NCBI GenBank assembly: GCA_963775685.1
Contig: CAVZJV010000014.1
Span: forward strand, 1,984,001 to 2,048,000
Source of the DNA: Candidatus Bathyarchaeota archaeon
GTDB taxonomy: Archaea; Thermoproteota; Bathyarchaeia; Bathyarchaeales; Bathycorpusculaceae
DNA: 64,000 nt
Reading direction: 5' to 3'
In this document: in pieces, positions 1-64,000 of the stretch
Layout of the letters: each line of letters begins with the position of its first letter
Position numbering within the stretch: the first letter of the stretch is position 1
The notes under the pieces: generated by a model
What the model was told of the DNA's origin: nothing
The model's input: the letters and a program-made list of their open reading frames with translations, nothing else
Databases searched by the model: none
Translations under genes and position numbers: made by a program

Positions 1-1652
1 CAATTAACCTCAAAGAAGGCATCATGCTTAAGGAAGAAATCCGATATAAGGACGGCGAGGCAAGAAAAATTGACCCGGAAACCCATTTGTCAGTTGTCAA
101 CCTAGTTTTAAATACCTTGAAGAGTGGTGGGCAAGCGTTGATTTTTGCTTCAACAAGGAAGAACGCGGTTTCAGCGGCGAAAACCGTTGCAAGTCACATG
201 GACAAGGTGCTGGTGCCCAAGAGCGGCTCCAAACTGGTTAAGCGCTCACTGGAGCAACAGACAAGAGGCATTTTGGAGAAAGAAGCAAAGAAGATTTTGG
301 ATGCGGGAGAACGAACTCATCTAAGCGAGGAACTTGCCGATTTAGTTCGCTGCGGTACAGCCTACCACCATGCAGGCTTGTCTGGCGCCCACCGCAAAGT
401 CATCGAGGATGCATTCAAGGAACGAAAAATCAAGGTTCTGACGGCCACCCCCACTTTGGCTTGGGGAGTTAACTTGCCCGCCCGAACAGTCATCATTCAA
501 GACTACCGCCGCTTCGAAGCCGGATTAGGTAACTATCCCATCAGCGTGCTCGATTACAAACAGATGGCTGGGCGAGCAGGTAGACCAAAATACGACAAAT
601 TCGGCGAATCCGTGCTAATTGCCAAAACAGCCGCCGAAGAAGATTACCTGATGGAAAGCTATGTTTTGGCTAAGCCCGAGAGGATTTGGTCAAGGTTAGC
701 AGTTGAGAAAATCATCCGCGCACATGTTTTGTCAACCATAGCCTCAGACTTTGCCCACACTGAACAGGGCATTTACGAGTTTTTCGGCAAAACCTTCTAC
801 GCTTACCAGTATGATGTGAAAGCTATCCAAAACGTTATCAACAAAATTCTTCGCTTCCTCCACGATGAAGAGATGATTTACGTTGTGGGGGACAATATTT
901 TAGCCACCAATTTTGGAAAGCGCGTAAGTGAACTCTATATCGACCCCCTCTCGGGCGTAATAATCAGGGATGCATTGCAAATGAAACTGCCCTTATTAAC
1001 CGAGTTTAGTTTGCTGCATTTAGTTGCTCATACACCCGACATGGGACCAATCATGCGCCCTTACCAGCGCGAAATGGATAATTTGGCGGTACAATCTGAA
1101 GACCACAAACAAGAACTATTCGTAGAAGTTCCCGATCAATGGAGAGACCACGTTGGCTACGCTGACTTTTTGGGTGAAGTCAAAACTGCTATGGTTATGA
1201 ACAACTGGATAGAGGAGCTGCCGGAAGAAAAAATTCTAGAACGCTTCAATGTGCAGCCTGGAGATCTCTACCGAACCATCGAAACAGCCAAGTGGTTGCT
1301 ACACGGCGTAAACGAGCTCTCGCCAGTTGTTGCCAAGAACAGGGAGGTTTCCTCCCTAAGTCATGAACTGGTCGAGCGGGTTTCTAAAGGCATAAAGCGA
1401 GAGCTCTTGCCGATTGTGGCGCTGGAGGGTGTGGGCAGAGTCCGCGGACGCATAATCTTTGACGCAGGCTACCAAACCATCGAAGACCTTAAACATGCCC
1501 CAGTCGAAGACCTGACTAACCTCCCATCGGTTGGGCCAAGATTAGCCAAGAAAATCAAAGAGCAAGTTGGCGGGTTTGTTAAGAAAGAAACGTGGGAAAA
1601 CTTGGGAAAGGCACCCGATGAAGCCCAACAGAAGGGATTATTTGATTTTTAA
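1..1652 (+). CDS. hel308: ATP-dependent DNA helicase Hel308 (Ski2-like SF2), 5'-truncated by the window edge
   Basis: Helicase motifs QALIFASTRK, AYHHAGL, ATPTLAWGVNLPA, QMAGRAGRP; winged-helix/ratchet region and C-terminal HhH (GVGRVRGR, SVGPRLA). Walker A/DEAH part lies upstream of the window. Confidence 0.93.
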   Translation, partial: INLKEGIMLKEEIRYKDGEARKIDPETHLSVVNLVLNTLKSGGQALIFASTRKNAVSAAKTVASHMDKVLVPKSGSKLVKRSLEQQTRGILEKEAKKILDAGERTHLSEELADLVRCGTAYHHAGLSGAHRKVIEDAFKERKIKVLTATPTLAWGVNLPARTVIIQDYRRFEAGLGNYPISVLDYKQMAGRAGRPKYDKFGESVLIAKTAAEEDYLMESYVLAKPERIWSRLAVEKIIRAHVLSTIASDFAHTEQGIYEFFGKTFYAYQYDVKAIQNVINKILRFLHDEEMIYVVGDNILATNFGKRVSELYIDPLSGVIIRDALQMKLPLLTEFSLLHLVAHTPDMGPIMRPYQREMDNLAVQSEDHKQELFVEVPDQWRDHVGYADFLGEVKTAMVMNNWIEELPEEKILERFNVQPGDLYRTIETAKWLLHGVNELSPVVAKNREVSSLSHELVERVSKGIKRELLPIVALEGVGRVRGRIIFDAGYQTIEDLKHAPVEDLTNLPSVGPRLAKKIKEQVGGFVKKETWENLGKAPDEAQQKGLFDF

Positions 1653-2987
1653 GCGCTTTCAGCGAATTTTTCAGCCTGCTCGATTGCAGTGCCTAAATAG
1701 TTTTGTGGGTTTAGAGCTTGATCTATTTCTTTCTCGGTTAGTTTGTTGCTGACGAGGTTGTTTTCAATGAGCACTTGTTTAAATTGCTTCTTTTCAACTG
1801 CGCTTTTGATGGTGAGTTGCCTTAGTAGTTCGTGTGCTTCTTGTCGGTTTACACCCTTCTTTGTGAGTGTCATCATTACGGATTCCGACATAGCGCGTCC
1901 CTGCGTCAACGAGAGGTTCTGAAGCATGCGTTCTTCGTCGACACGGAGGTTTGTGACTATGTTGTACATGAGGTTTAAGATGTAGTCAAGAAGTATGGAT
2001 GACTCAGGTAAGATGAAGCGTTCGGCGGAGGACTGAGTTAGGTCACGTTCATGCCAAGTAATCATATCTTCAAAAGCTGGAGTGCTGAGACTTCGGATAA
2101 TTCGTGCTATACCGCAGACGCGTTCGCATGTTTCAGGATTCTGTTTGTGGGGCATAGTGGAGCTACCGACCTGTTTTTTTGCTTCAAAGGCTTCAAAGAG
2201 CTCGGCTATTTCGGGGCGTTGAAGTTCACGGATTTCCGTTGCAAAGTTCTCAAGTGAAGAAGCAACCATAGAGTAAATGCAAACAAGTTCGGCATACCGG
2301 TCGCGTTGCACAATCTGCGTCGAAATTTCTGCCGCTTGCAAACCGAGGCGCTTCATAACGAGCTGTTGAATCTGCTCGGCATGCTCACCCAAACCTGCTT
2401 GCGTGCCGACGGCGCCGCTTACTTTTCCAGCTAAAACACGTTTCTTGCTCTCTTCTAATCGTTCAAGGTGCCTGTTTACTTCATAGCCCCAGACCGCGAA
2501 CTTGAAGCCTAACGTAATTGGCAAGGCATGTTGCCCGTGAGTTCTGCCAATCATCACCGTGTTCTTGTATTTTGTAGCTTGTTTCTGCAAGGATTTCCTT
2601 GAACTCTAACAGCTTTTTCTGAAGAACTCCTATAGCGTCTTTTAGTTGCAACGCGTTTGCTGTGTCTACAATGTCATAGCTTGTCGCCCCCAGATGCACG
2701 TAGGCACCGCTTGACCCACAAACTTCAGACAAAGCTCGAACCAGCGAAGCTATGTCGTGTTTAATCTCCTTCTCAATCGCTTTCACACGCTCAACCTTAA
2801 CATATTTAGTGGATGCCCTCTCAGCAATTTTATCAGCGTCCTTTCTTGGAATATTTCCAACTTCTGCATGCGCCAAAGCCAAAGCTGCTTCAACATCAAG
2901 CAGCTTCTGGACTCGACTCTCTTCTTCGAAGATTTTTAGCATCTCTGGCGTTCCATATCTGCCGGTATCGATTGGGGTAATAGGCAA
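1649..2987 (-). CDS. purB: Adenylosuccinate lyase, split by one frameshift near 2590 (probable sequencing error)
   Basis: ORF 2481..2987 has PIDTGRYG, KHDIAS and YVHLGATSYDIVDTA. ORF 1649..2590 has GRTHGQHALP and the signature GSSTMPHKQNP. Removing one base in ATC CTT GCAG joins them as ...EILQKQATKYK... Confidence 0.93.
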
Positions 2988-3079
2988 GTTAGTGTTTCCT
3001 CAGGCTATGGATATGCAGATTAAAGATTAATGTTTTACCACGCACTAGACAATGTAAGCAAAATTAGGTGTATAAGGAC

Positions 3080-4528
3080 ATGAAAGTAACGGTTGCGGTT
3101 TTAGATAAAAATGGTGATAGCGCAGTTGACAGAGTCCTTAACGTGCTGAACTCGTTTGACTTGGGAGCCCCGTCGCGTTTTGGTTTAGTTTCTCCTAAAA
3201 AAAGTTTTTTTGAAAAAAACGTTACAATCATCAAAAAGCAGGGCTTAAAATCCTCTTCCGCGTCAGGCTACCTCACCTCTAAATCCAAGTCAGCAAGCGA
3301 TTATGAGCATTTGCAGTTAGATGATGCTACACTACTCTTTGAGGGCAGGGTGTATTCATCAGTGCCCAAAACTGCCCTTTTGGAGCAGGTTACAAAGTTG
3401 CCACTTCAGTGTGAAGCCGCCCTGCAAACACTCATTGAGCAGGCAGATGGAGATTATTCATTTCTGATGCTGAAGAACGGCTGGATTGCCTCTGGAAGAG
3501 ACCCAGTGGGTGTCCAACCCCTTTATTTTGGCGAAAACAAAGATATCGCTGCTTTTGCAACTAACCGACGTGCTCTCTGGAGACTCGGAATCGAGAATCC
3601 TCTGTCTTTTCCGCCGGGTAACTTGGGTTTCGTCAACAAAGAAGGTTTCAAATTCAAACCCATTAAAAACCTATCATTCTCTAAATCCATTACCATAAAA
3701 CTGGAAGATGCCGCAAAAACCCTTCAAACTCTTCTTGAACGGTCCATCCAGCGGCGTGTAAAAGGTTTAAAAGAGGTAGCTGTGGCGTTTTCAGGAGGCT
3801 TAGACAGCAGTTTAGTGGCTTTTTTGGCAAACAAATGCAACGTTAAAGTTAGCTTGCTCCATGTGAGCTTGGAGAATCAAGCGGAAACTGAAGAAGCCAT
3901 AAAATCTGCCGATAAACTGAATCTTCCTTTGCAAGTGCATTTGTTTAAGGACTCTGATGTTGAAGAAACATTGCCTAAAGTGGTCGAGTTAGTTGAGGCG
4001 TCTGATCCAGTCAAGGCAAGCATTGGGGTACCTTTTTATTGGGTTGCGAAGAAGGCTGCAGAGGAAGGTTTTAAGGTGATGTTGGCCGGGCAAGGCGCGG
4101 ATGAGTTATTTGGCGGCTACCAACGCTACGTAAAAGAGTACTGCAGGGACGGCAGCACAGTTTCGAAAACCATGTTTAGTGACGTGGTTAACCTCTACGA
4201 AAGCAACCTCGAGCGAGACTTAAAGATCACTGGTTTTTTTGATGTTGAATTGCGTTTGCCCTTCGGAGACTTTGAGCTTGCCGAGTTTGCTTTGAGTCTG
4301 CCCTTAGAGTGTAAAATGGAACAAAAACCCGAGACCCTCCGAAAGCTTGTTTTGCGAAAACTCTCCTTGGACGCTAGTTTACCCCCGGAAATAGCGAATA
4401 AACCGAAAAAAGCGGTTCAATACTCCACTGGAATCAACGATGCTGTAAAACGAATTGCAAAGAAACATCAAAAAAACGTTAATGAATACATCAATGAGCT
4501 ATTCCTGAAAACCAAAAACAATCCCTGA
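3080..4528 (+). CDS. Asparagine synthetase B-like protein with a degenerate Ntn domain (no N-terminal Cys)
   Basis: RDPVGVQPLY, PP-loop FSGGLDSS, GQGADELFGGY, KPKKAVQYSTG. The N-terminus MKVTVAV lacks the catalytic Cys1. Confidence 0.85.
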   Translation: MKVTVAVLDKNGDSAVDRVLNVLNSFDLGAPSRFGLVSPKKSFFEKNVTIIKKQGLKSSSASGYLTSKSKSASDYEHLQLDDATLLFEGRVYSSVPKTALLEQVTKLPLQCEAALQTLIEQADGDYSFLMLKNGWIASGRDPVGVQPLYFGENKDIAAFATNRRALWRLGIENPLSFPPGNLGFVNKEGFKFKPIKNLSFSKSITIKLEDAAKTLQTLLERSIQRRVKGLKEVAVAFSGGLDSSLVAFLANKCNVKVSLLHVSLENQAETEEAIKSADKLNLPLQVHLFKDSDVEETLPKVVELVEASDPVKASIGVPFYWVAKKAAEEGFKVMLAGQGADELFGGYQRYVKEYCRDGSTVSKTMFSDVVNLYESNLERDLKITGFFDVELRLPFGDFELAEFALSLPLECKMEQKPETLRKLVLRKLSLDASLPPEIANKPKKAVQYSTGINDAVKRIAKKHQKNVNEYINELFLKTKNNP

Positions 4529-4767
4529 TTGCTAAATACTGCTCAGGCTAAGTGAAACTTCAGCTCTCCCACTAGCTGATTCTGAATACGAATGGGTGAC
4601 GAGGGTCTGCGGTGGGGGGCGTTTCTTTTCTATTTTGTTAAGGTAGGGTAGCAGGTCTCCAAGAGAGATCGTGACGCTTCCGACAAAGCACAATTTACCT
4701 TAAAATAAGGGGTATAGAAAAAGTCCTAGCTAAACAGAATTAAAAAAAAAATAAAATTAAATAAAAA

Positions 4768-5946
4768 CTATGCTTTTTTGGCTATTTCCAACTCTTTTTT
4801 GAGTTGTTCAGCCTTGTCGGTTTTTTCCCAAGGAAATTCTACATCTTCCCTGCCGAAGTGGCCGAATACGGCTGTTTTCTTGTAGATGGGTCTTAGCAAG
4901 TTTAGTTGGTCGATGATGGCTTTGGGTCGCATGTCAAAGTACTTTTGGACTAACGCTAAGATTTGTTCATCCGGAAGTTTGCCTGTTTCGTTAGTGTTAA
5001 CCAAAACAGAGATTGGCTGCGCAACACCGATGGCATAACTGATTTGGATTTCGCATTGCTCTGATAAGCCGGAGGCAACTACATTTTTGGCGATGTATCG
5101 CGCCATGTAGCAGCCTGAACGGTCAACTTTGGATGGGTCTTTCCCGCTGAAGCATCCCCCTCCGTGGCTTCCGACTCCTCCATAAGTGTCAACGATTATT
5201 TTTCTGCCTGTTAAACCTGAGTCAGCTAAGGTTCCACCGATGACGAATCTTCCTGTTCCGTTTATGACGTATTTAATGTCTTCAGCTAACAAGTTCTCTG
5301 GAATAACATTCTTTATGACTTTTTCAACGATATCCTTCTTTAAGGTTGCATCGTCAACTGTTCCGTTGTTTTGAGCAGCGATTACGACAGTTTTAACGCA
5401 TTTAGGCTTGCCATTATCGTATTCGATTGTAACTTGGGATTTGCAGTCAGGACGCAAGTAAGGCATAAGTTTTGTTTTTCTGCATTCAGCTAAGCGTTTA
5501 ACCAGTTTTTGTGCTAGTATAATGGGTAGTGGCATGAGTTCTTTTGTCTCGTTTGTTGCGTATCCGAAAACCATGCCTTGGTCTCCAGCACCTTGCTCAT
5601 GGCCTTTAGATTCGGTTACTCCAATAGAAATGTCTGGGGACTGCTCAGTTAAAGAAACTAGAACTCCGCATGTTTCCCAATCTAACCCATCCTTTGCATT
5701 ATCAAAACCAATTTCTTTGAGTGTTTGACGGACAATTTTTGGGATGTTAACGTATGCGCAAGTGGTTATTTGGCCGGTAATCACTACTGTTCCCTGCATG
5801 ACGAGGGTTTCGCAGTCAACGCGTGCTTTGGGGTCATGGGTGAATATTGCGTCTAAAACGCTGTCGGATATTTGGTCTGCAACTTTGTCTGGGTGACCTT
5901 CACCGACTGATTCGGATGTAAACAAGTATTTTCCGTTTTTTTTCAT
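4768..5946 (-). CDS. metK: S-adenosylmethionine synthetase, bacterial/eukaryotic type
   Basis: [64 protein letters not shown]. The ORF is open from 5982; ATG 5946 is the likely start. Confidence 0.95.
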
Positions 5947-6106
5947 TGCAGTATCTCTTCCTTTCAATCGTGTAACAGCCATAGTAACTCGGAGTTTTTC
6001 TTAAAAGGCTTTCGACAAACATACAGTTAATCAATGAACTATTTTCTGTCTGGATGTCTGGCAGAAACCAATTTAACTCCTACAGACAACAAACGACCGA
6101 GATTAC

Positions 6107-6481
6107 ATGAAAAAAATGGTGTTAACCCAAATGCACCAAAACCACTCGGTCGATACAGTCAAGAGGTGCAAGCTGGCAATTTTCTTTTTATTTCAGGTCA
6201 GCTAGCTATTGAACCAAAAGAAGGCAAACTCATCGTTGAAGACATAAAGCTCCAAACCCGCCAAATTATGGCGAACCTTAAAGCCATCTTGGAAGCGGCA
6301 GGCTACAGCCCAAAAGAGGTAGTTCAATCTACAGTTTACCTTTCATCGATGTCGCTGTTAAGAGTTTAACCACGAATACGCTAAATACTTCAAGACGGAT
6401 TTCCCAGCACGAGCAACAGTTGCTACAATCCTCAAACCAGGTGCACTTGTCGCGGTTTCTGTGGTTGCTTACAAAGAATAG
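6107..6481 (+). CDS. ridA: RidA/YjgF/UK114 reactive-intermediate deaminase, with two frameshifts (near 6130 and 6360)
   Basis: [28 protein letters not shown] in one frame; [20 protein letters not shown]...VAYKE* in the next frame, ending at TAG 6479-6481. Confidence 0.8.
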
Positions 6482-6519
6482 CGCTTTGATAAGTTATAAA
6501 AACCAGCCACCGCTTAACT

Positions 6520-7161
6520 ATGATAGTGCAAAACATGGCACAATCCCTCAAGAAGTTTATTCAACAAATCGCCGGAAAAAAGGCTCCTGGACCCTCAACC
6601 ACCTTTACAATATTCCACGTTTTCTATGCGCTGGAGCTTCTGGCTCAAAAGCCCATAGGCAGAAACAAGTTGGCAGAAAAGCTGCAGGTTGGCGATGGAG
6701 CTGTTCGCACGATAATTAGCAGGCTTAAGTATGTTGGCTTGATTGAAACCTCCAAAGAGGGCTGCAACCTTACAAAAAAAGGTCAAATGATTTGGTTGCA
6801 ACTCGAAGACATTTTTCCTAAGCGTGTAGAGCTTTCACGCTCTGAGTTGACTGAATCAGCTTTTAACTTTGCTTTCTTAGTGAAGAATTGCAACCTCAAG
6901 GTTGGTTCTGGGATTGATCAGCGGGATGCAGCTATCATTGCAGGCGCACGCAAAGCTCTGGTTATTGTTTTTAAGAATGGGCACTTATGCATCGAATCGG
7001 TATGTGATTGCATAGAAAAACAGTATCCTAAAGCTGCAGTCCAGATTCTTAAGGAACTTGTGCCAACGGACAATGATGTAATCATCATTGCTGGCGCAGA
7101 TTCCACGCTGAAGGCTAAGCGAGGAGCGTTTGCCGCCAGTTGGTCGCTGATTGCCGCTTAG
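6520..7161 (+). CDS. wHTH + DUF4443-like putative transcriptional regulator
   Basis: APGP..F, PIGRNKLAEKLQVGDGAVRTI (HTH), GIDQRDAAIIAGA. Archaeal family usually found near MAT and GPN GTPase genes. Confidence 0.75.
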   Translation: MIVQNMAQSLKKFIQQIAGKKAPGPSTTFTIFHVFYALELLAQKPIGRNKLAEKLQVGDGAVRTIISRLKYVGLIETSKEGCNLTKKGQMIWLQLEDIFPKRVELSRSELTESAFNFAFLVKNCNLKVGSGIDQRDAAIIAGARKALVIVFKNGHLCIESVCDCIEKQYPKAAVQILKELVPTDNDVIIIAGADSTLKAKRGAFAASWSLIAA

Positions 7162-7919
7162 GTTGTGTATTTTTCTCCTTCGTTAAGGATGCGTTCAAGC
7201 ATCGTGTTAATGTTCACCATGCCTTCATTTGTTTTTGAGGAAACAGGCATTAATAGAAATTGCATGCCCAACTTGTTGATGGCTTGCATCATGTTGCGGC
7301 TAAAGAGGCGTTTTGTGCCTTCCAATTTCTGCTCAATTGCATCTTCTAATGAATTGGTGTTAGCTGACCAATTTGCAATTGCCTGCACATCTTTTTTGGG
7401 GATTAAATCGCTTTTTGAAAGCAGATGTACCTGAGGCTGGAAGAACCTGTTGTAAACGGCTGCAGCCAAGAACATGTTTGAAACGTAGTTGAGAGGGTTG
7501 ATTGAAAATACTGCGTCAAAAAGGTAGATTAGAGCTTTTGGTTCCTTGGTTAATTCGTTGACTATATATGGTCCACTTGCACGGAACGCGAAAAGCTCCA
7601 TTTGTCCAGGTGTATCCACCAAAACTATGTCTGCATGGGCTTCTTCGATGTCGCGTGTCAAGTTTTCGATTTCATCCGCGATCAAATCAGCAGCCATAAC
7701 CAAAGCGCCATTGGGACCTAAACCATACTTTTCCATAATGTCACCAACCTCCACATAGTTGCGGACATCAATATCAGGTTGATAAGGAAGCTTGAGTGCT
7801 CCAGGATCCAAATTGACAACAGCAACATCCTGCTTACTCATTTTTAGCCACTCAGCAAAAGCCGCTGTAAAAAACGATTTGCCAGAACCAGCTGTCCCAA
7901 TAATAAACGCTAAAGGCAT
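7158..7919 (-). CDS. GPN-loop GTPase
   Basis: GTAGSGKS, VNLDPG, LGPNGAL (GPN motif), DTPGQMELF, SKSD. Confidence 0.92.
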   Translation of the reverse strand: MPLAFIIGTAGSGKSFFTAAFAEWLKMSKQDVAVVNLDPGALKLPYQPDIDVRNYVEVGDIMEKYGLGPNGALVMAADLIADEIENLTRDIEEAHADIVLVDTPGQMELFAFRASGPYIVNELTKEPKALIYLFDAVFSINPLNYVSNMFLAAAVYNRFFQPQVHLLSKSDLIPKKDVQAIANWSANTNSLEDAIEQKLEGTKRLFSRNMMQAINKLGMQFLLMPVSSKTNEGMVNINTMLERILNEGEKYTT

Positions 7920-8221
7920 AACTTAGTCTCCAATGAACGTGTGAACTACGCTTTAGATAATAACCTTTCGACTTGAATTTTGTTTGAGTGTTTGTTTTAT
8001 TATAGTAGTTGTGGTGAAAAGTTTGCTATAAACAACAATCACCAGCAGGCTGCCTTGCTCAAAGCGTTTTGTGTTCGGAGTCGGGTATGGGTTGCAGACG
8101 GTTGTGCACAGCTGACACAAGCAGAGTGAGGCAAACCCAAAAGCTGCCTTGCGCAATTTTTTTTATAACCCTTTAATGAAGCAGCCAAAGCTGGTATCGC
8201 AAATTTAAGCTTTTGCGGAAT

Positions 8222-9373
8222 TTATTGGAGAGGCCCTGTTTCTGACAGCTGAGTAATTGGCGACGCAAGTTTCCTACGCGTCACTTTGACAACTACAACC
8301 GCAAATACAGTTATCACTAAGACTAAAGCAACAATTAAAACAACAATCAACGTCGGCAAAACAACAATGTTCGTATGGGAGCTTGTCGCGCCATTATACT
8401 GACGGTTTCCAACCCAACTTGCTTGAAGTGCTACACTCCCCGCTGGAGGAACCCAACTGTAATTAAAACTTCCATCAGCTTGCGTTAGCAACGTGCCAAT
8501 TGTTGTCCAGCCGCCTTTGTTGATGTTGGCTTTTAAGGTAACGTTTACGTTTGCGGTTTGCGGCAGAATTTGGCCGTTGACGGTTACGTTGCCGTTTTCA
8601 ATCATGATAGGTGAGGAAATTTTAAGTGCTATAGTGCTGGGCTCCAATTCTCTTAGAGTTGCAGAAACTTGCCCAACCGATGTTTGCGCAATGTTCTCAA
8701 GCGATAATACTTCTGAGGAAACGTTTTGGTATTTGCTTGGGGTTTCCCCAATGCGCCAGCCATCTCGCCACTGCTCCCCAGTGCATTCACCAATATAGTA
8801 AGAGACATTGTTGTAGTCTACACTGTAGACTTTCACTCTAGCTTCGGTGGGTGCAGTACCAAGGTCCACTCCGATTTCCATATGCAACAGGTCCCTATAA
8901 TATATGAGAACAGCGTTGATTCCACCTGCCTCCAAGATTGAAGCAGCAATGTAAACGAAAAGATCACAGTCACCCATATCTTCGACCAAGGTTTCAACTG
9001 GGTATTTGCCAGGAACCACTTCCTTGTAAGTTATCTGGTGCACAAGCATCAAAACGCCGTTTGTGAAGTCTTCGGTGTTGTTGTAGATTTGCCAGAGCCT
9101 GTCAGCGATGGGTTTTAGCGCATATGGAATAACAAACTTGGCTAAATCCCCAGCAGAATAGGTGACATGGCTTTGCAGGGCATAGTATTGGTAGAGCGTT
9201 TGAGGTATCGTCACGTTTAGTTCGTAGGTTAAGTTGCCCTCTGGTTTGTTTAAGAGAAGAAACGACGAGGTGTAATTTCCAGTTTGGGTCTGTGATTTGC
9301 CAAGCGGCAACAGCGAAAAAGAAACCACTATGATTACTGTCAGGGTAATTGTTTTGAGGTGCCTGTCTTTCAT
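8222..9373 (-). CDS. Secreted, membrane-anchored transglutaminase-like cysteine protease with an Ig-like domain
   Basis: Signal peptide; YPVETL..GDCD (Cys), HMEIGV (His), GECT; Ig-like repeat; C-terminal TM helix followed by RRK. Confidence 0.7.
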   Translation of the reverse strand: MKDRHLKTITLTVIIVVSFSLLPLGKSQTQTGNYTSSFLLLNKPEGNLTYELNVTIPQTLYQYYALQSHVTYSAGDLAKFVIPYALKPIADRLWQIYNNTEDFTNGVLMLVHQITYKEVVPGKYPVETLVEDMGDCDLFVYIAASILEAGGINAVLIYYRDLLHMEIGVDLGTAPTEARVKVYSVDYNNVSYYIGECTGEQWRDGWRIGETPSKYQNVSSEVLSLENIAQTSVGQVSATLRELEPSTIALKISSPIMIENGNVTVNGQILPQTANVNVTLKANINKGGWTTIGTLLTQADGSFNYSWVPPAGSVALQASWVGNRQYNGATSSHTNIVVLPTLIVVLIVALVLVITVFAVVVVKVTRRKLASPITQLSETGPLQ

Positions 9374-9452
9374 GCTCTACACTGCGATGGGTTTTTGCTT
9401 TTCAGATATTGCAGTTTGCTTAAATTGTTATTCCCAAATCGCTTTTTGGCTC

Positions 9453-10269
9453 TCAAAACTCAGCCGTGACTAACCCGCCGTTTTGCCGAATTAATGTGGC
9501 GAGCTCTTTTCCTGCTTTTGCAAAGCTTTTCGCGGGGTTTTTGCTTTTTGCTTGCTGTGATAGTTAGGTGGATTTCAATGTGGGGCCTATTTTCCGACGG
9601 CACATGATGCGATTTCACATATACCCCTTAGGTTTTCGCTCATTACTTTGTCTATAAAGGGCGACAACTGGGACTCAGTGATGTTGTGTGCAAAAATGCT
9701 TTTCTCACAAAAAACCCAATCTCCAACCGCTTGCGCTATCAGCGGTGCAATGGTTTCATCAAAAATCGCTTCCATCTCGATTGGTACACCGGGGAGAGCA
9801 AAAAGCACCGTGACCTCAACATCAACACATACTCCTGGCGCGGTTCCAACTGGGTTGTTAACTGGCTTTGTTTCCTGAGGCAGAGTCGCTATTTTGACTC
9901 TTAGAGGCATCAACTTCTGTTGGCACCCCCTCTTCTTTTGGCGTATTGAATACATCTTTCCCTTGACCTTAATAAGGCGGTTGAGTTTACTTCTAATTTT
10001 TGGTTTGTTGCTTTGGCTATCCCTTGGAGGGTTGCGTCGTCAAAGGTTGGTCATAACCCGCCTGTTGTGATTATGAACTGTGGTTTTCGCGCTATGGCTT
10101 CGCAAACTCTGTTAGCGACTCCTTGAATGATGTCTTGGATTACTGTTACTCGTTTGACGTTTGCGCCGAGTTGAGTGGCTCGTTTGGCTAGGTGGTGTGC
10201 GTTTGTGTCTTTGATTTTGCCTGTGAGCAGTTCGTTGCCTATGCAGATGATTTCTGTGTCTGTTTTCAT
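9453..10269 (-). pseudogene. cinA: Decayed CinA-like / molybdopterin-binding (MoCF domain) protein
   Basis: EIICIGNELLTGKIKDTN...ITTGGL*PTFDD has an in-frame TGA (10051-10053) at the conserved Gly. Further frameshifts precede NPVGTAPG, LPGVPIEMEAIF and the C-terminal HIEIHLT segment. Confidence 0.8.
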
Positions 10270-10419
10270 GCGGGTTCTTCTGAGGATGTTAAGTGGTATC
10301 GTTGTTTTCTTTTATACCGTTTGCTTGTTACGTTTGCTTGTTAGATTAGCCAAGTATGCTTTTTTTCCAGTTTGTCGTCGAAATATTTTTATGTACATAT
10401 CGATAACTCCAAATAAAAG

Positions 10420-11244
10420 GTGAACAAAATGCTCACAAGCAAACAAACACATGGAACACTCGTCTTACTCTCACTTGTCTTGTTTATTGCCACAGTTGCC
10501 TTAAACGGTTCCCAACAAGTCAGCGCTCAAAATGAACCTACAGTAACCATAACAGGAGCCACAGGAACCACACAAACATACACATTAACCCAGTTGGAGG
10601 CAATGCCAAGCATCAGCATGTATGGCGGAATCTACCAGACCAACCAGCAAATAAGCAATCGAGGTCTTTGGACAGGAGTATCTGTCCTGTACCTTTGCAA
10701 CCAAGTCGGCGGCATCAACGCCTACAACAACATAACAGTTACTGGGCAAGGAAACAACAGCTTCACATATGACATGGTAAACGACGGCATACATTTCAAC
10801 GACCAATACAAAACCTACAGCAACACTACAGGAGCCGAAACAAACCAAACCCAGCCTATAACATTCATCTTGGCTTACCAAGTCAACGGCACCGCCCTAC
10901 CAAGCAGCTCGCAGCCAGCGCCTAGACTGGTCATTGTTGGTCCAGAAGGATTACTTATGGATGGTTCAGGCGGAAGAAGCATAACACAAGTTAGCATAGT
11001 CGACACTGCCCCTTCGCCCACTCCGACTCCAACCCCGAGCCCAACACCAACGCTATCTCCCTCACCAACTCCGTCGCCAACACATTCCCCCACAGCTTCA
11101 CCCGCCCTCACGAATACTCCATCGCCAACTTCTACAAGCACTGGGTCAGCCGACTTGACGTTAACCTACACGTTAATTGTCGCGGTTATAGTCATCTTAA
11201 TCGTGGTTGCAGCATTCGTAATCTTTCTTAGAAAAAGAAAGTAA
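10420..11244 (+). CDS. Surface protein with an Oxidored_molyb-like domain, Pro/Thr/Ser linker and C-terminal TM anchor
   Basis: Signal peptide; TLTQLEAMP, WTGVSV, ILAYQVNG..L, PRLV motifs; SPTPTP linker; TM + RKRK. Confidence 0.65.
   Translation: MNKMLTSKQTHGTLVLLSLVLFIATVALNGSQQVSAQNEPTVTITGATGTTQTYTLTQLEAMPSISMYGGIYQTNQQISNRGLWTGVSVLYLCNQVGGINAYNNITVTGQGNNSFTYDMVNDGIHFNDQYKTYSNTTGAETNQTQPITFILAYQVNGTALPSSSQPAPRLVIVGPEGLLMDGSGGRSITQVSIVDTAPSPTPTPTPSPTPTLSPSPTPSPTHSPTASPALTNTPSPTSTSTGSADLTLTYTLIVAVIVILIVVAAFVIFLRKRK
11010..11142 (+). repeat. Low-complexity Pro-Thr/Ser-Pro coding repeat (linker)
   Basis: Encodes PSPTPTPTPSPTPTLSPSPTPSPTHSPTASPALTNTPSPTSTST. Confidence 0.8.
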
Positions 11245-11270
11245 ATTTTTTTCGCCAATCTTTTTTTCTT

Positions 11271-11852
11271 TTAAGAGATATTATTTGTCAAGTTTTTAGG
11301 TTCATTGTCTTTGCGTTGGGGAAACTGGACATGCCGAATTCTATTCAAAACAATGCCTGAAATTGCTCCGCCAGCGCCTCCGAAAATTAAGTGAGATGCT
11401 CCAGCAATGCCTATGCCAACTAATATGATGTTAGCGTTTGAAATTATAGCGCTGGTTATGGAATAGTTTACTACCATTTTGACGAAGCTGCCAAACGCAC
11501 CTAAAATAAAGCCTACAAAGATGTTGGTCAAGTGACCTTTAAATGCCAACGCCAAAATATCCATGGATAAGCCCATTGCAATATACTCGAAGACTTTGAG
11601 GGGTCCAGTATCAGCCATTCCGACAAAACCGATCAGTAGTCCAGCGAGCACGCCGATGTAGGTGCCTGTACCAAATTTTTTTGTCAATCCGATTCCTATG
11701 ATGAAGGGAATTACCCAGAAAATTGCTGTGTGCCCAGGCAGTTGTATGGGGGTTCTAAAGTAAGTTTTGAAAACGTAAACAAGCGCAGCCATAAGTGACA
11801 GAAAGGATACCTCGTAGACCAGAAAATACTTTTTTCGCTTTAAAGTTCGCAT
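11271..11852 (-). CDS. ECF-transporter S-component-like membrane protein
   Basis: About 190 aa with 5-6 hydrophobic helices; LMAAL (AxxxA-like), PIQLPGH. Confidence 0.6.
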   Translation of the reverse strand: MRTLKRKKYFLVYEVSFLSLMAALVYVFKTYFRTPIQLPGHTAIFWVIPFIIGIGLTKKFGTGTYIGVLAGLLIGFVGMADTGPLKVFEYIAMGLSMDILALAFKGHLTNIFVGFILGAFGSFVKMVVNYSITSAIISNANIILVGIGIAGASHLIFGGAGGAISGIVLNRIRHVQFPQRKDNEPKNLTNNIS

Positions 11853-12626
11853 TTAGTCTGTCACGCTCGACTTGAGGTTTAATTGGAAATCATCAGCAAT
11901 GGTGCCGTTCACGGCAACTAGCAAAACAAAATCATCCTGCACACGGTCACCTGAATAATTCACAAAGAACGTGCCTGTTAAGTTGCCCGTGTTGGTGACT
12001 TGACCAGTGGGCACTTTGGGGTCGACGGTAATGTGTAAGCTATTGAGGCCGCCGCCTGCCTTCTCAAATTTCATAAAATACGTGTTATTTCCGAAGTCGT
12101 TGAAGGATGCACCAGCCTTGTTTGCGACTTTAACATAAACTTGATCATAGTCCTCGATAACCTGTGTTTCCGCCAAGTTGTTTGTTGTTGGAAGGTTGGC
12201 GGTAACGTAGTAGCCGCTTGCGCCGTCACCTTCCACGCGATTGGTCCAAGAAATCCCATTGTTTGAATGAATGTAGCCATACACATGGAATGCTGCAACG
12301 CCATGCAACCCAGAGAACGAGTAATCCACCTGGACCCGGGGAAAGGTGGAATTTAAATTCGAAGTAGCATTCAAATCGACAAACATAACGTAGAACTCAT
12401 CGCCATTCAAGTTGCCGCCTGGAACTATTGGCATCTTGGAAGCGTAAGGCTCCCAGCCTTGAGGGCCATAAGTCAGGTCTTGTGCCGTGAAAAGTTCATT
12501 CAGATGGTAGTCGCCATGAGTTGAACTTGCTTCCATATTCAGGTATACATATTGAACGGCGAAGAGAACACCTATCAGCAGAACAAAAACCGCAAGAGAT
12601 GCCGCCAACTTGTACTTGAATTGCAC
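11853..12626 (-). CDS. Hypothetical exported protein (N-terminal TM anchor, beta-rich)
   Basis: 257-aa ORF abutting both neighbours in an operon; hydrophobic N-terminal helix. Confidence 0.65.
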   Translation of the reverse strand: MQFKYKLAASLAVFVLLIGVLFAVQYVYLNMEASSTHGDYHLNELFTAQDLTYGPQGWEPYASKMPIVPGGNLNGDEFYVMFVDLNATSNLNSTFPRVQVDYSFSGLHGVAAFHVYGYIHSNNGISWTNRVEGDGASGYYVTANLPTTNNLAETQVIEDYDQVYVKVANKAGASFNDFGNNTYFMKFEKAGGGLNSLHITVDPKVPTGQVTNTGNLTGTFFVNYSGDRVQDDFVLLVAVNGTIADDFQLNLKSSVTD

Positions 12627-12627
12627 G

Positions 12628-13320
12628 CTAAGCCCTCTTCAACGCCACCATACCATCGTCGCCTTTCTCCACAAACAACACAGCTCTTCCATGGATAAAA
12701 GAGGGCGTAGCGTTTTTTGGAATCCTCACTTTTCCATTGTTTACTACTTCGCCTTGCAAGGTTAGAATTTGGTCGATGCCCGCACTAATAATATCCGCAA
12801 CATCTCGAAGCCCAGCTAGTTCCCTGTTTCTGTCCTTCAAAAGAAACCTGCCATCATTTCCTAACGACGCCAATGTGATGCCTGCGACGGCACCGATTAT
12901 TCCGCCATTTGTTCCGCCCAAACCCTCAACACGAATCCCGCAGCTTTTTGCAACGTTTAGGGCTCTTTGCTGCGTAACAATCATGGTTTTGGCGTCTTGA
13001 CCGAAAGCTACTGCGGCTGGAGTTATCTGTTGATGTGAGGCTATGGCTAATCCAGGGTCGCTTCCTTCAATATAGTCTTCAAGCATCAATTTTTTTGCGG
13101 AGACAAAAACATCGATTATATCGGATATTGGAGCATCGATGTGTATTACGGCGCAGCTGTTATGGGATGTGAATGGGATGTCTGGGTGAACGAAGAGTTG
13201 GTGTCGCGTTACCCCGAAAATTTTGTGTTTTAAGGCGAGTTCGGCGGCTATGTTTCTGGCAAGTCTGCCTGTGCCTCTGGATTCTATTATGTCTGTGTCG
13301 TCTATTCCAACGTATATCAC
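12628..13320 (-). CDS. Stand-alone TiaS N-terminal-like (GIDDTD) protein
   Basis: YVGIDDTD..GTGRLAR, RHQL..HPDIP.TSHNS, SDPGL, GIIGA.AG; lacks the TiaS OB and Zn-ribbon domains. Confidence 0.7.
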   Translation of the reverse strand: MIYVGIDDTDIIESRGTGRLARNIAAELALKHKIFGVTRHQLFVHPDIPFTSHNSCAVIHIDAPISDIIDVFVSAKKLMLEDYIEGSDPGLAIASHQQITPAAVAFGQDAKTMIVTQQRALNVAKSCGIRVEGLGGTNGGIIGAVAGITLASLGNDGRFLLKDRNRELAGLRDVADIISAGIDQILTLQGEVVNNGKVRIPKNATPSFIHGRAVLFVEKGDDGMVALKRA

Positions 13321-13452
13321 TGACAGTTTCTCCGAGAAACGTTATGACTTATAAAGCATATCGATTAGCATTATTAAATTTTCCTAAAAACAACTTCTAA
13401 CAAGCGGAGTTAACGCTAACGAAAAAGGTTCGTTTACCTTTTCGGGGGCAAT

Positions 13453-13659
13453 TTATTTTTTGCTAAGGTACCATTTGAGGTATTCTTTTCGGCGGTTCTG
13501 CCTGACTTCTTCCTCGGTTTCTTGGGCTGGTCTGTTCTTGTCATGTAAGTCGTTGAGTTCCTGCCCTGTACAAGATAAGCCGCAGCTTTTACAGACATAG
13601 TGCTTGGTCAAAGAGATATACTGTATTTCTCCGCCACATTCGGGACAATAATTTACCAT
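13453..13659 (-). CDS. Small zinc-ribbon protein
   Basis: CPECGG...YVCKSCG followed by a charged helix and EYLKWYLSKK. Confidence 0.75.
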   Translation of the reverse strand: MVNYCPECGGEIQYISLTKHYVCKSCGLSCTGQELNDLHDKNRPAQETEEEVRQNRRKEYLKWYLSKK

Positions 13660-13755
13660 TTTAGGTTCTCTTTTTATGTTTTGTAGTAATTCGGTTTTTG
13701 GGAGATATTAGTCTTCGCATGAAGTTCAACAATTTTAGCCCAAAAAGAGAGTGCG

Positions 13756-14811
13756 CTATACGTGTGTGTACATTTTGTCGTTACTGTAATTGCCTGTGCT
13801 CATTTCCTGCTCGATTTCTTTTAGGAGCAGAATGCGCTTAAACGTCGGGGGATGTGTGGCAAATAGGCTGTTCATTTGTACCCATGTGCTTTTGGATTCT
13901 TTCTCCATAGCCAACTGCAACTCACGCTCATCAAGCACGCCGTCGTGGTCAAGATCGTACTCGTCTTTCTTATTCATAATACCGGCCACTTCCTGTTTTG
14001 CTTGACCTGGGTCTTCAATATAGAAAGCTCGGGCGCCTTCCGGTGGCTTGGGTGAAATGGATAATCCATAGGTGATTTTTGCCAGGGCGCTCTCCAGCTC
14101 TCGCGGTTGACCAGTCACATAAGCCGAGTATGCATCAGCGTAGTGCTCCCGAAGTCGGCTTAGCCGCATAACAATTAAGAAGGTGATAATATAGATGGCA
14201 AACGATATAACGCCTATTATGATTAAGGCGGCTCCGGAATTATCTTTGTTATTTCTTCGTCCTGCCGAACTGAAAGCCCCTGCACGCAAAGCAACTTGCG
14301 CAATGATGTAGGCAATCAGCGGCAATGCCGAAAGCACGGTCATAACGATGTAGTCTTTGTGTTTTATGTGGCCCAACTCGTGGGCTATGACACCTTTTAT
14401 CTCGTTTTCATTTAACTGCTGCAGTAATCCTTCATGCACGGCTAAGGTAGCGCTACTCGTGGTTCTTCCAAACGTGAACGCGTTGGGCGTGTTGTTTGGG
14501 ACTGTGGCTAGTCTGGGCATGGGTATGCCGCTTTTGTCCGCTAACTCTTTAACGGTGACCTTCAAGCCAAGGGTTCTCGCCAGGCTTAAGGTAATGTAGA
14601 CGTGTCGTCGCGGCAACAATCGACTGGACCAACCGCATACTGAAACAAAATAAAAAGCGCTGAGCCACCTAAAGCAACAAGCAATCCAGTAAAAACGTCT
14701 AGCTGCAAGAAAGTAAACGATGACGAAAACCAAGAGTCCAAATATGAAGGCAGATAGGAAGATGGATGTTGCCATCGCAAGCTTGAGTTGGGACAGACTA
14801 GCCAAGTACAT
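13756..14811 (-). CDS. htpX: Zn metalloprotease HtpX (M48) with compensating frameshifts around 14560-14710
   Basis: PNAFTFG, AHELGH (HExxH), SRLREHYAD, THPPTFKRI. The TM segment FTGLLVALGGSALFILFQYAVGP lies in the alternative frame. Confidence 0.88.
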   Translation of the reverse strand: MYLASLSQLKLAMATSIFLSAFIFGLLVFVIVYFLAARRFYWIACCFRWLSAFYFVSVCGWSSRLLPRRHVYITLSLARTLGLKVTVKELADKSGIPMPRLATVPNNTPNAFTFGRTTSSATLAVHEGLLQQLNENEIKGVIAHELGHIKHKDYIVMTVLSALPLIAYIIAQVALRAGAFSSAGRRNNKDNSGAALIIIGVISFAIYIITFLIVMRLSRLREHYADAYSAYVTGQPRELESALAKITYGLSISPKPPEGARAFYIEDPGQAKQEVAGIMNKKDEYDLDHDGVLDERELQLAMEKESKSTWVQMNSLFATHPPTFKRILLLKEIEQEMSTGNYSNDKMYTHV

Positions 14812-14911
14812 TGCCTCATGTTGTTTTTCACAATTGCTGTATCTAGAGAATTAAGTCTTTCCCAAAATTACTATAATTTGATGAAAAAAATTTCAAAAAA
14901 TAAAAGAAAGT

Positions 14912-15910
14912 TTAGATTGGGTAAGCTCCGCAGGTCTTGCAGAACTGAATTTTGGTTTTGATGTAGCTGTGGCACTTGGGGCACTGTATGGCGCCTTCAA
15001 CTTTGGGGAAGATGTCTTTGGGTTTGCCGAATTTTTCGCGGAAGACCTCGTAGTAAAGCAACTGTTCTTTGTCTTGGATTTCTACGTCGTCTGCTGCTTT
15101 AATGGCGGCTTTTTTCTCGTTAAACTCTTTGTCAGTTATCATGTCGTTGAAGTATGTGCGCAGTGTTTCTGTTCCGGTGCCTGCTTCCAAAGGTGCTTTG
15201 GGTCTCCAAATGATATCTTTAGGAATGACGTCTTCGTAGGCTTTACGCAAAATCCACTTGCCGTATTTTATGCCATTTTGCATGTTAATCTTATATTTGA
15301 TGGGTAGCTTCATTGCCCAATCCATGAACTCTGGATCTCGGTAGGGTGCTTTGATTTGCATTCCAAGAGATTCCGCCATCGGGAAAGAAGAGAAGCCCAT
15401 TTCCGCCCACATTTCTTGTTGCTTCACTGCAAACTGTTCTTCTGAGAGGTGGAATTGCCAAGGGTAACCAAAAAGCTCATCTAATGCATCGCCGGTGAAA
15501 ACAGTTTTAATGCCTTTAGGTTTTAGCAGAGTTAAGCCGATATAGACAGGAAGGCTATTTCTGATTTCCATGGGGTCATATTTTTTGAGTGCTTCCACAA
15601 CTTTGGGGTAAAACTTCATTACATCTTCTTTACCGAACTGGTAAGTTTCATGTTTTAAGTGCAATAGTTCAACCATTTTTTTAACGTATTCTGTGTCTTT
15701 GGGTTGTCCATGTTTGAAGGCTAAGGTCAGGCATGGAATGTCAGGTTTGTATTTGACCGCTTCGTAGGCGATTATTTGAGTGTCAGTTCCAGCGGAGAAG
15801 AGGAAGCCATCAGCCATATTTTTTTGTACGACTTTGTTTACTAATGTTTTGACTTCGGGTAGTAGTTTGCTGACTTCTGAATCGTTAACTGTCATTTCTA
15901 TCCCTCGCAT
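14912..15910 (-). CDS. Asparagine-synthase C-terminal-domain-only PP-loop ATPase with a C-terminal Cys4 zinc ribbon
   Basis: FLFSAGTDT (variant SGGxDS), TGDALDELFGY, GKWILRKAY, WRPKAPLEAGTG, CPKC...CKTC; no glutaminase domain. Confidence 0.8.
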   Translation of the reverse strand: MRGIEMTVNDSEVSKLLPEVKTLVNKVVQKNMADGFLFSAGTDTQIIAYEAVKYKPDIPCLTLAFKHGQPKDTEYVKKMVELLHLKHETYQFGKEDVMKFYPKVVEALKKYDPMEIRNSLPVYIGLTLLKPKGIKTVFTGDALDELFGYPWQFHLSEEQFAVKQQEMWAEMGFSSFPMAESLGMQIKAPYRDPEFMDWAMKLPIKYKINMQNGIKYGKWILRKAYEDVIPKDIIWRPKAPLEAGTGTETLRTYFNDMITDKEFNEKKAAIKAADDVEIQDKEQLLYYEVFREKFGKPKDIFPKVEGAIQCPKCHSYIKTKIQFCKTCGAYPI

Positions 15911-16111
15911 TACAGTGTTTGTCTTTCACCAGGTATTTAAGTTTATCCGTATGCCTATAAAAGCTGGTAATTAGTAAACATATGTGCTGAAACAAATCAT
16001 AACACTGAACAATCGATCATTAATGACATTAATCCATTTATCAACGCGTCAAGGAACTACGTTTAAATGCACAAGAACAAACCCCATAAGCCATAAAACG
16101 AGGTAACCACC

Positions 16112-16864
16112 TTGAAAGTCAGCGTACTACACATGAAAATACGCACAACATTGGACAGCAACCTGACAGCCGCAAAAGCTGCCATCCTAAGAGCCTCAAA
16201 ACAAAAACCAGCTCTAATCGCCCTACCTGAATACTTCACCGTTCCCAACTGCATGGCTGACTTCACCGACGCCTCAAAAATCAGCAAAGAAACCGCTGCC
16301 AAAACTATGACTTTTCTCCAAGTAATCTCCCAAAGTATCGGCGACATATACCTTCTCGGCGGCACGGTGATTCAAGAAGACCGTGGCAAATACTACAATA
16401 CCAGTACGCTATGGAGAAATGGCAAACTTTTGGCGAAATACAAAAAAATTAACCCCATTAAAGCGGAAATAGACGCAGGGGTTGCTAGGGGAACCCAACC
16501 GCTTGTGTTGAATACAGAATTGGGCAAGCTTGCGATGATTGTGTGCGCTGACACTTTTGACCCCCCACTCGTTAAAAAAGTCGCAGAACTTGGTGCCGAA
16601 ATCGTTTCTTTGCCAGTAGCTGCCATGGGAACCCACCCAACCGTTAAAGGTCACCCACTGACTGAGGGCATAGCAAGAGATTATGGCGTGTTCATACTCA
16701 AAGTTGGAAACGTTTGCTCGAACATGCGTGGCGGCAGAAGCGCTATCATAGCGCCTTGGGGGATCCTTGGTGAAGTGACGGATTCACCAGAAGACTCTGT
16801 CTTATCAGCAGATTTGGATATGGCGCGGTTAAGAGAATATCGAAAAAAGCTCAGTAAATCTTAG
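16112..16864 (+). CDS. Carbon-nitrogen hydrolase (nitrilase superfamily)
   Basis: E-K-C triad in LPEYF, YKKIN, IVCAD; GRSAIIAPWG. Confidence 0.88.
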   Translation: MKVSVLHMKIRTTLDSNLTAAKAAILRASKQKPALIALPEYFTVPNCMADFTDASKISKETAAKTMTFLQVISQSIGDIYLLGGTVIQEDRGKYYNTSTLWRNGKLLAKYKKINPIKAEIDAGVARGTQPLVLNTELGKLAMIVCADTFDPPLVKKVAELGAEIVSLPVAAMGTHPTVKGHPLTEGIARDYGVFILKVGNVCSNMRGGRSAIIAPWGILGEVTDSPEDSVLSADLDMARLREYRKKLSKS

Positions 16865-17735
16865 TCCAACAATCAATAATGCGCTGCATTTTGGTAAATT
16901 CGTACTTGTCAATCCACTCTTGGAAGTCACTGTTATGTACAGCAAACCGCGCAATTTGTCTGGCGTTCTCGGAGTCATGCACTAACAGTAACACAGCGTC
17001 CAAGTTATGGCGGGAAACATATGCCACGGTCTTTAATAGTGCGTCAAGTTTTTCGTCGGTGGGCATTTCACCGCTAAGTTCTACCACAACAGGTTTTTTT
17101 AAGGTTGCAACAAAGTCACGAACGATCGTATCAACCCAATAATTAGTGAAATAATCCCTAGACGAGAGGGGCACATGAAAATAATCAACTAATTCTGCAA
17201 TTGCATTAAAATCTAAGCCGAATCGTTCTTTAGCCAAGACAGGGTCAGGGTACATTTCCACCGCAAATGTTCCTTTACAGTGGGTTTTTGCTTCTTTGAG
17301 GAAAGCTGTAACGGTTTGGGCGCGCCATTCTGTCCAGTTTAACCCACTCTTTTGTCGTTGCTTGGTGCATCTTGAACATGTGCAGTATTCTTGGTCGGCG
17401 AAATGGTATAGGTTAAGTGTGACGCCGATGATGTCTTGCCTTGATAAGCTGTCAAGGTAATCAAAGACTTTTTGGCGATACCCAGAGTGAGTTGGACAAA
17501 CAAAATCAAAAGCCAAGTTCGATTTTCTATTCCGCCGAAGAGCTGGACCGCCATCGGAGACGGAAACGATGCCTGGGTCTTCACGGATAGCTTTTGCATC
17601 ACAAAAGACGGTAACGTCGTTTTGCATGCCTATTGCCGCTGGAAAAGCTTGGCCGTCAGCCCATTTGGAGTAGTAAACGTGGAGGTCATAGCCTTCGACA
17701 TGTTCGGGTTTATACGTGACTAAGCCTATTTTCAT
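16851..17735 (-). CDS. Hypothetical TIM-barrel / glycoside-hydrolase-like protein with CxCxxC (paralogue of 19133..20035)
   Basis: FVCPT, HFADQEYCTCSRC, W.EWRA..VT.FL, PDP.L..ERFG.DF, DYF.VP. Confidence 0.65.
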   Translation of the reverse strand: MKIGLVTYKPEHVEGYDLHVYYSKWADGQAFPAAIGMQNDVTVFCDAKAIREDPGIVSVSDGGPALRRNRKSNLAFDFVCPTHSGYRQKVFDYLDSLSRQDIIGVTLNLYHFADQEYCTCSRCTKQRQKSGLNWTEWRAQTVTAFLKEAKTHCKGTFAVEMYPDPVLAKERFGLDFNAIAELVDYFHVPLSSRDYFTNYWVDTIVRDFVATLKKPVVVELSGEMPTDEKLDALLKTVAYVSRHNLDAVLLLVHDSENARQIARFAVHNSDFQEWIDKYEFTKMQRIIDCWTKIY

Positions 17736-17793
17736 GCCCTTTACCTTGCTCGCAACAGATATATTGCTGGCGTTTATTAAATTGTTGATTCAA

Positions 17794-18012
17794 ATGGACA
17801 AAAATAAATCCCCCATAACAATCGACCCTGCAAAGTGTGGTCCATGCACAGGACAGATCTGCATCGGTGTTTGTCCACAGGGCGCCCTAGAAGAAGGCAA
17901 AAACCGCAAACCCCAAATCATCACACTTGTCCATTGCACAAAGTGCGGCATCTGTGTGAACCTTTGCCCAACCAAAGCCATCACTATAGATGCAGGCAAC
18001 CCCAAAAAATAG
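17794..18012 (+). CDS. 2x[4Fe-4S] ferredoxin
   Basis: CGPCTGQICIGVCP and CTKCGICVNLCP; ATG at 17794. Confidence 0.85.
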   Translation: MDKNKSPITIDPAKCGPCTGQICIGVCPQGALEEGKNRKPQIITLVHCTKCGICVNLCPTKAITIDAGNPKK

Positions 18013-18030
18013 GCTGGGGAACTGTCAGGT

Positions 18031-19065
18031 TTGGAAGAAATCGGCCTTGCAGACAACGTTAAACTGATTGTTAAAGACAATGTACTAGCCATTTTTTGTG
18101 ATAGTGCTTTAAAGACAGTTAGTTCAGCAATCTATAATGGCGGGTGCAATCAGGTTAAAGCTGTCCTCAATGTAGGCGTGCCAGAAGGATACAGTGACCT
18201 CTCCTTGCACCTTGACCCGCTCGAACTAATCACTTCATCGGCGGCAAAAGTTGGGTTAACCAACGATTACCTTGCCATGGTTACTGCCGCCAAAATCCAA
18301 AACTACAGCATAGTCACAAAGCAAACCGAAGGTTTTTCAGTTAGCGTCGCAGCAACAGCAGGCTGCCAACACGGCGAATCATCCGGCGAAGAGATGGATG
18401 TTGAAGAAATCGTTGGAACCATAAACATCATTGTCCTAATCGACGGAAACCCGTCGGAATCCTGCATGGTTGCAACATTAATCACTGCAACTGAAGCCAA
18501 ATCAGCGGCGCTAAGGGATTTTGATGTACGTAGTCGATACACGGGTGACTCGGCAACTGGTTCAGTAACTGATAGCGTTACAATAGCCTCAACTTGTAAA
18601 GGTAAATTGTTAATTTTGGGTGGTCCTCCTTCCAGGCTTGGCAAGGTGGTTGGGTATTGTGTTAGGACGGCTGTTTCCGAGGCATTGCTTAAGCAGGAGC
18701 CATTTTGGGGTAACCGGTCGGTTTTAGATAGGCTAAAAGAGCGACATTTGCCGCCTGAGAAATTGGTTGCTGAAGTTTCTAAAGTTCAGGGCTTAGCTCT
18801 TAACACTGACAGACTTGGGGAGATTCTGAAAAAAGACCCGTTTGCAAGTGCTAATTTGCTAGCTGCAGCAAAGATGGATGACGATTACAAAAAAAACCTA
18901 TTGCCAACCGATTTTAAGGATTGGAAAGAAATTAGCAAGTGTTTCGCTTCATCCGACACAAAATTTGATGCCTCAAAATCACCAAACTACGATTCAGTTG
19001 ATTTGTCGCCATTCCTAAAAAATGCGTTGATCAATATTCTCAAAAAAATCCAATCTAACTGTTAA
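18031..19065 (+). CDS. cbiZ: Adenosylcobinamide amidohydrolase CbiZ with a C-terminal CobZ/PgpA-like remnant
   Basis: VSSAIYNGG, MVTAA, ATAG, GTINII, TATEAKSAAL, ATGSVTDS; extra ~120-aa C-terminus (LDRLKER...DP...LLAAAKMDDD). Confidence 0.85.
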   Translation: MEEIGLADNVKLIVKDNVLAIFCDSALKTVSSAIYNGGCNQVKAVLNVGVPEGYSDLSLHLDPLELITSSAAKVGLTNDYLAMVTAAKIQNYSIVTKQTEGFSVSVAATAGCQHGESSGEEMDVEEIVGTINIIVLIDGNPSESCMVATLITATEAKSAALRDFDVRSRYTGDSATGSVTDSVTIASTCKGKLLILGGPPSRLGKVVGYCVRTAVSEALLKQEPFWGNRSVLDRLKERHLPPEKLVAEVSKVQGLALNTDRLGEILKKDPFASANLLAAAKMDDDYKKNLLPTDFKDWKEISKCFASSDTKFDASKSPNYDSVDLSPFLKNALINILKKIQSNC

Positions 19066-19132
19066 CTGAAAAAGACTTAAATAACCTGCACTTTTATTCC
19101 GTTGTAAAAACAAGGCAAAATGGTGTATTAAC

Positions 19133-20035
19133 TTGAAATTCGGCACATTCCTCTATCAACCCGAGCCTGTTGAAGGCGTCGATTACAATTTCTACCGTTT
19201 AAAATCTGAATCAGGAATCGTCGGAAAACCTAACCCAGAAATGTACACTAACATCGCATGTTTTGGTGACAATTACATGGCAGCAAAACGCCCCGATTGG
19301 AATTCTGTAAGCTCATGGGGCCCTGCGCTGCGTACCAACAAGCGCTACAATCTCCGCTGGGATGTCGTATGCATGACTAACCCAGAAGCTAGAGAATACA
19401 ACTTGAAAATCATCGCTGAATCAGCCAAAGTCACTCCGGGTATCAGCATTAGCAGCCAGCATTTTGCTGACCAGCATTTTTGCACCTGCCCACGGTGCAT
19501 TGAACAACAACGTAAAAGCGGTTTAAAGTGGCTTGATTGGCGAGCAAAAGTTGTAACTGATTTCCTCGCTGAAGTTAAAGAAATAGTCTCCGGCAAGCCA
19601 CTTTTTGTCAACCTCTTGCCTGACCCCTTACTGGGCAGAGAACGCTTCGGCTACGACTTTGAAGCCATGGCACAATATGCTGACTACTTCGTCATCCCAA
19701 TGTTCAGCAAATCCTACCCGACACCATGGTACTGGGAAACCATTGCAAGAGGCTTCAAGAGCATCCTAAAGAAACCAATGTTCGTTAACTTCTACGTTCG
19801 CGGTCCAAACGAAACATGGGACACCGTCGCACCGACAAAACAAGTCATGACTGTAGCTACACGTGTTGCTAGACAAGGTGTAGACGGCATAGTCTTTCTC
19901 GCAGAGAAAGCCGATTACATTAGGGAATTCCAGAAGAACGCAGTTGCGGACAAAGAAACACGCGAGTTCCTCAAAGGTCACAACGGCGACGAGGTCTTAG
20001 AGCTTTTCAATCGTTGGGAAAAACTCTACAAATAG
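19133..20035 (+). CDS. Hypothetical TIM-barrel / glycoside-hydrolase-like protein with CxCxxC (paralogue of 16851..17735)
   Basis: VVCMTNP, HFADQHFCTCPRC, WLDWRAKVVTDFL, PDPLLGRERFGYDF, DYFVIP. Confidence 0.65.
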   Translation: MKFGTFLYQPEPVEGVDYNFYRLKSESGIVGKPNPEMYTNIACFGDNYMAAKRPDWNSVSSWGPALRTNKRYNLRWDVVCMTNPEAREYNLKIIAESAKVTPGISISSQHFADQHFCTCPRCIEQQRKSGLKWLDWRAKVVTDFLAEVKEIVSGKPLFVNLLPDPLLGRERFGYDFEAMAQYADYFVIPMFSKSYPTPWYWETIARGFKSILKKPMFVNFYVRGPNETWDTVAPTKQVMTVATRVARQGVDGIVFLAEKADYIREFQKNAVADKETREFLKGHNGDEVLELFNRWEKLYK

Positions 20036-20070
20036 TTTCCCCTTCTTCTTTTAGCTTTTTATTTTTTGCC
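20036..20070 (+). terminator. Archaeal-type T-rich terminator
   Basis: Pyrimidine/T run (tttcccttcttcttttagctttttattttttg) immediately after the stop of 19133..20035. Confidence 0.45.
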
Positions 20071-20149
20071 TATAACTTTAAGTTAAGGTTATCCCAATTC
20101 TATCCATTGTAACCGGCCATTTTACCAAAATTCTGACTTACCATAAAGG

Positions 20150-20416
20150 TTGGAAGGAAAACGAATGAAGACAATAAAGTGTTGGAAAAGGTTAAGCCAT
20201 GAGTGCGGTTACCTAAACGATACTACAGGGCAAACTGTAGTTGTTTTGAAGAAAGAATACAGCAAAAACTACCACGTAGTATTGTTCGAGTGTGGACAAA
20301 ACCAAAAAGATGACGGCAGAACAATTTCCCCTGAATATTCCACAAAGACTAAAGCCGACGCATTTGCCGATGGTTGGATGCTAAAACACCCAAATGGCAT
20401 GGAATCACCCGCTTAG
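20150..20416 (+). CDS. Hypothetical protein
   Basis: 88-aa ORF with protein-like composition, isolated in an intergenic-rich region. Confidence 0.6.
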   Translation: MEGKRMKTIKCWKRLSHECGYLNDTTGQTVVVLKKEYSKNYHVVLFECGQNQKDDGRTISPEYSTKTKADAFADGWMLKHPNGMESPA

Positions 20417-20703
20417 ATTATCCGAATGTTAAACCAGCGTTAATGGCTTGAATTAATCATTAAGCTTGCATTCTTTCTTTTTAAACAGTCTTTGTTAAGA
20501 TATACTCAAAAACTGCCCTAATAAAGGACAAAAGCCTGAAGGCATTTCCTGTAGTTAATATTATCTTATCCATAATATACTTAAAAAGAATCATAAAATG
20601 AGTTGGTTTTGGCCCAAGCGCGAAGAAACTCTTCAATTAATCTGCTGGATGGCAATAAAATAAGAGAAATAAAACTTGTTAATGGATTTATTATAGGAAA
20701 AAA

Positions 20704-20862
20704 TTAGGCAGCAGCCTTAATTTGGGCATCTATTTTTCTCTGGCGTTTTTGCAGCAACTTTCGTTTGTTTGCTTTAGGGTTTGGTTTTACTCTGTAAACT
20801 TTGCCGTGAGTGTTTGTGTAGTATTTTTTTCCTTTGGACTTTAGTTTGGTCTTTTTATTCAA
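20704..20862 (-). CDS. Small highly basic protein (52 aa), missed by the ORF track
   Basis: TTG start preceded by AAGGAGGGA; MNKKTKLKSKGKKYYTNTHGKVYRVKPNPKANKRKLLQKRQRKIDAQIKAAA*. Confidence 0.7.
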   Translation of the reverse strand: MNKKTKLKSKGKKYYTNTHGKVYRVKPNPKANKRKLLQKRQRKIDAQIKAAA

Positions 20863-21088
20863 GCGTATAGTCCCTCCTTGGCTAATCAGTTGGGTTTTGT
20901 GCTATTACAATACGGCATGGCTATTTGAGTGTGCCTATAAAGGTAATTGCTTAAGGCTTATCCGTTTGGTTTTACCAATTCTTTCTGGTAAAAGTGTTAT
21001 GCCTTTATTAGTCTGGTGAACGTATATTTATTGAGCTTGTGAAAGATCAGTTTTTGCAAGAATTATCAATGGGAAGGGTTATTCTAGA

Positions 21089-21223
21089 ATGTATACTTAC
21101 GAAAAATTTATTCAAGAAAAATTTAAGTGCCGAATTTGTTCTTCAAGTTTCCAGACTCCTGACGAGCTACGAAATCACCGGATGGTGGTCCACAAAGGAC
21201 ACATGCTTGCAGGTAAACGCTAA
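21089..21223 (+). CDS. Small C2H2 zinc-finger protein (44 aa), missed by the ORF track
   Basis: MYTYEKFIQEKFKCRICSSSFQTPDELRNHRMVVHKGHMLAGKR* matches F-x-C-x2-C-x3-F-x5-L-x2-H-x4-H. Confidence 0.82.
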   Translation: MYTYEKFIQEKFKCRICSSSFQTPDELRNHRMVVHKGHMLAGKR

Positions 21224-21460
21224 CAATGGCCAAAGCAAAATAAATCATTTGAACTGATTACAAAACAACATATTTAGCCACAAAAAACATTTACGCGGTT
21301 AACATTTTACCAAACATTCGAGTAAAAGCAAAAAACTAATCAACAAGCCTTCTTTAGTCAAAGAAGGAAGGCAATCCTAGACTACAACCAGCTGCTAATT
21401 TGTTTTCGATATGTGTGTTTTCTCCATCAACTTCTGATTTTTGGATTTTAGGTTTGATTT

Positions 21461-21474
21461 AGAAAACTATATAA
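21461..21474 (+). promoter_or_regulatory. Putative BRE/TATA promoter of B12-radical SAM #1
   Basis: agaaaac-tatataa about 45 nt upstream of the start at 21518. Confidence 0.5.
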
Positions 21475-21517
21475 TCTCTCTTCGCCTACAACCCCTCACA
21501 TTAAAGGGCGAACACAA

Positions 21518-22900
21518 TTGAAGGTTACTCTAATCAATCCACCTTATCCGCCAAGTGTCCATTCTCACCCACCCTTTATACCGCTTGGCTTAGCATATTT
21601 AGGCGCAATTGCCGAACAAAAAGGACACCAAGTCAACATAATCGATTGCCAAGCCGAGAAACTAACCGACGAAACATTCCGCAACCGCATCGCACAAACC
21701 TCATCCGACGTAATTGGAGTAACTGCGACAACCTTGCTCTACAAGTCAGCTATGAAGTTAATCAATATAGCTAAACAGGTAAAACCCCACGCAGTCACCA
21801 TTCTTGGTGGTTCGCATGGAACTTTCTGGGATGAAAACGCCCTAAACGAATATCCAAGCTTAGATATGGTTGTACGAAGAGAAGGCGAAATGACCTTCAT
21901 CGAACTTCTTGAAAAATTTGAATCTAAAACCAGCCTAAACGGAGTTTTGGGTATCACTTACCGAAACGAAGACAAGATCGTCCGCAACCCCGACAGGCCT
22001 TTCATAGAAGACTTAGACTCGCTGCCATTCCCAGCCCATCACCTGTTGCCGCTTGAGAACCTAAAACATAACGGCAAAATCCTGTTCCCCTTAATCAGTA
22101 GCCGAGGTTGCGTTTTTTGGTGCGACTTTTGTAGCACTGTACGCATGTTCGGCAGAGGATACCGTTGGAGAAGCCCCAAAAACGTCGTTGACGAAATGCA
22201 ACTCATCCATGACAAATATGGTATTGACCAAGTTACTTTCTACGATGACGCTTTCACCGTTGACCGAAACCGAGTGATAAAAATCTGCGAAGAACTGCAC
22301 ACGAGAAAACTGATCATGAAATGGGATTGTGGTACCCGTGTGGACATGGTGGATCGAGAACTACTCCAAACAATGCGTGATGCAGGGTGCATCGCGGTTT
22401 GGCTAGGTGTCGAATCAGGTTCAGAAGTTATTCTTGGTGCGATGAACAAAAAAATCAAGCTCGAACAAACACGTTTGGCCTACAAAACAGCCCATGACGT
22501 AGGATTAATGACGATCGCTAACGTAGTCTTGGGTTTTCCAGGAGAAACTGAACAGACCGCCAAAGCGACCATACGCTTCGTTAAACAACTAAACCCCGAA
22601 GACGTCGGCTTCTATGTCGCTACACCCTACCCAGGCACCCCAATGTATGAGGAAGTTAAGAAGAACGGTTGGCTCCGAGTTACAGACTTTGACAAGTATG
22701 ACACAGCTGGACCAACATTTGAAACTCCCCAGTTAAGTATGGAGAAACTCGCTGAAATCCGTAGCAAAGCTTACCAGCAATTCTACCTTCGACCAGGATA
22801 CGTGATTCATATGATGCGTCTGGGTGGAGTTTATGGAAAAGCAGCGGTAAAAACTTCAGGAGCTTACCTGCTGAGGGCTCTCCACCTGAAGTACTGGTAG
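21518..22900 (+). CDS. Cobalamin-binding radical SAM protein #1 (subgroup A)
   Basis: N-terminal B12-binding domain (LINPP, PLGLAYL, GGSH, EGE); SSRGCVFWCDFC; GVESG; TPYPGT. Confidence 0.92.
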   Translation: MKVTLINPPYPPSVHSHPPFIPLGLAYLGAIAEQKGHQVNIIDCQAEKLTDETFRNRIAQTSSDVIGVTATTLLYKSAMKLINIAKQVKPHAVTILGGSHGTFWDENALNEYPSLDMVVRREGEMTFIELLEKFESKTSLNGVLGITYRNEDKIVRNPDRPFIEDLDSLPFPAHHLLPLENLKHNGKILFPLISSRGCVFWCDFCSTVRMFGRGYRWRSPKNVVDEMQLIHDKYGIDQVTFYDDAFTVDRNRVIKICEELHTRKLIMKWDCGTRVDMVDRELLQTMRDAGCIAVWLGVESGSEVILGAMNKKIKLEQTRLAYKTAHDVGLMTIANVVLGFPGETEQTAKATIRFVKQLNPEDVGFYVATPYPGTPMYEEVKKNGWLRVTDFDKYDTAGPTFETPQLSMEKLAEIRSKAYQQFYLRPGYVIHMMRLGGVYGKAAVKTSGAYLLRALHLKYW

Positions 22901-23254
22901 TATACTTCTTTTTCTTAAGAACCCAGCCGCTGCGAAAATCATCACCAATACGCTAAGCGAGATTGTAATTGAAGTAAAATTGATCCCAATGGGTGATAAC
23001 CCTAAGAATAAGCCGTCAAGCCCATCTAAACCAAAACTTAAGGCAACTGACAGTACAATTTCTTCAACGAAGTCAAGCCTGTTTTTACCCAAAAACAATA
23101 AGTTAACGAGGCAATAACCAGGCAGAAAAGCAACAAAAACAAAAGCGAAAAAATAACGCGGAATCATAAAGGCAAGTTCAGAGTTGTTTGGGATAAAATA
23201 AGTAACTATTAACGTTAAAACTGTGAAGGCGACAATTGTTTCAAACCATTTCAT
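22856..23254 (-). CDS. DUF1616-like small membrane protein
   Basis: Four TM helices; FLPGY.L..LLF, E.IVLSVALS. Confidence 0.7.
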   Translation of the reverse strand: MKWFETIVAFTVLTLIVTYFIPNNSELAFMIPRYFFAFVFVAFLPGYCLVNLLFLGKNRLDFVEEIVLSVALSFGLDGLDGLFLGLSPIGINFTSITISLSVLVMIFAAAGFLRKRSILPVLQVESPQQVSS

Positions 23255-23313
23255 TGGTTTCAGTTTTTAACCTTCAAAAATCTAAAAAAAATAAAAAATA
23301 AAGGGAAGAAAGT

Positions 23314-24225
23314 TTACATGAACATCTTGTAGATTGGATGAGCCTCTTCGAGGGGTCTTGTTCCAAGGTCAGCTGCTGCCGATGCGATATATGTGTCTGT
23401 CACTGCGACTGCTGGGAATACCCATTCAGCTTGTTCTGCTGGACCGATCATAAGCCAGTTTGCGCCAGCCATTTGCATGATTGAGTTTGTTGAGGTTCTG
23501 CAGCCAGGGCGGAATTCTTTAGCGACGTTTGCTTTGACCCATCCCATGGTGGTGACAACGTTTCCGCTGCCTAAGCCCGTTGGATGACCATACTTCTCTT
23601 TCATGACAGGAATAGTTCTGACGGCTGTGCCCATGTCTGGTTCGAACGCGGGGATGGCTGTGTCGATGAGTGGTTTTGTGATGCCGCCTTTCTCTGCTAA
23701 TGCGAGCGCTTCAACTATGACCTTCATTTTGCCTTCCATGGTTGTGTCTTTAGGGTCATCAGCAAGCACTATGGACATTTTAATGCCGCTGTCTTTTAGA
23801 TTTGCAAGTTCTACGTCAGTAACGCCTTTGTAGACTGAATTGTAAAGACATCTATCTGCAAGACCCATCTTTTTAGCTAAGGTTGCTGCTCCCATACGGG
23901 TCTTTGGACTCATTGCATCGAGCATGAGTGGTGCATCAGTGTGTTTTGGTACGAAGTCGATGTATTTTTCGAATGCGGCTTCTGTTGTGCCCACGATGTC
24001 GAGAGCAAATTTGACACCAGTTATGTCGCTTTGGGTCTGGCATGTGTTAATGATTTGCTCGGCTGCTTTAGCATCAAAAATTCCTTTATTTGCATCGGTA
24101 ACCATTTTTTGGCCTAACCAAAAGATGGAGCCGATCAAAAAGGTTGGTAGTTCTCCCGGTTGACCGCCTATTTTTGCTCCAGCGAGATCATATATTTTTT
24201 GTTCGGTATTGAACTTAAAGGACAT
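23314..24225 (-). CDS. mtrH: MtrH/MtgA-like methylcorrinoid:tetrahydropterin methyltransferase
   Basis: FKFNTEQK, KIGGQPGELPT.LIGSIF, LYNS, PLIDTA, G.PTG.G..N, GANW.M.GP. Stand-alone: no other mtr subunits nearby. Confidence 0.88.
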   Translation of the reverse strand: MSFKFNTEQKIYDLAGAKIGGQPGELPTFLIGSIFWLGQKMVTDANKGIFDAKAAEQIINTCQTQSDITGVKFALDIVGTTEAAFEKYIDFVPKHTDAPLMLDAMSPKTRMGAATLAKKMGLADRCLYNSVYKGVTDVELANLKDSGIKMSIVLADDPKDTTMEGKMKVIVEALALAEKGGITKPLIDTAIPAFEPDMGTAVRTIPVMKEKYGHPTGLGSGNVVTTMGWVKANVAKEFRPGCRTSTNSIMQMAGANWLMIGPAEQAEWVFPAVAVTDTYIASAAADLGTRPLEEAHPIYKMFM

Positions 24226-24245
24226 TTATTCCACATCGGATGGAT

Positions 24246-24671
24246 TTATTTCTTCAATGCTTTCTTTGCAAGCTCTGGAGCTTCTTCTTTGTTCTTGCCA
24301 AAGAGTGCGCCGATTGCATCAGCATCTTCTTTCTTGACTGCTGCGCCGCCCATAATTATTCCGACTTTGTCTTTTAATCCGGCTGCTTTGAGCAGTTCGT
24401 CGAGTTTTGCGATGTTGTTCTTTGCGGGAACTGTGTTAACTGAAATTGCAATCAAGTTTGCGTTGTTTTCTCTTGCCTTGTCAATGAAGACTTGAGGTGC
24501 AACGCTTTTTCCAACGTCGATAGTTTTGAATCCTGCGCGTTTTAGTGAGCGTCTGACTGCTTCTTTTGCTGTGTCGTGCATGTCTGGTTCGATGTTACCG
24601 ATTACGACTATGCCGATTGGATTTTCTGGTTCTGGTGGTTCTTTTTCCATCATAGATTTAAGCCAAGACAT
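24246..24671 (-). CDS. Corrinoid (B12-binding) protein, Rossmann domain only
   Basis: VIGNIEPDMHDTAK (DxH motif), IDVGKSV, IIMGGAAV; lacks the four-helix cap domain; co-oriented upstream of mtrH. Confidence 0.85.
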   Translation of the reverse strand: MSWLKSMMEKEPPEPENPIGIVVIGNIEPDMHDTAKEAVRRSLKRAGFKTIDVGKSVAPQVFIDKARENNANLIAISVNTVPAKNNIAKLDELLKAAGLKDKVGIIMGGAAVKKEDADAIGALFGKNKEEAPELAKKALKK

Positions 24672-24777
24672 TTAAACACCTTTTTTCCTTTTAGATACTC
24701 TGGGCTTTTTATACTCGAAATCCATATTTAACCTTTTACCAACAATTGCATAGTAAGCATATCAAGCGGGAAAGTAA

Positions 24778-27141
24778 ATGCTCAAAGCAAACAGAACATA
24801 TCTCTTATTGCTGATAATTTTTGCTTTCTCGTTCATTTACCGTATGCTTCTGATGCTTTGGAGTGGCTTTCCTTCAGGCGCCGATATTGGCTTGCACAAC
24901 AGTGTGATTTATTCCATCACTGGATCGGGGCATACAAATTTTCTGTACAATTCTTATCAGATGGGCGGTGGAATATCGCTTACATTTCCAGGATACCACA
25001 TTTTTGCTTCAAGTATAATTTTGATGACAGGTTTGCCCGAATATATTGCGCAGGCAGCTATTGTTTCTTTGTTCTCATCACTAATTGTTCTATGCGCTTT
25101 TCTAATAACTAAAAGCGTGTGGAATGAACCTGCTGCGTTCATCGTTACCTTCTTGGCGGCTATTTCACGATTTGACATAGAAATGCTCCTGTGGGGAGGC
25201 TATCCAAACGTGATAACGCTCCTAATGATTCCCATAACGTTTTATCTGTACCTGCAAAAAGACAGGTTTTCGGTCGCTCCTTTCTTGGTTTCAACCTCAA
25301 TCTTGGTAGGGTCGATATTTCTCACGCATTCGTTGAGTGCCGCCATCTTTGTCGGCGTAACATTGCTCACTGTTCTTCTCGTAATAGTTGCTCCAAAAAA
25401 GTTTGGAGCCTCAAGAAAAACAGGCATCTATTGGTTAATACCCTTGGTTGTGGGAGCCATCCTTGTTTCCCCTTTCCTTGTTAACGCTGTACCCACTTAC
25501 CTTCATGGAAACTCTTCAGCTCCGGGCGTTCAGGGAGTGGGCGATATCAATTCAGCGATACTTTCAACAAGGATACTTCCTTTAGAATGGGTTTTACCGC
25601 TGTTTCTGATAATCTTAGCTTTCGCCTTGTTCTCCAAAAGATACAATGGACGATTTTTTACCCTTCCAACACTACTTCTCTCCATGTGGCTCTTTGTTCC
25701 CCTATTTTTAACACAGGGCTACCTGTTTGGATTCATTATAGATTACAACCGATTTCTTTACTTCATTATTTTTCCGACAATAATTTTCATAGCGGTTTTG
25801 ATTAATCATGGTGCAGAGTTCTTTGCCGACATAGCCAAAACTTACCGTTCGTTTACAAGTCAAACGCAAAAAATACAAAAAGACATAAACAAAAGAGTTG
25901 TTTGGCTTTCAACTCACCTAACTAACAAGGCAGTCTACGGCGGTGTTCTTCTGTTTTTCCTCTTGTTTTCTTTCATAGCACTTCCCATCTTTATGACCCC
26001 CTCCCAAGGCATTGGTCAAACAATTCAAAGTTACTATCAAGTTATGAACGATCCAGGCTGGCAAGGAATTCAATGGGCTAAAAAGAGCACTCCTGCCAAC
26101 TCAGTGTTTGTTTCTGATGCCCTCTACGGCTGGTGGTTTGGCGGGTTTGCGCAAAGGCCAACCTTGAGTGCTGTTGATCCCCAGTACTTGACGAGTTCAC
26201 GTGAGTTGGCCTCTGCAAAGAATGTCAGTTATCTGCTTGACACCGATTACCTGATAGACAACGGGTATTTCCAGGTTCGTGAGGATGGCGGATACATTTC
26301 CAGGCATAACCCGGAGTTTTTGGCTCATATAAAAAACTATTATTTTCCTTATTCTTTCTTTAATTTCGACAACGACCAAACGATAATTTCAATAAAGATT
26401 GGTCAAGTTGGAGAACTCTACAATTTGTCAAGGGTTCCAGTTACAGACATGCATATTGAGGGCACAACAAACGCCGAGTCAATCATCATAACACATGGCA
26501 ACGATCGCTTTAACTTCACTCAAACGGTAACCATTTACGCAGCAACGAACTCCCCCACAACTAAAATGGTACAGTTTTTTGCCAACATTACTCAAAGCAT
26601 CCAAACAGACAATCCCACCGTTACTTTGGAAACATTGCAGTTGCGCTTACCAACCAAAGGCACTGTACCACCAATAATAGCAGGAGACTACTCATATATC
26701 GGGCTAGTTGACACCAGCATGAAAACTATTGGGCAACTAGTTTTTCCAAACCAACAATCACGACCCTACTACATTCTTACTCCCAAAGGGAGCCAATATT
26801 CACCTATCGACATCTATTACACCCTTAACACCAAAACTGATGAATTTAGCTTTTCTATGGGTGTCTACCAATACACTGACCAGCAGGCAGCTAACTTCAC
26901 CTTTGAAGAACTTATAGAACAAAATACCAAAACCTGCCTGACAGAAATGCAGACTTATGTTCCTCCGCTAAAAACAGAAACGCACTTTTACGTTTTCGAC
27001 TACCAAAAAGCCCTCGCCGACTGGAACATTTCCTACATTGCCCTGCGCGATTTTGAGCAGGTGCCCAAGTTTGCCAAAGACCCCGCCTTTAGCTTGGTAT
27101 TTATTAACAGCGAAGTCGCCATCTTTAAAGTCAAAGGGTAA
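24778..27141 (+). CDS. Multi-TM GT-C-fold-like (PMT/STT3-related) membrane protein #1
   Basis: About 12 TM helices, first-loop GADIGLH, WGGYPN, LTHSLS; large extracytoplasmic C-terminal domain (IQWAKKSTP...VSD). Confidence 0.6.
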   Translation: MLKANRTYLLLLIIFAFSFIYRMLLMLWSGFPSGADIGLHNSVIYSITGSGHTNFLYNSYQMGGGISLTFPGYHIFASSIILMTGLPEYIAQAAIVSLFSSLIVLCAFLITKSVWNEPAAFIVTFLAAISRFDIEMLLWGGYPNVITLLMIPITFYLYLQKDRFSVAPFLVSTSILVGSIFLTHSLSAAIFVGVTLLTVLLVIVAPKKFGASRKTGIYWLIPLVVGAILVSPFLVNAVPTYLHGNSSAPGVQGVGDINSAILSTRILPLEWVLPLFLIILAFALFSKRYNGRFFTLPTLLLSMWLFVPLFLTQGYLFGFIIDYNRFLYFIIFPTIIFIAVLINHGAEFFADIAKTYRSFTSQTQKIQKDINKRVVWLSTHLTNKAVYGGVLLFFLLFSFIALPIFMTPSQGIGQTIQSYYQVMNDPGWQGIQWAKKSTPANSVFVSDALYGWWFGGFAQRPTLSAVDPQYLTSSRELASAKNVSYLLDTDYLIDNGYFQVREDGGYISRHNPEFLAHIKNYYFPYSFFNFDNDQTIISIKIGQVGELYNLSRVPVTDMHIEGTTNAESIIITHGNDRFNFTQTVTIYAATNSPTTKMVQFFANITQSIQTDNPTVTLETLQLRLPTKGTVPPIIAGDYSYIGLVDTSMKTIGQLVFPNQQSRPYYILTPKGSQYSPIDIYYTLNTKTDEFSFSMGVYQYTDQQAANFTFEELIEQNTKTCLTEMQTYVPPLKTETHFYVFDYQKALADWNISYIALRDFEQVPKFAKDPAFSLVFINSEVAIFKVKG

Positions 27142-27170
27142 CCTCAATCAAGAAGGGTGAGCCTTTCGCC

Positions 27171-29477
27171 TTGAAAAGCACCATGACAAAAGAGAAGAGA
27201 ATCGAAGTTGTATTCATAGTTATTTTCTCAGTGCTTGTCCTTGCCGTCTTCTATACCCTCATATCCATGAACGGAGTGGCTTCAGGAAATGACCCTGCAG
27301 TGCATCTGGAAAAAGCCCAAATTTTCTTAAATACTGGCAAAATTCCACTAGTAAATTTAGGTTGGACACCACCGCTATATGAAATTTTACTGGCTATGTT
27401 CATTTCTTTTACAGGGGCAACGGACATTGGTCAGTACATTTTTTTGGTTAAGGTTTTAGCTGTGATGATTGATTGGTTGATGTTTCTCTCTGTCTATTTG
27501 CTTGCTAGTAAATTTTTTAGCAAGAAAGTCGGCGTTGTCGCCGTTATCCTACTGCTGATGTGCTTCCCGACGTATGAAATGAACCAGTTCGGCGGTTATA
27601 CCACTGTTTTAGCATTAGCGTTCATGTTCTTGGTTTTTCTCTACACACCACTTGCGGTGGAGAGATTTGGGTATCTGGTAGTTACATTTTTTGTGGCTTT
27701 CGGGGTTGTTTTATCGCATCAACTCGCGGCGTTTCTTTCAATTTTCATAATGCCGCCGATACTGATTTTTATGCTGATTAAATCGAAAGGCGCCTACCTG
27801 AAAGTAGTATTGGCCTTGATCTTAGGCGGCGGAATAGCTTTCTTTCTCTACTATTTCCAAGCCATGATTGGCTACCTTGACCTAGTAATCGAATACGTGT
27901 TTTTCGCAGTAAAAACCTATGCATACCAGATTCCGTCGGTTAGCTTTAACGCGTTTATAGTTAATTTCGGCTTCGTGTTCTTCTTGGCTTTTGCGGGCAT
28001 TTTTGTCTCATTCTACATATTGAAAAAGCAGAAGAAGATGATTTACTTTCTCATTTTGATGCTTAGTCTTTTTGTTCCGTTTTTCTTTGCAGAATCCTAT
28101 CTTGTTGGCTTTTTCATGCCGTTTAATTGGTTTGTCTACTATCTTGCACCTTTTTTGGTGGTTTTTGCGGCTGTTTCAGTTGTTTTCTTTGTGGACAAAT
28201 CATTAGCTTTCTACGAAAAGAGGAAGGCGATGTTTAAGAAAAATTGGGTGAAAATAGTCACTGTTTCTGCCATAATCTTGCTTTCTTTAATGGTTGTCCA
28301 ACGTTCCGACGTAGTTTATGGGAAAATCAATGAAGCCAGCGTTTACTACTCAACCACCGACATAAAAGCCTACGACGCAGGAGTCTGGCTTAGAGCCAAC
28401 TACCCAGGAAACAGTACGGTTGTAGTTACTGAGATTCCGGGTTTTTGGTTCCAAGAATTTTCTGGCAAGAACGTTACAGCCCAAACAGACCATACTGTTC
28501 AACGCAATGAGCTTGCCGAGTCGGTTCTTAGCTTGTCATATGAGATTGAGCAACCGCAAACGTTGATTAGAGCTTACCAAGCTCTAGGAGATATCGCCGA
28601 TGAAACCTTCGTTTCCTTTGACCAAGTTTGGAATAGGATTTCTTATACTTCAGAATCTGGCGATTTCATCTACTACTCCATAAACGGATCTAATTATAAG
28701 CTGCAACTTTCAGACATGAATAAACAAATAGTCTTTGAGGCTCAAAGTATGCCAAAGAAGATAGAGCTGATATACTCAAACGACTATGTAGCGCTAACCA
28801 AAACTGTTACGGTTGAAGACACAAGGTACCCCATGACTATTTCTTGGGCGCTAACACCCTTGAAAACTGAAATCTTCAATGCCTCGCTTTATCTGAGCAC
28901 TTTTTTTGACCTCAAATACGACTTTGACAAAGCCCAAATTCCCCAGTTGCTGGATTGGATTAATCCATGGGATGCACCTTCACCGATAAAAACCGTTCAT
29001 GAAACCGATAACAAGCCTGATTGGGCAGTGGCAAGCTTTGCAAATACAGACCTAAAAGACAATTACATTGGGCTCTACGATAGTACAAACGATGTGGCTT
29101 TCGCGTTTAAGTTTAGTGATTTGCCCGATTGGGGGAACATCGGCGTTTTGGAAAAACGACAAATCGATGGGGTAAGGTTCCAGTACCAACTCGGCGACCT
29201 AAACGTCAACCAGGCAAATTCAAAGACATATCAAGTCCTCACTATGTCAAAAAACAGTTATCCAACATTGCAGCCCGATACCTTAGAGGGACTGTTCAGC
29301 CTCAACCCGGGAGAATTAACGCTTTTTACAAGAGATTACACCTACTACATCAAAAACAACAACGTCGGCTTTATCGTCTACGACCGAAACCACCTGGACA
29401 CCAACATGCTCAACAGCAAAATCCTTGAACTAATTTTCTCAAACGACCGATATGTCATATTCAAAATTATAAAATAA
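27171..29477 (+). CDS. Multi-TM GT-C-fold-like membrane protein #2 (tandem paralogue)
   Basis: GNDPAVHL, WTPPLY, FGGYT, LSHQL, AGVWLRANYP; same architecture as the upstream gene. Confidence 0.6.
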   Translation: MKSTMTKEKRIEVVFIVIFSVLVLAVFYTLISMNGVASGNDPAVHLEKAQIFLNTGKIPLVNLGWTPPLYEILLAMFISFTGATDIGQYIFLVKVLAVMIDWLMFLSVYLLASKFFSKKVGVVAVILLLMCFPTYEMNQFGGYTTVLALAFMFLVFLYTPLAVERFGYLVVTFFVAFGVVLSHQLAAFLSIFIMPPILIFMLIKSKGAYLKVVLALILGGGIAFFLYYFQAMIGYLDLVIEYVFFAVKTYAYQIPSVSFNAFIVNFGFVFFLAFAGIFVSFYILKKQKKMIYFLILMLSLFVPFFFAESYLVGFFMPFNWFVYYLAPFLVVFAAVSVVFFVDKSLAFYEKRKAMFKKNWVKIVTVSAIILLSLMVVQRSDVVYGKINEASVYYSTTDIKAYDAGVWLRANYPGNSTVVVTEIPGFWFQEFSGKNVTAQTDHTVQRNELAESVLSLSYEIEQPQTLIRAYQALGDIADETFVSFDQVWNRISYTSESGDFIYYSINGSNYKLQLSDMNKQIVFEAQSMPKKIELIYSNDYVALTKTVTVEDTRYPMTISWALTPLKTEIFNASLYLSTFFDLKYDFDKAQIPQLLDWINPWDAPSPIKTVHETDNKPDWAVASFANTDLKDNYIGLYDSTNDVAFAFKFSDLPDWGNIGVLEKRQIDGVRFQYQLGDLNVNQANSKTYQVLTMSKNSYPTLQPDTLEGLFSLNPGELTLFTRDYTYYIKNNNVGFIVYDRNHLDTNMLNSKILELIFSNDRYVIFKIIK

Positions 29478-29581
29478 TCAAAATCTACTTCAAAAAGTTA
29501 TGCTCTCAAGAACTATTACTTTTTAAAAAAGGCGAAGCAATAGGCGACTTGGAAAAGCTTGACAAAGAGAGGGGTTTTGGG

Positions 29582-30688
29582 TTATTGTTTTTTGCCCATT
29601 GGGTTTGTGCGTAGTTTCTCAAGATATTTGTGGTCTTCTCGTAAGACCTTTGGGATGTAGTTGCATGCAGGGTCGGATTCGAAGAGGTCGCCAGTGTAGT
29701 ATTCTGCTCTGGTTCGGCATCCTCCGCATATTTCTCGATATTCGCAGACTCCGCATCTGCCTTTAAGATTGCTTTTGTCGCGTAATTTGAGGTGGAACTC
29801 GCTTTTTTGGAGTTGCTCCCAGGCGGTGCGTAGCTTCGTGTCTTTGACATTGCCGATTCGGTAGCCTTCGTGGAAGCCGCAGCTTCTGTAGTCGCCGTTT
29901 TCTGTTACGCCAATGTAGTTGCCGCCGATGGTGCATCGTCCGAGGTAGCCTTCATTGAACCAGTCCCAGAAGTCAACTGGGTTCTTTTGTTTGACGATGC
30001 GTGCGTAAAAGGGTGCGTAAACGTTGACTTTGACTTTGCCGTAGAGTTTGCGTTGTATATCGTAGATTTCGTTGAATGCTACCTCATACTGCTCAGGAGT
30101 TGGAGCAAGGTCTTCCATGTGTTCGCCTGCCCGCCCGACTGGCACGAGGTTGTGGTAGACCACTGAGCGGGCTTTGTATTGTTCTGCCAAAGCCGCTGTA
30201 TGCGTCATCTGGTGAATGTTATACTTAGTCATGGTGGTGACTAAGCAGTCAAGTAAGCCGACGCTGGATAATTTCTTCATGGCATGTAAGGCTTTGTCAT
30301 AACCGCCTTGGCGCCTTATCTTATCGTTTGTATCTTTCATACCATCAATGCTGATGGCTGTTTTAACATTATACTTTGTCAGTTTATTGAAGCGCTCTTC
30401 ATCCCATGCATAACCGCTCGTGATTAAACTAACATTGAGACCATGCTCTTTCTCTGCATACTCAATAATTTCCCAAATGTCCGGACGAACCAACGGCTCT
30501 CCACCGCTAATTCCGAACCATTGCGAGCCGAACTCTGCCATTTCATCAACCATATGTTTGGCTTGTTCGGTGTTTAGCTCTTGGTCTTTAGCATAATCTT
30601 TAATGTAACTGCAATATGTGCAAGTGCCGACACAGTTGCGGGTACATCGCCAAACAACCATAAACAAGGGGGTCGTGGTAGGATTCAT
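29582..30688 (-). CDS. Radical SAM/SPASM protein #1 (NirJ/AhbC-D/PqqE-like superfamily)
   Basis: CVGTCTYC, SGGEPL.R.D, ISIDG, PVGRA; SPASM CTIG...SC...CGVCEYREICGGCR...DPAC. Confidence 0.9.
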   Translation of the reverse strand: MNPTTTPLFMVVWRCTRNCVGTCTYCSYIKDYAKDQELNTEQAKHMVDEMAEFGSQWFGISGGEPLVRPDIWEIIEYAEKEHGLNVSLITSGYAWDEERFNKLTKYNVKTAISIDGMKDTNDKIRRQGGYDKALHAMKKLSSVGLLDCLVTTMTKYNIHQMTHTAALAEQYKARSVVYHNLVPVGRAGEHMEDLAPTPEQYEVAFNEIYDIQRKLYGKVKVNVYAPFYARIVKQKNPVDFWDWFNEGYLGRCTIGGNYIGVTENGDYRSCGFHEGYRIGNVKDTKLRTAWEQLQKSEFHLKLRDKSNLKGRCGVCEYREICGGCRTRAEYYTGDLFESDPACNYIPKVLREDHKYLEKLRTNPMGKKQ

Positions 30689-30816
30689 TTAATTCACAGT
30701 GGAAGATAGATTTGCCAAGTCGATATAAAACTTGCTCTATGAAACCGATATTTTGCCTTTTTACTGAAACCGCAGAAAGCAAACTGTCGACAGCCTTATT
30801 TAAGGCTATTAGGGGG

Positions 30817-31272
30817 TCATCCGGCTAAAATACGGGTTTTCCGTTTCCTCTGAAGCAGTCCCTCCAACGCGAAAACAGCTAACGCCAACCCCGTTATGAG
30901 AGTAAGTAGCAGGAAGAAAACTTTGAATTCGTAAGTTTCAATCGTATAATGGATGGCTAAGATTATGACCTCAACCATTAAGATGGCGAAGAACAATGAG
31001 GCGTAGAGCCACATTTTGGGAAGCAGGTGGCTGCCCAGCCAAACCTGCCCTCGGAGGTGTGCCTTGCGTTTTACCGAGTATTCGCCGTACTCGTTTTTCT
31101 GCAAGTACCCCAAATCTTCAAGTTTTTGCAGGTGCCTGTAGGCAACGCTTGGACTGCTAAGTCCGGCGCCTTTCATAACGTCTCTGGGACCGACTGGCTT
31201 ACCCCTGTTTACCGCGTGCAAGTACACATTTAGCGTTAGTCCTTCTATTTCCTGGGTGTCAATGTTGGTCAA
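30817..31272 (-). CDS. Membrane-anchored wHTH transcriptional regulator
   Basis: PVGPRDVMKGAGLSSPSVAYRHLQKLEDLG..KNEYGEY plus two C-terminal TM helices; paralogue of 58300..58743. Confidence 0.78.
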   Translation of the reverse strand: MTNIDTQEIEGLTLNVYLHAVNRGKPVGPRDVMKGAGLSSPSVAYRHLQKLEDLGYLQKNEYGEYSVKRKAHLRGQVWLGSHLLPKMWLYASLFFAILMVEVIILAIHYTIETYEFKVFFLLLTLITGLALAVFALEGLLQRKRKTRILAG

Positions 31273-31515
31273 GTTTTTAACTCCAGAGGCAAAGGGATAG
31301 TTTAGTATTTATCTCGTATTAGCTTTATCTAAAGTCCTCTGTTTGCGTCTAAAGATTTCTGTTTTTCTCCTTTAATTGGCAGGCGATGGATAGGGTATGA
31401 AGCAAGGTAGGCTGCTAAACGGGGGGTCTCTTTCAAAACTGCTTTGAGGCTATCTCCGAAAGAGTTTAATAGCTAATACTTTTAATAAAATTCTTCATTT
31501 GAGAAGGTAAATCAA

Positions 31516-32632
31516 ATGAGTAATGAATCCTCAAAAGATCTAACTGTAAATCCAGCACCCCACATAACCGGTTCAATGACTAAAAATCGCATGATGCAAT
31601 ACACCTTTTTTGCTATCCTTGCAGTCCTAGTTGTTTCGGCAGCTCTTTGGTCACAAACCACCACCCAATCTGGATGGAATCTTGGCTTAACCGTTGCCAT
31701 TTGCGCCCTCATTTCCGTCGGTGTCGCTGTTGGCGCGGATGTGCTAATCGGCAAATTGAGCGTCGACAGTGAAATAAACATATGGTCAGCCGCCGTATTT
31801 GGTTTAATTGTGACCGCTTGTTACACCCTTGGTTCACCGTCCATGAACACTGAAATTGGATTGCCAGTTGAAGCTCCCAGTGCGTTCTTTTATGTTGCCC
31901 TCATCTCGCTTGTAGGCATCGTTGTTTTCAAAAAAGTCATGAGTCTAGCAGGCAGAAAATGGGTTAACCCAGCTGCAGCAGCCAAATTCCTGATTCTGCT
32001 TCCAACTATAACAACAACGCTTTTGGCAATAGACCACTTAAGCACCGGACCACTCGGAGTTCCAAAGTTAGCTGGTGCAATCGGCGCAAGCGCATCACCT
32101 CTTGCAGGCAACGGATTGGCGGGATTTGGCAGCTACCTCCAAGGTTGCTACGCTAACCCGAGCAATATGGCATCTGTTCCAAGTATTGAATCACTTATGG
32201 CCATAGCTAAATATCACGGATGGGTCGGTGGAGCATCAAGCATCGCAGTAATCATCGCAGGAATCGCCCTCTTTGTCTTAGCTCGCAAATACATTAAATG
32301 GAAAATCACCCTCAGCTACATTGTTAGCATCGCAGTTCTCTCATTAATATTCTCATTCATCTACGCAGACGCTGACTTAACTACAAGATTGCTCTTTGAA
32401 TTATTCATCGGTAGCTCAATCTTCCTGGCGTTTTTCATGGCAACGGATCCAGCGACAACACCCTTCAGCGGAGTAGGACAAATTATCTTCGGCGTAGGTC
32501 TGGCAATTCTTGACCATACTGATACAAACGTATATGAACTTCTTTGGTGGCTCATTGCTAGCATTGCTAATCATGAACTTAACTGTACCACTTATTGACC
32601 AAATACGTATCGACAAACCCTTCGGGAGATGA
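31516..32632 (+). CDS. rnfD: RnfD/NqrB-family membrane subunit (frameshift near 32510)
   Basis: PAPHI, NPAAAAK, GWVGGAS, AFFMATDPATTP, GQIIFG. The C-terminus LTILIQTYMNFFGGSLLALLIMNLTVPLID...FGR* lies in the shifted frame, ending at 32632. Confidence 0.85.
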
Positions 32633-32637
32633 ATAAA

Positions 32638-33915
32638 ATGGCAAACTTAGTTGAAATAAAAGAACATAAAGACGTAGCAAGAAAAACACCCATTGAAGTT
32701 TTCCCTGACCCAAAAATTGCAGTAGTCCTTAACCAACCAACAGTCCGGGGCAAAAACAGATCCCTTGGTTTCTGTTGGCGACACTGTGGTCATCGGACAA
32801 AAAATCGCCGACTCCAAAGAACGTATTAGCGCACCCGTTCATAGTCCAATCTGCGGCAAAGTCATAAAAATCGCCGACATATACAACAGCTGCTATGAAA
32901 TGGCGACAGAAGCTATCTACATCGAAAACGACGGCAAAAAAACCAAAGACAAAACTCTAACTCCCATCTCTGAAGCAGAACTCAAAGACACCTCAAACGA
33001 AGTACTCTTAAAACGAATCCGAGAAGCAGGCATCATAGGTTTAGGCGGCGCAGGTTTCCCAACAAGCATCAAACTTGCCAGTCCCCGCAGACAAAAAAAT
33101 AACAACCCTGATCGTAAACGGCGCAGAAGGCGAACCATACGACACAGCAGACGAACGCTTAATGATCGAGAAAACCGCAAACCTTGTACGTGGAGTCCGA
33201 GTTATACGCAAACTTCTTGGGCAACCCCAAAGTCATCGTCGCAACCAAAGAAAGCAAAGTTGAAGCTATACCTAAACTTCAAGCAGCCTTCGGCAAAGAA
33301 CCAGACACCCAAGTCATAGCAAAACACCTAACCTACCAACAGGGCGACGCAAGCGTGCTACAAAAAGCAATCCTTGGCTACGAAACCCCTCCAGTCAAAC
33401 GCAGCTACGAAATGGGCACCATAGTGCAGAACGTCTCAACCATAAACGCAATCGCAAACGCCGTCTTCGAAGGTGAACCACTTATATCCAGAGTTACCAC
33501 CTTAAACGGTGACATCGCAAAACCCAAAAACCTACTTGTGAAAATTGGCACTCCAATTGCTGATATCCTTAGCCAAAACAACGTAAATACAAGCGATATC
33601 GGAAACATCGTAGTCGGCGGAGTGATGATGGGCACTGCTCTGCAAACAATCGATGCTCCAGTAACCAAAAGAACCTCAAGCATAATCTACTTCGCAAAAA
33701 GCAAAGCCAAAAAAGGTCAAAAAACAACCGCCTGCATTCACTGCGGAAGATGTCTCAATGCCTGTCCAGTTCGTCTACAACCTATCGCGATCTACAATGC
33801 GGTCATGAAAGGTGACTTCGCAAAAGCTGAGAAACTGTGGGCTAAAGACTGCCTTGCATGCGGAACATGTTCATTTGTTTGTCCGTCAAGGTTGCCGTTA
33901 GCTAGCACCATATAA
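32638..33915 (+). CDS. rnfC: RnfC-family flavin/Fe-S subunit (three or four single-base frameshifts)
   Basis: Fragments: VSVGDTV..GQKIA..SAPVHSP; EAGIIGLGGAGFPT; NGAEGEPY.TAD; VQNVST; GGVMMG; CIHCGRCLNACP and CLACGTCSFVCP. Confidence 0.85.
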
Positions 33916-34062
33916 AATGGCGCGTCAATAATAAAAATTCCCTCTTTATTTTTTCTTTATTTTTATTCGTTTAAATAGTTAAATGACTTATCGTTTTAGC
34001 AATATTTATTTACTGTGAAAAAGTTTTGACGGAGATTTGCTTAGGCTCAAAGCTTTCAAGCA

Positions 34063-34077
34063 TTAAGCTTATAAATA
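34063..34077 (+). promoter_or_regulatory. Putative BRE/TATA promoter
   Basis: ttaagcttataaata about 35-45 nt upstream of the TTG start at 34111. Confidence 0.45.
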
Positions 34078-34110
34078 TGCCACAACGTAAATAAGTCTAA
34101 GGGATAAAAA

Positions 34111-34762
34111 TTGGAAGAAAACAAATTTAAGCTATCAGACATCTTCGGCGGCATTATTATTCCAATAATTCTAGTAATTCTCATCTATGTTCTCGCAGTT
34201 TACGTTAACGTCGGTGGACAATACCACGTTATCGGTGCTACAAACACTATTGCTGTCATTCTTGTTAACGGCTTTGCTCAAATGATTGTTCTCGGTATCC
34301 CATTGGTTTTAGGCTTGCTATGGAATAAATGGGCAGGTGGAGCTGCAGGCTTCGTTATGGGAGGTCTCTATTATGTGGCGAACGCAGGTCAATATAACGG
34401 AATTTATGCAAGTGCAGGAGTTACAACTTACAACTTCTTTGGTGACATAAGCATGCTCTTTTATCTCGTAAACGCTGTTATAATCGGCTACATGGCTGGC
34501 GCACTCAACAATGGATCAACAAACTTCAAACGAATGCTCGGTGCAGGCTTAACCGCTGCCATAATAACTGCAGTAATTCAAAGCTACCTGAACTATACTA
34601 TCTCGCTTGCACCCTGCAAGACAGATGGCTCAAGACTCTTGGGTAGTTGATCCTGTGTTGGCAGTTGTAACGAATTTCGTACCAAGCATTGCTTTAGGAG
34701 TTATCGTACCTATTCTCGGTAAAGTAATGACCTGGTATGGCATTCAGCCACAAAGGCATTAA
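34111..34762 (+). CDS. Multi-TM membrane protein (ECF S-component-like), frameshift near 34615
   Basis: GIPLVLGLLWNKWAGGAAGF, IGYMAGAL. Continues in the shifted frame as ...DPVLAVVTNFVPSIALGVIVPILGKVMTWYGIQPQRH*. Confidence 0.65.
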
Positions 34763-34889
34763 AACTCCCCTCCTCTTTTCTTTTTAAATTTTCGTGAATA
34801 TTTTAAGAAAAACAAGTACTATTTTTTTAGAAAATCTTTTTTCATGGCACTTCAATGAACACTTGCGTTAAAAGTTTTTTTAAAAAATT

Positions 34890-36173
34890 TTATTCAGTTT
34901 GGTTTGGAGCAAACTCCCAAGCAATGTTGCCTTTCCAAATCTCGCCCAGTTTTGTAATTCGAACTTCCTTGTCATCGATTTCGATGAGTCCTTTTTCTTG
35001 TAGTTTTTGCAGTTGCTTTGGAAAAACTTTCTCAGGAGTTGTGTTGAATTTTTCCATGAACTCTTTCTTGCTTACTGGAAGACGCAGGTAAAGTCTAGTC
35101 ATGGTTCGCCGCATCATATCTTCATTTGTTGATTCAGAGAGTCTGCTGATAGGCAATTTTCCGGACTTTACAGTTTCCATATAATCGTTGATGTTTTCTA
35201 TGTTAGAATATGAGAACTTTTGCAAATAACCCATAAAACAGCCAGCGCCTGTTGTCAAGATGCCTCCCCATGGCCAGCCGTTAAGGCAGTTTTCCCTCAT
35301 GTGCCATTCAACACGGCTGTAACGGTCATGTCCGACGGCTTTGTAACCTGCTTCGGTGAGCATTTTGTGACCAGTAAGGAACATTTGTTTTTCGTATTCT
35401 GCGTCGCCTTGTGGTGGAGATTGTCCGTTTTTAATCATTTTTTCCAGGATTGTTCCTGGGTCTACATGCAATGAGTAGGCGTCAACTTCTGCATCTAATT
35501 CGATGGTTTTCTTGAGTGTGTTTATCCAGCTTTCCATTGTTTGTCCAGGTAAATTATACATTAGATCCACGCAAACCACTAATCCTAGTTTGCGGGCATG
35601 CTTAATGGCTTGTTCCACATCTGCGGCGCTGTCTGGTAAGCAGAGCGCCTTTCGTAGTTTGTCATCGAAAGTTTGCGCGCCCATGTCCATCTGGTAGACG
35701 CCGTACTCGGCTAGTTTGTTAATTTTCTTAAGAGCCAAAGTTTTTGAGGACCCAGTGACCTTGATGAAGTATTCTTTACTTGTGGTAAAGTTCGCTTTGC
35801 AGAAATCGATCAAATCAATTATTTGTTCCGCAGACAGAACACTTGGGGTTCCGCCGCCTAGAACTATCTCGTCAAACACACTTGTCTTCACGTACCTTGT
35901 CTTGGCGTACATAGCGAGTTCTTTTTTGAGCAAGTCAAGGTAGGGTTCAATCTGAACCTTGCTTGATGCAGTGGTTGGGAAATAGCAAAACGCACACCTG
36001 CTGTCACAAATCGAAACCCACGGTTGCAGCTCCATTAAGCGGCCTGAAGTGTTCTCGGTGTCTAGGAACTTCATGAAGGCTTCATATGTTTCAGGTTGTA
36101 TCCCTGGGTAATCCCTGTAAGTGTAGGGCGGCCAATTTTCTCTTGTGCCGTAAGCTTCAGAGGTTTTAGTCAT
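34890..36173 (-). CDS. HemN-like (coproporphyrinogen III oxidase family) radical SAM protein
   Basis: CDSRCAFC, GGGTPS, GAQTF, DLMYNLPGQT, G.GAG, HemN C-terminal domain (ITKLG). Confidence 0.88.
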   Translation of the reverse strand: MTKTSEAYGTRENWPPYTYRDYPGIQPETYEAFMKFLDTENTSGRLMELQPWVSICDSRCAFCYFPTTASSKVQIEPYLDLLKKELAMYAKTRYVKTSVFDEIVLGGGTPSVLSAEQIIDLIDFCKANFTTSKEYFIKVTGSSKTLALKKINKLAEYGVYQMDMGAQTFDDKLRKALCLPDSAADVEQAIKHARKLGLVVCVDLMYNLPGQTMESWINTLKKTIELDAEVDAYSLHVDPGTILEKMIKNGQSPPQGDAEYEKQMFLTGHKMLTEAGYKAVGHDRYSRVEWHMRENCLNGWPWGGILTTGAGCFMGYLQKFSYSNIENINDYMETVKSGKLPISRLSESTNEDMMRRTMTRLYLRLPVSKKEFMEKFNTTPEKVFPKQLQKLQEKGLIEIDDKEVRITKLGEIWKGNIAWEFAPNQTE

Positions 36174-36283
36174 CTAAGGTTCCCCTTTTGTAGTTTTTAA
36201 AACCGCTCGATGACATAATAAAGTTTCCGCAAAATTAGCTCAAATCAAAAAATCTTTGATAGCGCATATTTTTGGGTTCACAT

Positions 36284-37069
36284 TTATTCTGTTTGAGCTT
36301 TTTTCCATATGTTTTCAAAGTAGATCTCTGCTAGTTTTACAACATTACGGTTATTAGTCCATAGGCTTGGAACTATAGTATGCGCTATGCGGATGTTAAC
36401 TTCTTTATTATCAAACATTATCAAGCCCACCTGAACATCCTCGATAAATCTGAATTCAAAAGAGGGATTCTTCTTTAATAACTGGATATTTCTATCCGTC
36501 GTAATGCCTTCCTTTTTGGTCGTGAGTGCTTGAATTCTAATACCCCTTCCTGTTGCTTTTTCAAGTTGCTCACCAGTGTGAAACATAATTGTGCTCATTC
36601 TCTCTTTTGTGTATATTATTTTGACACTCGATTGGGTTTCTTCGATGTCTTCTCTAACTTTTCTGAAGAACAGTCCCTTCTCTGAAGTTATTACAAACTG
36701 CGTGGATTCTTCATTCATATCACTCTTTAGGTCACTTACAGAAATTTTGTCAAAAACTGTTTTTGCCTTCTTTTTAAGCTCGGAATATTCGTTAGTTCTT
36801 TTGTTTAAGAGCATGGAGAATCCTTTTTCTAATGGAATTGCCCTGAAGACTGTTGGCTTGGATATTATTTTTTCAACTAGGCCAATTTTTTGAAGATTGG
36901 GTAGAACTCTGTATATGTCTTGTCGAGCAACACTTGACTCTTTACAAATTCTCTTCACTTCCCCGCCCGAGTTGCCGAGTTTAATAAGTGTCAAATACAG
37001 TTTAGCCTGCACATAAGTGAGGCCTAAATTCATGAATATCCCCACAGATTCTTCTTCGTTTTGTGCCAC
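36284..37069 (-). CDS. TrmB-family transcriptional regulator
   Basis: LGLT..QAKLYL.L, VARQDIYRVL..L...GLVEK, P..F.AIP; C-terminal PLD-like effector domain. Confidence 0.85.
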   Translation of the reverse strand: MAQNEEESVGIFMNLGLTYVQAKLYLTLIKLGNSGGEVKRICKESSVARQDIYRVLPNLQKIGLVEKIISKPTVFRAIPLEKGFSMLLNKRTNEYSELKKKAKTVFDKISVSDLKSDMNEESTQFVITSEKGLFFRKVREDIEETQSSVKIIYTKERMSTIMFHTGEQLEKATGRGIRIQALTTKKEGITTDRNIQLLKKNPSFEFRFIEDVQVGLIMFDNKEVNIRIAHTIVPSLWTNNRNVVKLAEIYFENIWKKAQTE

Positions 37070-37442
37070 TTTTTTCCCTGCTAGTGTCTATTGGAATGAT
37101 TTAAGAATTTTTCCTGAAACCAAGGGCTTCTATTCAGAAGAACTGCTGGTTGCACGGATTCAAAAAATGATTTTTGGAATATAGTGATGGTCAACGCTGC
37201 TGGGCTGAAACTTTTCTGGTTTTGTTCTAAAAAATAGGTTAGTTTAAGACATTTTGCTTTTTCTTTTCTGTTAGTTCTTGACCAGCAAACTGTTGCAATT
37301 GGTCTAACATAATTCGCTATTTTGATTTATAGGACTTTTTTTAAAATGATTTGAATGAATTTGTCAGCAGTACCACTTGTTACAAGATCTTTTAACGAAT
37401 TTGATCCAATAGTTAGTTACAGAAAAAAAGGAAAAATGAAAA

Positions 37443-40028
37443 ATGCTGAAACTAAAAAATAAAACTATAGCTATTTTGATTGCAGCAATCTTGACAATTT
37501 CAATGAGCGCTTCAATAACACTACTGCCAAGCGCTAGTGCACATGACCCACCGTGGACGCTTCCAACATACTGTTTCATCAATATTGCTCCTTCTCCTAT
37601 TGGAGTTGGGCAGCAAGTTAACGTCAACTTCTGGCTTCAAGTGCCTCCACCAACAGCCGCCATGGCTAGTGGGGACAGATGGACAAACATGACCGTACTA
37701 GTCACGCATCCAGATGGAACAACTGAAACCTTAGGGCCTTTCTCATCTGATGACACTGGGGGATCACACACTGTCTATACGCCTTCAGTGGTTGGCAATT
37801 ACACTTTCCAGATGATCTTTGGCGGAAACACCCTACTAGGGCTAAACACGCCCAACGGACAGCCATCGACCAACCCGTTTGTCGGCGATTATTATGAACC
37901 CAGCAAAAGCAACGTATTCACCTTGCCCGTACAACAAGACCCAATTAGCTATGCACCCGTGATTTCACTTCCAACCGAATACTGGACGCGGCCAATCTAT
38001 GCCCAAAACAACGATTTATGGTATGCAATTGGTGGTAACTGGCTTGGTCTTGGAGTGTCAACGTTTGCAAACACTGGCCAATACAACGCTCAAGGAAGCT
38101 ATGCACCATACACAACTGCGCCAAACAGTGCTCACATTATGTGGACAAAGCCTATAGCTTTTGGCGGCACAATTGGAGGAGAATTTGGCAATGATCAACA
38201 AAGCAACTTCTGGTCAACTTCTCAGTATCAGCCAAAGTTTGCGCCAATCATCATTAATGATATGCTCTACTATACTATGTATCCTGGTTCTACTGCTAAT
38301 CCCGCGGGTTGGGCTGCTGTTAACTTGCATACTGGAGAGACAATTTGGACTCAAGACTATACAACTATTCTAAAGTGCGGTCAAATAATGGATTATTTAA
38401 CGCCTAACGAGTATGGTGCTAGAGCTTATCTGTGGGCTACTGGTTCGGTGCCTGGTGTGGTTTCGACTGGAACGACTTACAGTATGTATGATGCTATGAC
38501 GGGCAAATATATCCTTAGCATTGTCAACGGAACAGGTCTTAATTCTATTCAACTTGATGACTACGGCGGCTTAATTGGCTACTATGTTAACGCAAGCGGA
38601 ACTCAGAGATCGCTAACTGTATGGAACTCTACTAGGGCAATAATGCGCGGCGAAAACGGTAATGGCGATCCAAACGGCTGGCAATGGAGACCTCCGCAGG
38701 ACGGAGTGATAGCGTTCCAAAATGGAATAGAATGGTCCGCACCCATCGCAACAACAATTGATGGCAATTCTATAGCTCTAAGCCTTAGCGGCATCAACGG
38801 AGGAGTGGTACTTCTATCGTACGCAAGTGGGCAATCTGCTTACTTCCAGGGCGGATGGTATGTTGTAGCAGGATACAGTGCAGTTGACGGACATTTGCTT
38901 TGGGGACCAAAGAACCATACCGAAGTTGAGAATTCGCGTGTTCTTTTTGGCGCTGAAACTATGGGATATGGGACCTGGGTTGAGTTTGATTCTGCCGCAT
39001 TAACAGCAACAGGCTACAGCTTAACAACTGGTGACAAAATATGGGGACCAAAACCTATGCCAAACGTTAATCCTTTCACTTCGCTTGGTCAACGATACTG
39101 TCCAGGCCCTGATGGAACGATGCTTACTTGGACTTATGGCGGAGATGCTTATTCTATTGATATGGCTACTGGCACTTTTAACTGGGAATACCATGCGCCT
39201 TCGAGCGGTTATGAGTCTCCTTATGGCACTTGGCCATTTTGGACTTTTAGCGTTGGAACGGTTGCAGATGGCAAGCTATTTCTGCCGGTAGGTCACATGT
39301 ATAGTCCGCCGCTATTCCACCACGCACAACAAATGGCATTGAATCTCACCGATGGCTCTGTTGTTTGGAGTATTACTGCTTTTGACGTTACTAGTGCACC
39401 AGCTATCTCTGATGGTATTGCGGTTACGCTAAACGCTTATGACAATCAGCTATATGCATGGGGCAAAGGTCCAACCGTTACATCAGTGTCTGCACCTCAG
39501 GCAGCTATTGATTTAGGCCGATCGATTGTTATTAGTGGTACAGTTATGGATATCTCTGCAGGTGCATCGCAAGAAGTATCAGCCGCGCGCTTTCCTAATG
39601 GTCTTCCATGTGTTTCTGAAGCAAGTCAACAGACTTGGATGGAGTATGTTTACATGCAGCAGCCACGCCCCAACGACGTTACTGGGGTTCCTGTTTCAAT
39701 CGATGTAATTGACTCCAACGGTAATCTGCGTACCATCGGCACAGCTACAAGTGATGCAAGCGGCGCGTTTAGTTTCCAGTGGACTCCTGATATCGAAGGC
39801 AAATACACTGTTATTGCGACATTTCTGGGATCTGAGTCTTACTATTCGTCTTACTCTGAAGCTGCTTTCGCGGTTGATCCTGTTGCTACACCAACGTCTG
39901 CACCTGCTGATACTTTGCTTGGATTGGCGACAACTAATGATCTTTTGATGTACATGGCTGCTTCTGTGGTTGCTATAATCGTTGCCATTGCCATAGTTGG
40001 CATACTGCTGCTTAAGAAAAACCCCTAG
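37443..40028 (+). CDS. Large secreted PQQ-like beta-propeller surface protein (Ig domains, C-terminal TM)
   Basis: Signal peptide ending ASA|H; PSPIGVGQ, LPTEYWTRPI, TAPNSAHIMWTKP, repeated TG..IW, ADGK, NAYDNQLY; TM + KK. Confidence 0.82.
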   Translation: MLKLKNKTIAILIAAILTISMSASITLLPSASAHDPPWTLPTYCFINIAPSPIGVGQQVNVNFWLQVPPPTAAMASGDRWTNMTVLVTHPDGTTETLGPFSSDDTGGSHTVYTPSVVGNYTFQMIFGGNTLLGLNTPNGQPSTNPFVGDYYEPSKSNVFTLPVQQDPISYAPVISLPTEYWTRPIYAQNNDLWYAIGGNWLGLGVSTFANTGQYNAQGSYAPYTTAPNSAHIMWTKPIAFGGTIGGEFGNDQQSNFWSTSQYQPKFAPIIINDMLYYTMYPGSTANPAGWAAVNLHTGETIWTQDYTTILKCGQIMDYLTPNEYGARAYLWATGSVPGVVSTGTTYSMYDAMTGKYILSIVNGTGLNSIQLDDYGGLIGYYVNASGTQRSLTVWNSTRAIMRGENGNGDPNGWQWRPPQDGVIAFQNGIEWSAPIATTIDGNSIALSLSGINGGVVLLSYASGQSAYFQGGWYVVAGYSAVDGHLLWGPKNHTEVENSRVLFGAETMGYGTWVEFDSAALTATGYSLTTGDKIWGPKPMPNVNPFTSLGQRYCPGPDGTMLTWTYGGDAYSIDMATGTFNWEYHAPSSGYESPYGTWPFWTFSVGTVADGKLFLPVGHMYSPPLFHHAQQMALNLTDGSVVWSITAFDVTSAPAISDGIAVTLNAYDNQLYAWGKGPTVTSVSAPQAAIDLGRSIVISGTVMDISAGASQEVSAARFPNGLPCVSEASQQTWMEYVYMQQPRPNDVTGVPVSIDVIDSNGNLRTIGTATSDASGAFSFQWTPDIEGKYTVIATFLGSESYYSSYSEAAFAVDPVATPTSAPADTLLGLATTNDLLMYMAASVVAIIVAIAIVGILLLKKNP

Positions 40029-40229
40029 CCAAAAGAAAGTGACTCAAAATCTCTTTCCCCTTTTTTAGTTTTGTATTGGCAATAATTCGCTTTGGTAATT
40101 GGAAAGGGCTGAGTAGGCTCTGGACACAATTCACGATACAATAGCCGTAGTTATCGTGAAGAGCGTTTTGCATTTCGCTCTTTTCTCCTAATACGTTCCA
40201 GAACCTCAGCAAACTTTTCCAAAAAACAT

Positions 40230-41630
40230 TTACATAGGTTTAAGCCGGGCCATGGCTCGCCAAAGCATATAGTTAGCTCCTGTTCTAACCATTATCTTGC
40301 TGTACAAGTTGCCCTTTAAGTAGCCTTTCACTGCTTGTCGCATGACGTATTTTGGAGAGTAGAATTTGTTGTAGAAGTTCTTCCTCATCTCCGCAATGTC
40401 CTTCGCTAGCAATGCGGGGTCTTCAAAGATGGGATTCATAGTATTGTACAGTTCCCATTTCTTCGACATCTTCCACCCATAGCTCTTCACTAGCTCACGA
40501 AGTTCAGTTCCCGGAAATGGAGTCGCGTGGCAAAGCCAAACATCATCAGGTTCAACTCTGCGAACAAAATCAAGGCTTTCCTGCAAAGTCTCCTTTGTCT
40601 CGCCCGGATATCCCAAAATGACTGATATAGTGACGAAGATTCCTGCCTCTTTAGTCCATTTGATTGCGTTTTCACACTGGGCGTTTGTAACCTGCTTCTT
40701 TAATACGTCACGCATCCTTTGGCAACCCGACTCGACGCCAAACATCACTTCGTCGCAGTTGGCTTTGCTCATCTTTGCCACGAGGTCTTTGGTTACTGCG
40801 TCGGCTCGGGTTCCACAGCCCCAGGGCAATTTCATTTTTCTCTCAATAATGCCGTTGCAGATTTCAAGCGTACGCACCTTGTTAAAAGTTAACGTGTCAT
40901 CTTGGAAAGCTACGCCTTCTGCACCGTACTCATCTCTCAACCACTCCATTTCATCCAAGACCTTCTTAGAGCTTCTTCCTCTGAAGGGTGCGCCGAACAT
41001 TTGTGAAGCAACACAGAAGGGGCATTGGTAGGGGCAGCCTCTGCTGCTTATTATTGAAAGAAGGTTTCGTCCTGTTATGTTATATTTTTCCATCGGAAGA
41101 TACTTGTATGCGGGAAGCGGCAGGGAATCAAGGTCTTGGATGTAGGGTCTGTTTGCTGTTTGAATTATTTGGTTATCTTTTCGAAAGGTTACACCTTTGA
41201 CCTCGTTAATGGGCAACTGTTTGGCTAGTTCTACTATGGTTTCTTCGCCTTCACCTCTCACGATTATGTCGACGGCTTTTTCGGATGCGAGGATTTCTTC
41301 ACCGGCGAAGGTTGCGTGCGGTCCACCCATCAAAACCTTAGCATCTGGGCAGACTTCTTTTGTCAAGTGGGCAGACTTAAGTGCCGATTCAATCGTCGGC
41401 GTCATAGAACCAATACCGACCATCGTGGGTTGATATGATTCTAATTCAACTTTGAGTTTATCATGATCGAATTCACAAACTGGACAATCGAAAATTTTCA
41501 CTTCAAAACCATTTTGCTCTAAAACCGCTGCCATGTAGGCTAAACCTAGCGGTGGAAAAAGTGGGTGGTTTCCCCGTTTCTGTAAAAGTGGTGAAGTTAC
41601 TAACGCTACTCTGGTTTTAGTTGCACACAT
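40230..41630 (-). CDS. Cobalamin-binding radical SAM protein #2 (subgroup B)
   Basis: The real start is likely ATG 41630 (MCATKTRVALV), not 41774. PPLGLAYMAA, GGPH, SSRGCPYQCPFC, FGVESG, TPFPGTEL. Confidence 0.9.
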   Translation of the reverse strand: MCATKTRVALVTSPLLQKRGNHPLFPPLGLAYMAAVLEQNGFEVKIFDCPVCEFDHDKLKVELESYQPTMVGIGSMTPTIESALKSAHLTKEVCPDAKVLMGGPHATFAGEEILASEKAVDIIVRGEGEETIVELAKQLPINEVKGVTFRKDNQIIQTANRPYIQDLDSLPLPAYKYLPMEKYNITGRNLLSIISSRGCPYQCPFCVASQMFGAPFRGRSSKKVLDEMEWLRDEYGAEGVAFQDDTLTFNKVRTLEICNGIIERKMKLPWGCGTRADAVTKDLVAKMSKANCDEVMFGVESGCQRMRDVLKKQVTNAQCENAIKWTKEAGIFVTISVILGYPGETKETLQESLDFVRRVEPDDVWLCHATPFPGTELRELVKSYGWKMSKKWELYNTMNPIFEDPALLAKDIAEMRKNFYNKFYSPKYVMRQAVKGYLKGNLYSKIMVRTGANYMLWRAMARLKPM

Positions 41631-41649
41631 CACTATACCTGTTAATAGG

Positions 41650-42729
41650 TTATTTTTTGCGGAGGCTTTCTGGTATGTAAGCGCATGCGGGGTCTGATTC
41701 GGCGATGTCTCCTGTGTATGCAAAAGCCCGGTTTCGGCATCCTCCGCATATTTCTCGGTACTCGCAAACTCCACACTTGCCTTTCAAGACGTTTCTGTCT
41801 TGGAATTTGTTGTAGTATTTGGATGCTTTGATTTCTTCCCATGCAGTGCTCAAGCTTTTGCTGCGTATGTTTCCCAGCATCATGGGTTCGGAAGGTTGCA
41901 GGTCAGTGTAGAAGCAGGGAATTAAGTCGCCGTTTTCAGTTACGCTAAGGTACCCGCCGAAGGCGAAGTAGGTGCATTTGCCATGGAATTCTTTTTCGTA
42001 CCATCCATCAAACTCTTTGGCGGGGATTCTCTGTTTAACCACCCGCGCAAAGTGTGGGCAGTGAACGTGAACTTCAAATTTACCCCTGTACTTGGTTGTT
42101 ATATCCCAGATGTGGTTGAGGACCCATTCGTATTGTTCTGGAGTAGGTGTTAAGTCCATGGTTGCTTTTGCTCGTCCACTGGGCACTAAGTGGTTGTACC
42201 AGACAAAGTTGGCATGGTACTTGTCAGCTAACTCTGCGACATGGTCAAGGTGCTGGTAGTTTATGGTGGTAATTGCGCAGGCTAAGCCGTTTAGGATTTT
42301 GCCTCTGGATAGTTTTTCGATGGCTTTGAGGGCTTTTTTGTATGAGCCTTCTCCACGCAGTTGGTCGTTAATTTCTTCGGGACCATCGATGCTGACAGAT
42401 GTCCAGACTTGGTTTTTCACCAAGTTGTCATATATTGTTCCGTCAACAAAAACTCCGTTGGTTAAGAGACACACGTTCAAGCCTTTGTTCTTAGCGTAAG
42501 TGACAATTTCAAAGATGTCGGGGCGTGTTAGGGGTTCGCCGCCTTTTATGCCGAACCATCTTACACCAAAACTCTTGACTTCATCAACTAAATGGACTGC
42601 TTCTTGAGTTGTCATTTCATTTGCAGCATGCTTGCCCGTTGCGTCGACGTTACAGTATTTGCAACGTGCATTGCACGCGCCAGTTGCTCTCCAAGAAGTC
42701 ATTAGCAAAGGACCTTTCTTTTCTGTCAA
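41650..42729 (-). CDS. Radical SAM/SPASM protein #2 (paralogue of 29582..30688)
   Basis: CNARCKYC, GGEPL.RPD, VSIDG, PSGRA; SPASM CTYF...PC...CGVCEYREICGGCR...DPAC; in an operon with 40230..41630. Confidence 0.9.
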   Translation of the reverse strand: MTEKKGPLLMTSWRATGACNARCKYCNVDATGKHAANEMTTQEAVHLVDEVKSFGVRWFGIKGGEPLTRPDIFEIVTYAKNKGLNVCLLTNGVFVDGTIYDNLVKNQVWTSVSIDGPEEINDQLRGEGSYKKALKAIEKLSRGKILNGLACAITTINYQHLDHVAELADKYHANFVWYNHLVPSGRAKATMDLTPTPEQYEWVLNHIWDITTKYRGKFEVHVHCPHFARVVKQRIPAKEFDGWYEKEFHGKCTYFAFGGYLSVTENGDLIPCFYTDLQPSEPMMLGNIRSKSLSTAWEEIKASKYYNKFQDRNVLKGKCGVCEYREICGGCRNRAFAYTGDIAESDPACAYIPESLRKK

Positions 42730-42886
42730 AGTAAAACCAACCTTGTGTTCTCTGATAATTCGTTATTTACCTTAAGGGTTATTTTCGTCTTAAAAAAGAT
42801 TGTGCGGTTTAGTTTCTTTTCGTTTTTTTAAATATCCCTGCAAATTTCTCGTTAATTGAGTTAGTTTTGAGGAGTTTGTGGGGTTC

Positions 42887-42901
42887 CACAAAGTTTATAG
42901 T
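42887..42901 (+). promoter_or_regulatory. Putative BRE/TATA promoter
   Basis: cacaaag-tttatagt about 26-40 nt upstream of the start at 42927. Confidence 0.45.
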
Positions 42902-42926
42902 GAAATAAAACCCTAGACAATCATTC

Positions 42927-45515
42927 TTGGGGGCAAATGATATTCCTAAAAAACTTGCGGTAGTAGTTGTCTTGGTTTTGTTGCTTGCTTCGTCGGTTTT
43001 TGCCGTAATTCCAATTTTTCAGGCAAGCTCTGTCAGTGCACAAGTTAACTCTAACTCAACTTCCAGCAACATCTTAAATCAGTATGAGTGGACGCAGTTT
43101 CAGGGTGATGCCTCATTTACTCGATTCTCAGCCGGACCAGCCCCTAACACACCTAACATACTTTGGAGAGCCAGCGTAGACGGAATACAACCTTACATAA
43201 CAGCGTTTAACGGAATGATTTTCGTAGGTACAAACACCTCGATGGTTGCCCTTGACCAAGCAGGGAATACTCTTTGGAAAACTGAGATTCCGATGAACAA
43301 GACTTGGCCAATAGCCTACAAAATTGATGATTCACATTTAGTGGTTGAAAGCAGTTGCCTTGATATCAGCACGGGCAAGATTTTGTGGACGAGTTCAACT
43401 TTCACCTCTGACACTGGTATCTTCAATTCAGCCGTTTACAGTGCAGCAGAAAAAATTTTCTACACTAAGGTAAATTCGTACATTTTAGCTTGGGACTTTT
43501 CAGATCCTTCTCAACCCCCACCTTTGGCTTGGCAAACTTACATCCCCGGAGGCGGCATAACCGGGATCGGAATAACTTACGGTGAAGGAAAAGTTTTCAC
43601 GGGGTCTTTCATGAATCAGCAATTAGCACTTGACGCCAAGATAGGAGAAATCATATGGACGACTCTTACGCATGGTCCTATGATTTTTAATGGTGCCTAC
43701 TCTGACGGGAGGTACTTTATAGGTGGAACAGATGACAACACAATGTACAGTTTTAATTCGACTAACGGTCAGGTTCTTTGGACATACTCGCCAGGTACTA
43801 ATGGATACTTCACAACTGGTCCAGCTGTTGCATATGGAATGGTCTATGAAATGAACAAGGACGGTTACCTCTACGCCATCAACGTTGAAACGGGCATCCC
43901 CGTATGGAGATACAAGGGGCCCGATGAAAACCTGATATGGCCTGGAATGCCAACGGTTGCAGATGGCAAAATCTATGTAACAACCGGTGAACTGGCTCAA
44001 TATGTGACTCAGTATCAGACGTACTCTGAGTTTGCCTGTTTGAGTGCTTATACTGGTCAGGTTATTTGGAAGCTTCCCATAGAAGCATTGGCTCCAAGGG
44101 AATCTGCTATAGTTGCTTATGGCAACCTCTACATTATCCCTGGTAGCGTGACAACTGCTGTTGATACAACGTCAGGAACTGAATACACAACAGATAGCGA
44201 ACTATGGGCAATTGGAACCAATTCTATTACTGTTAGTAATTGGTCTATGTGGAGAGCTGATTCAACCCATTCTTCTACTTCACAAGTCGGACCTTCCAAT
44301 CTTTCTTTAGCTTGGAAATTCGAGACTAATGGGTCGGTAATATCTTCGCCGAGCGTTGTAGATGGAATCGTGTATGTTGGCTCGCAGGATAAGAGCATCT
44401 ATGCGATTGGAGCTTGGAGCGGCAGTTTGATATGGAAATATGCAACGAATGGTGCTATCATTTCTTCACCTGCTGTAGCGGAAGGCAAAGTTTTCGTGGG
44501 AAGTGAAGATGGATACGTTTATTCTCTTAATGCTAATATCGGTAGCCTAGTTTGGAAAACTTTCGTTAGAAGCAACGTTTCATTCACCTTTGGAGATTTA
44601 GTTCTTAAATCTTCACCAGCCGTTGCAAATGGCAAGGTCTACATCGGTTCATTAGACGGCAACTTGTACGCTCTCGACGCAAACAGCGGCAATATCCTCT
44701 GGAAGACTGAGACTGGTGGACCCATTGAATCCTCTCCAGCCGTGGCTGACGGCGCGGTATACTTCACTTCGCAAGAACCAAATGCAGGAGGTCTCTACAA
44801 ATTGAATGCTGACACTGGAGCTTTGATTTGGAAACAGACTCTTCCCTATCAGATTTCTTTTATTGGAGGCACAGAATTACTTGGTTCGCCCTCGGTTGCA
44901 GCGGGCATGGTTTTTGCATCCTCCAACTGGGGCGCTTACTACGCAGTAAATGAAGCAACAGGTAATATCATTTGGAAATTTATAGACAAAGAAGCCATCG
45001 AATTCATCGTTTCATCCCCAATCTACGCTAACGGTAACCTCTTCATCATCGACAAATTCAACATAGCTTGTCTCAATGCGTCCAACGGAAACATGCTTTG
45101 GAGTACCTTCACCGGAGACGAACTCTACACCTCACCATCTTACGCTGATGGCAAAATCTACCTCGCAACCAGCCAACGCGACGTATTCATCCTTGACACC
45201 ACCCGTAACGGGACAAAAATTGCAACCGCTATCCTGCCCTCTAGCAGTTGGTCTTCGCCCACCTTAGCCAACGGAAGATTATACATCGGATGCAACGACT
45301 GGAACGTTTACTCCTTCGCCAACGAAATCACTAACCAAACACCAGCCCCAACTTCAACTCCACCAGATAACACTTCATATAGATCCCTCTTGTCAGTGTT
45401 GATTATAGTTTTAGTTCTTGCTTTGATCGGCTCAGTGGCGGCTGTTATTTACTTTAGGGGTAAAAACCGATTAAAAATTGTTGCGCCTTTGCCACAGAAA
45501 TTCTTTAGCAATTGA
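42927..45515 (+). CDS. Secreted double PQQ/BamB-like beta-propeller protein with C-terminal TM anchor
   Basis: Two halves starting WTQFQGD and WSMWRAD; many SSPAVAxGxVYxGSxDGxLYALxAxxGxxxW repeats; TM + RGK. Confidence 0.85.
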   Translation: MGANDIPKKLAVVVVLVLLLASSVFAVIPIFQASSVSAQVNSNSTSSNILNQYEWTQFQGDASFTRFSAGPAPNTPNILWRASVDGIQPYITAFNGMIFVGTNTSMVALDQAGNTLWKTEIPMNKTWPIAYKIDDSHLVVESSCLDISTGKILWTSSTFTSDTGIFNSAVYSAAEKIFYTKVNSYILAWDFSDPSQPPPLAWQTYIPGGGITGIGITYGEGKVFTGSFMNQQLALDAKIGEIIWTTLTHGPMIFNGAYSDGRYFIGGTDDNTMYSFNSTNGQVLWTYSPGTNGYFTTGPAVAYGMVYEMNKDGYLYAINVETGIPVWRYKGPDENLIWPGMPTVADGKIYVTTGELAQYVTQYQTYSEFACLSAYTGQVIWKLPIEALAPRESAIVAYGNLYIIPGSVTTAVDTTSGTEYTTDSELWAIGTNSITVSNWSMWRADSTHSSTSQVGPSNLSLAWKFETNGSVISSPSVVDGIVYVGSQDKSIYAIGAWSGSLIWKYATNGAIISSPAVAEGKVFVGSEDGYVYSLNANIGSLVWKTFVRSNVSFTFGDLVLKSSPAVANGKVYIGSLDGNLYALDANSGNILWKTETGGPIESSPAVADGAVYFTSQEPNAGGLYKLNADTGALIWKQTLPYQISFIGGTELLGSPSVAAGMVFASSNWGAYYAVNEATGNIIWKFIDKEAIEFIVSSPIYANGNLFIIDKFNIACLNASNGNMLWSTFTGDELYTSPSYADGKIYLATSQRDVFILDTTRNGTKIATAILPSSSWSSPTLANGRLYIGCNDWNVYSFANEITNQTPAPTSTPPDNTSYRSLLSVLIIVLVLALIGSVAAVIYFRGKNRLKIVAPLPQKFFSN

Positions 45516-45557
45516 CTTTTCTGTTGGCTTACCCAAAGGGTGCCGAATTAGTGTTGA

Positions 45558-45572
45558 CAAAAAGGTTTATAC
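45558..45572 (+). promoter_or_regulatory. Putative BRE/TATA promoter
   Basis: caaaaagg-tttatac about 40-55 nt upstream of ATG 45612. Confidence 0.45.
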
Positions 45573-45611
45573 TTCTTTTGAATAACTTTTCCACACCGAA
45601 GAGAGACTAAA

Positions 45612-46318
45612 ATGAAGGTTGTTGTTCATTGGAGCGGGGGCAAAGAATGCTGTTTAGCTTACCACAAAGTCATCAAACAGGGGCATGAGGTTGCTTGTCT
45701 TCTTAGCTTTGAATATCAGAGACCTTACGTTTTTCATAGTTTTCAAGTTATGGAGCTTCAATCCAAAACCTTGGGCATCCCACTTAAAGTTGTTAGGATA
45801 AAGAAAGCTTACGAAGACATCTTGGGTGCGCTAACGAAACTGAAACAGGAGCAGGGTATTGAGGGCATCGTTACTGGCGACATCGCTGGTGCAGGATGTG
45901 CCTTGGTTCATTCAAGCTATTATGAGAGCATGGCTAAACAGCTCGGACTTGCTTTCTTGATGCCTAACGAAAGTCCCGATGGCAACACATACAATGTACT
46001 CAAAGAAGTCGTCGATGCAGGCTTGAGGCCTGTCCTGAACTGTGTCAACACAAACTTTTTTGGTGAAGAATGGTTGGGAAGAAAACTTGACCCAGAATCC
46101 ATCAAAGAACTCAAAGAGTTTACAGATGAAAAAGGCATAGACGTATCAAGTGAAGACGGGCAAGGATACCACAGCACTGTAGTGGAAGCGCCGCTTTTCA
46201 AAGAATCCATCGAAATCGACAAGTTCAAAGCCAAAGAAAAAGAAGGAAAAATCCAAGAATTGGAAGCGGAAACTGGCTCTACATGGACATTAAAGAGTGC
46301 CATCTGAAGCCCAAATAA
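45612..46318 (+). CDS. Diphthine-ammonia ligase (Dph6/MJ0570)-like PP-loop ATPase #1, frameshift near 46250-46270
   Basis: HWSGGKEC, VFHS, IVTGDI, WLGR, YHSTVVEAPLFK. The shifted frame gives NWLYMDIKECHLKPK*, matching the paralogue end FLYMDIEEAGLKPK. Confidence 0.82.
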
Positions 46319-46448
46319 ATTTTTCTTTTGTAAAACTCCAAGTTTTTATATTGTTTGTTGTAAATTCAGTGGACTTATAAAAAATCGGTTGTTTTGCATA
46401 AAGTAAATGAACTACAAGACGTAACTTCTAGTTTCTTCGGGGAAGAAA

Positions 46449-47861
46449 ATGAAAACTCGCATTACTCTTGTGAATCCGCCATACCCTGCTGGATCCCACC
46501 AGCATCCACCCTTCATGCCCTTAGGCATCGGATACCTAGGCGCGGTTCTGGATAAGAATCATTTTAACGTTGACGTCATTGATTGTCAGGCACAAAAGAT
46601 CAGTCATCAAAAGTTTAAAGAAGAAATCGCCAAACGTAAACCAGACATAGTTGGCGTCACATGCACTACGCTAACATACAAGTCTGCTCTTAAAATCGTG
46701 AAATCATCGAAAGATGCCTTGCCCAACTGTATAACCGCCATCGGTGGTCCGCACGTTACCTTCTGGGATGACAAGGCACTGCAAGAAGCGCCCTCCTTAG
46801 ACGTTGTCATTAGAAGAGAGGGTGAACAAACCATGTTGGAGCTTGCTCAAAGAGTCGAAAATCACCAAGCATTCAACGACCTCGAAGGAACCACTTGCAG
46901 AAAAGGCGATGAAATAGTAAAGAACGAAGATAGGCCTTTCTTGGAAGACCTCGACAGCCTACCCTTCCCAGCGCTTCACTTGTGGGAAAAACTGGGGGAG
47001 CTGCGAAAATACGGAACAATCCCCTATCCAGTCATGACTAGTCGTGGATGCGTGTTCTGGTGTAACTTCTGCACTGCGGTTAGAATGTTTGGCAGAAAAT
47101 ACCGCATGCGCACCCCAAAGAACGTCGTTGACGAACTGGAATATCTGCACAAAAACTACCGGGCCAACCAATTCACCTTCTACGACGATGCTTTTACCGT
47201 GGATCAAGCAAGAACCGGAGAAATTTGCGATGAGATTCACCGTCGAGGACTAAAAATTAAGTGGGACTGTGAAACCCGCGTTGACATGGTTAGCAAAGAT
47301 CTTCTCGTTAAGATGAGGGAGGCAGGTTGCATTGCGGTTTGGTTTGGTGTTGAATCGGGCTCTTTGAAACAATTAACTAGCATGGGTAAAGGGTTCTCGC
47401 TTACGCAGACAAGACGCGCCTTTAAGTGGGCTAAAGAAGCAGGGTTGATGACAGTTGCAGGCGTAATTTTGGGTTTTCCAGGCGAAACAAGAGAGAGTGC
47501 TTGGGAAACAATCCGCTTCGTGAAGGAACTTAACCCCAACGACGTCGGCTTCTACATCGCCACACCTTATCCAGGAACACCCATGTATGAAGAAGTCAAA
47601 GCCAACGGCTCACTAAAAATAACCGACTTCGACAAGTACGACACCGCCACCCCAACCTTTGAAATTCCAAACCTAACCATGAAGGAACTCACCCAGATCC
47701 GAGAACAAGCATTCCAAAGCTTCTACCTCAGCCCCAGATACTTCATCAGCGCAATTGGCATGTTCAAGAAAGGAAAAATGTGGGGTCTTGGCGCCACACG
47801 ACTAATAATGGCACACTTCCGAAGAGCACTTATGGCGAAATTAACCAGCCCAACCAAATAG
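46449..47861 (+). CDS. Cobalamin-binding radical SAM protein #3 (subgroup A)
   Basis: LVNPP, PLGIGYL, GGPHVTFWD, TSRGCVFWCNFC, FGVESG, ATPYPGTPMY. Confidence 0.92.
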   Translation: MKTRITLVNPPYPAGSHQHPPFMPLGIGYLGAVLDKNHFNVDVIDCQAQKISHQKFKEEIAKRKPDIVGVTCTTLTYKSALKIVKSSKDALPNCITAIGGPHVTFWDDKALQEAPSLDVVIRREGEQTMLELAQRVENHQAFNDLEGTTCRKGDEIVKNEDRPFLEDLDSLPFPALHLWEKLGELRKYGTIPYPVMTSRGCVFWCNFCTAVRMFGRKYRMRTPKNVVDELEYLHKNYRANQFTFYDDAFTVDQARTGEICDEIHRRGLKIKWDCETRVDMVSKDLLVKMREAGCIAVWFGVESGSLKQLTSMGKGFSLTQTRRAFKWAKEAGLMTVAGVILGFPGETRESAWETIRFVKELNPNDVGFYIATPYPGTPMYEEVKANGSLKITDFDKYDTATPTFEIPNLTMKELTQIREQAFQSFYLSPRYFISAIGMFKKGKMWGLGATRLIMAHFRRALMAKLTSPTK

Positions 47862-47870
47862 AAACGCCAC

Positions 47871-49253
47871 GTGGAGAAAGCAACCTTGATTCTTCTAATG
47901 ACCACCGCTCCTCCAGAAAAATCGCCCTGGGGCATGGCGGGAAAGCTTCCTCCCTTAGGCTTAGCCTACGTTGCGGCGGCACTGGAAAAGGGCGGATACC
48001 CAGTTGAAATTTATGACAATTATCTTATGGAGCGTCCCATCGAAGAGGTTAAAGCGGAAATTAAAAAGCGTCAACCACAAATCGTTGGCATAACCTGTAG
48101 CAGCTTAACTTATACTCGGTGTATCGAGACGGCTAAAGCAGCTAAAGAAGCCTGCCCAACCTGCAAGGTGGTGGTGGGTGGACCGCATCCTTCGTACATG
48201 CCCGAGACCATGCTACAACACAACGAGATCGATTACGTGGTCATCGGCGAAGGGGAAACGGCGATAGTGAAGCTTGCCGCCAGCATCATCCAAGGAGAAC
48301 CGAACAGCACCATCGCCAAGATTCCAGGAATAGCCTGCAAAATCAACGGCGAAATAACCCAAACTGCACCCCAATTCATCACAGATTTAGACACAGTTCC
48401 CTTCCCCGCACGCCACATGTTGCCCATGAAAATGTACGACCGCGCACTTCCCTACATAGACGTCAAACCCGTCGACACCATGAGCATCCTGCGGGGCTGC
48501 CCATACAAATGCGCCTACTGCGAAACCCGCGAGCTATGGGGAACAGCCTGCCGAGCCTTCTCACCACAACGAGTCATCGACGAAATCAAAGATATGATGG
48601 AGAAATACGGCACCAAAGGCATCTACTTTGTCGGCGACAACTTTACCATAAACAAAAACCGCGCCACCGAACTCTGCCGCCTAATCAAAGAAAACAAACT
48701 TGACATCAAATGGACCTGCGAAACCCGAGCAGACCTAGTCAACAAAGAACTGTTAGTAGAAATGAAGTCCGCTGGGTGCCAAACCATTTTCTTCGGTACC
48801 GAATCTGGGTCTCCGCGGATTCAGCAGAAACTCGGCAAAAACATCGACCTGCAAGAAGTCGAACGCACCTTTGAAATTTGCCGTCAAGTCGGCATCAAAA
48901 CAGCCACATCATTTATGCTTGGTATCCCAGGCGAAACTGTTGAGGATATGCAAGCAACCTTCAATTATGCCAAACGCCTAAAAGCTGATGTCTGCATGTT
49001 CAACATCTACATTGCTTGCCCAGGCAGCGAACTCTACGACGAAGTAGTAAGCCAGCACCTCTACGACCAAATGGACAACTACCTGGCAAGAGTTAAAACC
49101 AAAGAATTTGACTATGACATGCTCGTCAAAATCCAAAGAGAATACCAGAAAAGCTTCCAGAAGTCAGCCGCATCCAAGCTGATTCGGGTGATTAAGCAGG
49201 AAGGCTTAGGGAGTGCAGCTAAAAAAGGCGCCAAAGTAATCTTCCACCGTTAG
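47871..49253 (+). CDS. Cobalamin-binding radical SAM protein #4
   Basis: PPLGLAYVAA, GGPHPS, GEGE, RGCPYKCAYC, FGTESG, CPGSELY. Confidence 0.92.
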   Translation: MEKATLILLMTTAPPEKSPWGMAGKLPPLGLAYVAAALEKGGYPVEIYDNYLMERPIEEVKAEIKKRQPQIVGITCSSLTYTRCIETAKAAKEACPTCKVVVGGPHPSYMPETMLQHNEIDYVVIGEGETAIVKLAASIIQGEPNSTIAKIPGIACKINGEITQTAPQFITDLDTVPFPARHMLPMKMYDRALPYIDVKPVDTMSILRGCPYKCAYCETRELWGTACRAFSPQRVIDEIKDMMEKYGTKGIYFVGDNFTINKNRATELCRLIKENKLDIKWTCETRADLVNKELLVEMKSAGCQTIFFGTESGSPRIQQKLGKNIDLQEVERTFEICRQVGIKTATSFMLGIPGETVEDMQATFNYAKRLKADVCMFNIYIACPGSELYDEVVSQHLYDQMDNYLARVKTKEFDYDMLVKIQREYQKSFQKSAASKLIRVIKQEGLGSAAKKGAKVIFHR

Positions 49254-49268
49254 CTCAATCGACTTTTT

Positions 49269-49583
49269 TTATATCGGCACTTCTATGGCTCGACAAACTT
49301 CAACAAACGCATCAATCGGCAGCTTGCTGTCAGTCACATTCTTTATCAACATACGCCCCCCATCAAAGAGGCTGACTTCCATCTTCATGCAGTCAAAAAT
49401 CAGAAGCATAGGCGCCTTCACCCGAACCTTCATCTTCTGCTTCTTAATTTTCTCGCAAGCCTGATCCATGTTAAACTTTAGTTGCGGTGCCGGAGTTATG
49501 TCGGCGGTTTTTCCTCCACAGAGCCAAACGATGTTTAAAGTTAGGTTGCCGACGACTTCTTTTTGTTGTGACGTTTCGTTCAA
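49269..49583 (-). CDS. Small protein resembling the C-terminal domain of ThiF/MoeB proteins
   Basis: WLCGGKTADITP...EVSLFDGGRMLIK resembles the LCGRxxVQIxP...xxFxDGRxLI extension. Confidence 0.5.
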   Translation of the reverse strand: MNETSQQKEVVGNLTLNIVWLCGGKTADITPAPQLKFNMDQACEKIKKQKMKVRVKAPMLLIFDCMKMEVSLFDGGRMLIKNVTDSKLPIDAFVEVCRAIEVPI

Positions 49584-49828
49584 CTCCAGCTGTATGTTTT
49601 AGGCGTAAGGTTGCTTTATCAACGTTGCGATAGAACGGGTTGGGGATTTTTTTAATAAAAATTAAACCTTTTACTTGCTTGTTTGAAGATGTAGCATTTA
49701 ATGCCCTTAAAAAAAAGTAATAATTAAAATCTGTCCTATGGTTTGAGATGGGCATCTCAAACGTCTTTTTGGTTAGTCAAGAAACTTCACTAATTTTAGT
49801 CAAGAGACCTATACAAGAAACCTTTTAA

Positions 49829-50586
49829 TTGCTAACAACTAAAAACAGATGGTCTGAGCATAGGAGCTGTTACTTCAATTATCTCATCATTGCCTTACTT
49901 TCTACACTAACACTTGCTAACTTGCAAATGTTAAGTGGAAATCCAACCTACATATGGGATTATCCAATGGATAATGGTGTTGTAGTTCCAGACAACAAGA
50001 CAAAACCGCCAACCATTCAATTTTATTTCGAAAACTATACAGAGTCGCAATAACAGCCTTTTATACCAATTTACATGAAGGTTGGCGATTCGAGCACTGC
50101 CCAATCAAGAATGCTTGAAGAAGTAAACTATGAAGCAGATTGGTTATCCAGTAATACTAACTATTTACAAATACATTGTATCGATTGTGTTAGCTCAAAT
50201 CCAAAGCTACCTACGCCTACAATAACTGAATTATCAACAACAATCAACCTAACTGATGTACCTTGAGGGAAATCACAGAATAACCATTTATGCTAACGAA
50301 ACTGGGTATTACAAGAGCTTAAATTATTCTCCAAGTGACAACTACACTTTCAATTATTATTATGATTTTAGTATTACAGGCTCATCAACGTTGAATTTCA
50401 TGGTTGATACGCCCCCTTAGTCTTCAATAAGCCCAAGCACAACGTCCTATTTGCAACAAGCAATAGAAATGCACCCCATTTAGACCCAATATTTTACTTG
50501 ATACCTGTCAGCATTATAGTGGTTGTAGTTGCGGTGTTAGTTCTGCTCTTTAGAAATCATCGAAAGACCCCTAACTTGAATCAATA
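49829..50586 (+). pseudogene. Fragmented exported protein (signal peptide, Ig-like body, C-terminal TM)
   Basis: Successive fragments in different frames: NPTYIWDYP...KPPTI; EEVNYEADW; INLTDVP/EGNHRITIYA; TM IIVVVVAVLVLLFR. Several stops and frameshifts. Confidence 0.55.
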
Positions 50587-50669
50587 GACCTTTTCCCATG
50601 GCAAGGTGCAACTGCTTATAATACTAAATTTCTTAAGCAAGGGCAAAACAATTAGAACGTTGATTTGCT

Positions 50670-50959
50670 ATGCCTGAGCAGTTTAAGCTAATGATTCTTG
50701 TTAACATTCTGTTGGGTTTGCTTTTTCTTGTTTTAAACTATGTTTACTATTATTTTGCTAACAGGTTTGAGGGGCTGGTGCTCTTTGGAGTCCTTTGTGG
50801 TTGACTTTCTATAACTTTAAAGCAGCTGCAACTATTGGAGATGTAGGTGCTCAAGAGCCTAACTTTAGTTTTTACTTCTTTTGGGGTTTAATGATCGTTA
50901 ACGTTTATTTCATATATATGCTTCAAAGAAGCAATCAAACAAAACTGAGCCTTTCTTAG
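50670..50959 (+). CDS. Small two-TM membrane protein, frameshifted
   Basis: MPEQFKLMILVNILLGLLFLVLNY... then in the shifted frame WSPLWLTF...PNFSFYFFWGLMIVNVYFIYMLQRS. Confidence 0.45.
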
Positions 50960-51246
50960 GTTGCTGTCCTCTCATTGAATGCTTTTGGAGAACAACAACT
51001 GGTTTTTGTTTGGAAAAAGTTTGATGTTTTTCTTTGACTTGAATAAAGTTAAAAGAAGAAGAGTGAAAAAACGGCGCTTCTTCTTCTTTTGTTAGTAATA
51101 CCCGCAAAGGTTGATATGGGGCATTGCTGAAAGAAGAAAAAACGCAATTTTTCCAGAAAATGATATTTTTTCTTCTTCTCGGCAACGACCAAAAATGGGC
51201 ATTTGGATTTGAATTCTGTATTGTTCTTTCCAAGTAATGACTTTTA

Positions 51247-51975
51247 TTATTTGGGTTTGAGACCTGCTTCTTCGATATCCATGTAGAGGAAGTCGCCTAC
51301 ACGGAACGGTGAACCTCCAAAATCGACCACTTTGCTCTTCTTGGTGAACTTGGTTAATTCGACGCGTTGCTTAAACAATGGTGCGTCGAGAGTTGTGGAG
51401 TGGTATTCTCCGGGTTCCCCTGAAACATCAATTCCTTTTCCAGCTGGACCCACGAGTGGTTGCATGTCTTCGATGCATTTTCTGTCAATTTGGCGTCCCA
51501 ACCACTCGGGAGTGAAATATCTTTGGTCGACACAGCTAAGAATCGCTTTTACACCGGCGTTCTGTTCCATTTCCATAATTCGTTTGCGGCGTCGATTGCC
51601 AGGAATTAGGTTGAGGGGGCGGTCCCAAAGCGGCATCATAAGCTCCACTCCCAACTTCTTGCAAGCGTCTTTCCAAACGCGCCGATGATGGACGTTGTCA
51701 ATGTCACCTGTGACGATGGCTTTTGCGCCTTCTTCTTTATGGAGCCGTTCAAGGGTTCCCATTATGTCGTCATAGCGGTTGTCGGTGATTTTGACGAATT
51801 GGTGGGGCATGCCAAGCGCCTTGACTTGGTGTTCTATGACTTTGATGCTGTGGAAAATGTAGGGTTCCATGTAAATGTAGGTGACAAGGGAGGCGACTTC
51901 GTGGCCTTGCTCGACTATTTTGTGCAGTGCGGTGGCGCAGTCTTTTCCTCCGCTCCAGTGAACAATAACTTTCAT
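51247..51975 (-). CDS. Diphthine-ammonia ligase (Dph6/MJ0570)-like PP-loop ATPase #2
   Basis: HWSGGKDC, IFHS, IVTGDI, PLW, WLGR, DVSGEPGEYHS..LDAPLFK. Confidence 0.87.
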   Translation of the reverse strand: MKVIVHWSGGKDCATALHKIVEQGHEVASLVTYIYMEPYIFHSIKVIEHQVKALGMPHQFVKITDNRYDDIMGTLERLHKEEGAKAIVTGDIDNVHHRRVWKDACKKLGVELMMPLWDRPLNLIPGNRRRKRIMEMEQNAGVKAILSCVDQRYFTPEWLGRQIDRKCIEDMQPLVGPAGKGIDVSGEPGEYHSTTLDAPLFKQRVELTKFTKKSKVVDFGGSPFRVGDFLYMDIEEAGLKPK

Positions 51976-52057
51976 GCTAAATCAACCTCCAAAGTCTCGC
52001 CTGAAACTGTTTGATGAGGGATAAACACGCCAGCATATAAGCGTTTTAGAAACTGCG

Positions 52058-53527
52058 TTAGCTTTGTTGGTCTTTGCTGGGGGTGCTGTGTCCGCCGGGA
52101 CTCTTTTTTACGTGTCTCACCCTGCCCAGTTGCCTAAATGCCCATCTTGTGAAGCGGTATTTCCAGACGAGGTGGTTTAGTGCCATGCGCGCCATGATTT
52201 GGCTGTGGAAATCTCCTCGGCGGCTCATCCTAAGGTAGTAGGTGGGGGTGAAGATGCTGTCGTAGATGGCTTTTTTGGTTTCCTCCAGCTTTGGAAGAGG
52301 CAGAAGCTTGTTCTCGAAAACCTGCATCTGCTCGTGGTACCGGTTCCAGTCTTCACTCATGGGTAAGCCAAGTTTTCGAACATAATCGGCTAATTCGGTT
52401 CCTGGGTAAGGAACTGCTTCACACATGTAAACATAGTCAGGCTTCGTTTTGCGAATGAAGTCCACGGTTTGCTGGAGCATTTCTGGGGTTTCTCCTGGGT
52501 AACCTATAACTAGTGAAATCGCAACCAGAATGCCTGCCTCTTTAACCATCTTTATGGCCTTGGCGTTTTGCTCGACAGTGGTGCCCTTTCGCATGATATT
52601 TAGCAGTTGTTGGCTGCCTGATTCGACGCCGAAATGGATTAGCTGGCAGTTTGTGCTCTTGAGTTTTGCAAGTAGCTCTTTGGATATTCTGTCTACTCTT
52701 GTTCGGGAATCCCATGGAAGCAAGAACCCTCGAGCCTGCATTTCATCACAGATTGCAATTGCTCTGTTTATGTCGTGGGTGAATGTGTCGTCGTAGAAGG
52801 CAAACGATTTGGCTCCAAACGTGTCTCTTAGCCATTCGAGTTCATCGACCACTTTGCTTGGGCTTCGGGCTCTAAAGCCGCTACCGCACATCTTTGATGC
52901 CAAGCAGAAGGCGCAGTTGAAGGGGCATCCTCGGCTGGTTATGATGGGCATGTAGTTTTTGCCGTTGATCCTGTAGCGGGTCATGTCGAAGAGGTGGTGG
53001 GCTGGGCGAGGCAGCGAATCGATGTTTTCTATGAATGGTCGGTCGGCTGTAGCCACCACTTTGCCGTTCTTCTTGAAAGTTATCCCTAAAACATCGCCAA
53101 GTTTCTCAAGCTTGCCCTCTGATACTAAGCTTGCGAGCTCCAACATCGTCTGCTCTCCTTCTCCACGAACAACGATGTCCACATCTGGACTGTCGGTGAA
53201 GGTGCGCTCGTCAAGAACTGTGACGTGTGGTCCGCCAATCATGGTTACGCAGTTTGGAAGTGCGGCTTTGGCGGCTTTGAGGATTTTAAGCGCTGGGAAA
53301 TAAGTAACTGTTGCAGCTGTGACGCCGATTATGTCGGGGTTGAGGCTCCTGAATTTGTCTTCCATCTCTTTTTGGGATGGTCGGTTAACTTGGGAATCCA
53401 CGACATCCACTTTGTACCCTTTTTCTTCAAGCACTGCCGCCAGGTAGCTTATGCCCAATGGGATGAAGACGGCTTGCGGCACATCGTCTGGGTAGGGTGG
53501 ATTTGCAAGGACTACGTGAGCTTTCAC
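52058..53527 (-). CDS. Cobalamin-binding radical SAM protein #5 (subgroup B)
   Basis: LANPP, PLGISYLAA, GGPH, TSRGCPFNCAFC, FGVESG, PYPGTEL. Confidence 0.92.
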   Translation of the reverse strand: MKAHVVLANPPYPDDVPQAVFIPLGISYLAAVLEEKGYKVDVVDSQVNRPSQKEMEDKFRSLNPDIIGVTAATVTYFPALKILKAAKAALPNCVTMIGGPHVTVLDERTFTDSPDVDIVVRGEGEQTMLELASLVSEGKLEKLGDVLGITFKKNGKVVATADRPFIENIDSLPRPAHHLFDMTRYRINGKNYMPIITSRGCPFNCAFCLASKMCGSGFRARSPSKVVDELEWLRDTFGAKSFAFYDDTFTHDINRAIAICDEMQARGFLLPWDSRTRVDRISKELLAKLKSTNCQLIHFGVESGSQQLLNIMRKGTTVEQNAKAIKMVKEAGILVAISLVIGYPGETPEMLQQTVDFIRKTKPDYVYMCEAVPYPGTELADYVRKLGLPMSEDWNRYHEQMQVFENKLLPLPKLEETKKAIYDSIFTPTYYLRMSRRGDFHSQIMARMALNHLVWKYRFTRWAFRQLGRVRHVKKSPGGHSTPSKDQQS

Positions 53528-53728
53528 TTGTTTCCCCGGCTTGATGATTGAAAAACGGTTGTTGGAACTATTATGTGTTTTGCAGAAACGCCAAAATACA
53601 AAGTATTAGGCGCTTGACGCTATTTCTCCTGCAGAATTGTTATCTGGGCTGAATCGAAACACAAGGGTTTTTATGCTAAGCACTCAATAGCGATTGTAAT
53701 CAAGCATAACTTTAGGTAAAGTGGCAGT

Positions 53729-55279
53729 TTGTCGGCGGATTTAGCTCTTATCGAAGCGAATGTTAGGACAATGAACCCACGTCAGCCCTTTGCAGAAGCT
53801 GTGGCCATAAAAGAAAATAAAATTTTCAAAGTCGGCACAACCCAAGAAATAAAAAAGCTAAGCGGAAAGAGCACAAAAGTCATCAACCTGAAAAGAAAAA
53901 CAGTAATTCCCGGCTTGATCGACACTCACATTCATTTGGCAGATTTTAGCAGATGCTTAATGTGGCTTGACTTAACAACTGCCCAATCAATCAAGGAATT
54001 GCAAAACCTCCTAAAAGAAAAAGCGAAGCAAACTCCGGCTGGGAAATGGATTGTGGGCCGTGGCTGGAACGAGAACGATTTCAAAGAAAAACGTCTATTA
54101 ACCTTGAAGGATTTCGATGCGGTCTCACCAGACAATCCAGTGATTCTCTACCATGGATCTGCCTACGTTTGTGCCGCAAATACCAAAGCATTAACCATGG
54201 CAGGGGTAACAAACCAAACAACAGCTCCATCAGGCGGAACCATAGACAAAACTGCAACTGGCGAACTAACTGGGATTTTTCGGGGCACCGCCACCAACCT
54301 GGTTTGGCAAGCCATGGCAGAACCCACGTTGAAGGAGTTGACGGATGCTACCGCGTTGGCATGTCACCAAATTGTGCAAGCAGGAATAACCAGCATAGAT
54401 TGGATAATCCATTCAGAAAACGAGCTTAATCTTATCCAGTTACTCCACGAACAAGAAAAACTCCCAATTAGAGTTAATGTGATAATACCCTACGAACTCT
54501 TGAAGAATGCAAGCAAATTTAGGTCAACCGATCTTTTGAGGCTTCGTTTGGGAGGCGCTATTATCTTCACCGACGGCTATATAGATTCTAAAACCGCTGC
54601 GCTCATGCACCCTTATAGCGACAACCCAGATAACAGCGGCAAGATGATGTGTACCCAGCAAGAATTGGCGTCTTGGGTAGAGCAGGTTTTGGCGTTGGGT
54701 CTTCAGCCTGTTATTCATGCGATGGGCGACAAAGCAATTGACACAGCCTTAAATGTGACCGAAAAATCTTCCAAGAAAGTTAGGTTACGCATTGAGCAGG
54801 CAGCACTCCTAAACAATGAACTAGTAAAACGCCTCAAAGCTCAAGACATCGTTGTTTCAGTTCAGCCAAAAATGGTTCCCACTGAATTCACGGTTTGGTT
54901 AGCCACTGAGCATTTGGGGGTTGAAAGAGCAAAATGGCTTCATCCTTTCAAAACTCTGCTAAACGCGGGTGTCAGAGTTGTTGGTGGTTCAGACTGCCCC
55001 ATGGAGCCCCTAAACCCGTTTCTGGGAATGCAAGAAGCTGTAAATAGGGAAAGTTATCCTGAGCAACGATTAACTGTTGAAGAAGCTTTGCGCATGTACA
55101 CGCTGGATGCTGCCTATTGTTCAAGTGAAGAAACCATTAAGGGTTCCATTGAAGAAGGAAAACTTGCCGATATAACAGTCCTGTCAAACGACCCATCTTT
55201 GGTTCCACCATTTAAAATCCAAGACATCAAACCAGAAATGATAATTATAGATGGAAAAATAATTTTTTCGAAGCCCTGA
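53729..55279 (+). CDS. Amidohydrolase-3 (YtcJ-like) metal-dependent hydrolase with variant active site
   Basis: PGLIDTHIH, GRGW, HAMGD, GSDCP, KGSIEEGKLAD; RIEQA replaces the usual RIEH. Confidence 0.85.
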   Translation: MSADLALIEANVRTMNPRQPFAEAVAIKENKIFKVGTTQEIKKLSGKSTKVINLKRKTVIPGLIDTHIHLADFSRCLMWLDLTTAQSIKELQNLLKEKAKQTPAGKWIVGRGWNENDFKEKRLLTLKDFDAVSPDNPVILYHGSAYVCAANTKALTMAGVTNQTTAPSGGTIDKTATGELTGIFRGTATNLVWQAMAEPTLKELTDATALACHQIVQAGITSIDWIIHSENELNLIQLLHEQEKLPIRVNVIIPYELLKNASKFRSTDLLRLRLGGAIIFTDGYIDSKTAALMHPYSDNPDNSGKMMCTQQELASWVEQVLALGLQPVIHAMGDKAIDTALNVTEKSSKKVRLRIEQAALLNNELVKRLKAQDIVVSVQPKMVPTEFTVWLATEHLGVERAKWLHPFKTLLNAGVRVVGGSDCPMEPLNPFLGMQEAVNRESYPEQRLTVEEALRMYTLDAAYCSSEETIKGSIEEGKLADITVLSNDPSLVPPFKIQDIKPEMIIIDGKIIFSKP

Positions 55280-55283
55280 GTGA

Positions 55284-55541
55284 CTATTTTTGTGGTTCTT
55301 TTTGGAGTTCAGCGATTAATCTCCAGACAAAGAATCCAGCGGCACTCAGGATGAACATAATGATTGTGAAGGTGTCGAGTCTAGTTGTTATAAGATGGGA
55401 TATGGGCAATGTCAGCCATTCGGGATGGGCAATTTGGATAGTTACGCCATATAGCCATGCGAGCAATCCAAACACGAATAGCATGAATGCGAAAGCTTTG
55501 ACGGTAAACATTATTCGGTAGAGAATGGTGTTCATATCCAC
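55284..55541 (-). CDS. Small two-TM membrane protein
   Basis: 85 aa; two hydrophobic helices flanking HPEWL...RLD. Confidence 0.6.
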   Translation of the reverse strand: MDMNTILYRIMFTVKAFAFMLFVFGLLAWLYGVTIQIAHPEWLTLPISHLITTRLDTFTIIMFILSAAGFFVWRLIAELQKEPQK

Positions 55542-55615
55542 TTAGGAATCTGAAGAGAATTATAAAACTTGCGAGAAAAAAAAGGAGTTCCGACTATATT
55601 AAAAATTAACTTAAA

Positions 55616-57064
55616 CTAGGTCATTTTCAGTAGAATCTTTATGGTTTTTATGGGGTTTCGGGCAGCTCTCAAAATTTTGGCTCTGGTAAAGGTTGGGTTA
55701 GCCATGTTGGCTCTTACGCATAGTTCCTGTAGCTCTTGGGCTGTGAACTGTGGCGTTTCAATCAAAGGCTCCGTCGCTGCCAGGGCGAAGTCACAGAATC
55801 CTTCACGAAGGTACCCGCCTTCTTTTGCCTGTTCGTAGAGGGCTGTTCCGTAGAGGGGCATGGCGATGCTGAATATGAGGCTGTCTGCGCCGAGGCTGCG
55901 GAGTTTGTAGGCGAATTTTATGGTTTCTTCGATGTCTGCTTTGGTTTCCCCGATCACGCCCAGTACGAAGAAGCAGCCGACTTTGATGCCGACTTTTTTG
56001 CATAAAACAACTGCCTGCTCAACTTTCTTCAAATCTAAATTCTTGCCGATGACCTCATTAACGACGCGCTGAACGCCTGATTCTGGGGCTACTCGGATTT
56101 TTTTGCAGCCGGATTTCTTCATTTTTCGCAGAAGCGGCTCGTCTAAGGTATCGGCGCGAACACCGTTTGGTGTAAACCACTCGATGTGCAAGCCGCGTTG
56201 AACGATTAAGTCACAGATGTCCGCCATACGCTTCTTGTCCAGTGTCATGTTTTCGTCGTAGAAATCAACCTGCTTAACGCGATAGGTCTTCACTATATGT
56301 TCGAGTTCATCAACGACGTTTTTTGCGCTTCGAGCTCGCCAAGTTCTACCCCAGAGGATGCAGACGGAGCAGAAGACGCAGCTGTAGGGGCAGCCTCTGG
56401 TGGTTGTGACGATTGTCCAGGGTTTGCTTATTTCGCCCCTTAGCGGGTTTTCTTTGACGGCTTCATTGTAAACTTCCATAGGCAACAGGTGCCTAGCAGG
56501 AAAAGGCAAAGAATCTAAATCTTCGATAAACGCGCGTTTTCCCGTAAGAGTGGATTTACCCTTTTCTTTAAAACCCAAACCATCTATCATAGCCAAATCT
56601 TGCTTTCCCGAAGCAAGCGCGTCGACGAGTTCGGAAACGGTGTTTTCTGGCTCACCGATAACAACATAATCAACATCAGATTCTGAAAGGCAAGCTTCGG
56701 GTCTCGCCGTAGGATGCTGACCCATCAACACCACTACAATCTTGCTATTGACAGCTTTGACTGCTTGGATCACATCGAACGCGGTTCTTGACCAACCCGA
56801 AAAAGGAATCTCCACAACCACTAAATCGGGATTCCACTGCCTAACTCGTTCAGCGATGGTTTCTGAACTTAAACCCACACGGTACTTTGAATCATCCAGT
56901 TCTGCGAGGTTCCTCCACCCTTCCGTTGGAGCATCGATGATACTTACAATGTGCTTTTTTTCCAAAACGGCTGCGACTGAGGCTAAGACGATGGGTGGAA
57001 AAACGTTGGGTTTTCCCCATGCTTTGGGTTGAATGCGGGGAGGATTAATCAAGCAAACACGCAT
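55616..57064 (-). CDS. Cobalamin-binding radical SAM protein #6
   Basis: LINPP, PPIVLASVAA, GQHPT, GEPE, TTRGCPYSCVFC, TPNGVRAD, APESG, PLYGT. Confidence 0.92.
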   Translation of the reverse strand: MRVCLINPPRIQPKAWGKPNVFPPIVLASVAAVLEKKHIVSIIDAPTEGWRNLAELDDSKYRVGLSSETIAERVRQWNPDLVVVEIPFSGWSRTAFDVIQAVKAVNSKIVVVLMGQHPTARPEACLSESDVDYVVIGEPENTVSELVDALASGKQDLAMIDGLGFKEKGKSTLTGKRAFIEDLDSLPFPARHLLPMEVYNEAVKENPLRGEISKPWTIVTTTRGCPYSCVFCSVCILWGRTWRARSAKNVVDELEHIVKTYRVKQVDFYDENMTLDKKRMADICDLIVQRGLHIEWFTPNGVRADTLDEPLLRKMKKSGCKKIRVAPESGVQRVVNEVIGKNLDLKKVEQAVVLCKKVGIKVGCFFVLGVIGETKADIEETIKFAYKLRSLGADSLIFSIAMPLYGTALYEQAKEGGYLREGFCDFALAATEPLIETPQFTAQELQELCVRANMANPTFTRAKILRAARNPIKTIKILLKMT

Positions 57065-57115
57065 ACGGGCACTCTTGAAACATCAATACCCTGCTGCTGC
57101 GATTAAAACTTTCCA

Positions 57116-58120
57116 CTAAATGGGCATAAACCAGAACAACCGCACAAGAACGATGACGCCGACGCAGATAAGCCCCCAAAGAACAATCGTCACATCCCTG
57201 ATCTTTAGAGCCCCCAAAATTTTATTTCCAGTCAACGGTTCCTGAGCGTCGCCAAGAATGTACTGTCCGGGCTTTTCGAGCTGAATTCGGAGTGCTCCTG
57301 CCACTGCTGCCATCGGCCACCCATGGTTGCGGCTGGGCGTTTTTTTGTGGTCTCGTCGCGCGACTCTCCAAGCGTTCCCAGCATCCATCCGAAGAATAGC
57401 TGCGGCTACAATCATAAGTAGAGCCGTCAAACGCGTAGGAACGTAATTGACAAAGTTGTCCAGGTTAGCGCTAAACCATCCCGTGTTGATGTGCTCTTTA
57501 GTCTTGAAGCCTACCATACCGTCTAAGGTGTTGATTGCTCGAAACGCAATGGCGCCGGTCACTCCGAACAGAGCGAACGACATCATGGGAGAAAGTTTGA
57601 AGTCGATGAGGTTTTCTGACATGGATTCGATTACAGCGCTGCCCATCTGTGAGCCATTTAGGTTTTTGGATTCTCTGCGAGAGAAGTGGCTGTATTTTTT
57701 TGCTTCAGGAAGATTGCTTTGGTCGATGGCTTTTGCTGTTGCTTTAGCCCAATCGGTCTCAAGTTTTATACATATGGTCATTTTTACTAAGATTATGGCG
57801 ATGAAACCGTATACCGCAATGTTGACGTAAAATGATACGTACGTGTTTATTGCCCATAACCCGAAGAAGACTGGAAGCGCAAAAGCAGCAATCACTGTTA
57901 AACCAAGCAGGGTGCCGAGGAACTTTTCGGTTTTAGCGTTGGGGCTCTTGAACGCAGGTTCGATTTTTTTGGTGAACTTTCCCATCAAAACTGTGGGGTG
58001 CAGCTTGAAAACTAACTTGTCTGGGGTGTTGGGTGAGGGGTCGCCCAAAACTAGATCCAAAAGGATAGCTAAGATTAGAATTACGATTGCGACGAGTACG
58101 TTTATGAGGTTTGGCTCCAA
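57116..58120 (-). CDS. cbiB: Adenosylcobinamide-phosphate synthase CbiB/CobD
   Basis: LDLVLGDP, HPTVLMG, ESMSEN..D, RAINTLDGMVG, G.FSA.LD...NYVP.RL, LEKPG.Y.LG. Confidence 0.92.
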   Translation of the reverse strand: MEPNLINVLVAIVILILAILLDLVLGDPSPNTPDKLVFKLHPTVLMGKFTKKIEPAFKSPNAKTEKFLGTLLGLTVIAAFALPVFFGLWAINTYVSFYVNIAVYGFIAIILVKMTICIKLETDWAKATAKAIDQSNLPEAKKYSHFSRRESKNLNGSQMGSAVIESMSENLIDFKLSPMMSFALFGVTGAIAFRAINTLDGMVGFKTKEHINTGWFSANLDNFVNYVPTRLTALLMIVAAAILRMDAGNAWRVARRDHKKTPSRNHGWPMAAVAGALRIQLEKPGQYILGDAQEPLTGNKILGALKIRDVTIVLWGLICVGVIVLVRLFWFMPI

Positions 58121-58299
58121 GATAACCCAAACTTGCTTTTTGAGATACTTCCAGTAAACAGTTAATATCGATTACGGTTAATAAGACGCAGAGACTATTA
58201 TCTGAAAAACACGTACATTTTGATAGTCAGAGCTTTCGAGTGTGGTTGGTTTTAGGCTTGGTTTTTTATGTGTGGACGCCTGACATGTGGTTAGGTTTG

Positions 58300-58743
58300 G
58301 TGCCTGACTTGGTGGCTGATGAAGAGCTAAATTCAACGTTGTTTAACACGTACGTGTTTCTTGTTAAGACCGGAAAGCCTTTGGGTCCTCGGGATTTGAT
58401 GCGTGGAGTCAATCTCAGCAGCCCAAGTGTTGCCTATCGTAACTTGCAGAGGCTGATGGATTTGGGGTTAGTTGCCAAAGATGAATACGGCAACTATTTA
58501 GTCAAAAAAAGGGTCGGTATGAACGGATATGTTTGGGTTGGAAAAACGCTCATACCCCGCTTTGCCGTTTTCGGCTTCATTTTCGTCGGGGTCTTAATCG
58601 CTGAAATCGCCGTTTTGATTCCTCATTTGTTCGCGGGTTCCCCCATAGAAGAGTCATTCTGGCTATTAACGGTGGTTACGGTTGTTTCAGCTACGGTTTT
58701 TCTAGCCGAGGCAATACATTTTAGGAAGAAACTGCGACGTTAA
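58300..58743 (+). CDS. Membrane-anchored wHTH transcriptional regulator
   Basis: PLGPRDLMRGVNLSSPSVAYRNLQRL..LG..KDEYGNY plus two TM helices. Start uncertain (ORF open from 58240). Confidence 0.75.
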   Translation: MPDLVADEELNSTLFNTYVFLVKTGKPLGPRDLMRGVNLSSPSVAYRNLQRLMDLGLVAKDEYGNYLVKKRVGMNGYVWVGKTLIPRFAVFGFIFVGVLIAEIAVLIPHLFAGSPIEESFWLLTVVTVVSATVFLAEAIHFRKKLRR

Positions 58744-58755
58744 TTGAAAGGATCA

Positions 58756-59814
58756 TTAATGCCAATATTTGGGTTCAATGCACTCTTTATCAATTAGTGA
58801 TGGAAACAGATTTAGTGGCCAAGCAGGCGGTACCCTTGTTAGATGGGCTGTCGTAGATTCTACTCCTTTTATTTTTCTGATTTTGTCGTCAGCGTCGAAC
58901 ATCTGTTCAAAATCTTCAAGGAAAAGTCCACAGTATAGGTCATAGGCTCCAATCAGCCTTATTATGACTACCAAGTTGGGGATTTCCAATAGTTGAGAAT
59001 ATATTTCGTTGATCTTGCTTCGGTTGGACACTTTTATGTACAAATTTGCGAGAGCCTTGTACCCAAGCTTAGAGAGGTCGAGTGTTATGCTGGAAGAAGT
59101 AAACAAGTTATTTCTTAGTTTTTTGTATCTTTGAATTACGGTTTTGCTCGAAATATCCAGTTCTGTAGCTATTTTTTTGAATGGTGTACGCGCATTTTCT
59201 GCAAGAATCTTGGCGATTTTTTTGTCGATTTCGTCTAGTTTCACCGCTCCTTCTTGTTGATGGTTGACCGATGAAACTTTAACTTCCTGGTTTTTTCCAT
59301 CTGAAGGTTTTATGACCAAGTTTTGCGGGTATTCTACGTTAGCAGCCTTGGCCCAGATTAATGCATCTACATGTGTAATGTATTGGTTAGCTTCAAAATC
59401 TTCGATAATTTCATGCAACTTTTTGAGGTCTCGCAGAGCTACTTTACCAAAAAAGTTGTAGTTGCCCCATGGGCCGACTAATCCGGCAATATATGGCTTG
59501 GTTTCAAGGAACTCTGTTACTTCTTTTGTATCTTCAATGGCATTGGTTATGCACAGATCTACTATGTGTTGGTACCCTAAACAGTGAGGGTTGACGAGCA
59601 TCACTTCGCCATTGATTACACCCTCTTTCCATAGTCCTTTATAGCGCATTCTAACGGCTGTCACAGTAATTTCGCAAGCGGCGGCAATATCGGTGAAAGT
59701 GGTTCGGGATTCCAATAAAAGTAATTTTAGTATTTTTGCATCATTTTCGTCAATTTTTACTCGATTTGCCAAAGTTGTCTTGCCCATCCATAAAGCGTGG
59801 AATCTTAACATCAA
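58756..59814 (-). CDS. Tandem (double) Lrp/AsnC-family regulator
   Basis: Two HTH-RAM units: IDENDAKIL..L..ESR..F..IA and LDEIDKKIAKIL..NARTPF..IA, G.YDL. Confidence 0.85.
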   Translation of the reverse strand: MMLRFHALWMGKTTLANRVKIDENDAKILKLLLLESRTTFTDIAAACEITVTAVRMRYKGLWKEGVINGEVMLVNPHCLGYQHIVDLCITNAIEDTKEVTEFLETKPYIAGLVGPWGNYNFFGKVALRDLKKLHEIIEDFEANQYITHVDALIWAKAANVEYPQNLVIKPSDGKNQEVKVSSVNHQQEGAVKLDEIDKKIAKILAENARTPFKKIATELDISSKTVIQRYKKLRNNLFTSSSITLDLSKLGYKALANLYIKVSNRSKINEIYSQLLEIPNLVVIIRLIGAYDLYCGLFLEDFEQMFDADDKIRKIKGVESTTAHLTRVPPAWPLNLFPSLIDKECIEPKYWH

Positions 59815-60148
59815 AAACGTGGTGCTTTATATAAGATTTTTCAAATCTTGCATGGAAAATGGGCTTAGTGTTGTCTAAGCAGTTGAATCATTTGAAATTA
59901 TTTCTGATTTGTATCCATAACATGTTTTTAATATCGGTAATCATCGTCATGCTAATCATCATAGGCGTAATCCTTATGATGACCTTATGATGAAGGTCCG
60001 CAAACAATAAGCCAGATAAACACAATAAAGAAAATATTTCCCCATTCATTTTTAGTATTCGAGCTTCTCTGTAACTCTCTTCCAATAAGACCCTTGAAAA
60101 ACAATCGAGTTAGGAGCAAAGAGAAGGCTATATCTGAATTGGTTTTTG

Positions 60149-61534
60149 CTATTTCCTTCTAAGCTTCAGTTTAATATCGGCAAATAGGTTGGCTGCGAAA
60201 ATCAACGCGGTAGATACCTTGAACCTTCTTTTCTTATTCCAGAGAAATGCCCAGCGCAGATAATAATGATGGAATGCGCCTTCCCGCAGCTTGCCAAGAT
60301 CCTTCATGCTAAGCCAAGGCGTTTCAAATATGGGATGCGTGGTGTCGTACATGTCAAAGTCAGTCACTCTAAGCCATCCCTTCTCCTTGACCATATCGTA
60401 CATGGGAGTTCCCGGGAAAGGCGTTGCAACGTTGTAGAAGCCTACGTCGTCGGGAGCGATTTTTTCTACGAACTTGACGGTTTTCCAAGCACTCTTTTTG
60501 GTTTCGCCTGGGAAGCCCAAAATAACGTTCGGAACCGGTTTTAGGCCGAGTTCTCTGACCCACCCGAGTACCTTGATGGTTAATTCGGGGCTTATTCCTT
60601 TTTTCATTGCATCTAAAACTTGCTGTGTGCCCGATTCAACACCGAACCAAACAGTGATGCATCCCGCCTCCTTCATCTTTGCAAGCAGTTCCTTAGTTAT
60701 CATATCGACGCGTGTTCCACAGTTCCACTGAATCTTTAAACCTCGCTTTAGGATTTCACCGCAGAGTTCCTCAGTTCGAGGTTGATCAACCGTAAAAGCG
60801 TCGTCGCAGAAAGTAAACTTACTAATCCCATAAGTCTTGTGCAATACCTCTAATTCGTCAACAACGTTTTTTGGGCTACGCATGCGGTACTTTCGTCCAT
60901 GCATCCTGACTGTCGTGCAGAACTCACACCAGTACACACAGCCTCGGCTAGTTGTTAAGTACAAGACATCTTCGAGTTCGCGGAACTTCTCCATAGGCCA
61001 GAGGTGACGAGCTGGAAAAGGTAGCCTGTCTAGATCTTCAATGTAGGGCCTATCTGGGTTTTGCAGGATTTTACCATCTTTTCGGCATGTGGTGCCTAAT
61101 ACGTCGTGGTAGGGTCTTTCTGACTCTATCCTCTGCGCCAGCTCCAGCATCGTGTTTTCGCCTTCTCGGCGCACTATGATGTCTAATTCTGGGCATTCTT
61201 GGAGCGCTTGTTCATCCCAAAAAGTAACGTGGGGACCGCCAGCGATGGTTATGCAGTTTGGGCAAGTCTCTTTTGCAATCTTTACCAGTTTCATTGCAGA
61301 CTGGTATGTAAGTGTAGACGATGTAACCCCAACGATGTTTGGTTGACGCTTCGTAATCTCGTTCCTAAAATCCTCCGTTGAAAGCTTAAGCACTTGGCAA
61401 TCGACTACGTCCACTTTGTAGTTATTTTTCTCTAAGACCGCGGCTATATACCCTAAACCTAACAGTGCAAAGGGCATATGCATTGCGGCGCCAACAGGAG
61501 CGGATGGGTTAACCAAAGTTACATAGGGCTTCAT
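60149..61534 (-). CDS. Cobalamin-binding radical SAM protein #7 (subgroup A)
   Basis: LVNP, LGLGYIAA, GGPHVTFWD, TSRGCVYWCEFC, FGVESG, ATPFPGTPMY. Confidence 0.92.
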   Translation of the reverse strand: MKPYVTLVNPSAPVGAAMHMPFALLGLGYIAAVLEKNNYKVDVVDCQVLKLSTEDFRNEITKRQPNIVGVTSSTLTYQSAMKLVKIAKETCPNCITIAGGPHVTFWDEQALQECPELDIIVRREGENTMLELAQRIESERPYHDVLGTTCRKDGKILQNPDRPYIEDLDRLPFPARHLWPMEKFRELEDVLYLTTSRGCVYWCEFCTTVRMHGRKYRMRSPKNVVDELEVLHKTYGISKFTFCDDAFTVDQPRTEELCGEILKRGLKIQWNCGTRVDMITKELLAKMKEAGCITVWFGVESGTQQVLDAMKKGISPELTIKVLGWVRELGLKPVPNVILGFPGETKKSAWKTVKFVEKIAPDDVGFYNVATPFPGTPMYDMVKEKGWLRVTDFDMYDTTHPIFETPWLSMKDLGKLREGAFHHYYLRWAFLWNKKRRFKVSTALIFAANLFADIKLKLRRK

Positions 61535-61908
61535 TTCTAGTCACTATTTATTGTTCCAAAATAGGTGCTTGATGCATAAACATTTCGCATACAGCGTCAA
61601 AAAATGTGAAGATAGAAAAATACCAAATCTAAGACCTAAAATTGCTATAGTAGATATTTAAGCAGTTATTTGATTGAAGGATAACTCGGTATTTTTCAAC
61701 ATGTCAATTTTTTTTACCTGCTTTTTGGAAAAATATCACACGTTCTATTTTTGCACTGTTTTCCGTCACAAAATTTTTTTGGATTTCAAAAGAACGTTAA
61801 CTGGTCGTCACACATCCAATAGTTTTATAAAGAAACCAACTCATAGAACAAAGCTGGCAAGGGCCTTTTTTTAAAGAATGTTTTTGCCAAATTAAAGGAG
61901 AAAGAAAA

Positions 61909-64000
61909 ATGCAAAAAATAAAAAACAGAACTATGGCTATTTTGATTGTAGCAATTTTGACAGTTTCAATGACAACTTCAATATTATTAGCACCTAGTGC
62001 TAGCGCACATACGCCTGGATGGAATATTCCTACCTATGCATACATCGTTGCAGCACCTGACCCCGTAGGAGTCGGTCAAGAAGTACACATTTACATGTGG
62101 CTTGACCCCGTTTACGGAGTAGCAGGCGGATCTACTGCAGCCATTGGCACGAATGCTTCTACAGCTAGTGCAGCTTTGACAGCAAACTTTTACAGATTCA
62201 AAAACTACCAGCTCACAATCACAGCCCCTGACGGAACAACCACATCACAAACCTTTGCCACCATAACAGACACCACATCCTCACAATTTACCAGATTCGC
62301 TCCAGACCAAGTCGGCACATACACTTTCAACTTCACATACCCAGGACAAGTCTACGGCGAGAACGGCAACGGCTACGAAAACTCAATACTGATAGGCGAC
62401 TCTTACTTAGGTAGCACGGCATCTACAACTCTTACTGTTCAGCAAGATCCAATACCTGGGCCCTTAGGCAGCTCTCCGCTTCCAACACAGTACTGGACAC
62501 ACCCAATTTACGGCGAAGGCACAGACTGGTGGACAGTCTCCTCTGACTGGCTAGGTTCAGGATCACCCGTTCTAAGCGGCTATACCAGCAACAGGCTCTA
62601 CGTGCCCGACGGCATAGGACCTTTGACCTCTCACGTGATGTGGACACGTCCACTTCAGTTTGGAGGAGTTGTTGGAGGAAACGCATTTGTCGAGGGCGGC
62701 ACTAACCCCAACGGTGCAGTTCAAGGAGTCTCATACTTCGAAGGCAGCTCATACGAACCAAGATTCAGCAATCCAATAATAATCAGCGGCATTCTCTTCT
62801 ACACCGAAGTAATTTCCTTCACAGGTCCCAGCAGTGGACCAACCACGGCTGTTGATCTTCGTACAGGGCAAGTTCTTTGGTCTCGCACCGATGTGGCACC
62901 GCTTTCATTTGGCTATATCTACAATCTTTGGAATGGTGATCAACATGGAACTTTCCCGCCAATACTGTTCACATCCAACTTTGGCAGAGCTTATGATGCA
63001 TACACAGGCGAGCAGTTGTTTAACGTAACTGGTGTTCCTTCAGGCACCTCGGTGTCTGGTCCAACTGGTGAGCAGATACGTTATGTTATAAGAAACGCTG
63101 GCACAAACAATAATCCGCAATGGTATTTGTCTGAGTGGAACTCTAGCAAACTCTGGCAGTACGATGTCAACCCCTACACTGGCGGTGGAAGCTTTAACCC
63201 ATCCGTTATAAACGCAAGCAACCTGGTAATAATTTCAAATATTCCGGCTAATCCAAATACATCCGGCTCAGGCACGAGACCAACTTCAACCGGTGGAGTA
63301 TCTAACCCAGTTTATTATGGTGATACAATCGAAGTCAATGCAGACATTCCGATTAACATTACAACTATTGGAGGGCAACGCGGCGGAGTTGGTGTTGCCG
63401 GTCAAGGCATAACAACATACGACTGGAACTATTCACTACCCTGGCTAAACACAATGCCCCTAGCACCAACCTACAGCACAACAACAGGAGAAGTAACATT
63501 GCCACCTAAGGGATCAAATCCTGTATCGGTGATCGCAGCTAGCTATGGCGATGTGATGCTCTGCAGAAACGGCTCACTACCCGTTGGATATAAGGGAAAT
63601 AGCAATGGCGGCTTGCAGCTTCCTTACACGATGTTCACTGTTAACCTCAACGCCTCACGCGGAGCTGTCGGCTCGATACTTTGGATGAAAACATACGACC
63701 CCGTACAAGGCAACATCACCTACGCAAATGGCGCAGTCGATTTCCAGAACCGTGTCTTCTACTTTAACTATGAGGAAACACTCAATTGGGTAGCCTACAG
63801 TTTGGACAATGGCAACCTCCTATACACAACTCCGCGTCAAGCAGACTTTGACTACTACGGTGTGGGCAACACTATGCTAAGTGTTCCAGCTTACGGCAAC
63901 CTCTACACCAGCGGATTCTCAGGCACATGCTACGCATACAATATCGTAACAGGCCAACTGCAGTGGACATGGGGCAACGGCGGCGAAGGCAACAGCACAA
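61909..64000 (+). CDS. Large secreted PQQ-like beta-propeller surface protein, 3'-truncated by the window edge (absent from the ORF track)
   Basis: ATG 61909 after AAGGAG; MQKIKNRTMAILIVAILTVSMTTSILLAPSASA|HTPGWNIPTYAY..PDPVGVGQ, PLPTQYWTHPIYG, SHVMWTRP, WTWGNGG. The frame appears open to the end; paralogue of 37443..40028. Confidence 0.85.
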   Translation, partial: MQKIKNRTMAILIVAILTVSMTTSILLAPSASAHTPGWNIPTYAYIVAAPDPVGVGQEVHIYMWLDPVYGVAGGSTAAIGTNASTASAALTANFYRFKNYQLTITAPDGTTTSQTFATITDTTSSQFTRFAPDQVGTYTFNFTYPGQVYGENGNGYENSILIGDSYLGSTASTTLTVQQDPIPGPLGSSPLPTQYWTHPIYGEGTDWWTVSSDWLGSGSPVLSGYTSNRLYVPDGIGPLTSHVMWTRPLQFGGVVGGNAFVEGGTNPNGAVQGVSYFEGSSYEPRFSNPIIISGILFYTEVISFTGPSSGPTTAVDLRTGQVLWSRTDVAPLSFGYIYNLWNGDQHGTFPPILFTSNFGRAYDAYTGEQLFNVTGVPSGTSVSGPTGEQIRYVIRNAGTNNNPQWYLSEWNSSKLWQYDVNPYTGGGSFNPSVINASNLVIISNIPANPNTSGSGTRPTSTGGVSNPVYYGDTIEVNADIPINITTIGGQRGGVGVAGQGITTYDWNYSLPWLNTMPLAPTYSTTTGEVTLPPKGSNPVSVIAASYGDVMLCRNGSLPVGYKGNSNGGLQLPYTMFTVNLNASRGAVGSILWMKTYDPVQGNITYANGAVDFQNRVFYFNYEETLNWVAYSLDNGNLLYTTPRQADFDYYGVGNTMLSVPAYGNLYTSGFSGTCYAYNIVTGQLQWTWGNGGEGNST

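Follow-up and report, generated by a model that had tools for sequence, protein, structure and literature searches.

The window analysed here, a stretch of 64,000 nt from a Candidatus Bathyarchaeota archaeon (assembly GCA_963775685.1, contig CAVZJV010000014.1, hereafter C14), carries seven radical SAM genes with a B12-binding domain (B12-rSAM), two with a SPASM domain and one resembling HemN, all confirmed by their domains (Table 1). Pfam and NCBIfam likewise recovered every other gene class named in the original prediction, at the positions given there, with the exception of a ferredoxin, discussed with RnfC below. When an HMM built from the seven paralogues of the window was run against the 5157 ORFs of the 3.06-Mb genome, 14 B12-rSAM proteins scored at least 185 bits. 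Eight of these are encoded within 47 kb of the 2.47-Mb contig (C14:2005518-2052304), seven in the window and the eighth (B12rSAM_8) 2.9 kb beyond its end, a clustering beyond chance (binomial p = 3.2e-10). The cluster also holds three SPASM enzymes, the HemN-like enzyme and a paralogue of the tetraether synthase Tes, and it continues past the window, which covers most of a supercluster of ~65-70 kb that is conserved in certain Bathyarchaeia lineages. A chimeric assembly is unlikely, because the contig is long and independent assemblies, some of them made of a single contig, contain the same genes.

Table 1. Features of the window, with positions counted from its first nucleotide.
Feature	Position	Strand	Basis
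MetK, bacterial-type	4768-5982	-	Pfam/NCBIfam
AsnB-like synthetase domain without GATase domain (Asn_synthase C-terminal domain)	14912-15910	-	Pfam
CN_hydrolase	16112-16864	+	Pfam
CbiZ, adenosylcobinamide amidohydrolase	18031-19065	+	PF01955, 154.8 bits
B12rSAM_1, class B radical SAM, type 1/3/7 lineage	21518-22900	+	PF02310 + PF04055
MtrH-family methyltransferase	23314-24225	-	Pfam, NCBIfam
Small corrinoid protein	24246-24671	-	Pfam, NCBIfam
Two polytopic membrane proteins, 787 and 768 aa	24778-29477	+	TM scan
SPASM_1, AhbD/NirJ-like rSAM-SPASM	29582-30688	-	Pfam
RnfD/NqrB-family membrane protein	31516-32598	+	PF03116
RnfC, two overlapping ORFs	32765-33319 and 33184-33915	+	Pfam, NCBIfam
unk179, small membrane protein	34111-34650	+	~3 TM segments, crude hydropathy scan
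HemN-like radical SAM (class C type)	34890-36173	-	PF04055 + HemN_C
B12rSAM_2	40230-41774	-	B12-binding + Radical_SAM (Pfam)
SPASM_2, AhbD/NirJ-like rSAM-SPASM, without N-terminal extension	41650-42729	-	Pfam
big862_PQQ, surface-anchored double beta-propeller	42927-45515	+	PQQ_2 218 bits, Beta-prop_ACSF4 242 bits
Dph6like_1, PP-loop ATPase paralogue	45612-46307	+	PF01902 (Diphthami_syn_2)
B12rSAM_3	46449-47861	+	B12-binding + Radical_SAM (Pfam)
B12rSAM_4, type 4/8 lineage	47871-49253	+	B12-binding + Radical_SAM (Pfam)
Dph6like_2, PP-loop ATPase paralogue	51247-51975	-	Diphthami_syn_2
B12rSAM_5	52058-53527	-	B12-binding + Radical_SAM (Pfam)
Amidohydro_3 metal-dependent amidohydrolase	53729-55279	+	PF07969, 336 bits
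B12rSAM_6	55616-57064	-	B12-binding + Radical_SAM (Pfam)
CbiB', diverged second adenosylcobinamide-phosphate synthase paralogue	57116-58120	-	TIGR00380, 233.9 bits vs cutoff 165.9
Membrane-anchored wHTH protein, putative regulator	58240-58743	+	Pfam, TM scan
Fused double Lrp/AsnC protein, putative regulator	58756-59814	-	Pfam
B12rSAM_7	60149-61534	-	B12-binding + Radical_SAM (Pfam)

The B12-rSAM paralogues are mutually 30-60% identical, and the CxxxCxxC motif is intact in all eight sequences aligned. Phylogeny places B12rSAM_1, with orthologues 82-89% identical in congeners, in the 1/3/7 clade (support 100/100). Four orthogroups are common to this genome and to Candidatus Bathyarchaeum tardum (support 97-100%): B12rSAM_2 has an orthologue there at 49% identity (97/92), B12rSAM_4 and B12rSAM_8 group with protein 458471 (100/100), B12rSAM_6 with 459843 (100/100) and B12rSAM_7 with 461596 (100/99). 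The battery comprises at least four old paralogue lineages. B12rSAM_4 starts 10 nt past B12rSAM_3, and Dph6like_2 comes after B12rSAM_5 on the same strand. The annotated start of B12rSAM_2 overlaps SPASM_2, located upstream on the same strand, so that the true start is probably further downstream.

No B12-rSAM, SPASM or HemN-like protein attains the cutoff of an NCBIfam equivalog; we are dealing with a coherent, co-conserved cluster of uncharacterised radical SAM enzymes. The best match of B12rSAM_1 is BchE (250 bits, cutoff 481); SPASM_1 and SPASM_2 score 204 and 216 bits against AhbD (cutoff 500), and the HemN-like protein 190 bits against HutW (cutoff 400) and 159 against HemW (cutoff 205). 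The top families, BchE, AhbD/NirJ and HutW, are all tetrapyrrole enzymes, an observation that runs against a lipid substrate, and all lie far below cutoff. Identity with the Bza enzymes of cobamide lower ligands was rejected (97-141 bits, cutoff 450), and a search of the genome for the ThiC/BzaF family found no gene.

All 15 congeners carry 6-19 B12-rSAM copies, several with 7-9 within 50-70 kb, and from the AsnB-like gene to UbiA' 51 of 53 genes have a match at the equivalent locus of one or more of the genomes G003, G014 and G012. Farther afield, B12rSAM_3, which has 387 relatives in a collection of species-representative genomes, served as anchor to define 38 distant loci (anchor at most 68% identical), where neighbours were counted within ±10 kb. 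The most recurrent were unk181 (18 loci), GT2 (17), CobD' and B12rSAM_6 (15 each), CbiB', MTase and B12rSAM_2 (14 each), SPASM_3 (13) and DUF362 (12). As a case in point, ~37 kb of B. tardum contain six B12-rSAMs, SPASM_1/2/3, the HemN-like enzyme, AKR-Fer4, CbiB', Amidohydro_3, RnfD adjacent to unk179, MTase, GT1-GT2-GT2, unk181 and CobD', while the genes flanking this cluster match scattered places in G000. In distant Bathyarchaeia, B. tardum included, the set is shuffled in order, with proteins 35-65% identical. Among 71 genomes drawn from the class, orthologues of CbiB' and Tes' occurred only in three, endowed with 11, 7 and 6 B12-rSAMs, and 12 lineages with a lone family copy have unrelated neighbours, one locus with a SPASM_3-type neighbour excepted. 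Synteny across Bathyarchaeia thus shows a set recurring in distant genera, and not scattered orthologues; the independent lineages are few, G000, G003, G028, G013 and G060 being kin and G026 and G027 sharing one genus name.

Several partners of the B12-rSAMs point to lipids. The third SPASM enzyme, SPASM_3, combines an AhbD-like core (residues 118-466, 305 bits) with a 115-residue N-terminal extension conserved among 15 orthologues, predicted as six helices by a structure model of moderate confidence (mean pLDDT 70.7). With its position among B12-rSAM genes, it matches the Gms architecture described in PMC11214058 and PMC11186832. SPASM_1 has orthologues (52-57%) in the clusters of G026, G027 and G030, as has the HemN-like gene (47-64%), single-copy in its own genome; SPASM_2 is found in 10 of the 38 distant loci, with a 55% identical orthologue in B. 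tardum. The Tes paralogue, Tes', clears the equivalog cutoff for Tes (464.5 vs 450) and is diverged, the canonical Tes scoring 674. It belongs to an epimerase-UbiA'-Tes' operon, with order kept in G026 and G027, and in G027 and G030 it directly adjoins a SPASM_3-GT-CobD'-CobY'-CobS' block. The distance from the Tes' orthologue to a B12-rSAM cluster is 13-20 kb in all six genomes examined; the largest B12-rSAM sub-cluster of G027 (four copies) is ~185 kb away from Tes'.

The region had been proposed to be self-supplying in B12, electrons, SAM and methyl groups. The case for B12 is stronger than the window alone showed: a second set of cobamide genes, diverged from the first (CbiB', CobD', CobY' and CobS'), together with the only CbiZ of the genome, travels with the radical SAM genes, its role presumably being cobamide salvage. 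CbiB' is 41% identical to the canonical CbiB (294.5 bits) of C11, where the corrinoid ring-synthesis locus resides with its own CobD-CbiB; in 14 of the 38 distant loci the best match was to the cluster copy, in none to the canonical one. Two CbiB copies exist in four of five genomes, CbiB' being inside the cluster every time. B12rSAM_6 follows CbiB' after 52 nt in the same orientation, an adjacency retained in G003, G014 and G012, and CbiZ-like genes (29-31% identity) adjoin the clusters of G027 and G030. Electron supply is possible: RnfD, single-copy and present in six of the 38 distant loci, recurs with a membrane partner, but the RnfA/E family is absent from the genome, so that RnfD is not part of a complete Rnf complex. 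RnfC, a single ORF of ~427 aa in G014 and G012, is split here by a frameshift, an assembly indel or pseudogene formation, and the presumed separate ferredoxin is probably its C-terminal half, with 2x[4Fe-4S]; unk179 has no Pfam match.

The two other supplies are not supported. MetK is housekeeping, as the only SAM synthetase of the genome, and occurs in none of the 38 distant loci. The MtrH/corrinoid pair occurs in two of them and is missing from the compact B. tardum cluster; it is unneeded as a methyl supply, since class B radical SAM methylases draw the methyl group from SAM. The pair is peripheral, no core element, and probably serves C1 metabolism; both it and metK are neighbours of the cluster, not members.

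The three PP-loop proteins, the nitrilase (CN_hydrolase) and the amidohydrolase noticed at the outset are all present. Dph6like_1 was considered as the true Dph6 and rejected (TIGR03679, 106.6 bits vs 197.3), the true one being C14:2203969 (280.5 bits). Dph6like_2 is found in eight of the 38 distant loci, and G026, G027 and G030 each have one Dph6-like copy close to the cluster. The divergent AsnB-like/CN_hydrolase pair is conserved in the genus, absent from the 38 distant loci, and peripheral. Amidohydro_3, single-copy in the genome, is present in nine of these loci and in other genera usually adjoins CbiB'; in B. tardum SPASM_2, Amidohydro_3, CbiB' and B12rSAM_2 are consecutive on one strand. 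Because GDGTs lack carboxyl groups, it is not obvious which lipid could be the substrate of CbiB', the Dph6-like ligases, the AsnB-like/CN_hydrolase pair or Amidohydro_3. Amide enzymes of this kind fit corrinoid chemistry, and this runs against a lipid reading.

The sequences establish which genes the cluster holds, its enrichment in B12-rSAMs, their paralogy, the conservation of the linkage and the domain architectures. As to its function, we infer, at about even chances, an expanded tetraether-lipid tailoring cluster of the gms-grs-gmm type, fused to a cobamide salvage module of its own and to a stand-alone module of RnfC and RnfD; the likeness is one of gene content and architecture. The eight B12-rSAMs, three SPASM enzymes, HemN-like enzyme, epimerase-UbiA'-Tes' operon with its Tes paralogue and five glycosyltransferases would most likely build and tailor a specialised pool of membrane tetraethers, through methylation, cyclisation, desaturation or cross-linking of the tails, and possibly changes of backbone or head group. 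CbiZ, CbiB', CobD', CobY' and CobS' would be dedicated to salvage or remodelling of cobamides, finishing the corrinoid cofactor for the radical SAM enzymes, which the RnfC-RnfD-unk179 membrane module may feed with electrons. Of the three scaffolds originally considered, tetraether lipids gain most support from the sequences (Tes', UbiA', the Gms-like enzyme), surface proteins being a weak option. Several non-canonical 'Gmm2' B12-rSAM copies are described in many Bathyarchaeota in PMC11214058, and a preprint reports that a Bathyarchaeal B12-rSAM desaturates GDGTs.

Other explanations have to be weighed. It is unlikely that the neighbourhood is a mosaic of enzymes for unrelated substrates, held together by a shared need for cobamide, Fe-S or reductant, or by regulation, with no common product. 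The occupation of both strands by many small units (Dph6-like with B12rSAM_3/4, CbiB' with B12rSAM_6, SPASM_2 with B12rSAM_2, AKR-Fer4 with B12rSAM_8), the heavy shuffling between genera, the divergence of the paralogues and the expansion of PQQ/Ig surface proteins across the genome (36-44 paralogues) agree with this view; yet the set remains cohesive at identities where flanking genes scatter, and CbiB', Tes' and the B12-rSAM expansion occur together in three of three genomes, no orthologue of comparable identity being found elsewhere in the 71-genome draw. Slightly less likely again, though a live rival because of the amide-forming enzymes, is the tailoring of a corrinoid or tetrapyrrole, where the radical SAM enzymes would modify the scaffold, CbiB'/CobD'/CobY'/CobS' add the loop and PP-loop ligases amidate side chains. 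The loop-assembly paralogues are old and in every case cluster-linked, many cluster enzymes form or cleave amides on carboxylates, the B. tardum cluster includes a CobB/CbiA-type a,c-diamide synthase, CbiP/CobQ is above cutoff in none of five genomes, a third Dph6-like gene stands immediately ahead of CobT-CobS-CobY in the same orientation, and the best sub-threshold families belong to tetrapyrrole metabolism. However, those scores are far below cutoff, the ring-synthesis locus lies elsewhere, on C11, and Tes', UbiA', the five glycosyltransferases and the Gms-like architecture would be left unexplained; Cob genes beside B12-dependent clients more simply mean cofactor supply.

Maturation of a ribosomal peptide or of the co-located secreted propellers (RiPP or protein-derived cofactor) is very improbable. 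It could account for sub-threshold matches to RiPP enzymes (ApyD, 135-244 bits vs 750; TIGR03975, 73-141 vs 282) and SPASM peptide maturases, and for the interleaved large surface proteins, among them big862_PQQ (an N-terminal signal/TM and a C-terminal TM segment in a TM scan), kept at 47-50% identity in the clusters of G026 and G027. Nevertheless, these surface families are expanded genome-wide, unk104 occurs in just one of the 38 distant loci, and neither a conserved precursor-like small ORF nor an RRE/PqqD domain was found. Radical SAM enzymes consume SAM stoichiometrically, making bulk catabolism costly. This renders hardly credible an attack on lignin-derived aromatic substrates by B12-rSAMs and PQQ-domain proteins, as PMC11697101 suggests for Bathy-6, where each MAG has 7-20 B12-rSAMs of COG1032 and numerous proteins with PQQ domains; moreover, no genes for aromatic degradation figure among the conserved partners, which are Tes', UbiA', glycosyltransferases and Cob genes, and the MtrH/corrinoid pair is seldom linked.

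The 787- and 768-aa membrane proteins, with 10-12 predicted N-terminal TM segments and a large soluble part, match no Pfam or NCBIfam family; they are kept in congeners (52-74%) and in one of the 38 distant loci. The wHTH and double Lrp/AsnC genes are conserved within the genus.

The B12-binding radical SAM enzymes (B12-rSAMs) of this Bathyarchaeial genome are strongly clustered. When a profile built from the seven paralogues of the window is run against the 5157 ORFs of the genome, it recovers 14 clear family members (at least 185 bits), and eight of these fall together: the seven of the window plus another that lies 2.9 kb past its end (binomial p = 3.2e-10). The assembly comprises 3.06 Mb in 14 contigs, with completeness estimated at 96.9%, and the contig that carries the window is 2.47 Mb long. 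All eight clustered enzymes are class B members of the radical SAM superfamily: in each, a B12-binding domain at the N terminus precedes the radical SAM domain (PF02310 and PF04055), CxxxCxxC is retained in all aligned paralogues, and C198, C202 and C205 are invariant (alignment A1). They are 460-514 residues long and pairwise 30-60% identical. A scan of 52 window ORFs, called mechanically, with Pfam and NCBIfam recovers all the gene classes of the original prediction where it had placed them. Besides the seven B12-rSAMs there are two SPASM radical SAM enzymes (SPASM_1 and SPASM_2), a HemN-like one, three PP-loop proteins, a CN_hydrolase, an Amidohydro_3 protein, CbiZ, CbiB, MtrH with a small corrinoid protein, RnfD, RnfC and a bacterial-type MetK. 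The flanks contribute the eighth B12-rSAM, accompanied by AKR-Fer4 and a class I methyltransferase, another SPASM enzyme (SPASM_3) adjoining a DUF362 gene, a GT2-GT2-GT1 block, CobY-like and CobS-like genes, and a CobD-like decarboxylase that scores 287.7 against a cutoff of 290.6.

Positions of features in the window, in the source genome (G000; contig C14) and in Ca. Bathyarchaeum tardum (G026); L001 starts at the window end
Feature	Position	Strand	Remark
Eight clustered B12-rSAMs	C14:2005518-2052304		
Adenylosuccinate lyase	window 1649-2987	-	two overlapping ORFs
MetK	window 4768-5982	-	
Gene-poor gap	window 20035-21518		G+C 0.38 in its 2-kb bin
RnfC	window 32765-33915	+	two overlapping ORFs
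Gene-poor gap	window 49583-50910		
PQQ_2/Ig-like anchored proteins	window 37443-40028, 42927-45515, 61909-63999; L001:4932-7484		
Eighth B12-rSAM	L001:2880-4304		
UbiA'	L001:18901-19812		
UbiA' paralogues	C14:195460; C14:1037752		
Canonical Tes	C14:1961454		674.2 bits
Glycosyltransferase/sugar-nucleotide island (L002)	G000:C14:1964001-1984000		
Ninth B12-rSAM	L002:6547-7950	-	very divergent
Third Dph6-like gene and the CobT-CobS-CobY run that it precedes	L095:4692-7829 (G000:C14:2072692-2075829)		all on one strand
True Dph6	C14:2203969		280.5 bits
CobB/CbiA-type a,c-diamide synthase	G026:C1:447708-449180 (L100:7708-9180)	-	TIGR00379, 384.5 against 261.4

Known families describe these enzymes poorly. 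No B12-rSAM, SPASM or HemN-like protein reaches a curated NCBIfam equivalog cutoff. BchE (TIGR02026) is the top NCBIfam match for seven of the eight aligned cluster B12-rSAMs (the eighth gene, downstream of the window, lying outside that scan), at 150-250 bits against a cutoff of 481. Against AhbD/NirJ, with a cutoff of 500, SPASM_1, SPASM_2 and SPASM_3 score 204, 216 and 305, and the HemN-like protein reaches 190 of the 400 bits set for HutW. Among the matches listed, none is to a model named for Grs, Gmm, Cgm, Pgm or Ted. All NCBIfam matches of the six B12-rSAMs outside the cluster and of C14:604983 stay below cutoff, a protein atlas search with the paralogue B12rSAM_3 returns generic B12-rSAM clusters only, and a lenient Pfam scan of the conserved unknown proteins yields nothing decisive and no PqqD/RRE domain. 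The Bza lower-ligand pathway (BzaD/BzaE) was considered and rejected: BzaD scores are 97-141 bits for a cutoff of 450, and the ThiC/BzaF family (PF01964) has no match in the source genome at its estimated completeness. That genome thus seems to lack the standard pyrimidine route of thiamine synthesis as well as the Bza benzimidazole route.

Synteny across Bathyarchaeia, which had been proposed at the outset as one check, bears out the set, in that it recurs in distant loci and is compact in B. tardum even at 35-65% identity. All 15 genomes of the same genus carry between 6 and 19 family members, several of them with 7-9 copies per 50-70 kb, and ten genomes of other families in the same order have 0-5. 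Between the AsnB-like gene and UbiA' (primes denote diverged cluster-linked copies), 51 of 53 genes, all but TrmB and a 107-aa ORF, are matched in the equivalent region of one or more of three congeners, mostly at 57-99% identity, with inversions having changed their order. Orthology throughout means best BLAST hits, and the number of related genomes is small, some of them being kin of one another. Related loci were sought with a three-sequence subgroup alignment, and those in which the match to the anchor, B12rSAM_3, is at most 68% identical were taken as distant (38 of 79, leaving out L016-L053, L068, L071 and L090). Within 10 kb on either side of the anchor, the most frequent companions in these 38 loci are the conserved protein unk181 (18), GT2 (17), CobD' and B12rSAM_6 (15 each), then CbiB', the class I methyltransferase, B12rSAM_2 and GT1 (14 each), SPASM_3 (13), DUF362 (12), AKR-Fer4 (11), SPASM_2 (10), Amidohydro_3 (9), Dph6like_2 (8) and RnfD (6), down to MtrH and the corrinoid protein (2 each) and MetK (0), all of these counts being lower bounds because many loci are cut by contig ends.

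In B. tardum the core is packed in about 37 kb, and since the genes that flank it there match scattered places in the source genome, its linkage is not a matter of general synteny. A maximum-likelihood tree contains four orthogroups common to the two genomes (support 97-100%), and the family therefore diversified before their lineages split. The supercluster is nonetheless lineage-specific and not class-wide, as is apparent from the few multi-copy genomes and the unrelated surroundings of lone copies. Of 71 genomes drawn evenly from the class, 51 contain one or more family members at E <= 1e-80 and only seven contain at least five (three genomes match at the stricter E <= 1e-150), while in 12 lone-copy lineages the neighbours are unrelated, bar one locus with a SPASM_3-type neighbour. 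The same draw contains orthologues of Tes' (at least 66% identity) and of CbiB' (at least 65%) only in G000, G013 and G060, the genomes with the three largest B12-rSAM counts (11, 7 and 6); all belong to one family and hence to one lineage. The Ca. Bathyarchaeum group is a second lineage with the set.

The genes that accompany the enzymes had been read as a private supply of SAM, B12, methyl groups and electrons. The B12 part of this proposal is supported. The source genome has a de novo ring locus on another contig, C11 (HemA, HemL, HemB, HemC, HemD, CobA, CbiA, CbiX/C, CbiD, CbiE, CbiT, CbiL, CbiF, CbiG and CbiH, with CbiMQO), where the canonical CobD-CbiB pair is also found, and a canonical CobZ / Dph6-like / CobT-CobS-CobY group just past Tes', outside the radical SAM cluster. 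CbiB, CobD, CobS and CobY inside the cluster are therefore second, lower-scoring copies. CbiB', for example, scores 233.9 and canonical CbiB 294.5, both above the TIGR00380 cutoff of 165.9, and the two are 41% identical over their full length. Wherever one of the 38 distant loci has CbiB (14 loci) or CobD (15 loci) adjacent to the radical SAM genes, its best match is the cluster copy, in no case the canonical one. A pair of CbiB genes is present in four of five other genomes, where CbiB' is invariably the one in the cluster; only CbiB' is seen in the fifth, a single-cell assembly. Archaea salvage and remodel cobinamide through CbiZ, CbiB, CobY and CobS in that order. All the enzyme families of this route are inside the cluster, where, unlike in the known route, they are diverged paralogues, CbiZ excepted; together with the sole CbiZ, the primed set presumably makes the route complete. 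The simplest reading is that of a cofactor-finishing module retained beside its main client enzymes.

Dedicated supplies of SAM and methyl groups are not supported. MetK is the only SAM synthetase detected in the source genome and is unlinked in the distant loci; it is of the bacterial/eukaryotic type, and the archaeal type (PF01941) was not found in that genome. MtrH and its corrinoid protein, rarely linked to the anchor, are not core members either, and class B methylases take the methyl group from SAM. As for electrons, of the Rnf subunits A/E, B, C, D and G only RnfC (split) and RnfD are present, in one copy each, and RnfA/E (PF02508) has no match in the source genome, so that these proteins do not make up a canonical Rnf complex and a full one was discarded. 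RnfD, with a small membrane protein, is also inside the B. tardum cluster, and electron supply by an RnfC/RnfD module is possible.

What these enzymes act upon is suggested by two neighbours, Tes' and SPASM_3. A tight epimerase-UbiA'-Tes' operon comes directly after the CobY'-CobS' pair. Full-length Tes' scores 464.5 against the cutoff of 450 of the Tes equivalog NF045702 and is 36% identical to canonical Tes; it is a diverged Tes member, the function of which may differ from that of the canonical enzyme. The distance between its orthologue and a B12-rSAM cluster is 13-20 kb in all six genomes compared (G000, G003, a congener, G028, kin of the source genome, G026, G027, which bears the same genus name as G026, and G030, a further Bathyarchaeia genome), and the five other than G000 have a second Tes-family gene elsewhere. 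In G027 the cluster near Tes' consists of two B12-rSAMs and CbiB' only, a four-copy sub-cluster lying about 185 kb off. Both in G027 and in G030, Tes' is contiguous with SPASM_1, the HemN-like gene, SPASM_3, DUF362, GT1, GT2, GT2, unk181, CobD', CobY' and CobS', and in G026 and G027 UbiA' and the epimerase come after it, an arrangement shared with the source genome.

The second neighbour resembles Gms, the GMGT synthase, which two papers describe as homologous to AhbD but extended at the N terminus by about 100 residues that form a six-helix domain, and as encoded beside B12-rSAM genes (PMC11214058, PMC11186832). SPASM_3 has an AhbD-like core with a C-terminal SPASM domain (PF04055 and PF13186); AhbD, at 305 bits over residues 118-466, is its best match, and CxxxCxxC stands at residue 127. 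Its 115-residue N-terminal extension is kept in 15 orthologues, with C30, C33, C53 and C56 invariant, and an AlphaFold2 model, moderately confident (mean pLDDT 70.7; 66-82 over residues 11-100), places six helices in residues 7-105. In core, extension, predicted helices and neighbourhood, SPASM_3 thus matches the published description of Gms. The genomic association with tes, gms or grs that marks archaeal lipid B12-rSAMs is accordingly present, with Tes' nearby and the Gms-like enzyme inside the cluster, and a lipid is the candidate substrate to which context and architecture point.

The closest described relative is the gms-grs-gmm cluster of Thermococcus guaymasensis, in which, as far as the passages of that paper go, an extended AhbD-type SPASM enzyme likewise lies beside B12-rSAMs, there Grs and Gmm (PMC11214058). 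Unlike it, the present one comprises 6-8 B12-rSAMs, which represent four or more old lineages, as well as two more SPASM enzymes, a HemN-like enzyme, Tes' with UbiA' and the epimerase, five glycosyltransferases, RnfC/D and a second cobamide loop-assembly set. The same passages report Gms homologues in Bathyarchaeota and, in many of them, several copies from the non-canonical 'Gmm2' part of the GMGT-methylase tree (PMC11214058). We infer that the cluster enzymes are these 'Gmm2' genes; the likeness to Gms and Gmm is one of published description, architecture and neighbourhood. A 2025 preprint provides a second case: a Bathyarchaeal B12-rSAM, Ted, desaturates GDGTs, extending the chemistry of the family beyond methylation, and in the Ted-Hgs-Grs arrangement of Ca. 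Bathyarchaeota B1_G15 this GDGT-tail enzyme is co-located with another lipid B12-rSAM (bioRxiv 10.1101/2025.10.20.683597). The AttH-like hydratase of that arrangement is not seen in our cluster, and Ted homologues, compared by description, have at least 500 residues, against 460-514 here.

A different scaffold, a corrinoid or tetrapyrrole, has to be weighed against the lipid. The second Cob set would then do more than double the supply of B12: along with PP-loop ligases, amidohydrolases, AhbD/BchE/HemN-like radical SAM enzymes and the UbiA-family prenyltransferase, it would build a cofactor not described so far, peculiar to these Bathyarchaeia, bearing many C-methyl groups and possibly anchored in the membrane. 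We hold this to be improbable, and what keeps it alive is the chemistry of amides. GDGTs have no carboxyl groups, yet the cluster encodes many enzymes that form or cleave amides at carboxylates, namely CbiB', three extra Dph6-like PP-loop ligases (106.6, 110.6 and 140.1 bits for a TIGR03679 cutoff of 197.3, the true Dph6 being elsewhere), an AsnB-like/CN_hydrolase pair and Amidohydro_3. Moreover, the B. tardum cluster includes an a,c-diamide synthase next to a B12-rSAM, and the source genome has no close orthologue of that synthase. Although the de novo corrin pathway is nearly complete, cobyric acid synthase (CbiP/CobQ, TIGR00313) is above cutoff in none of five genomes (G000, G003, G014, G026 and G028), three of which are complete or in one contig, and the highest-scoring of the Dph6-like genes directly precedes CobT-CobS-CobY. 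On the same grounds, the Dph6-like ligases may stand in for the missing CbiP. The weak CbiP/CobQ matches fall only on CbiA-type genes.

The company of a class I methyltransferase, B12-rSAMs and a UbiA-family prenyltransferase also recalls BzaC/D/E and BchE/BchM/BchG, from which the cluster differs by scores far under the cutoffs and by the lack of a ThiC/BzaF gene. UbiA' and its two paralogues all have sub-threshold similarity to ChlG/BchG; a functional bchG on an MCG fosmid is mentioned in a citing passage (PMC3930316).

A description of the supercluster, of the Tes' paralogue or of a cluster-bound second Cob set was not found in the literature, represented in part by excerpts; Figures S7 and S10 of PMC11697101 may show gene positions, and its excerpt credits Bathy-6 genomes with many COG1032 B12-rSAMs and PQQ-domain proteins, for which a role in lignin use is proposed. 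If a lipid is indeed the substrate, the Tes paralogue, the Gms-like enzyme and the 6-8 unassigned B12-rSAMs form a short, ordered list of candidates, which can be tried in the heterologous systems that served for Gmm and Ted. In anoxic sediments, soils and peat, few archaea are more abundant than Bathyarchaeia, of which to our knowledge almost none has been cultured. Their tetraethers, bridged, methylated, unsaturated or built on a butanetriol backbone, serve as biomarkers and climate proxies, and we know of no enzymes for most of them. The cluster-bound second cobamide set further ties membrane tailoring to cobamide salvage, and one may ask why two CbiB/CobD/CobS/CobY sets have persisted from before the split of these lineages.

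Several features of the surroundings deserve mention. Rfam at gathering thresholds has no match over the window, including two gene-poor gaps of about 1.4 kb that hold short, unconvincing ORFs only. Adenylosuccinate lyase and RnfC are each split in two overlapping ORFs, and the RnfC orthologue is a single ORF in two congeners; such paired splits point to assembly indels more than to decay, for the essential lyase at any rate. Upstream of the window, and just downstream of canonical Tes, is a glycosyltransferase/sugar-nucleotide island with a SAM hydroxide adenosyltransferase, NifS/NifU and a ninth B12-rSAM; none of the island is matched in the corresponding regions of three congeners, save for weak similarity of about 27% to paralogous B12-rSAM and glycosyltransferase genes. 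Finally, four large proteins with an N-terminal signal or transmembrane segment, a C-terminal transmembrane anchor, a PQQ_2 propeller and Ig-like domains are interspersed here, and they belong to families of 36-44 paralogues dispersed through the genome.
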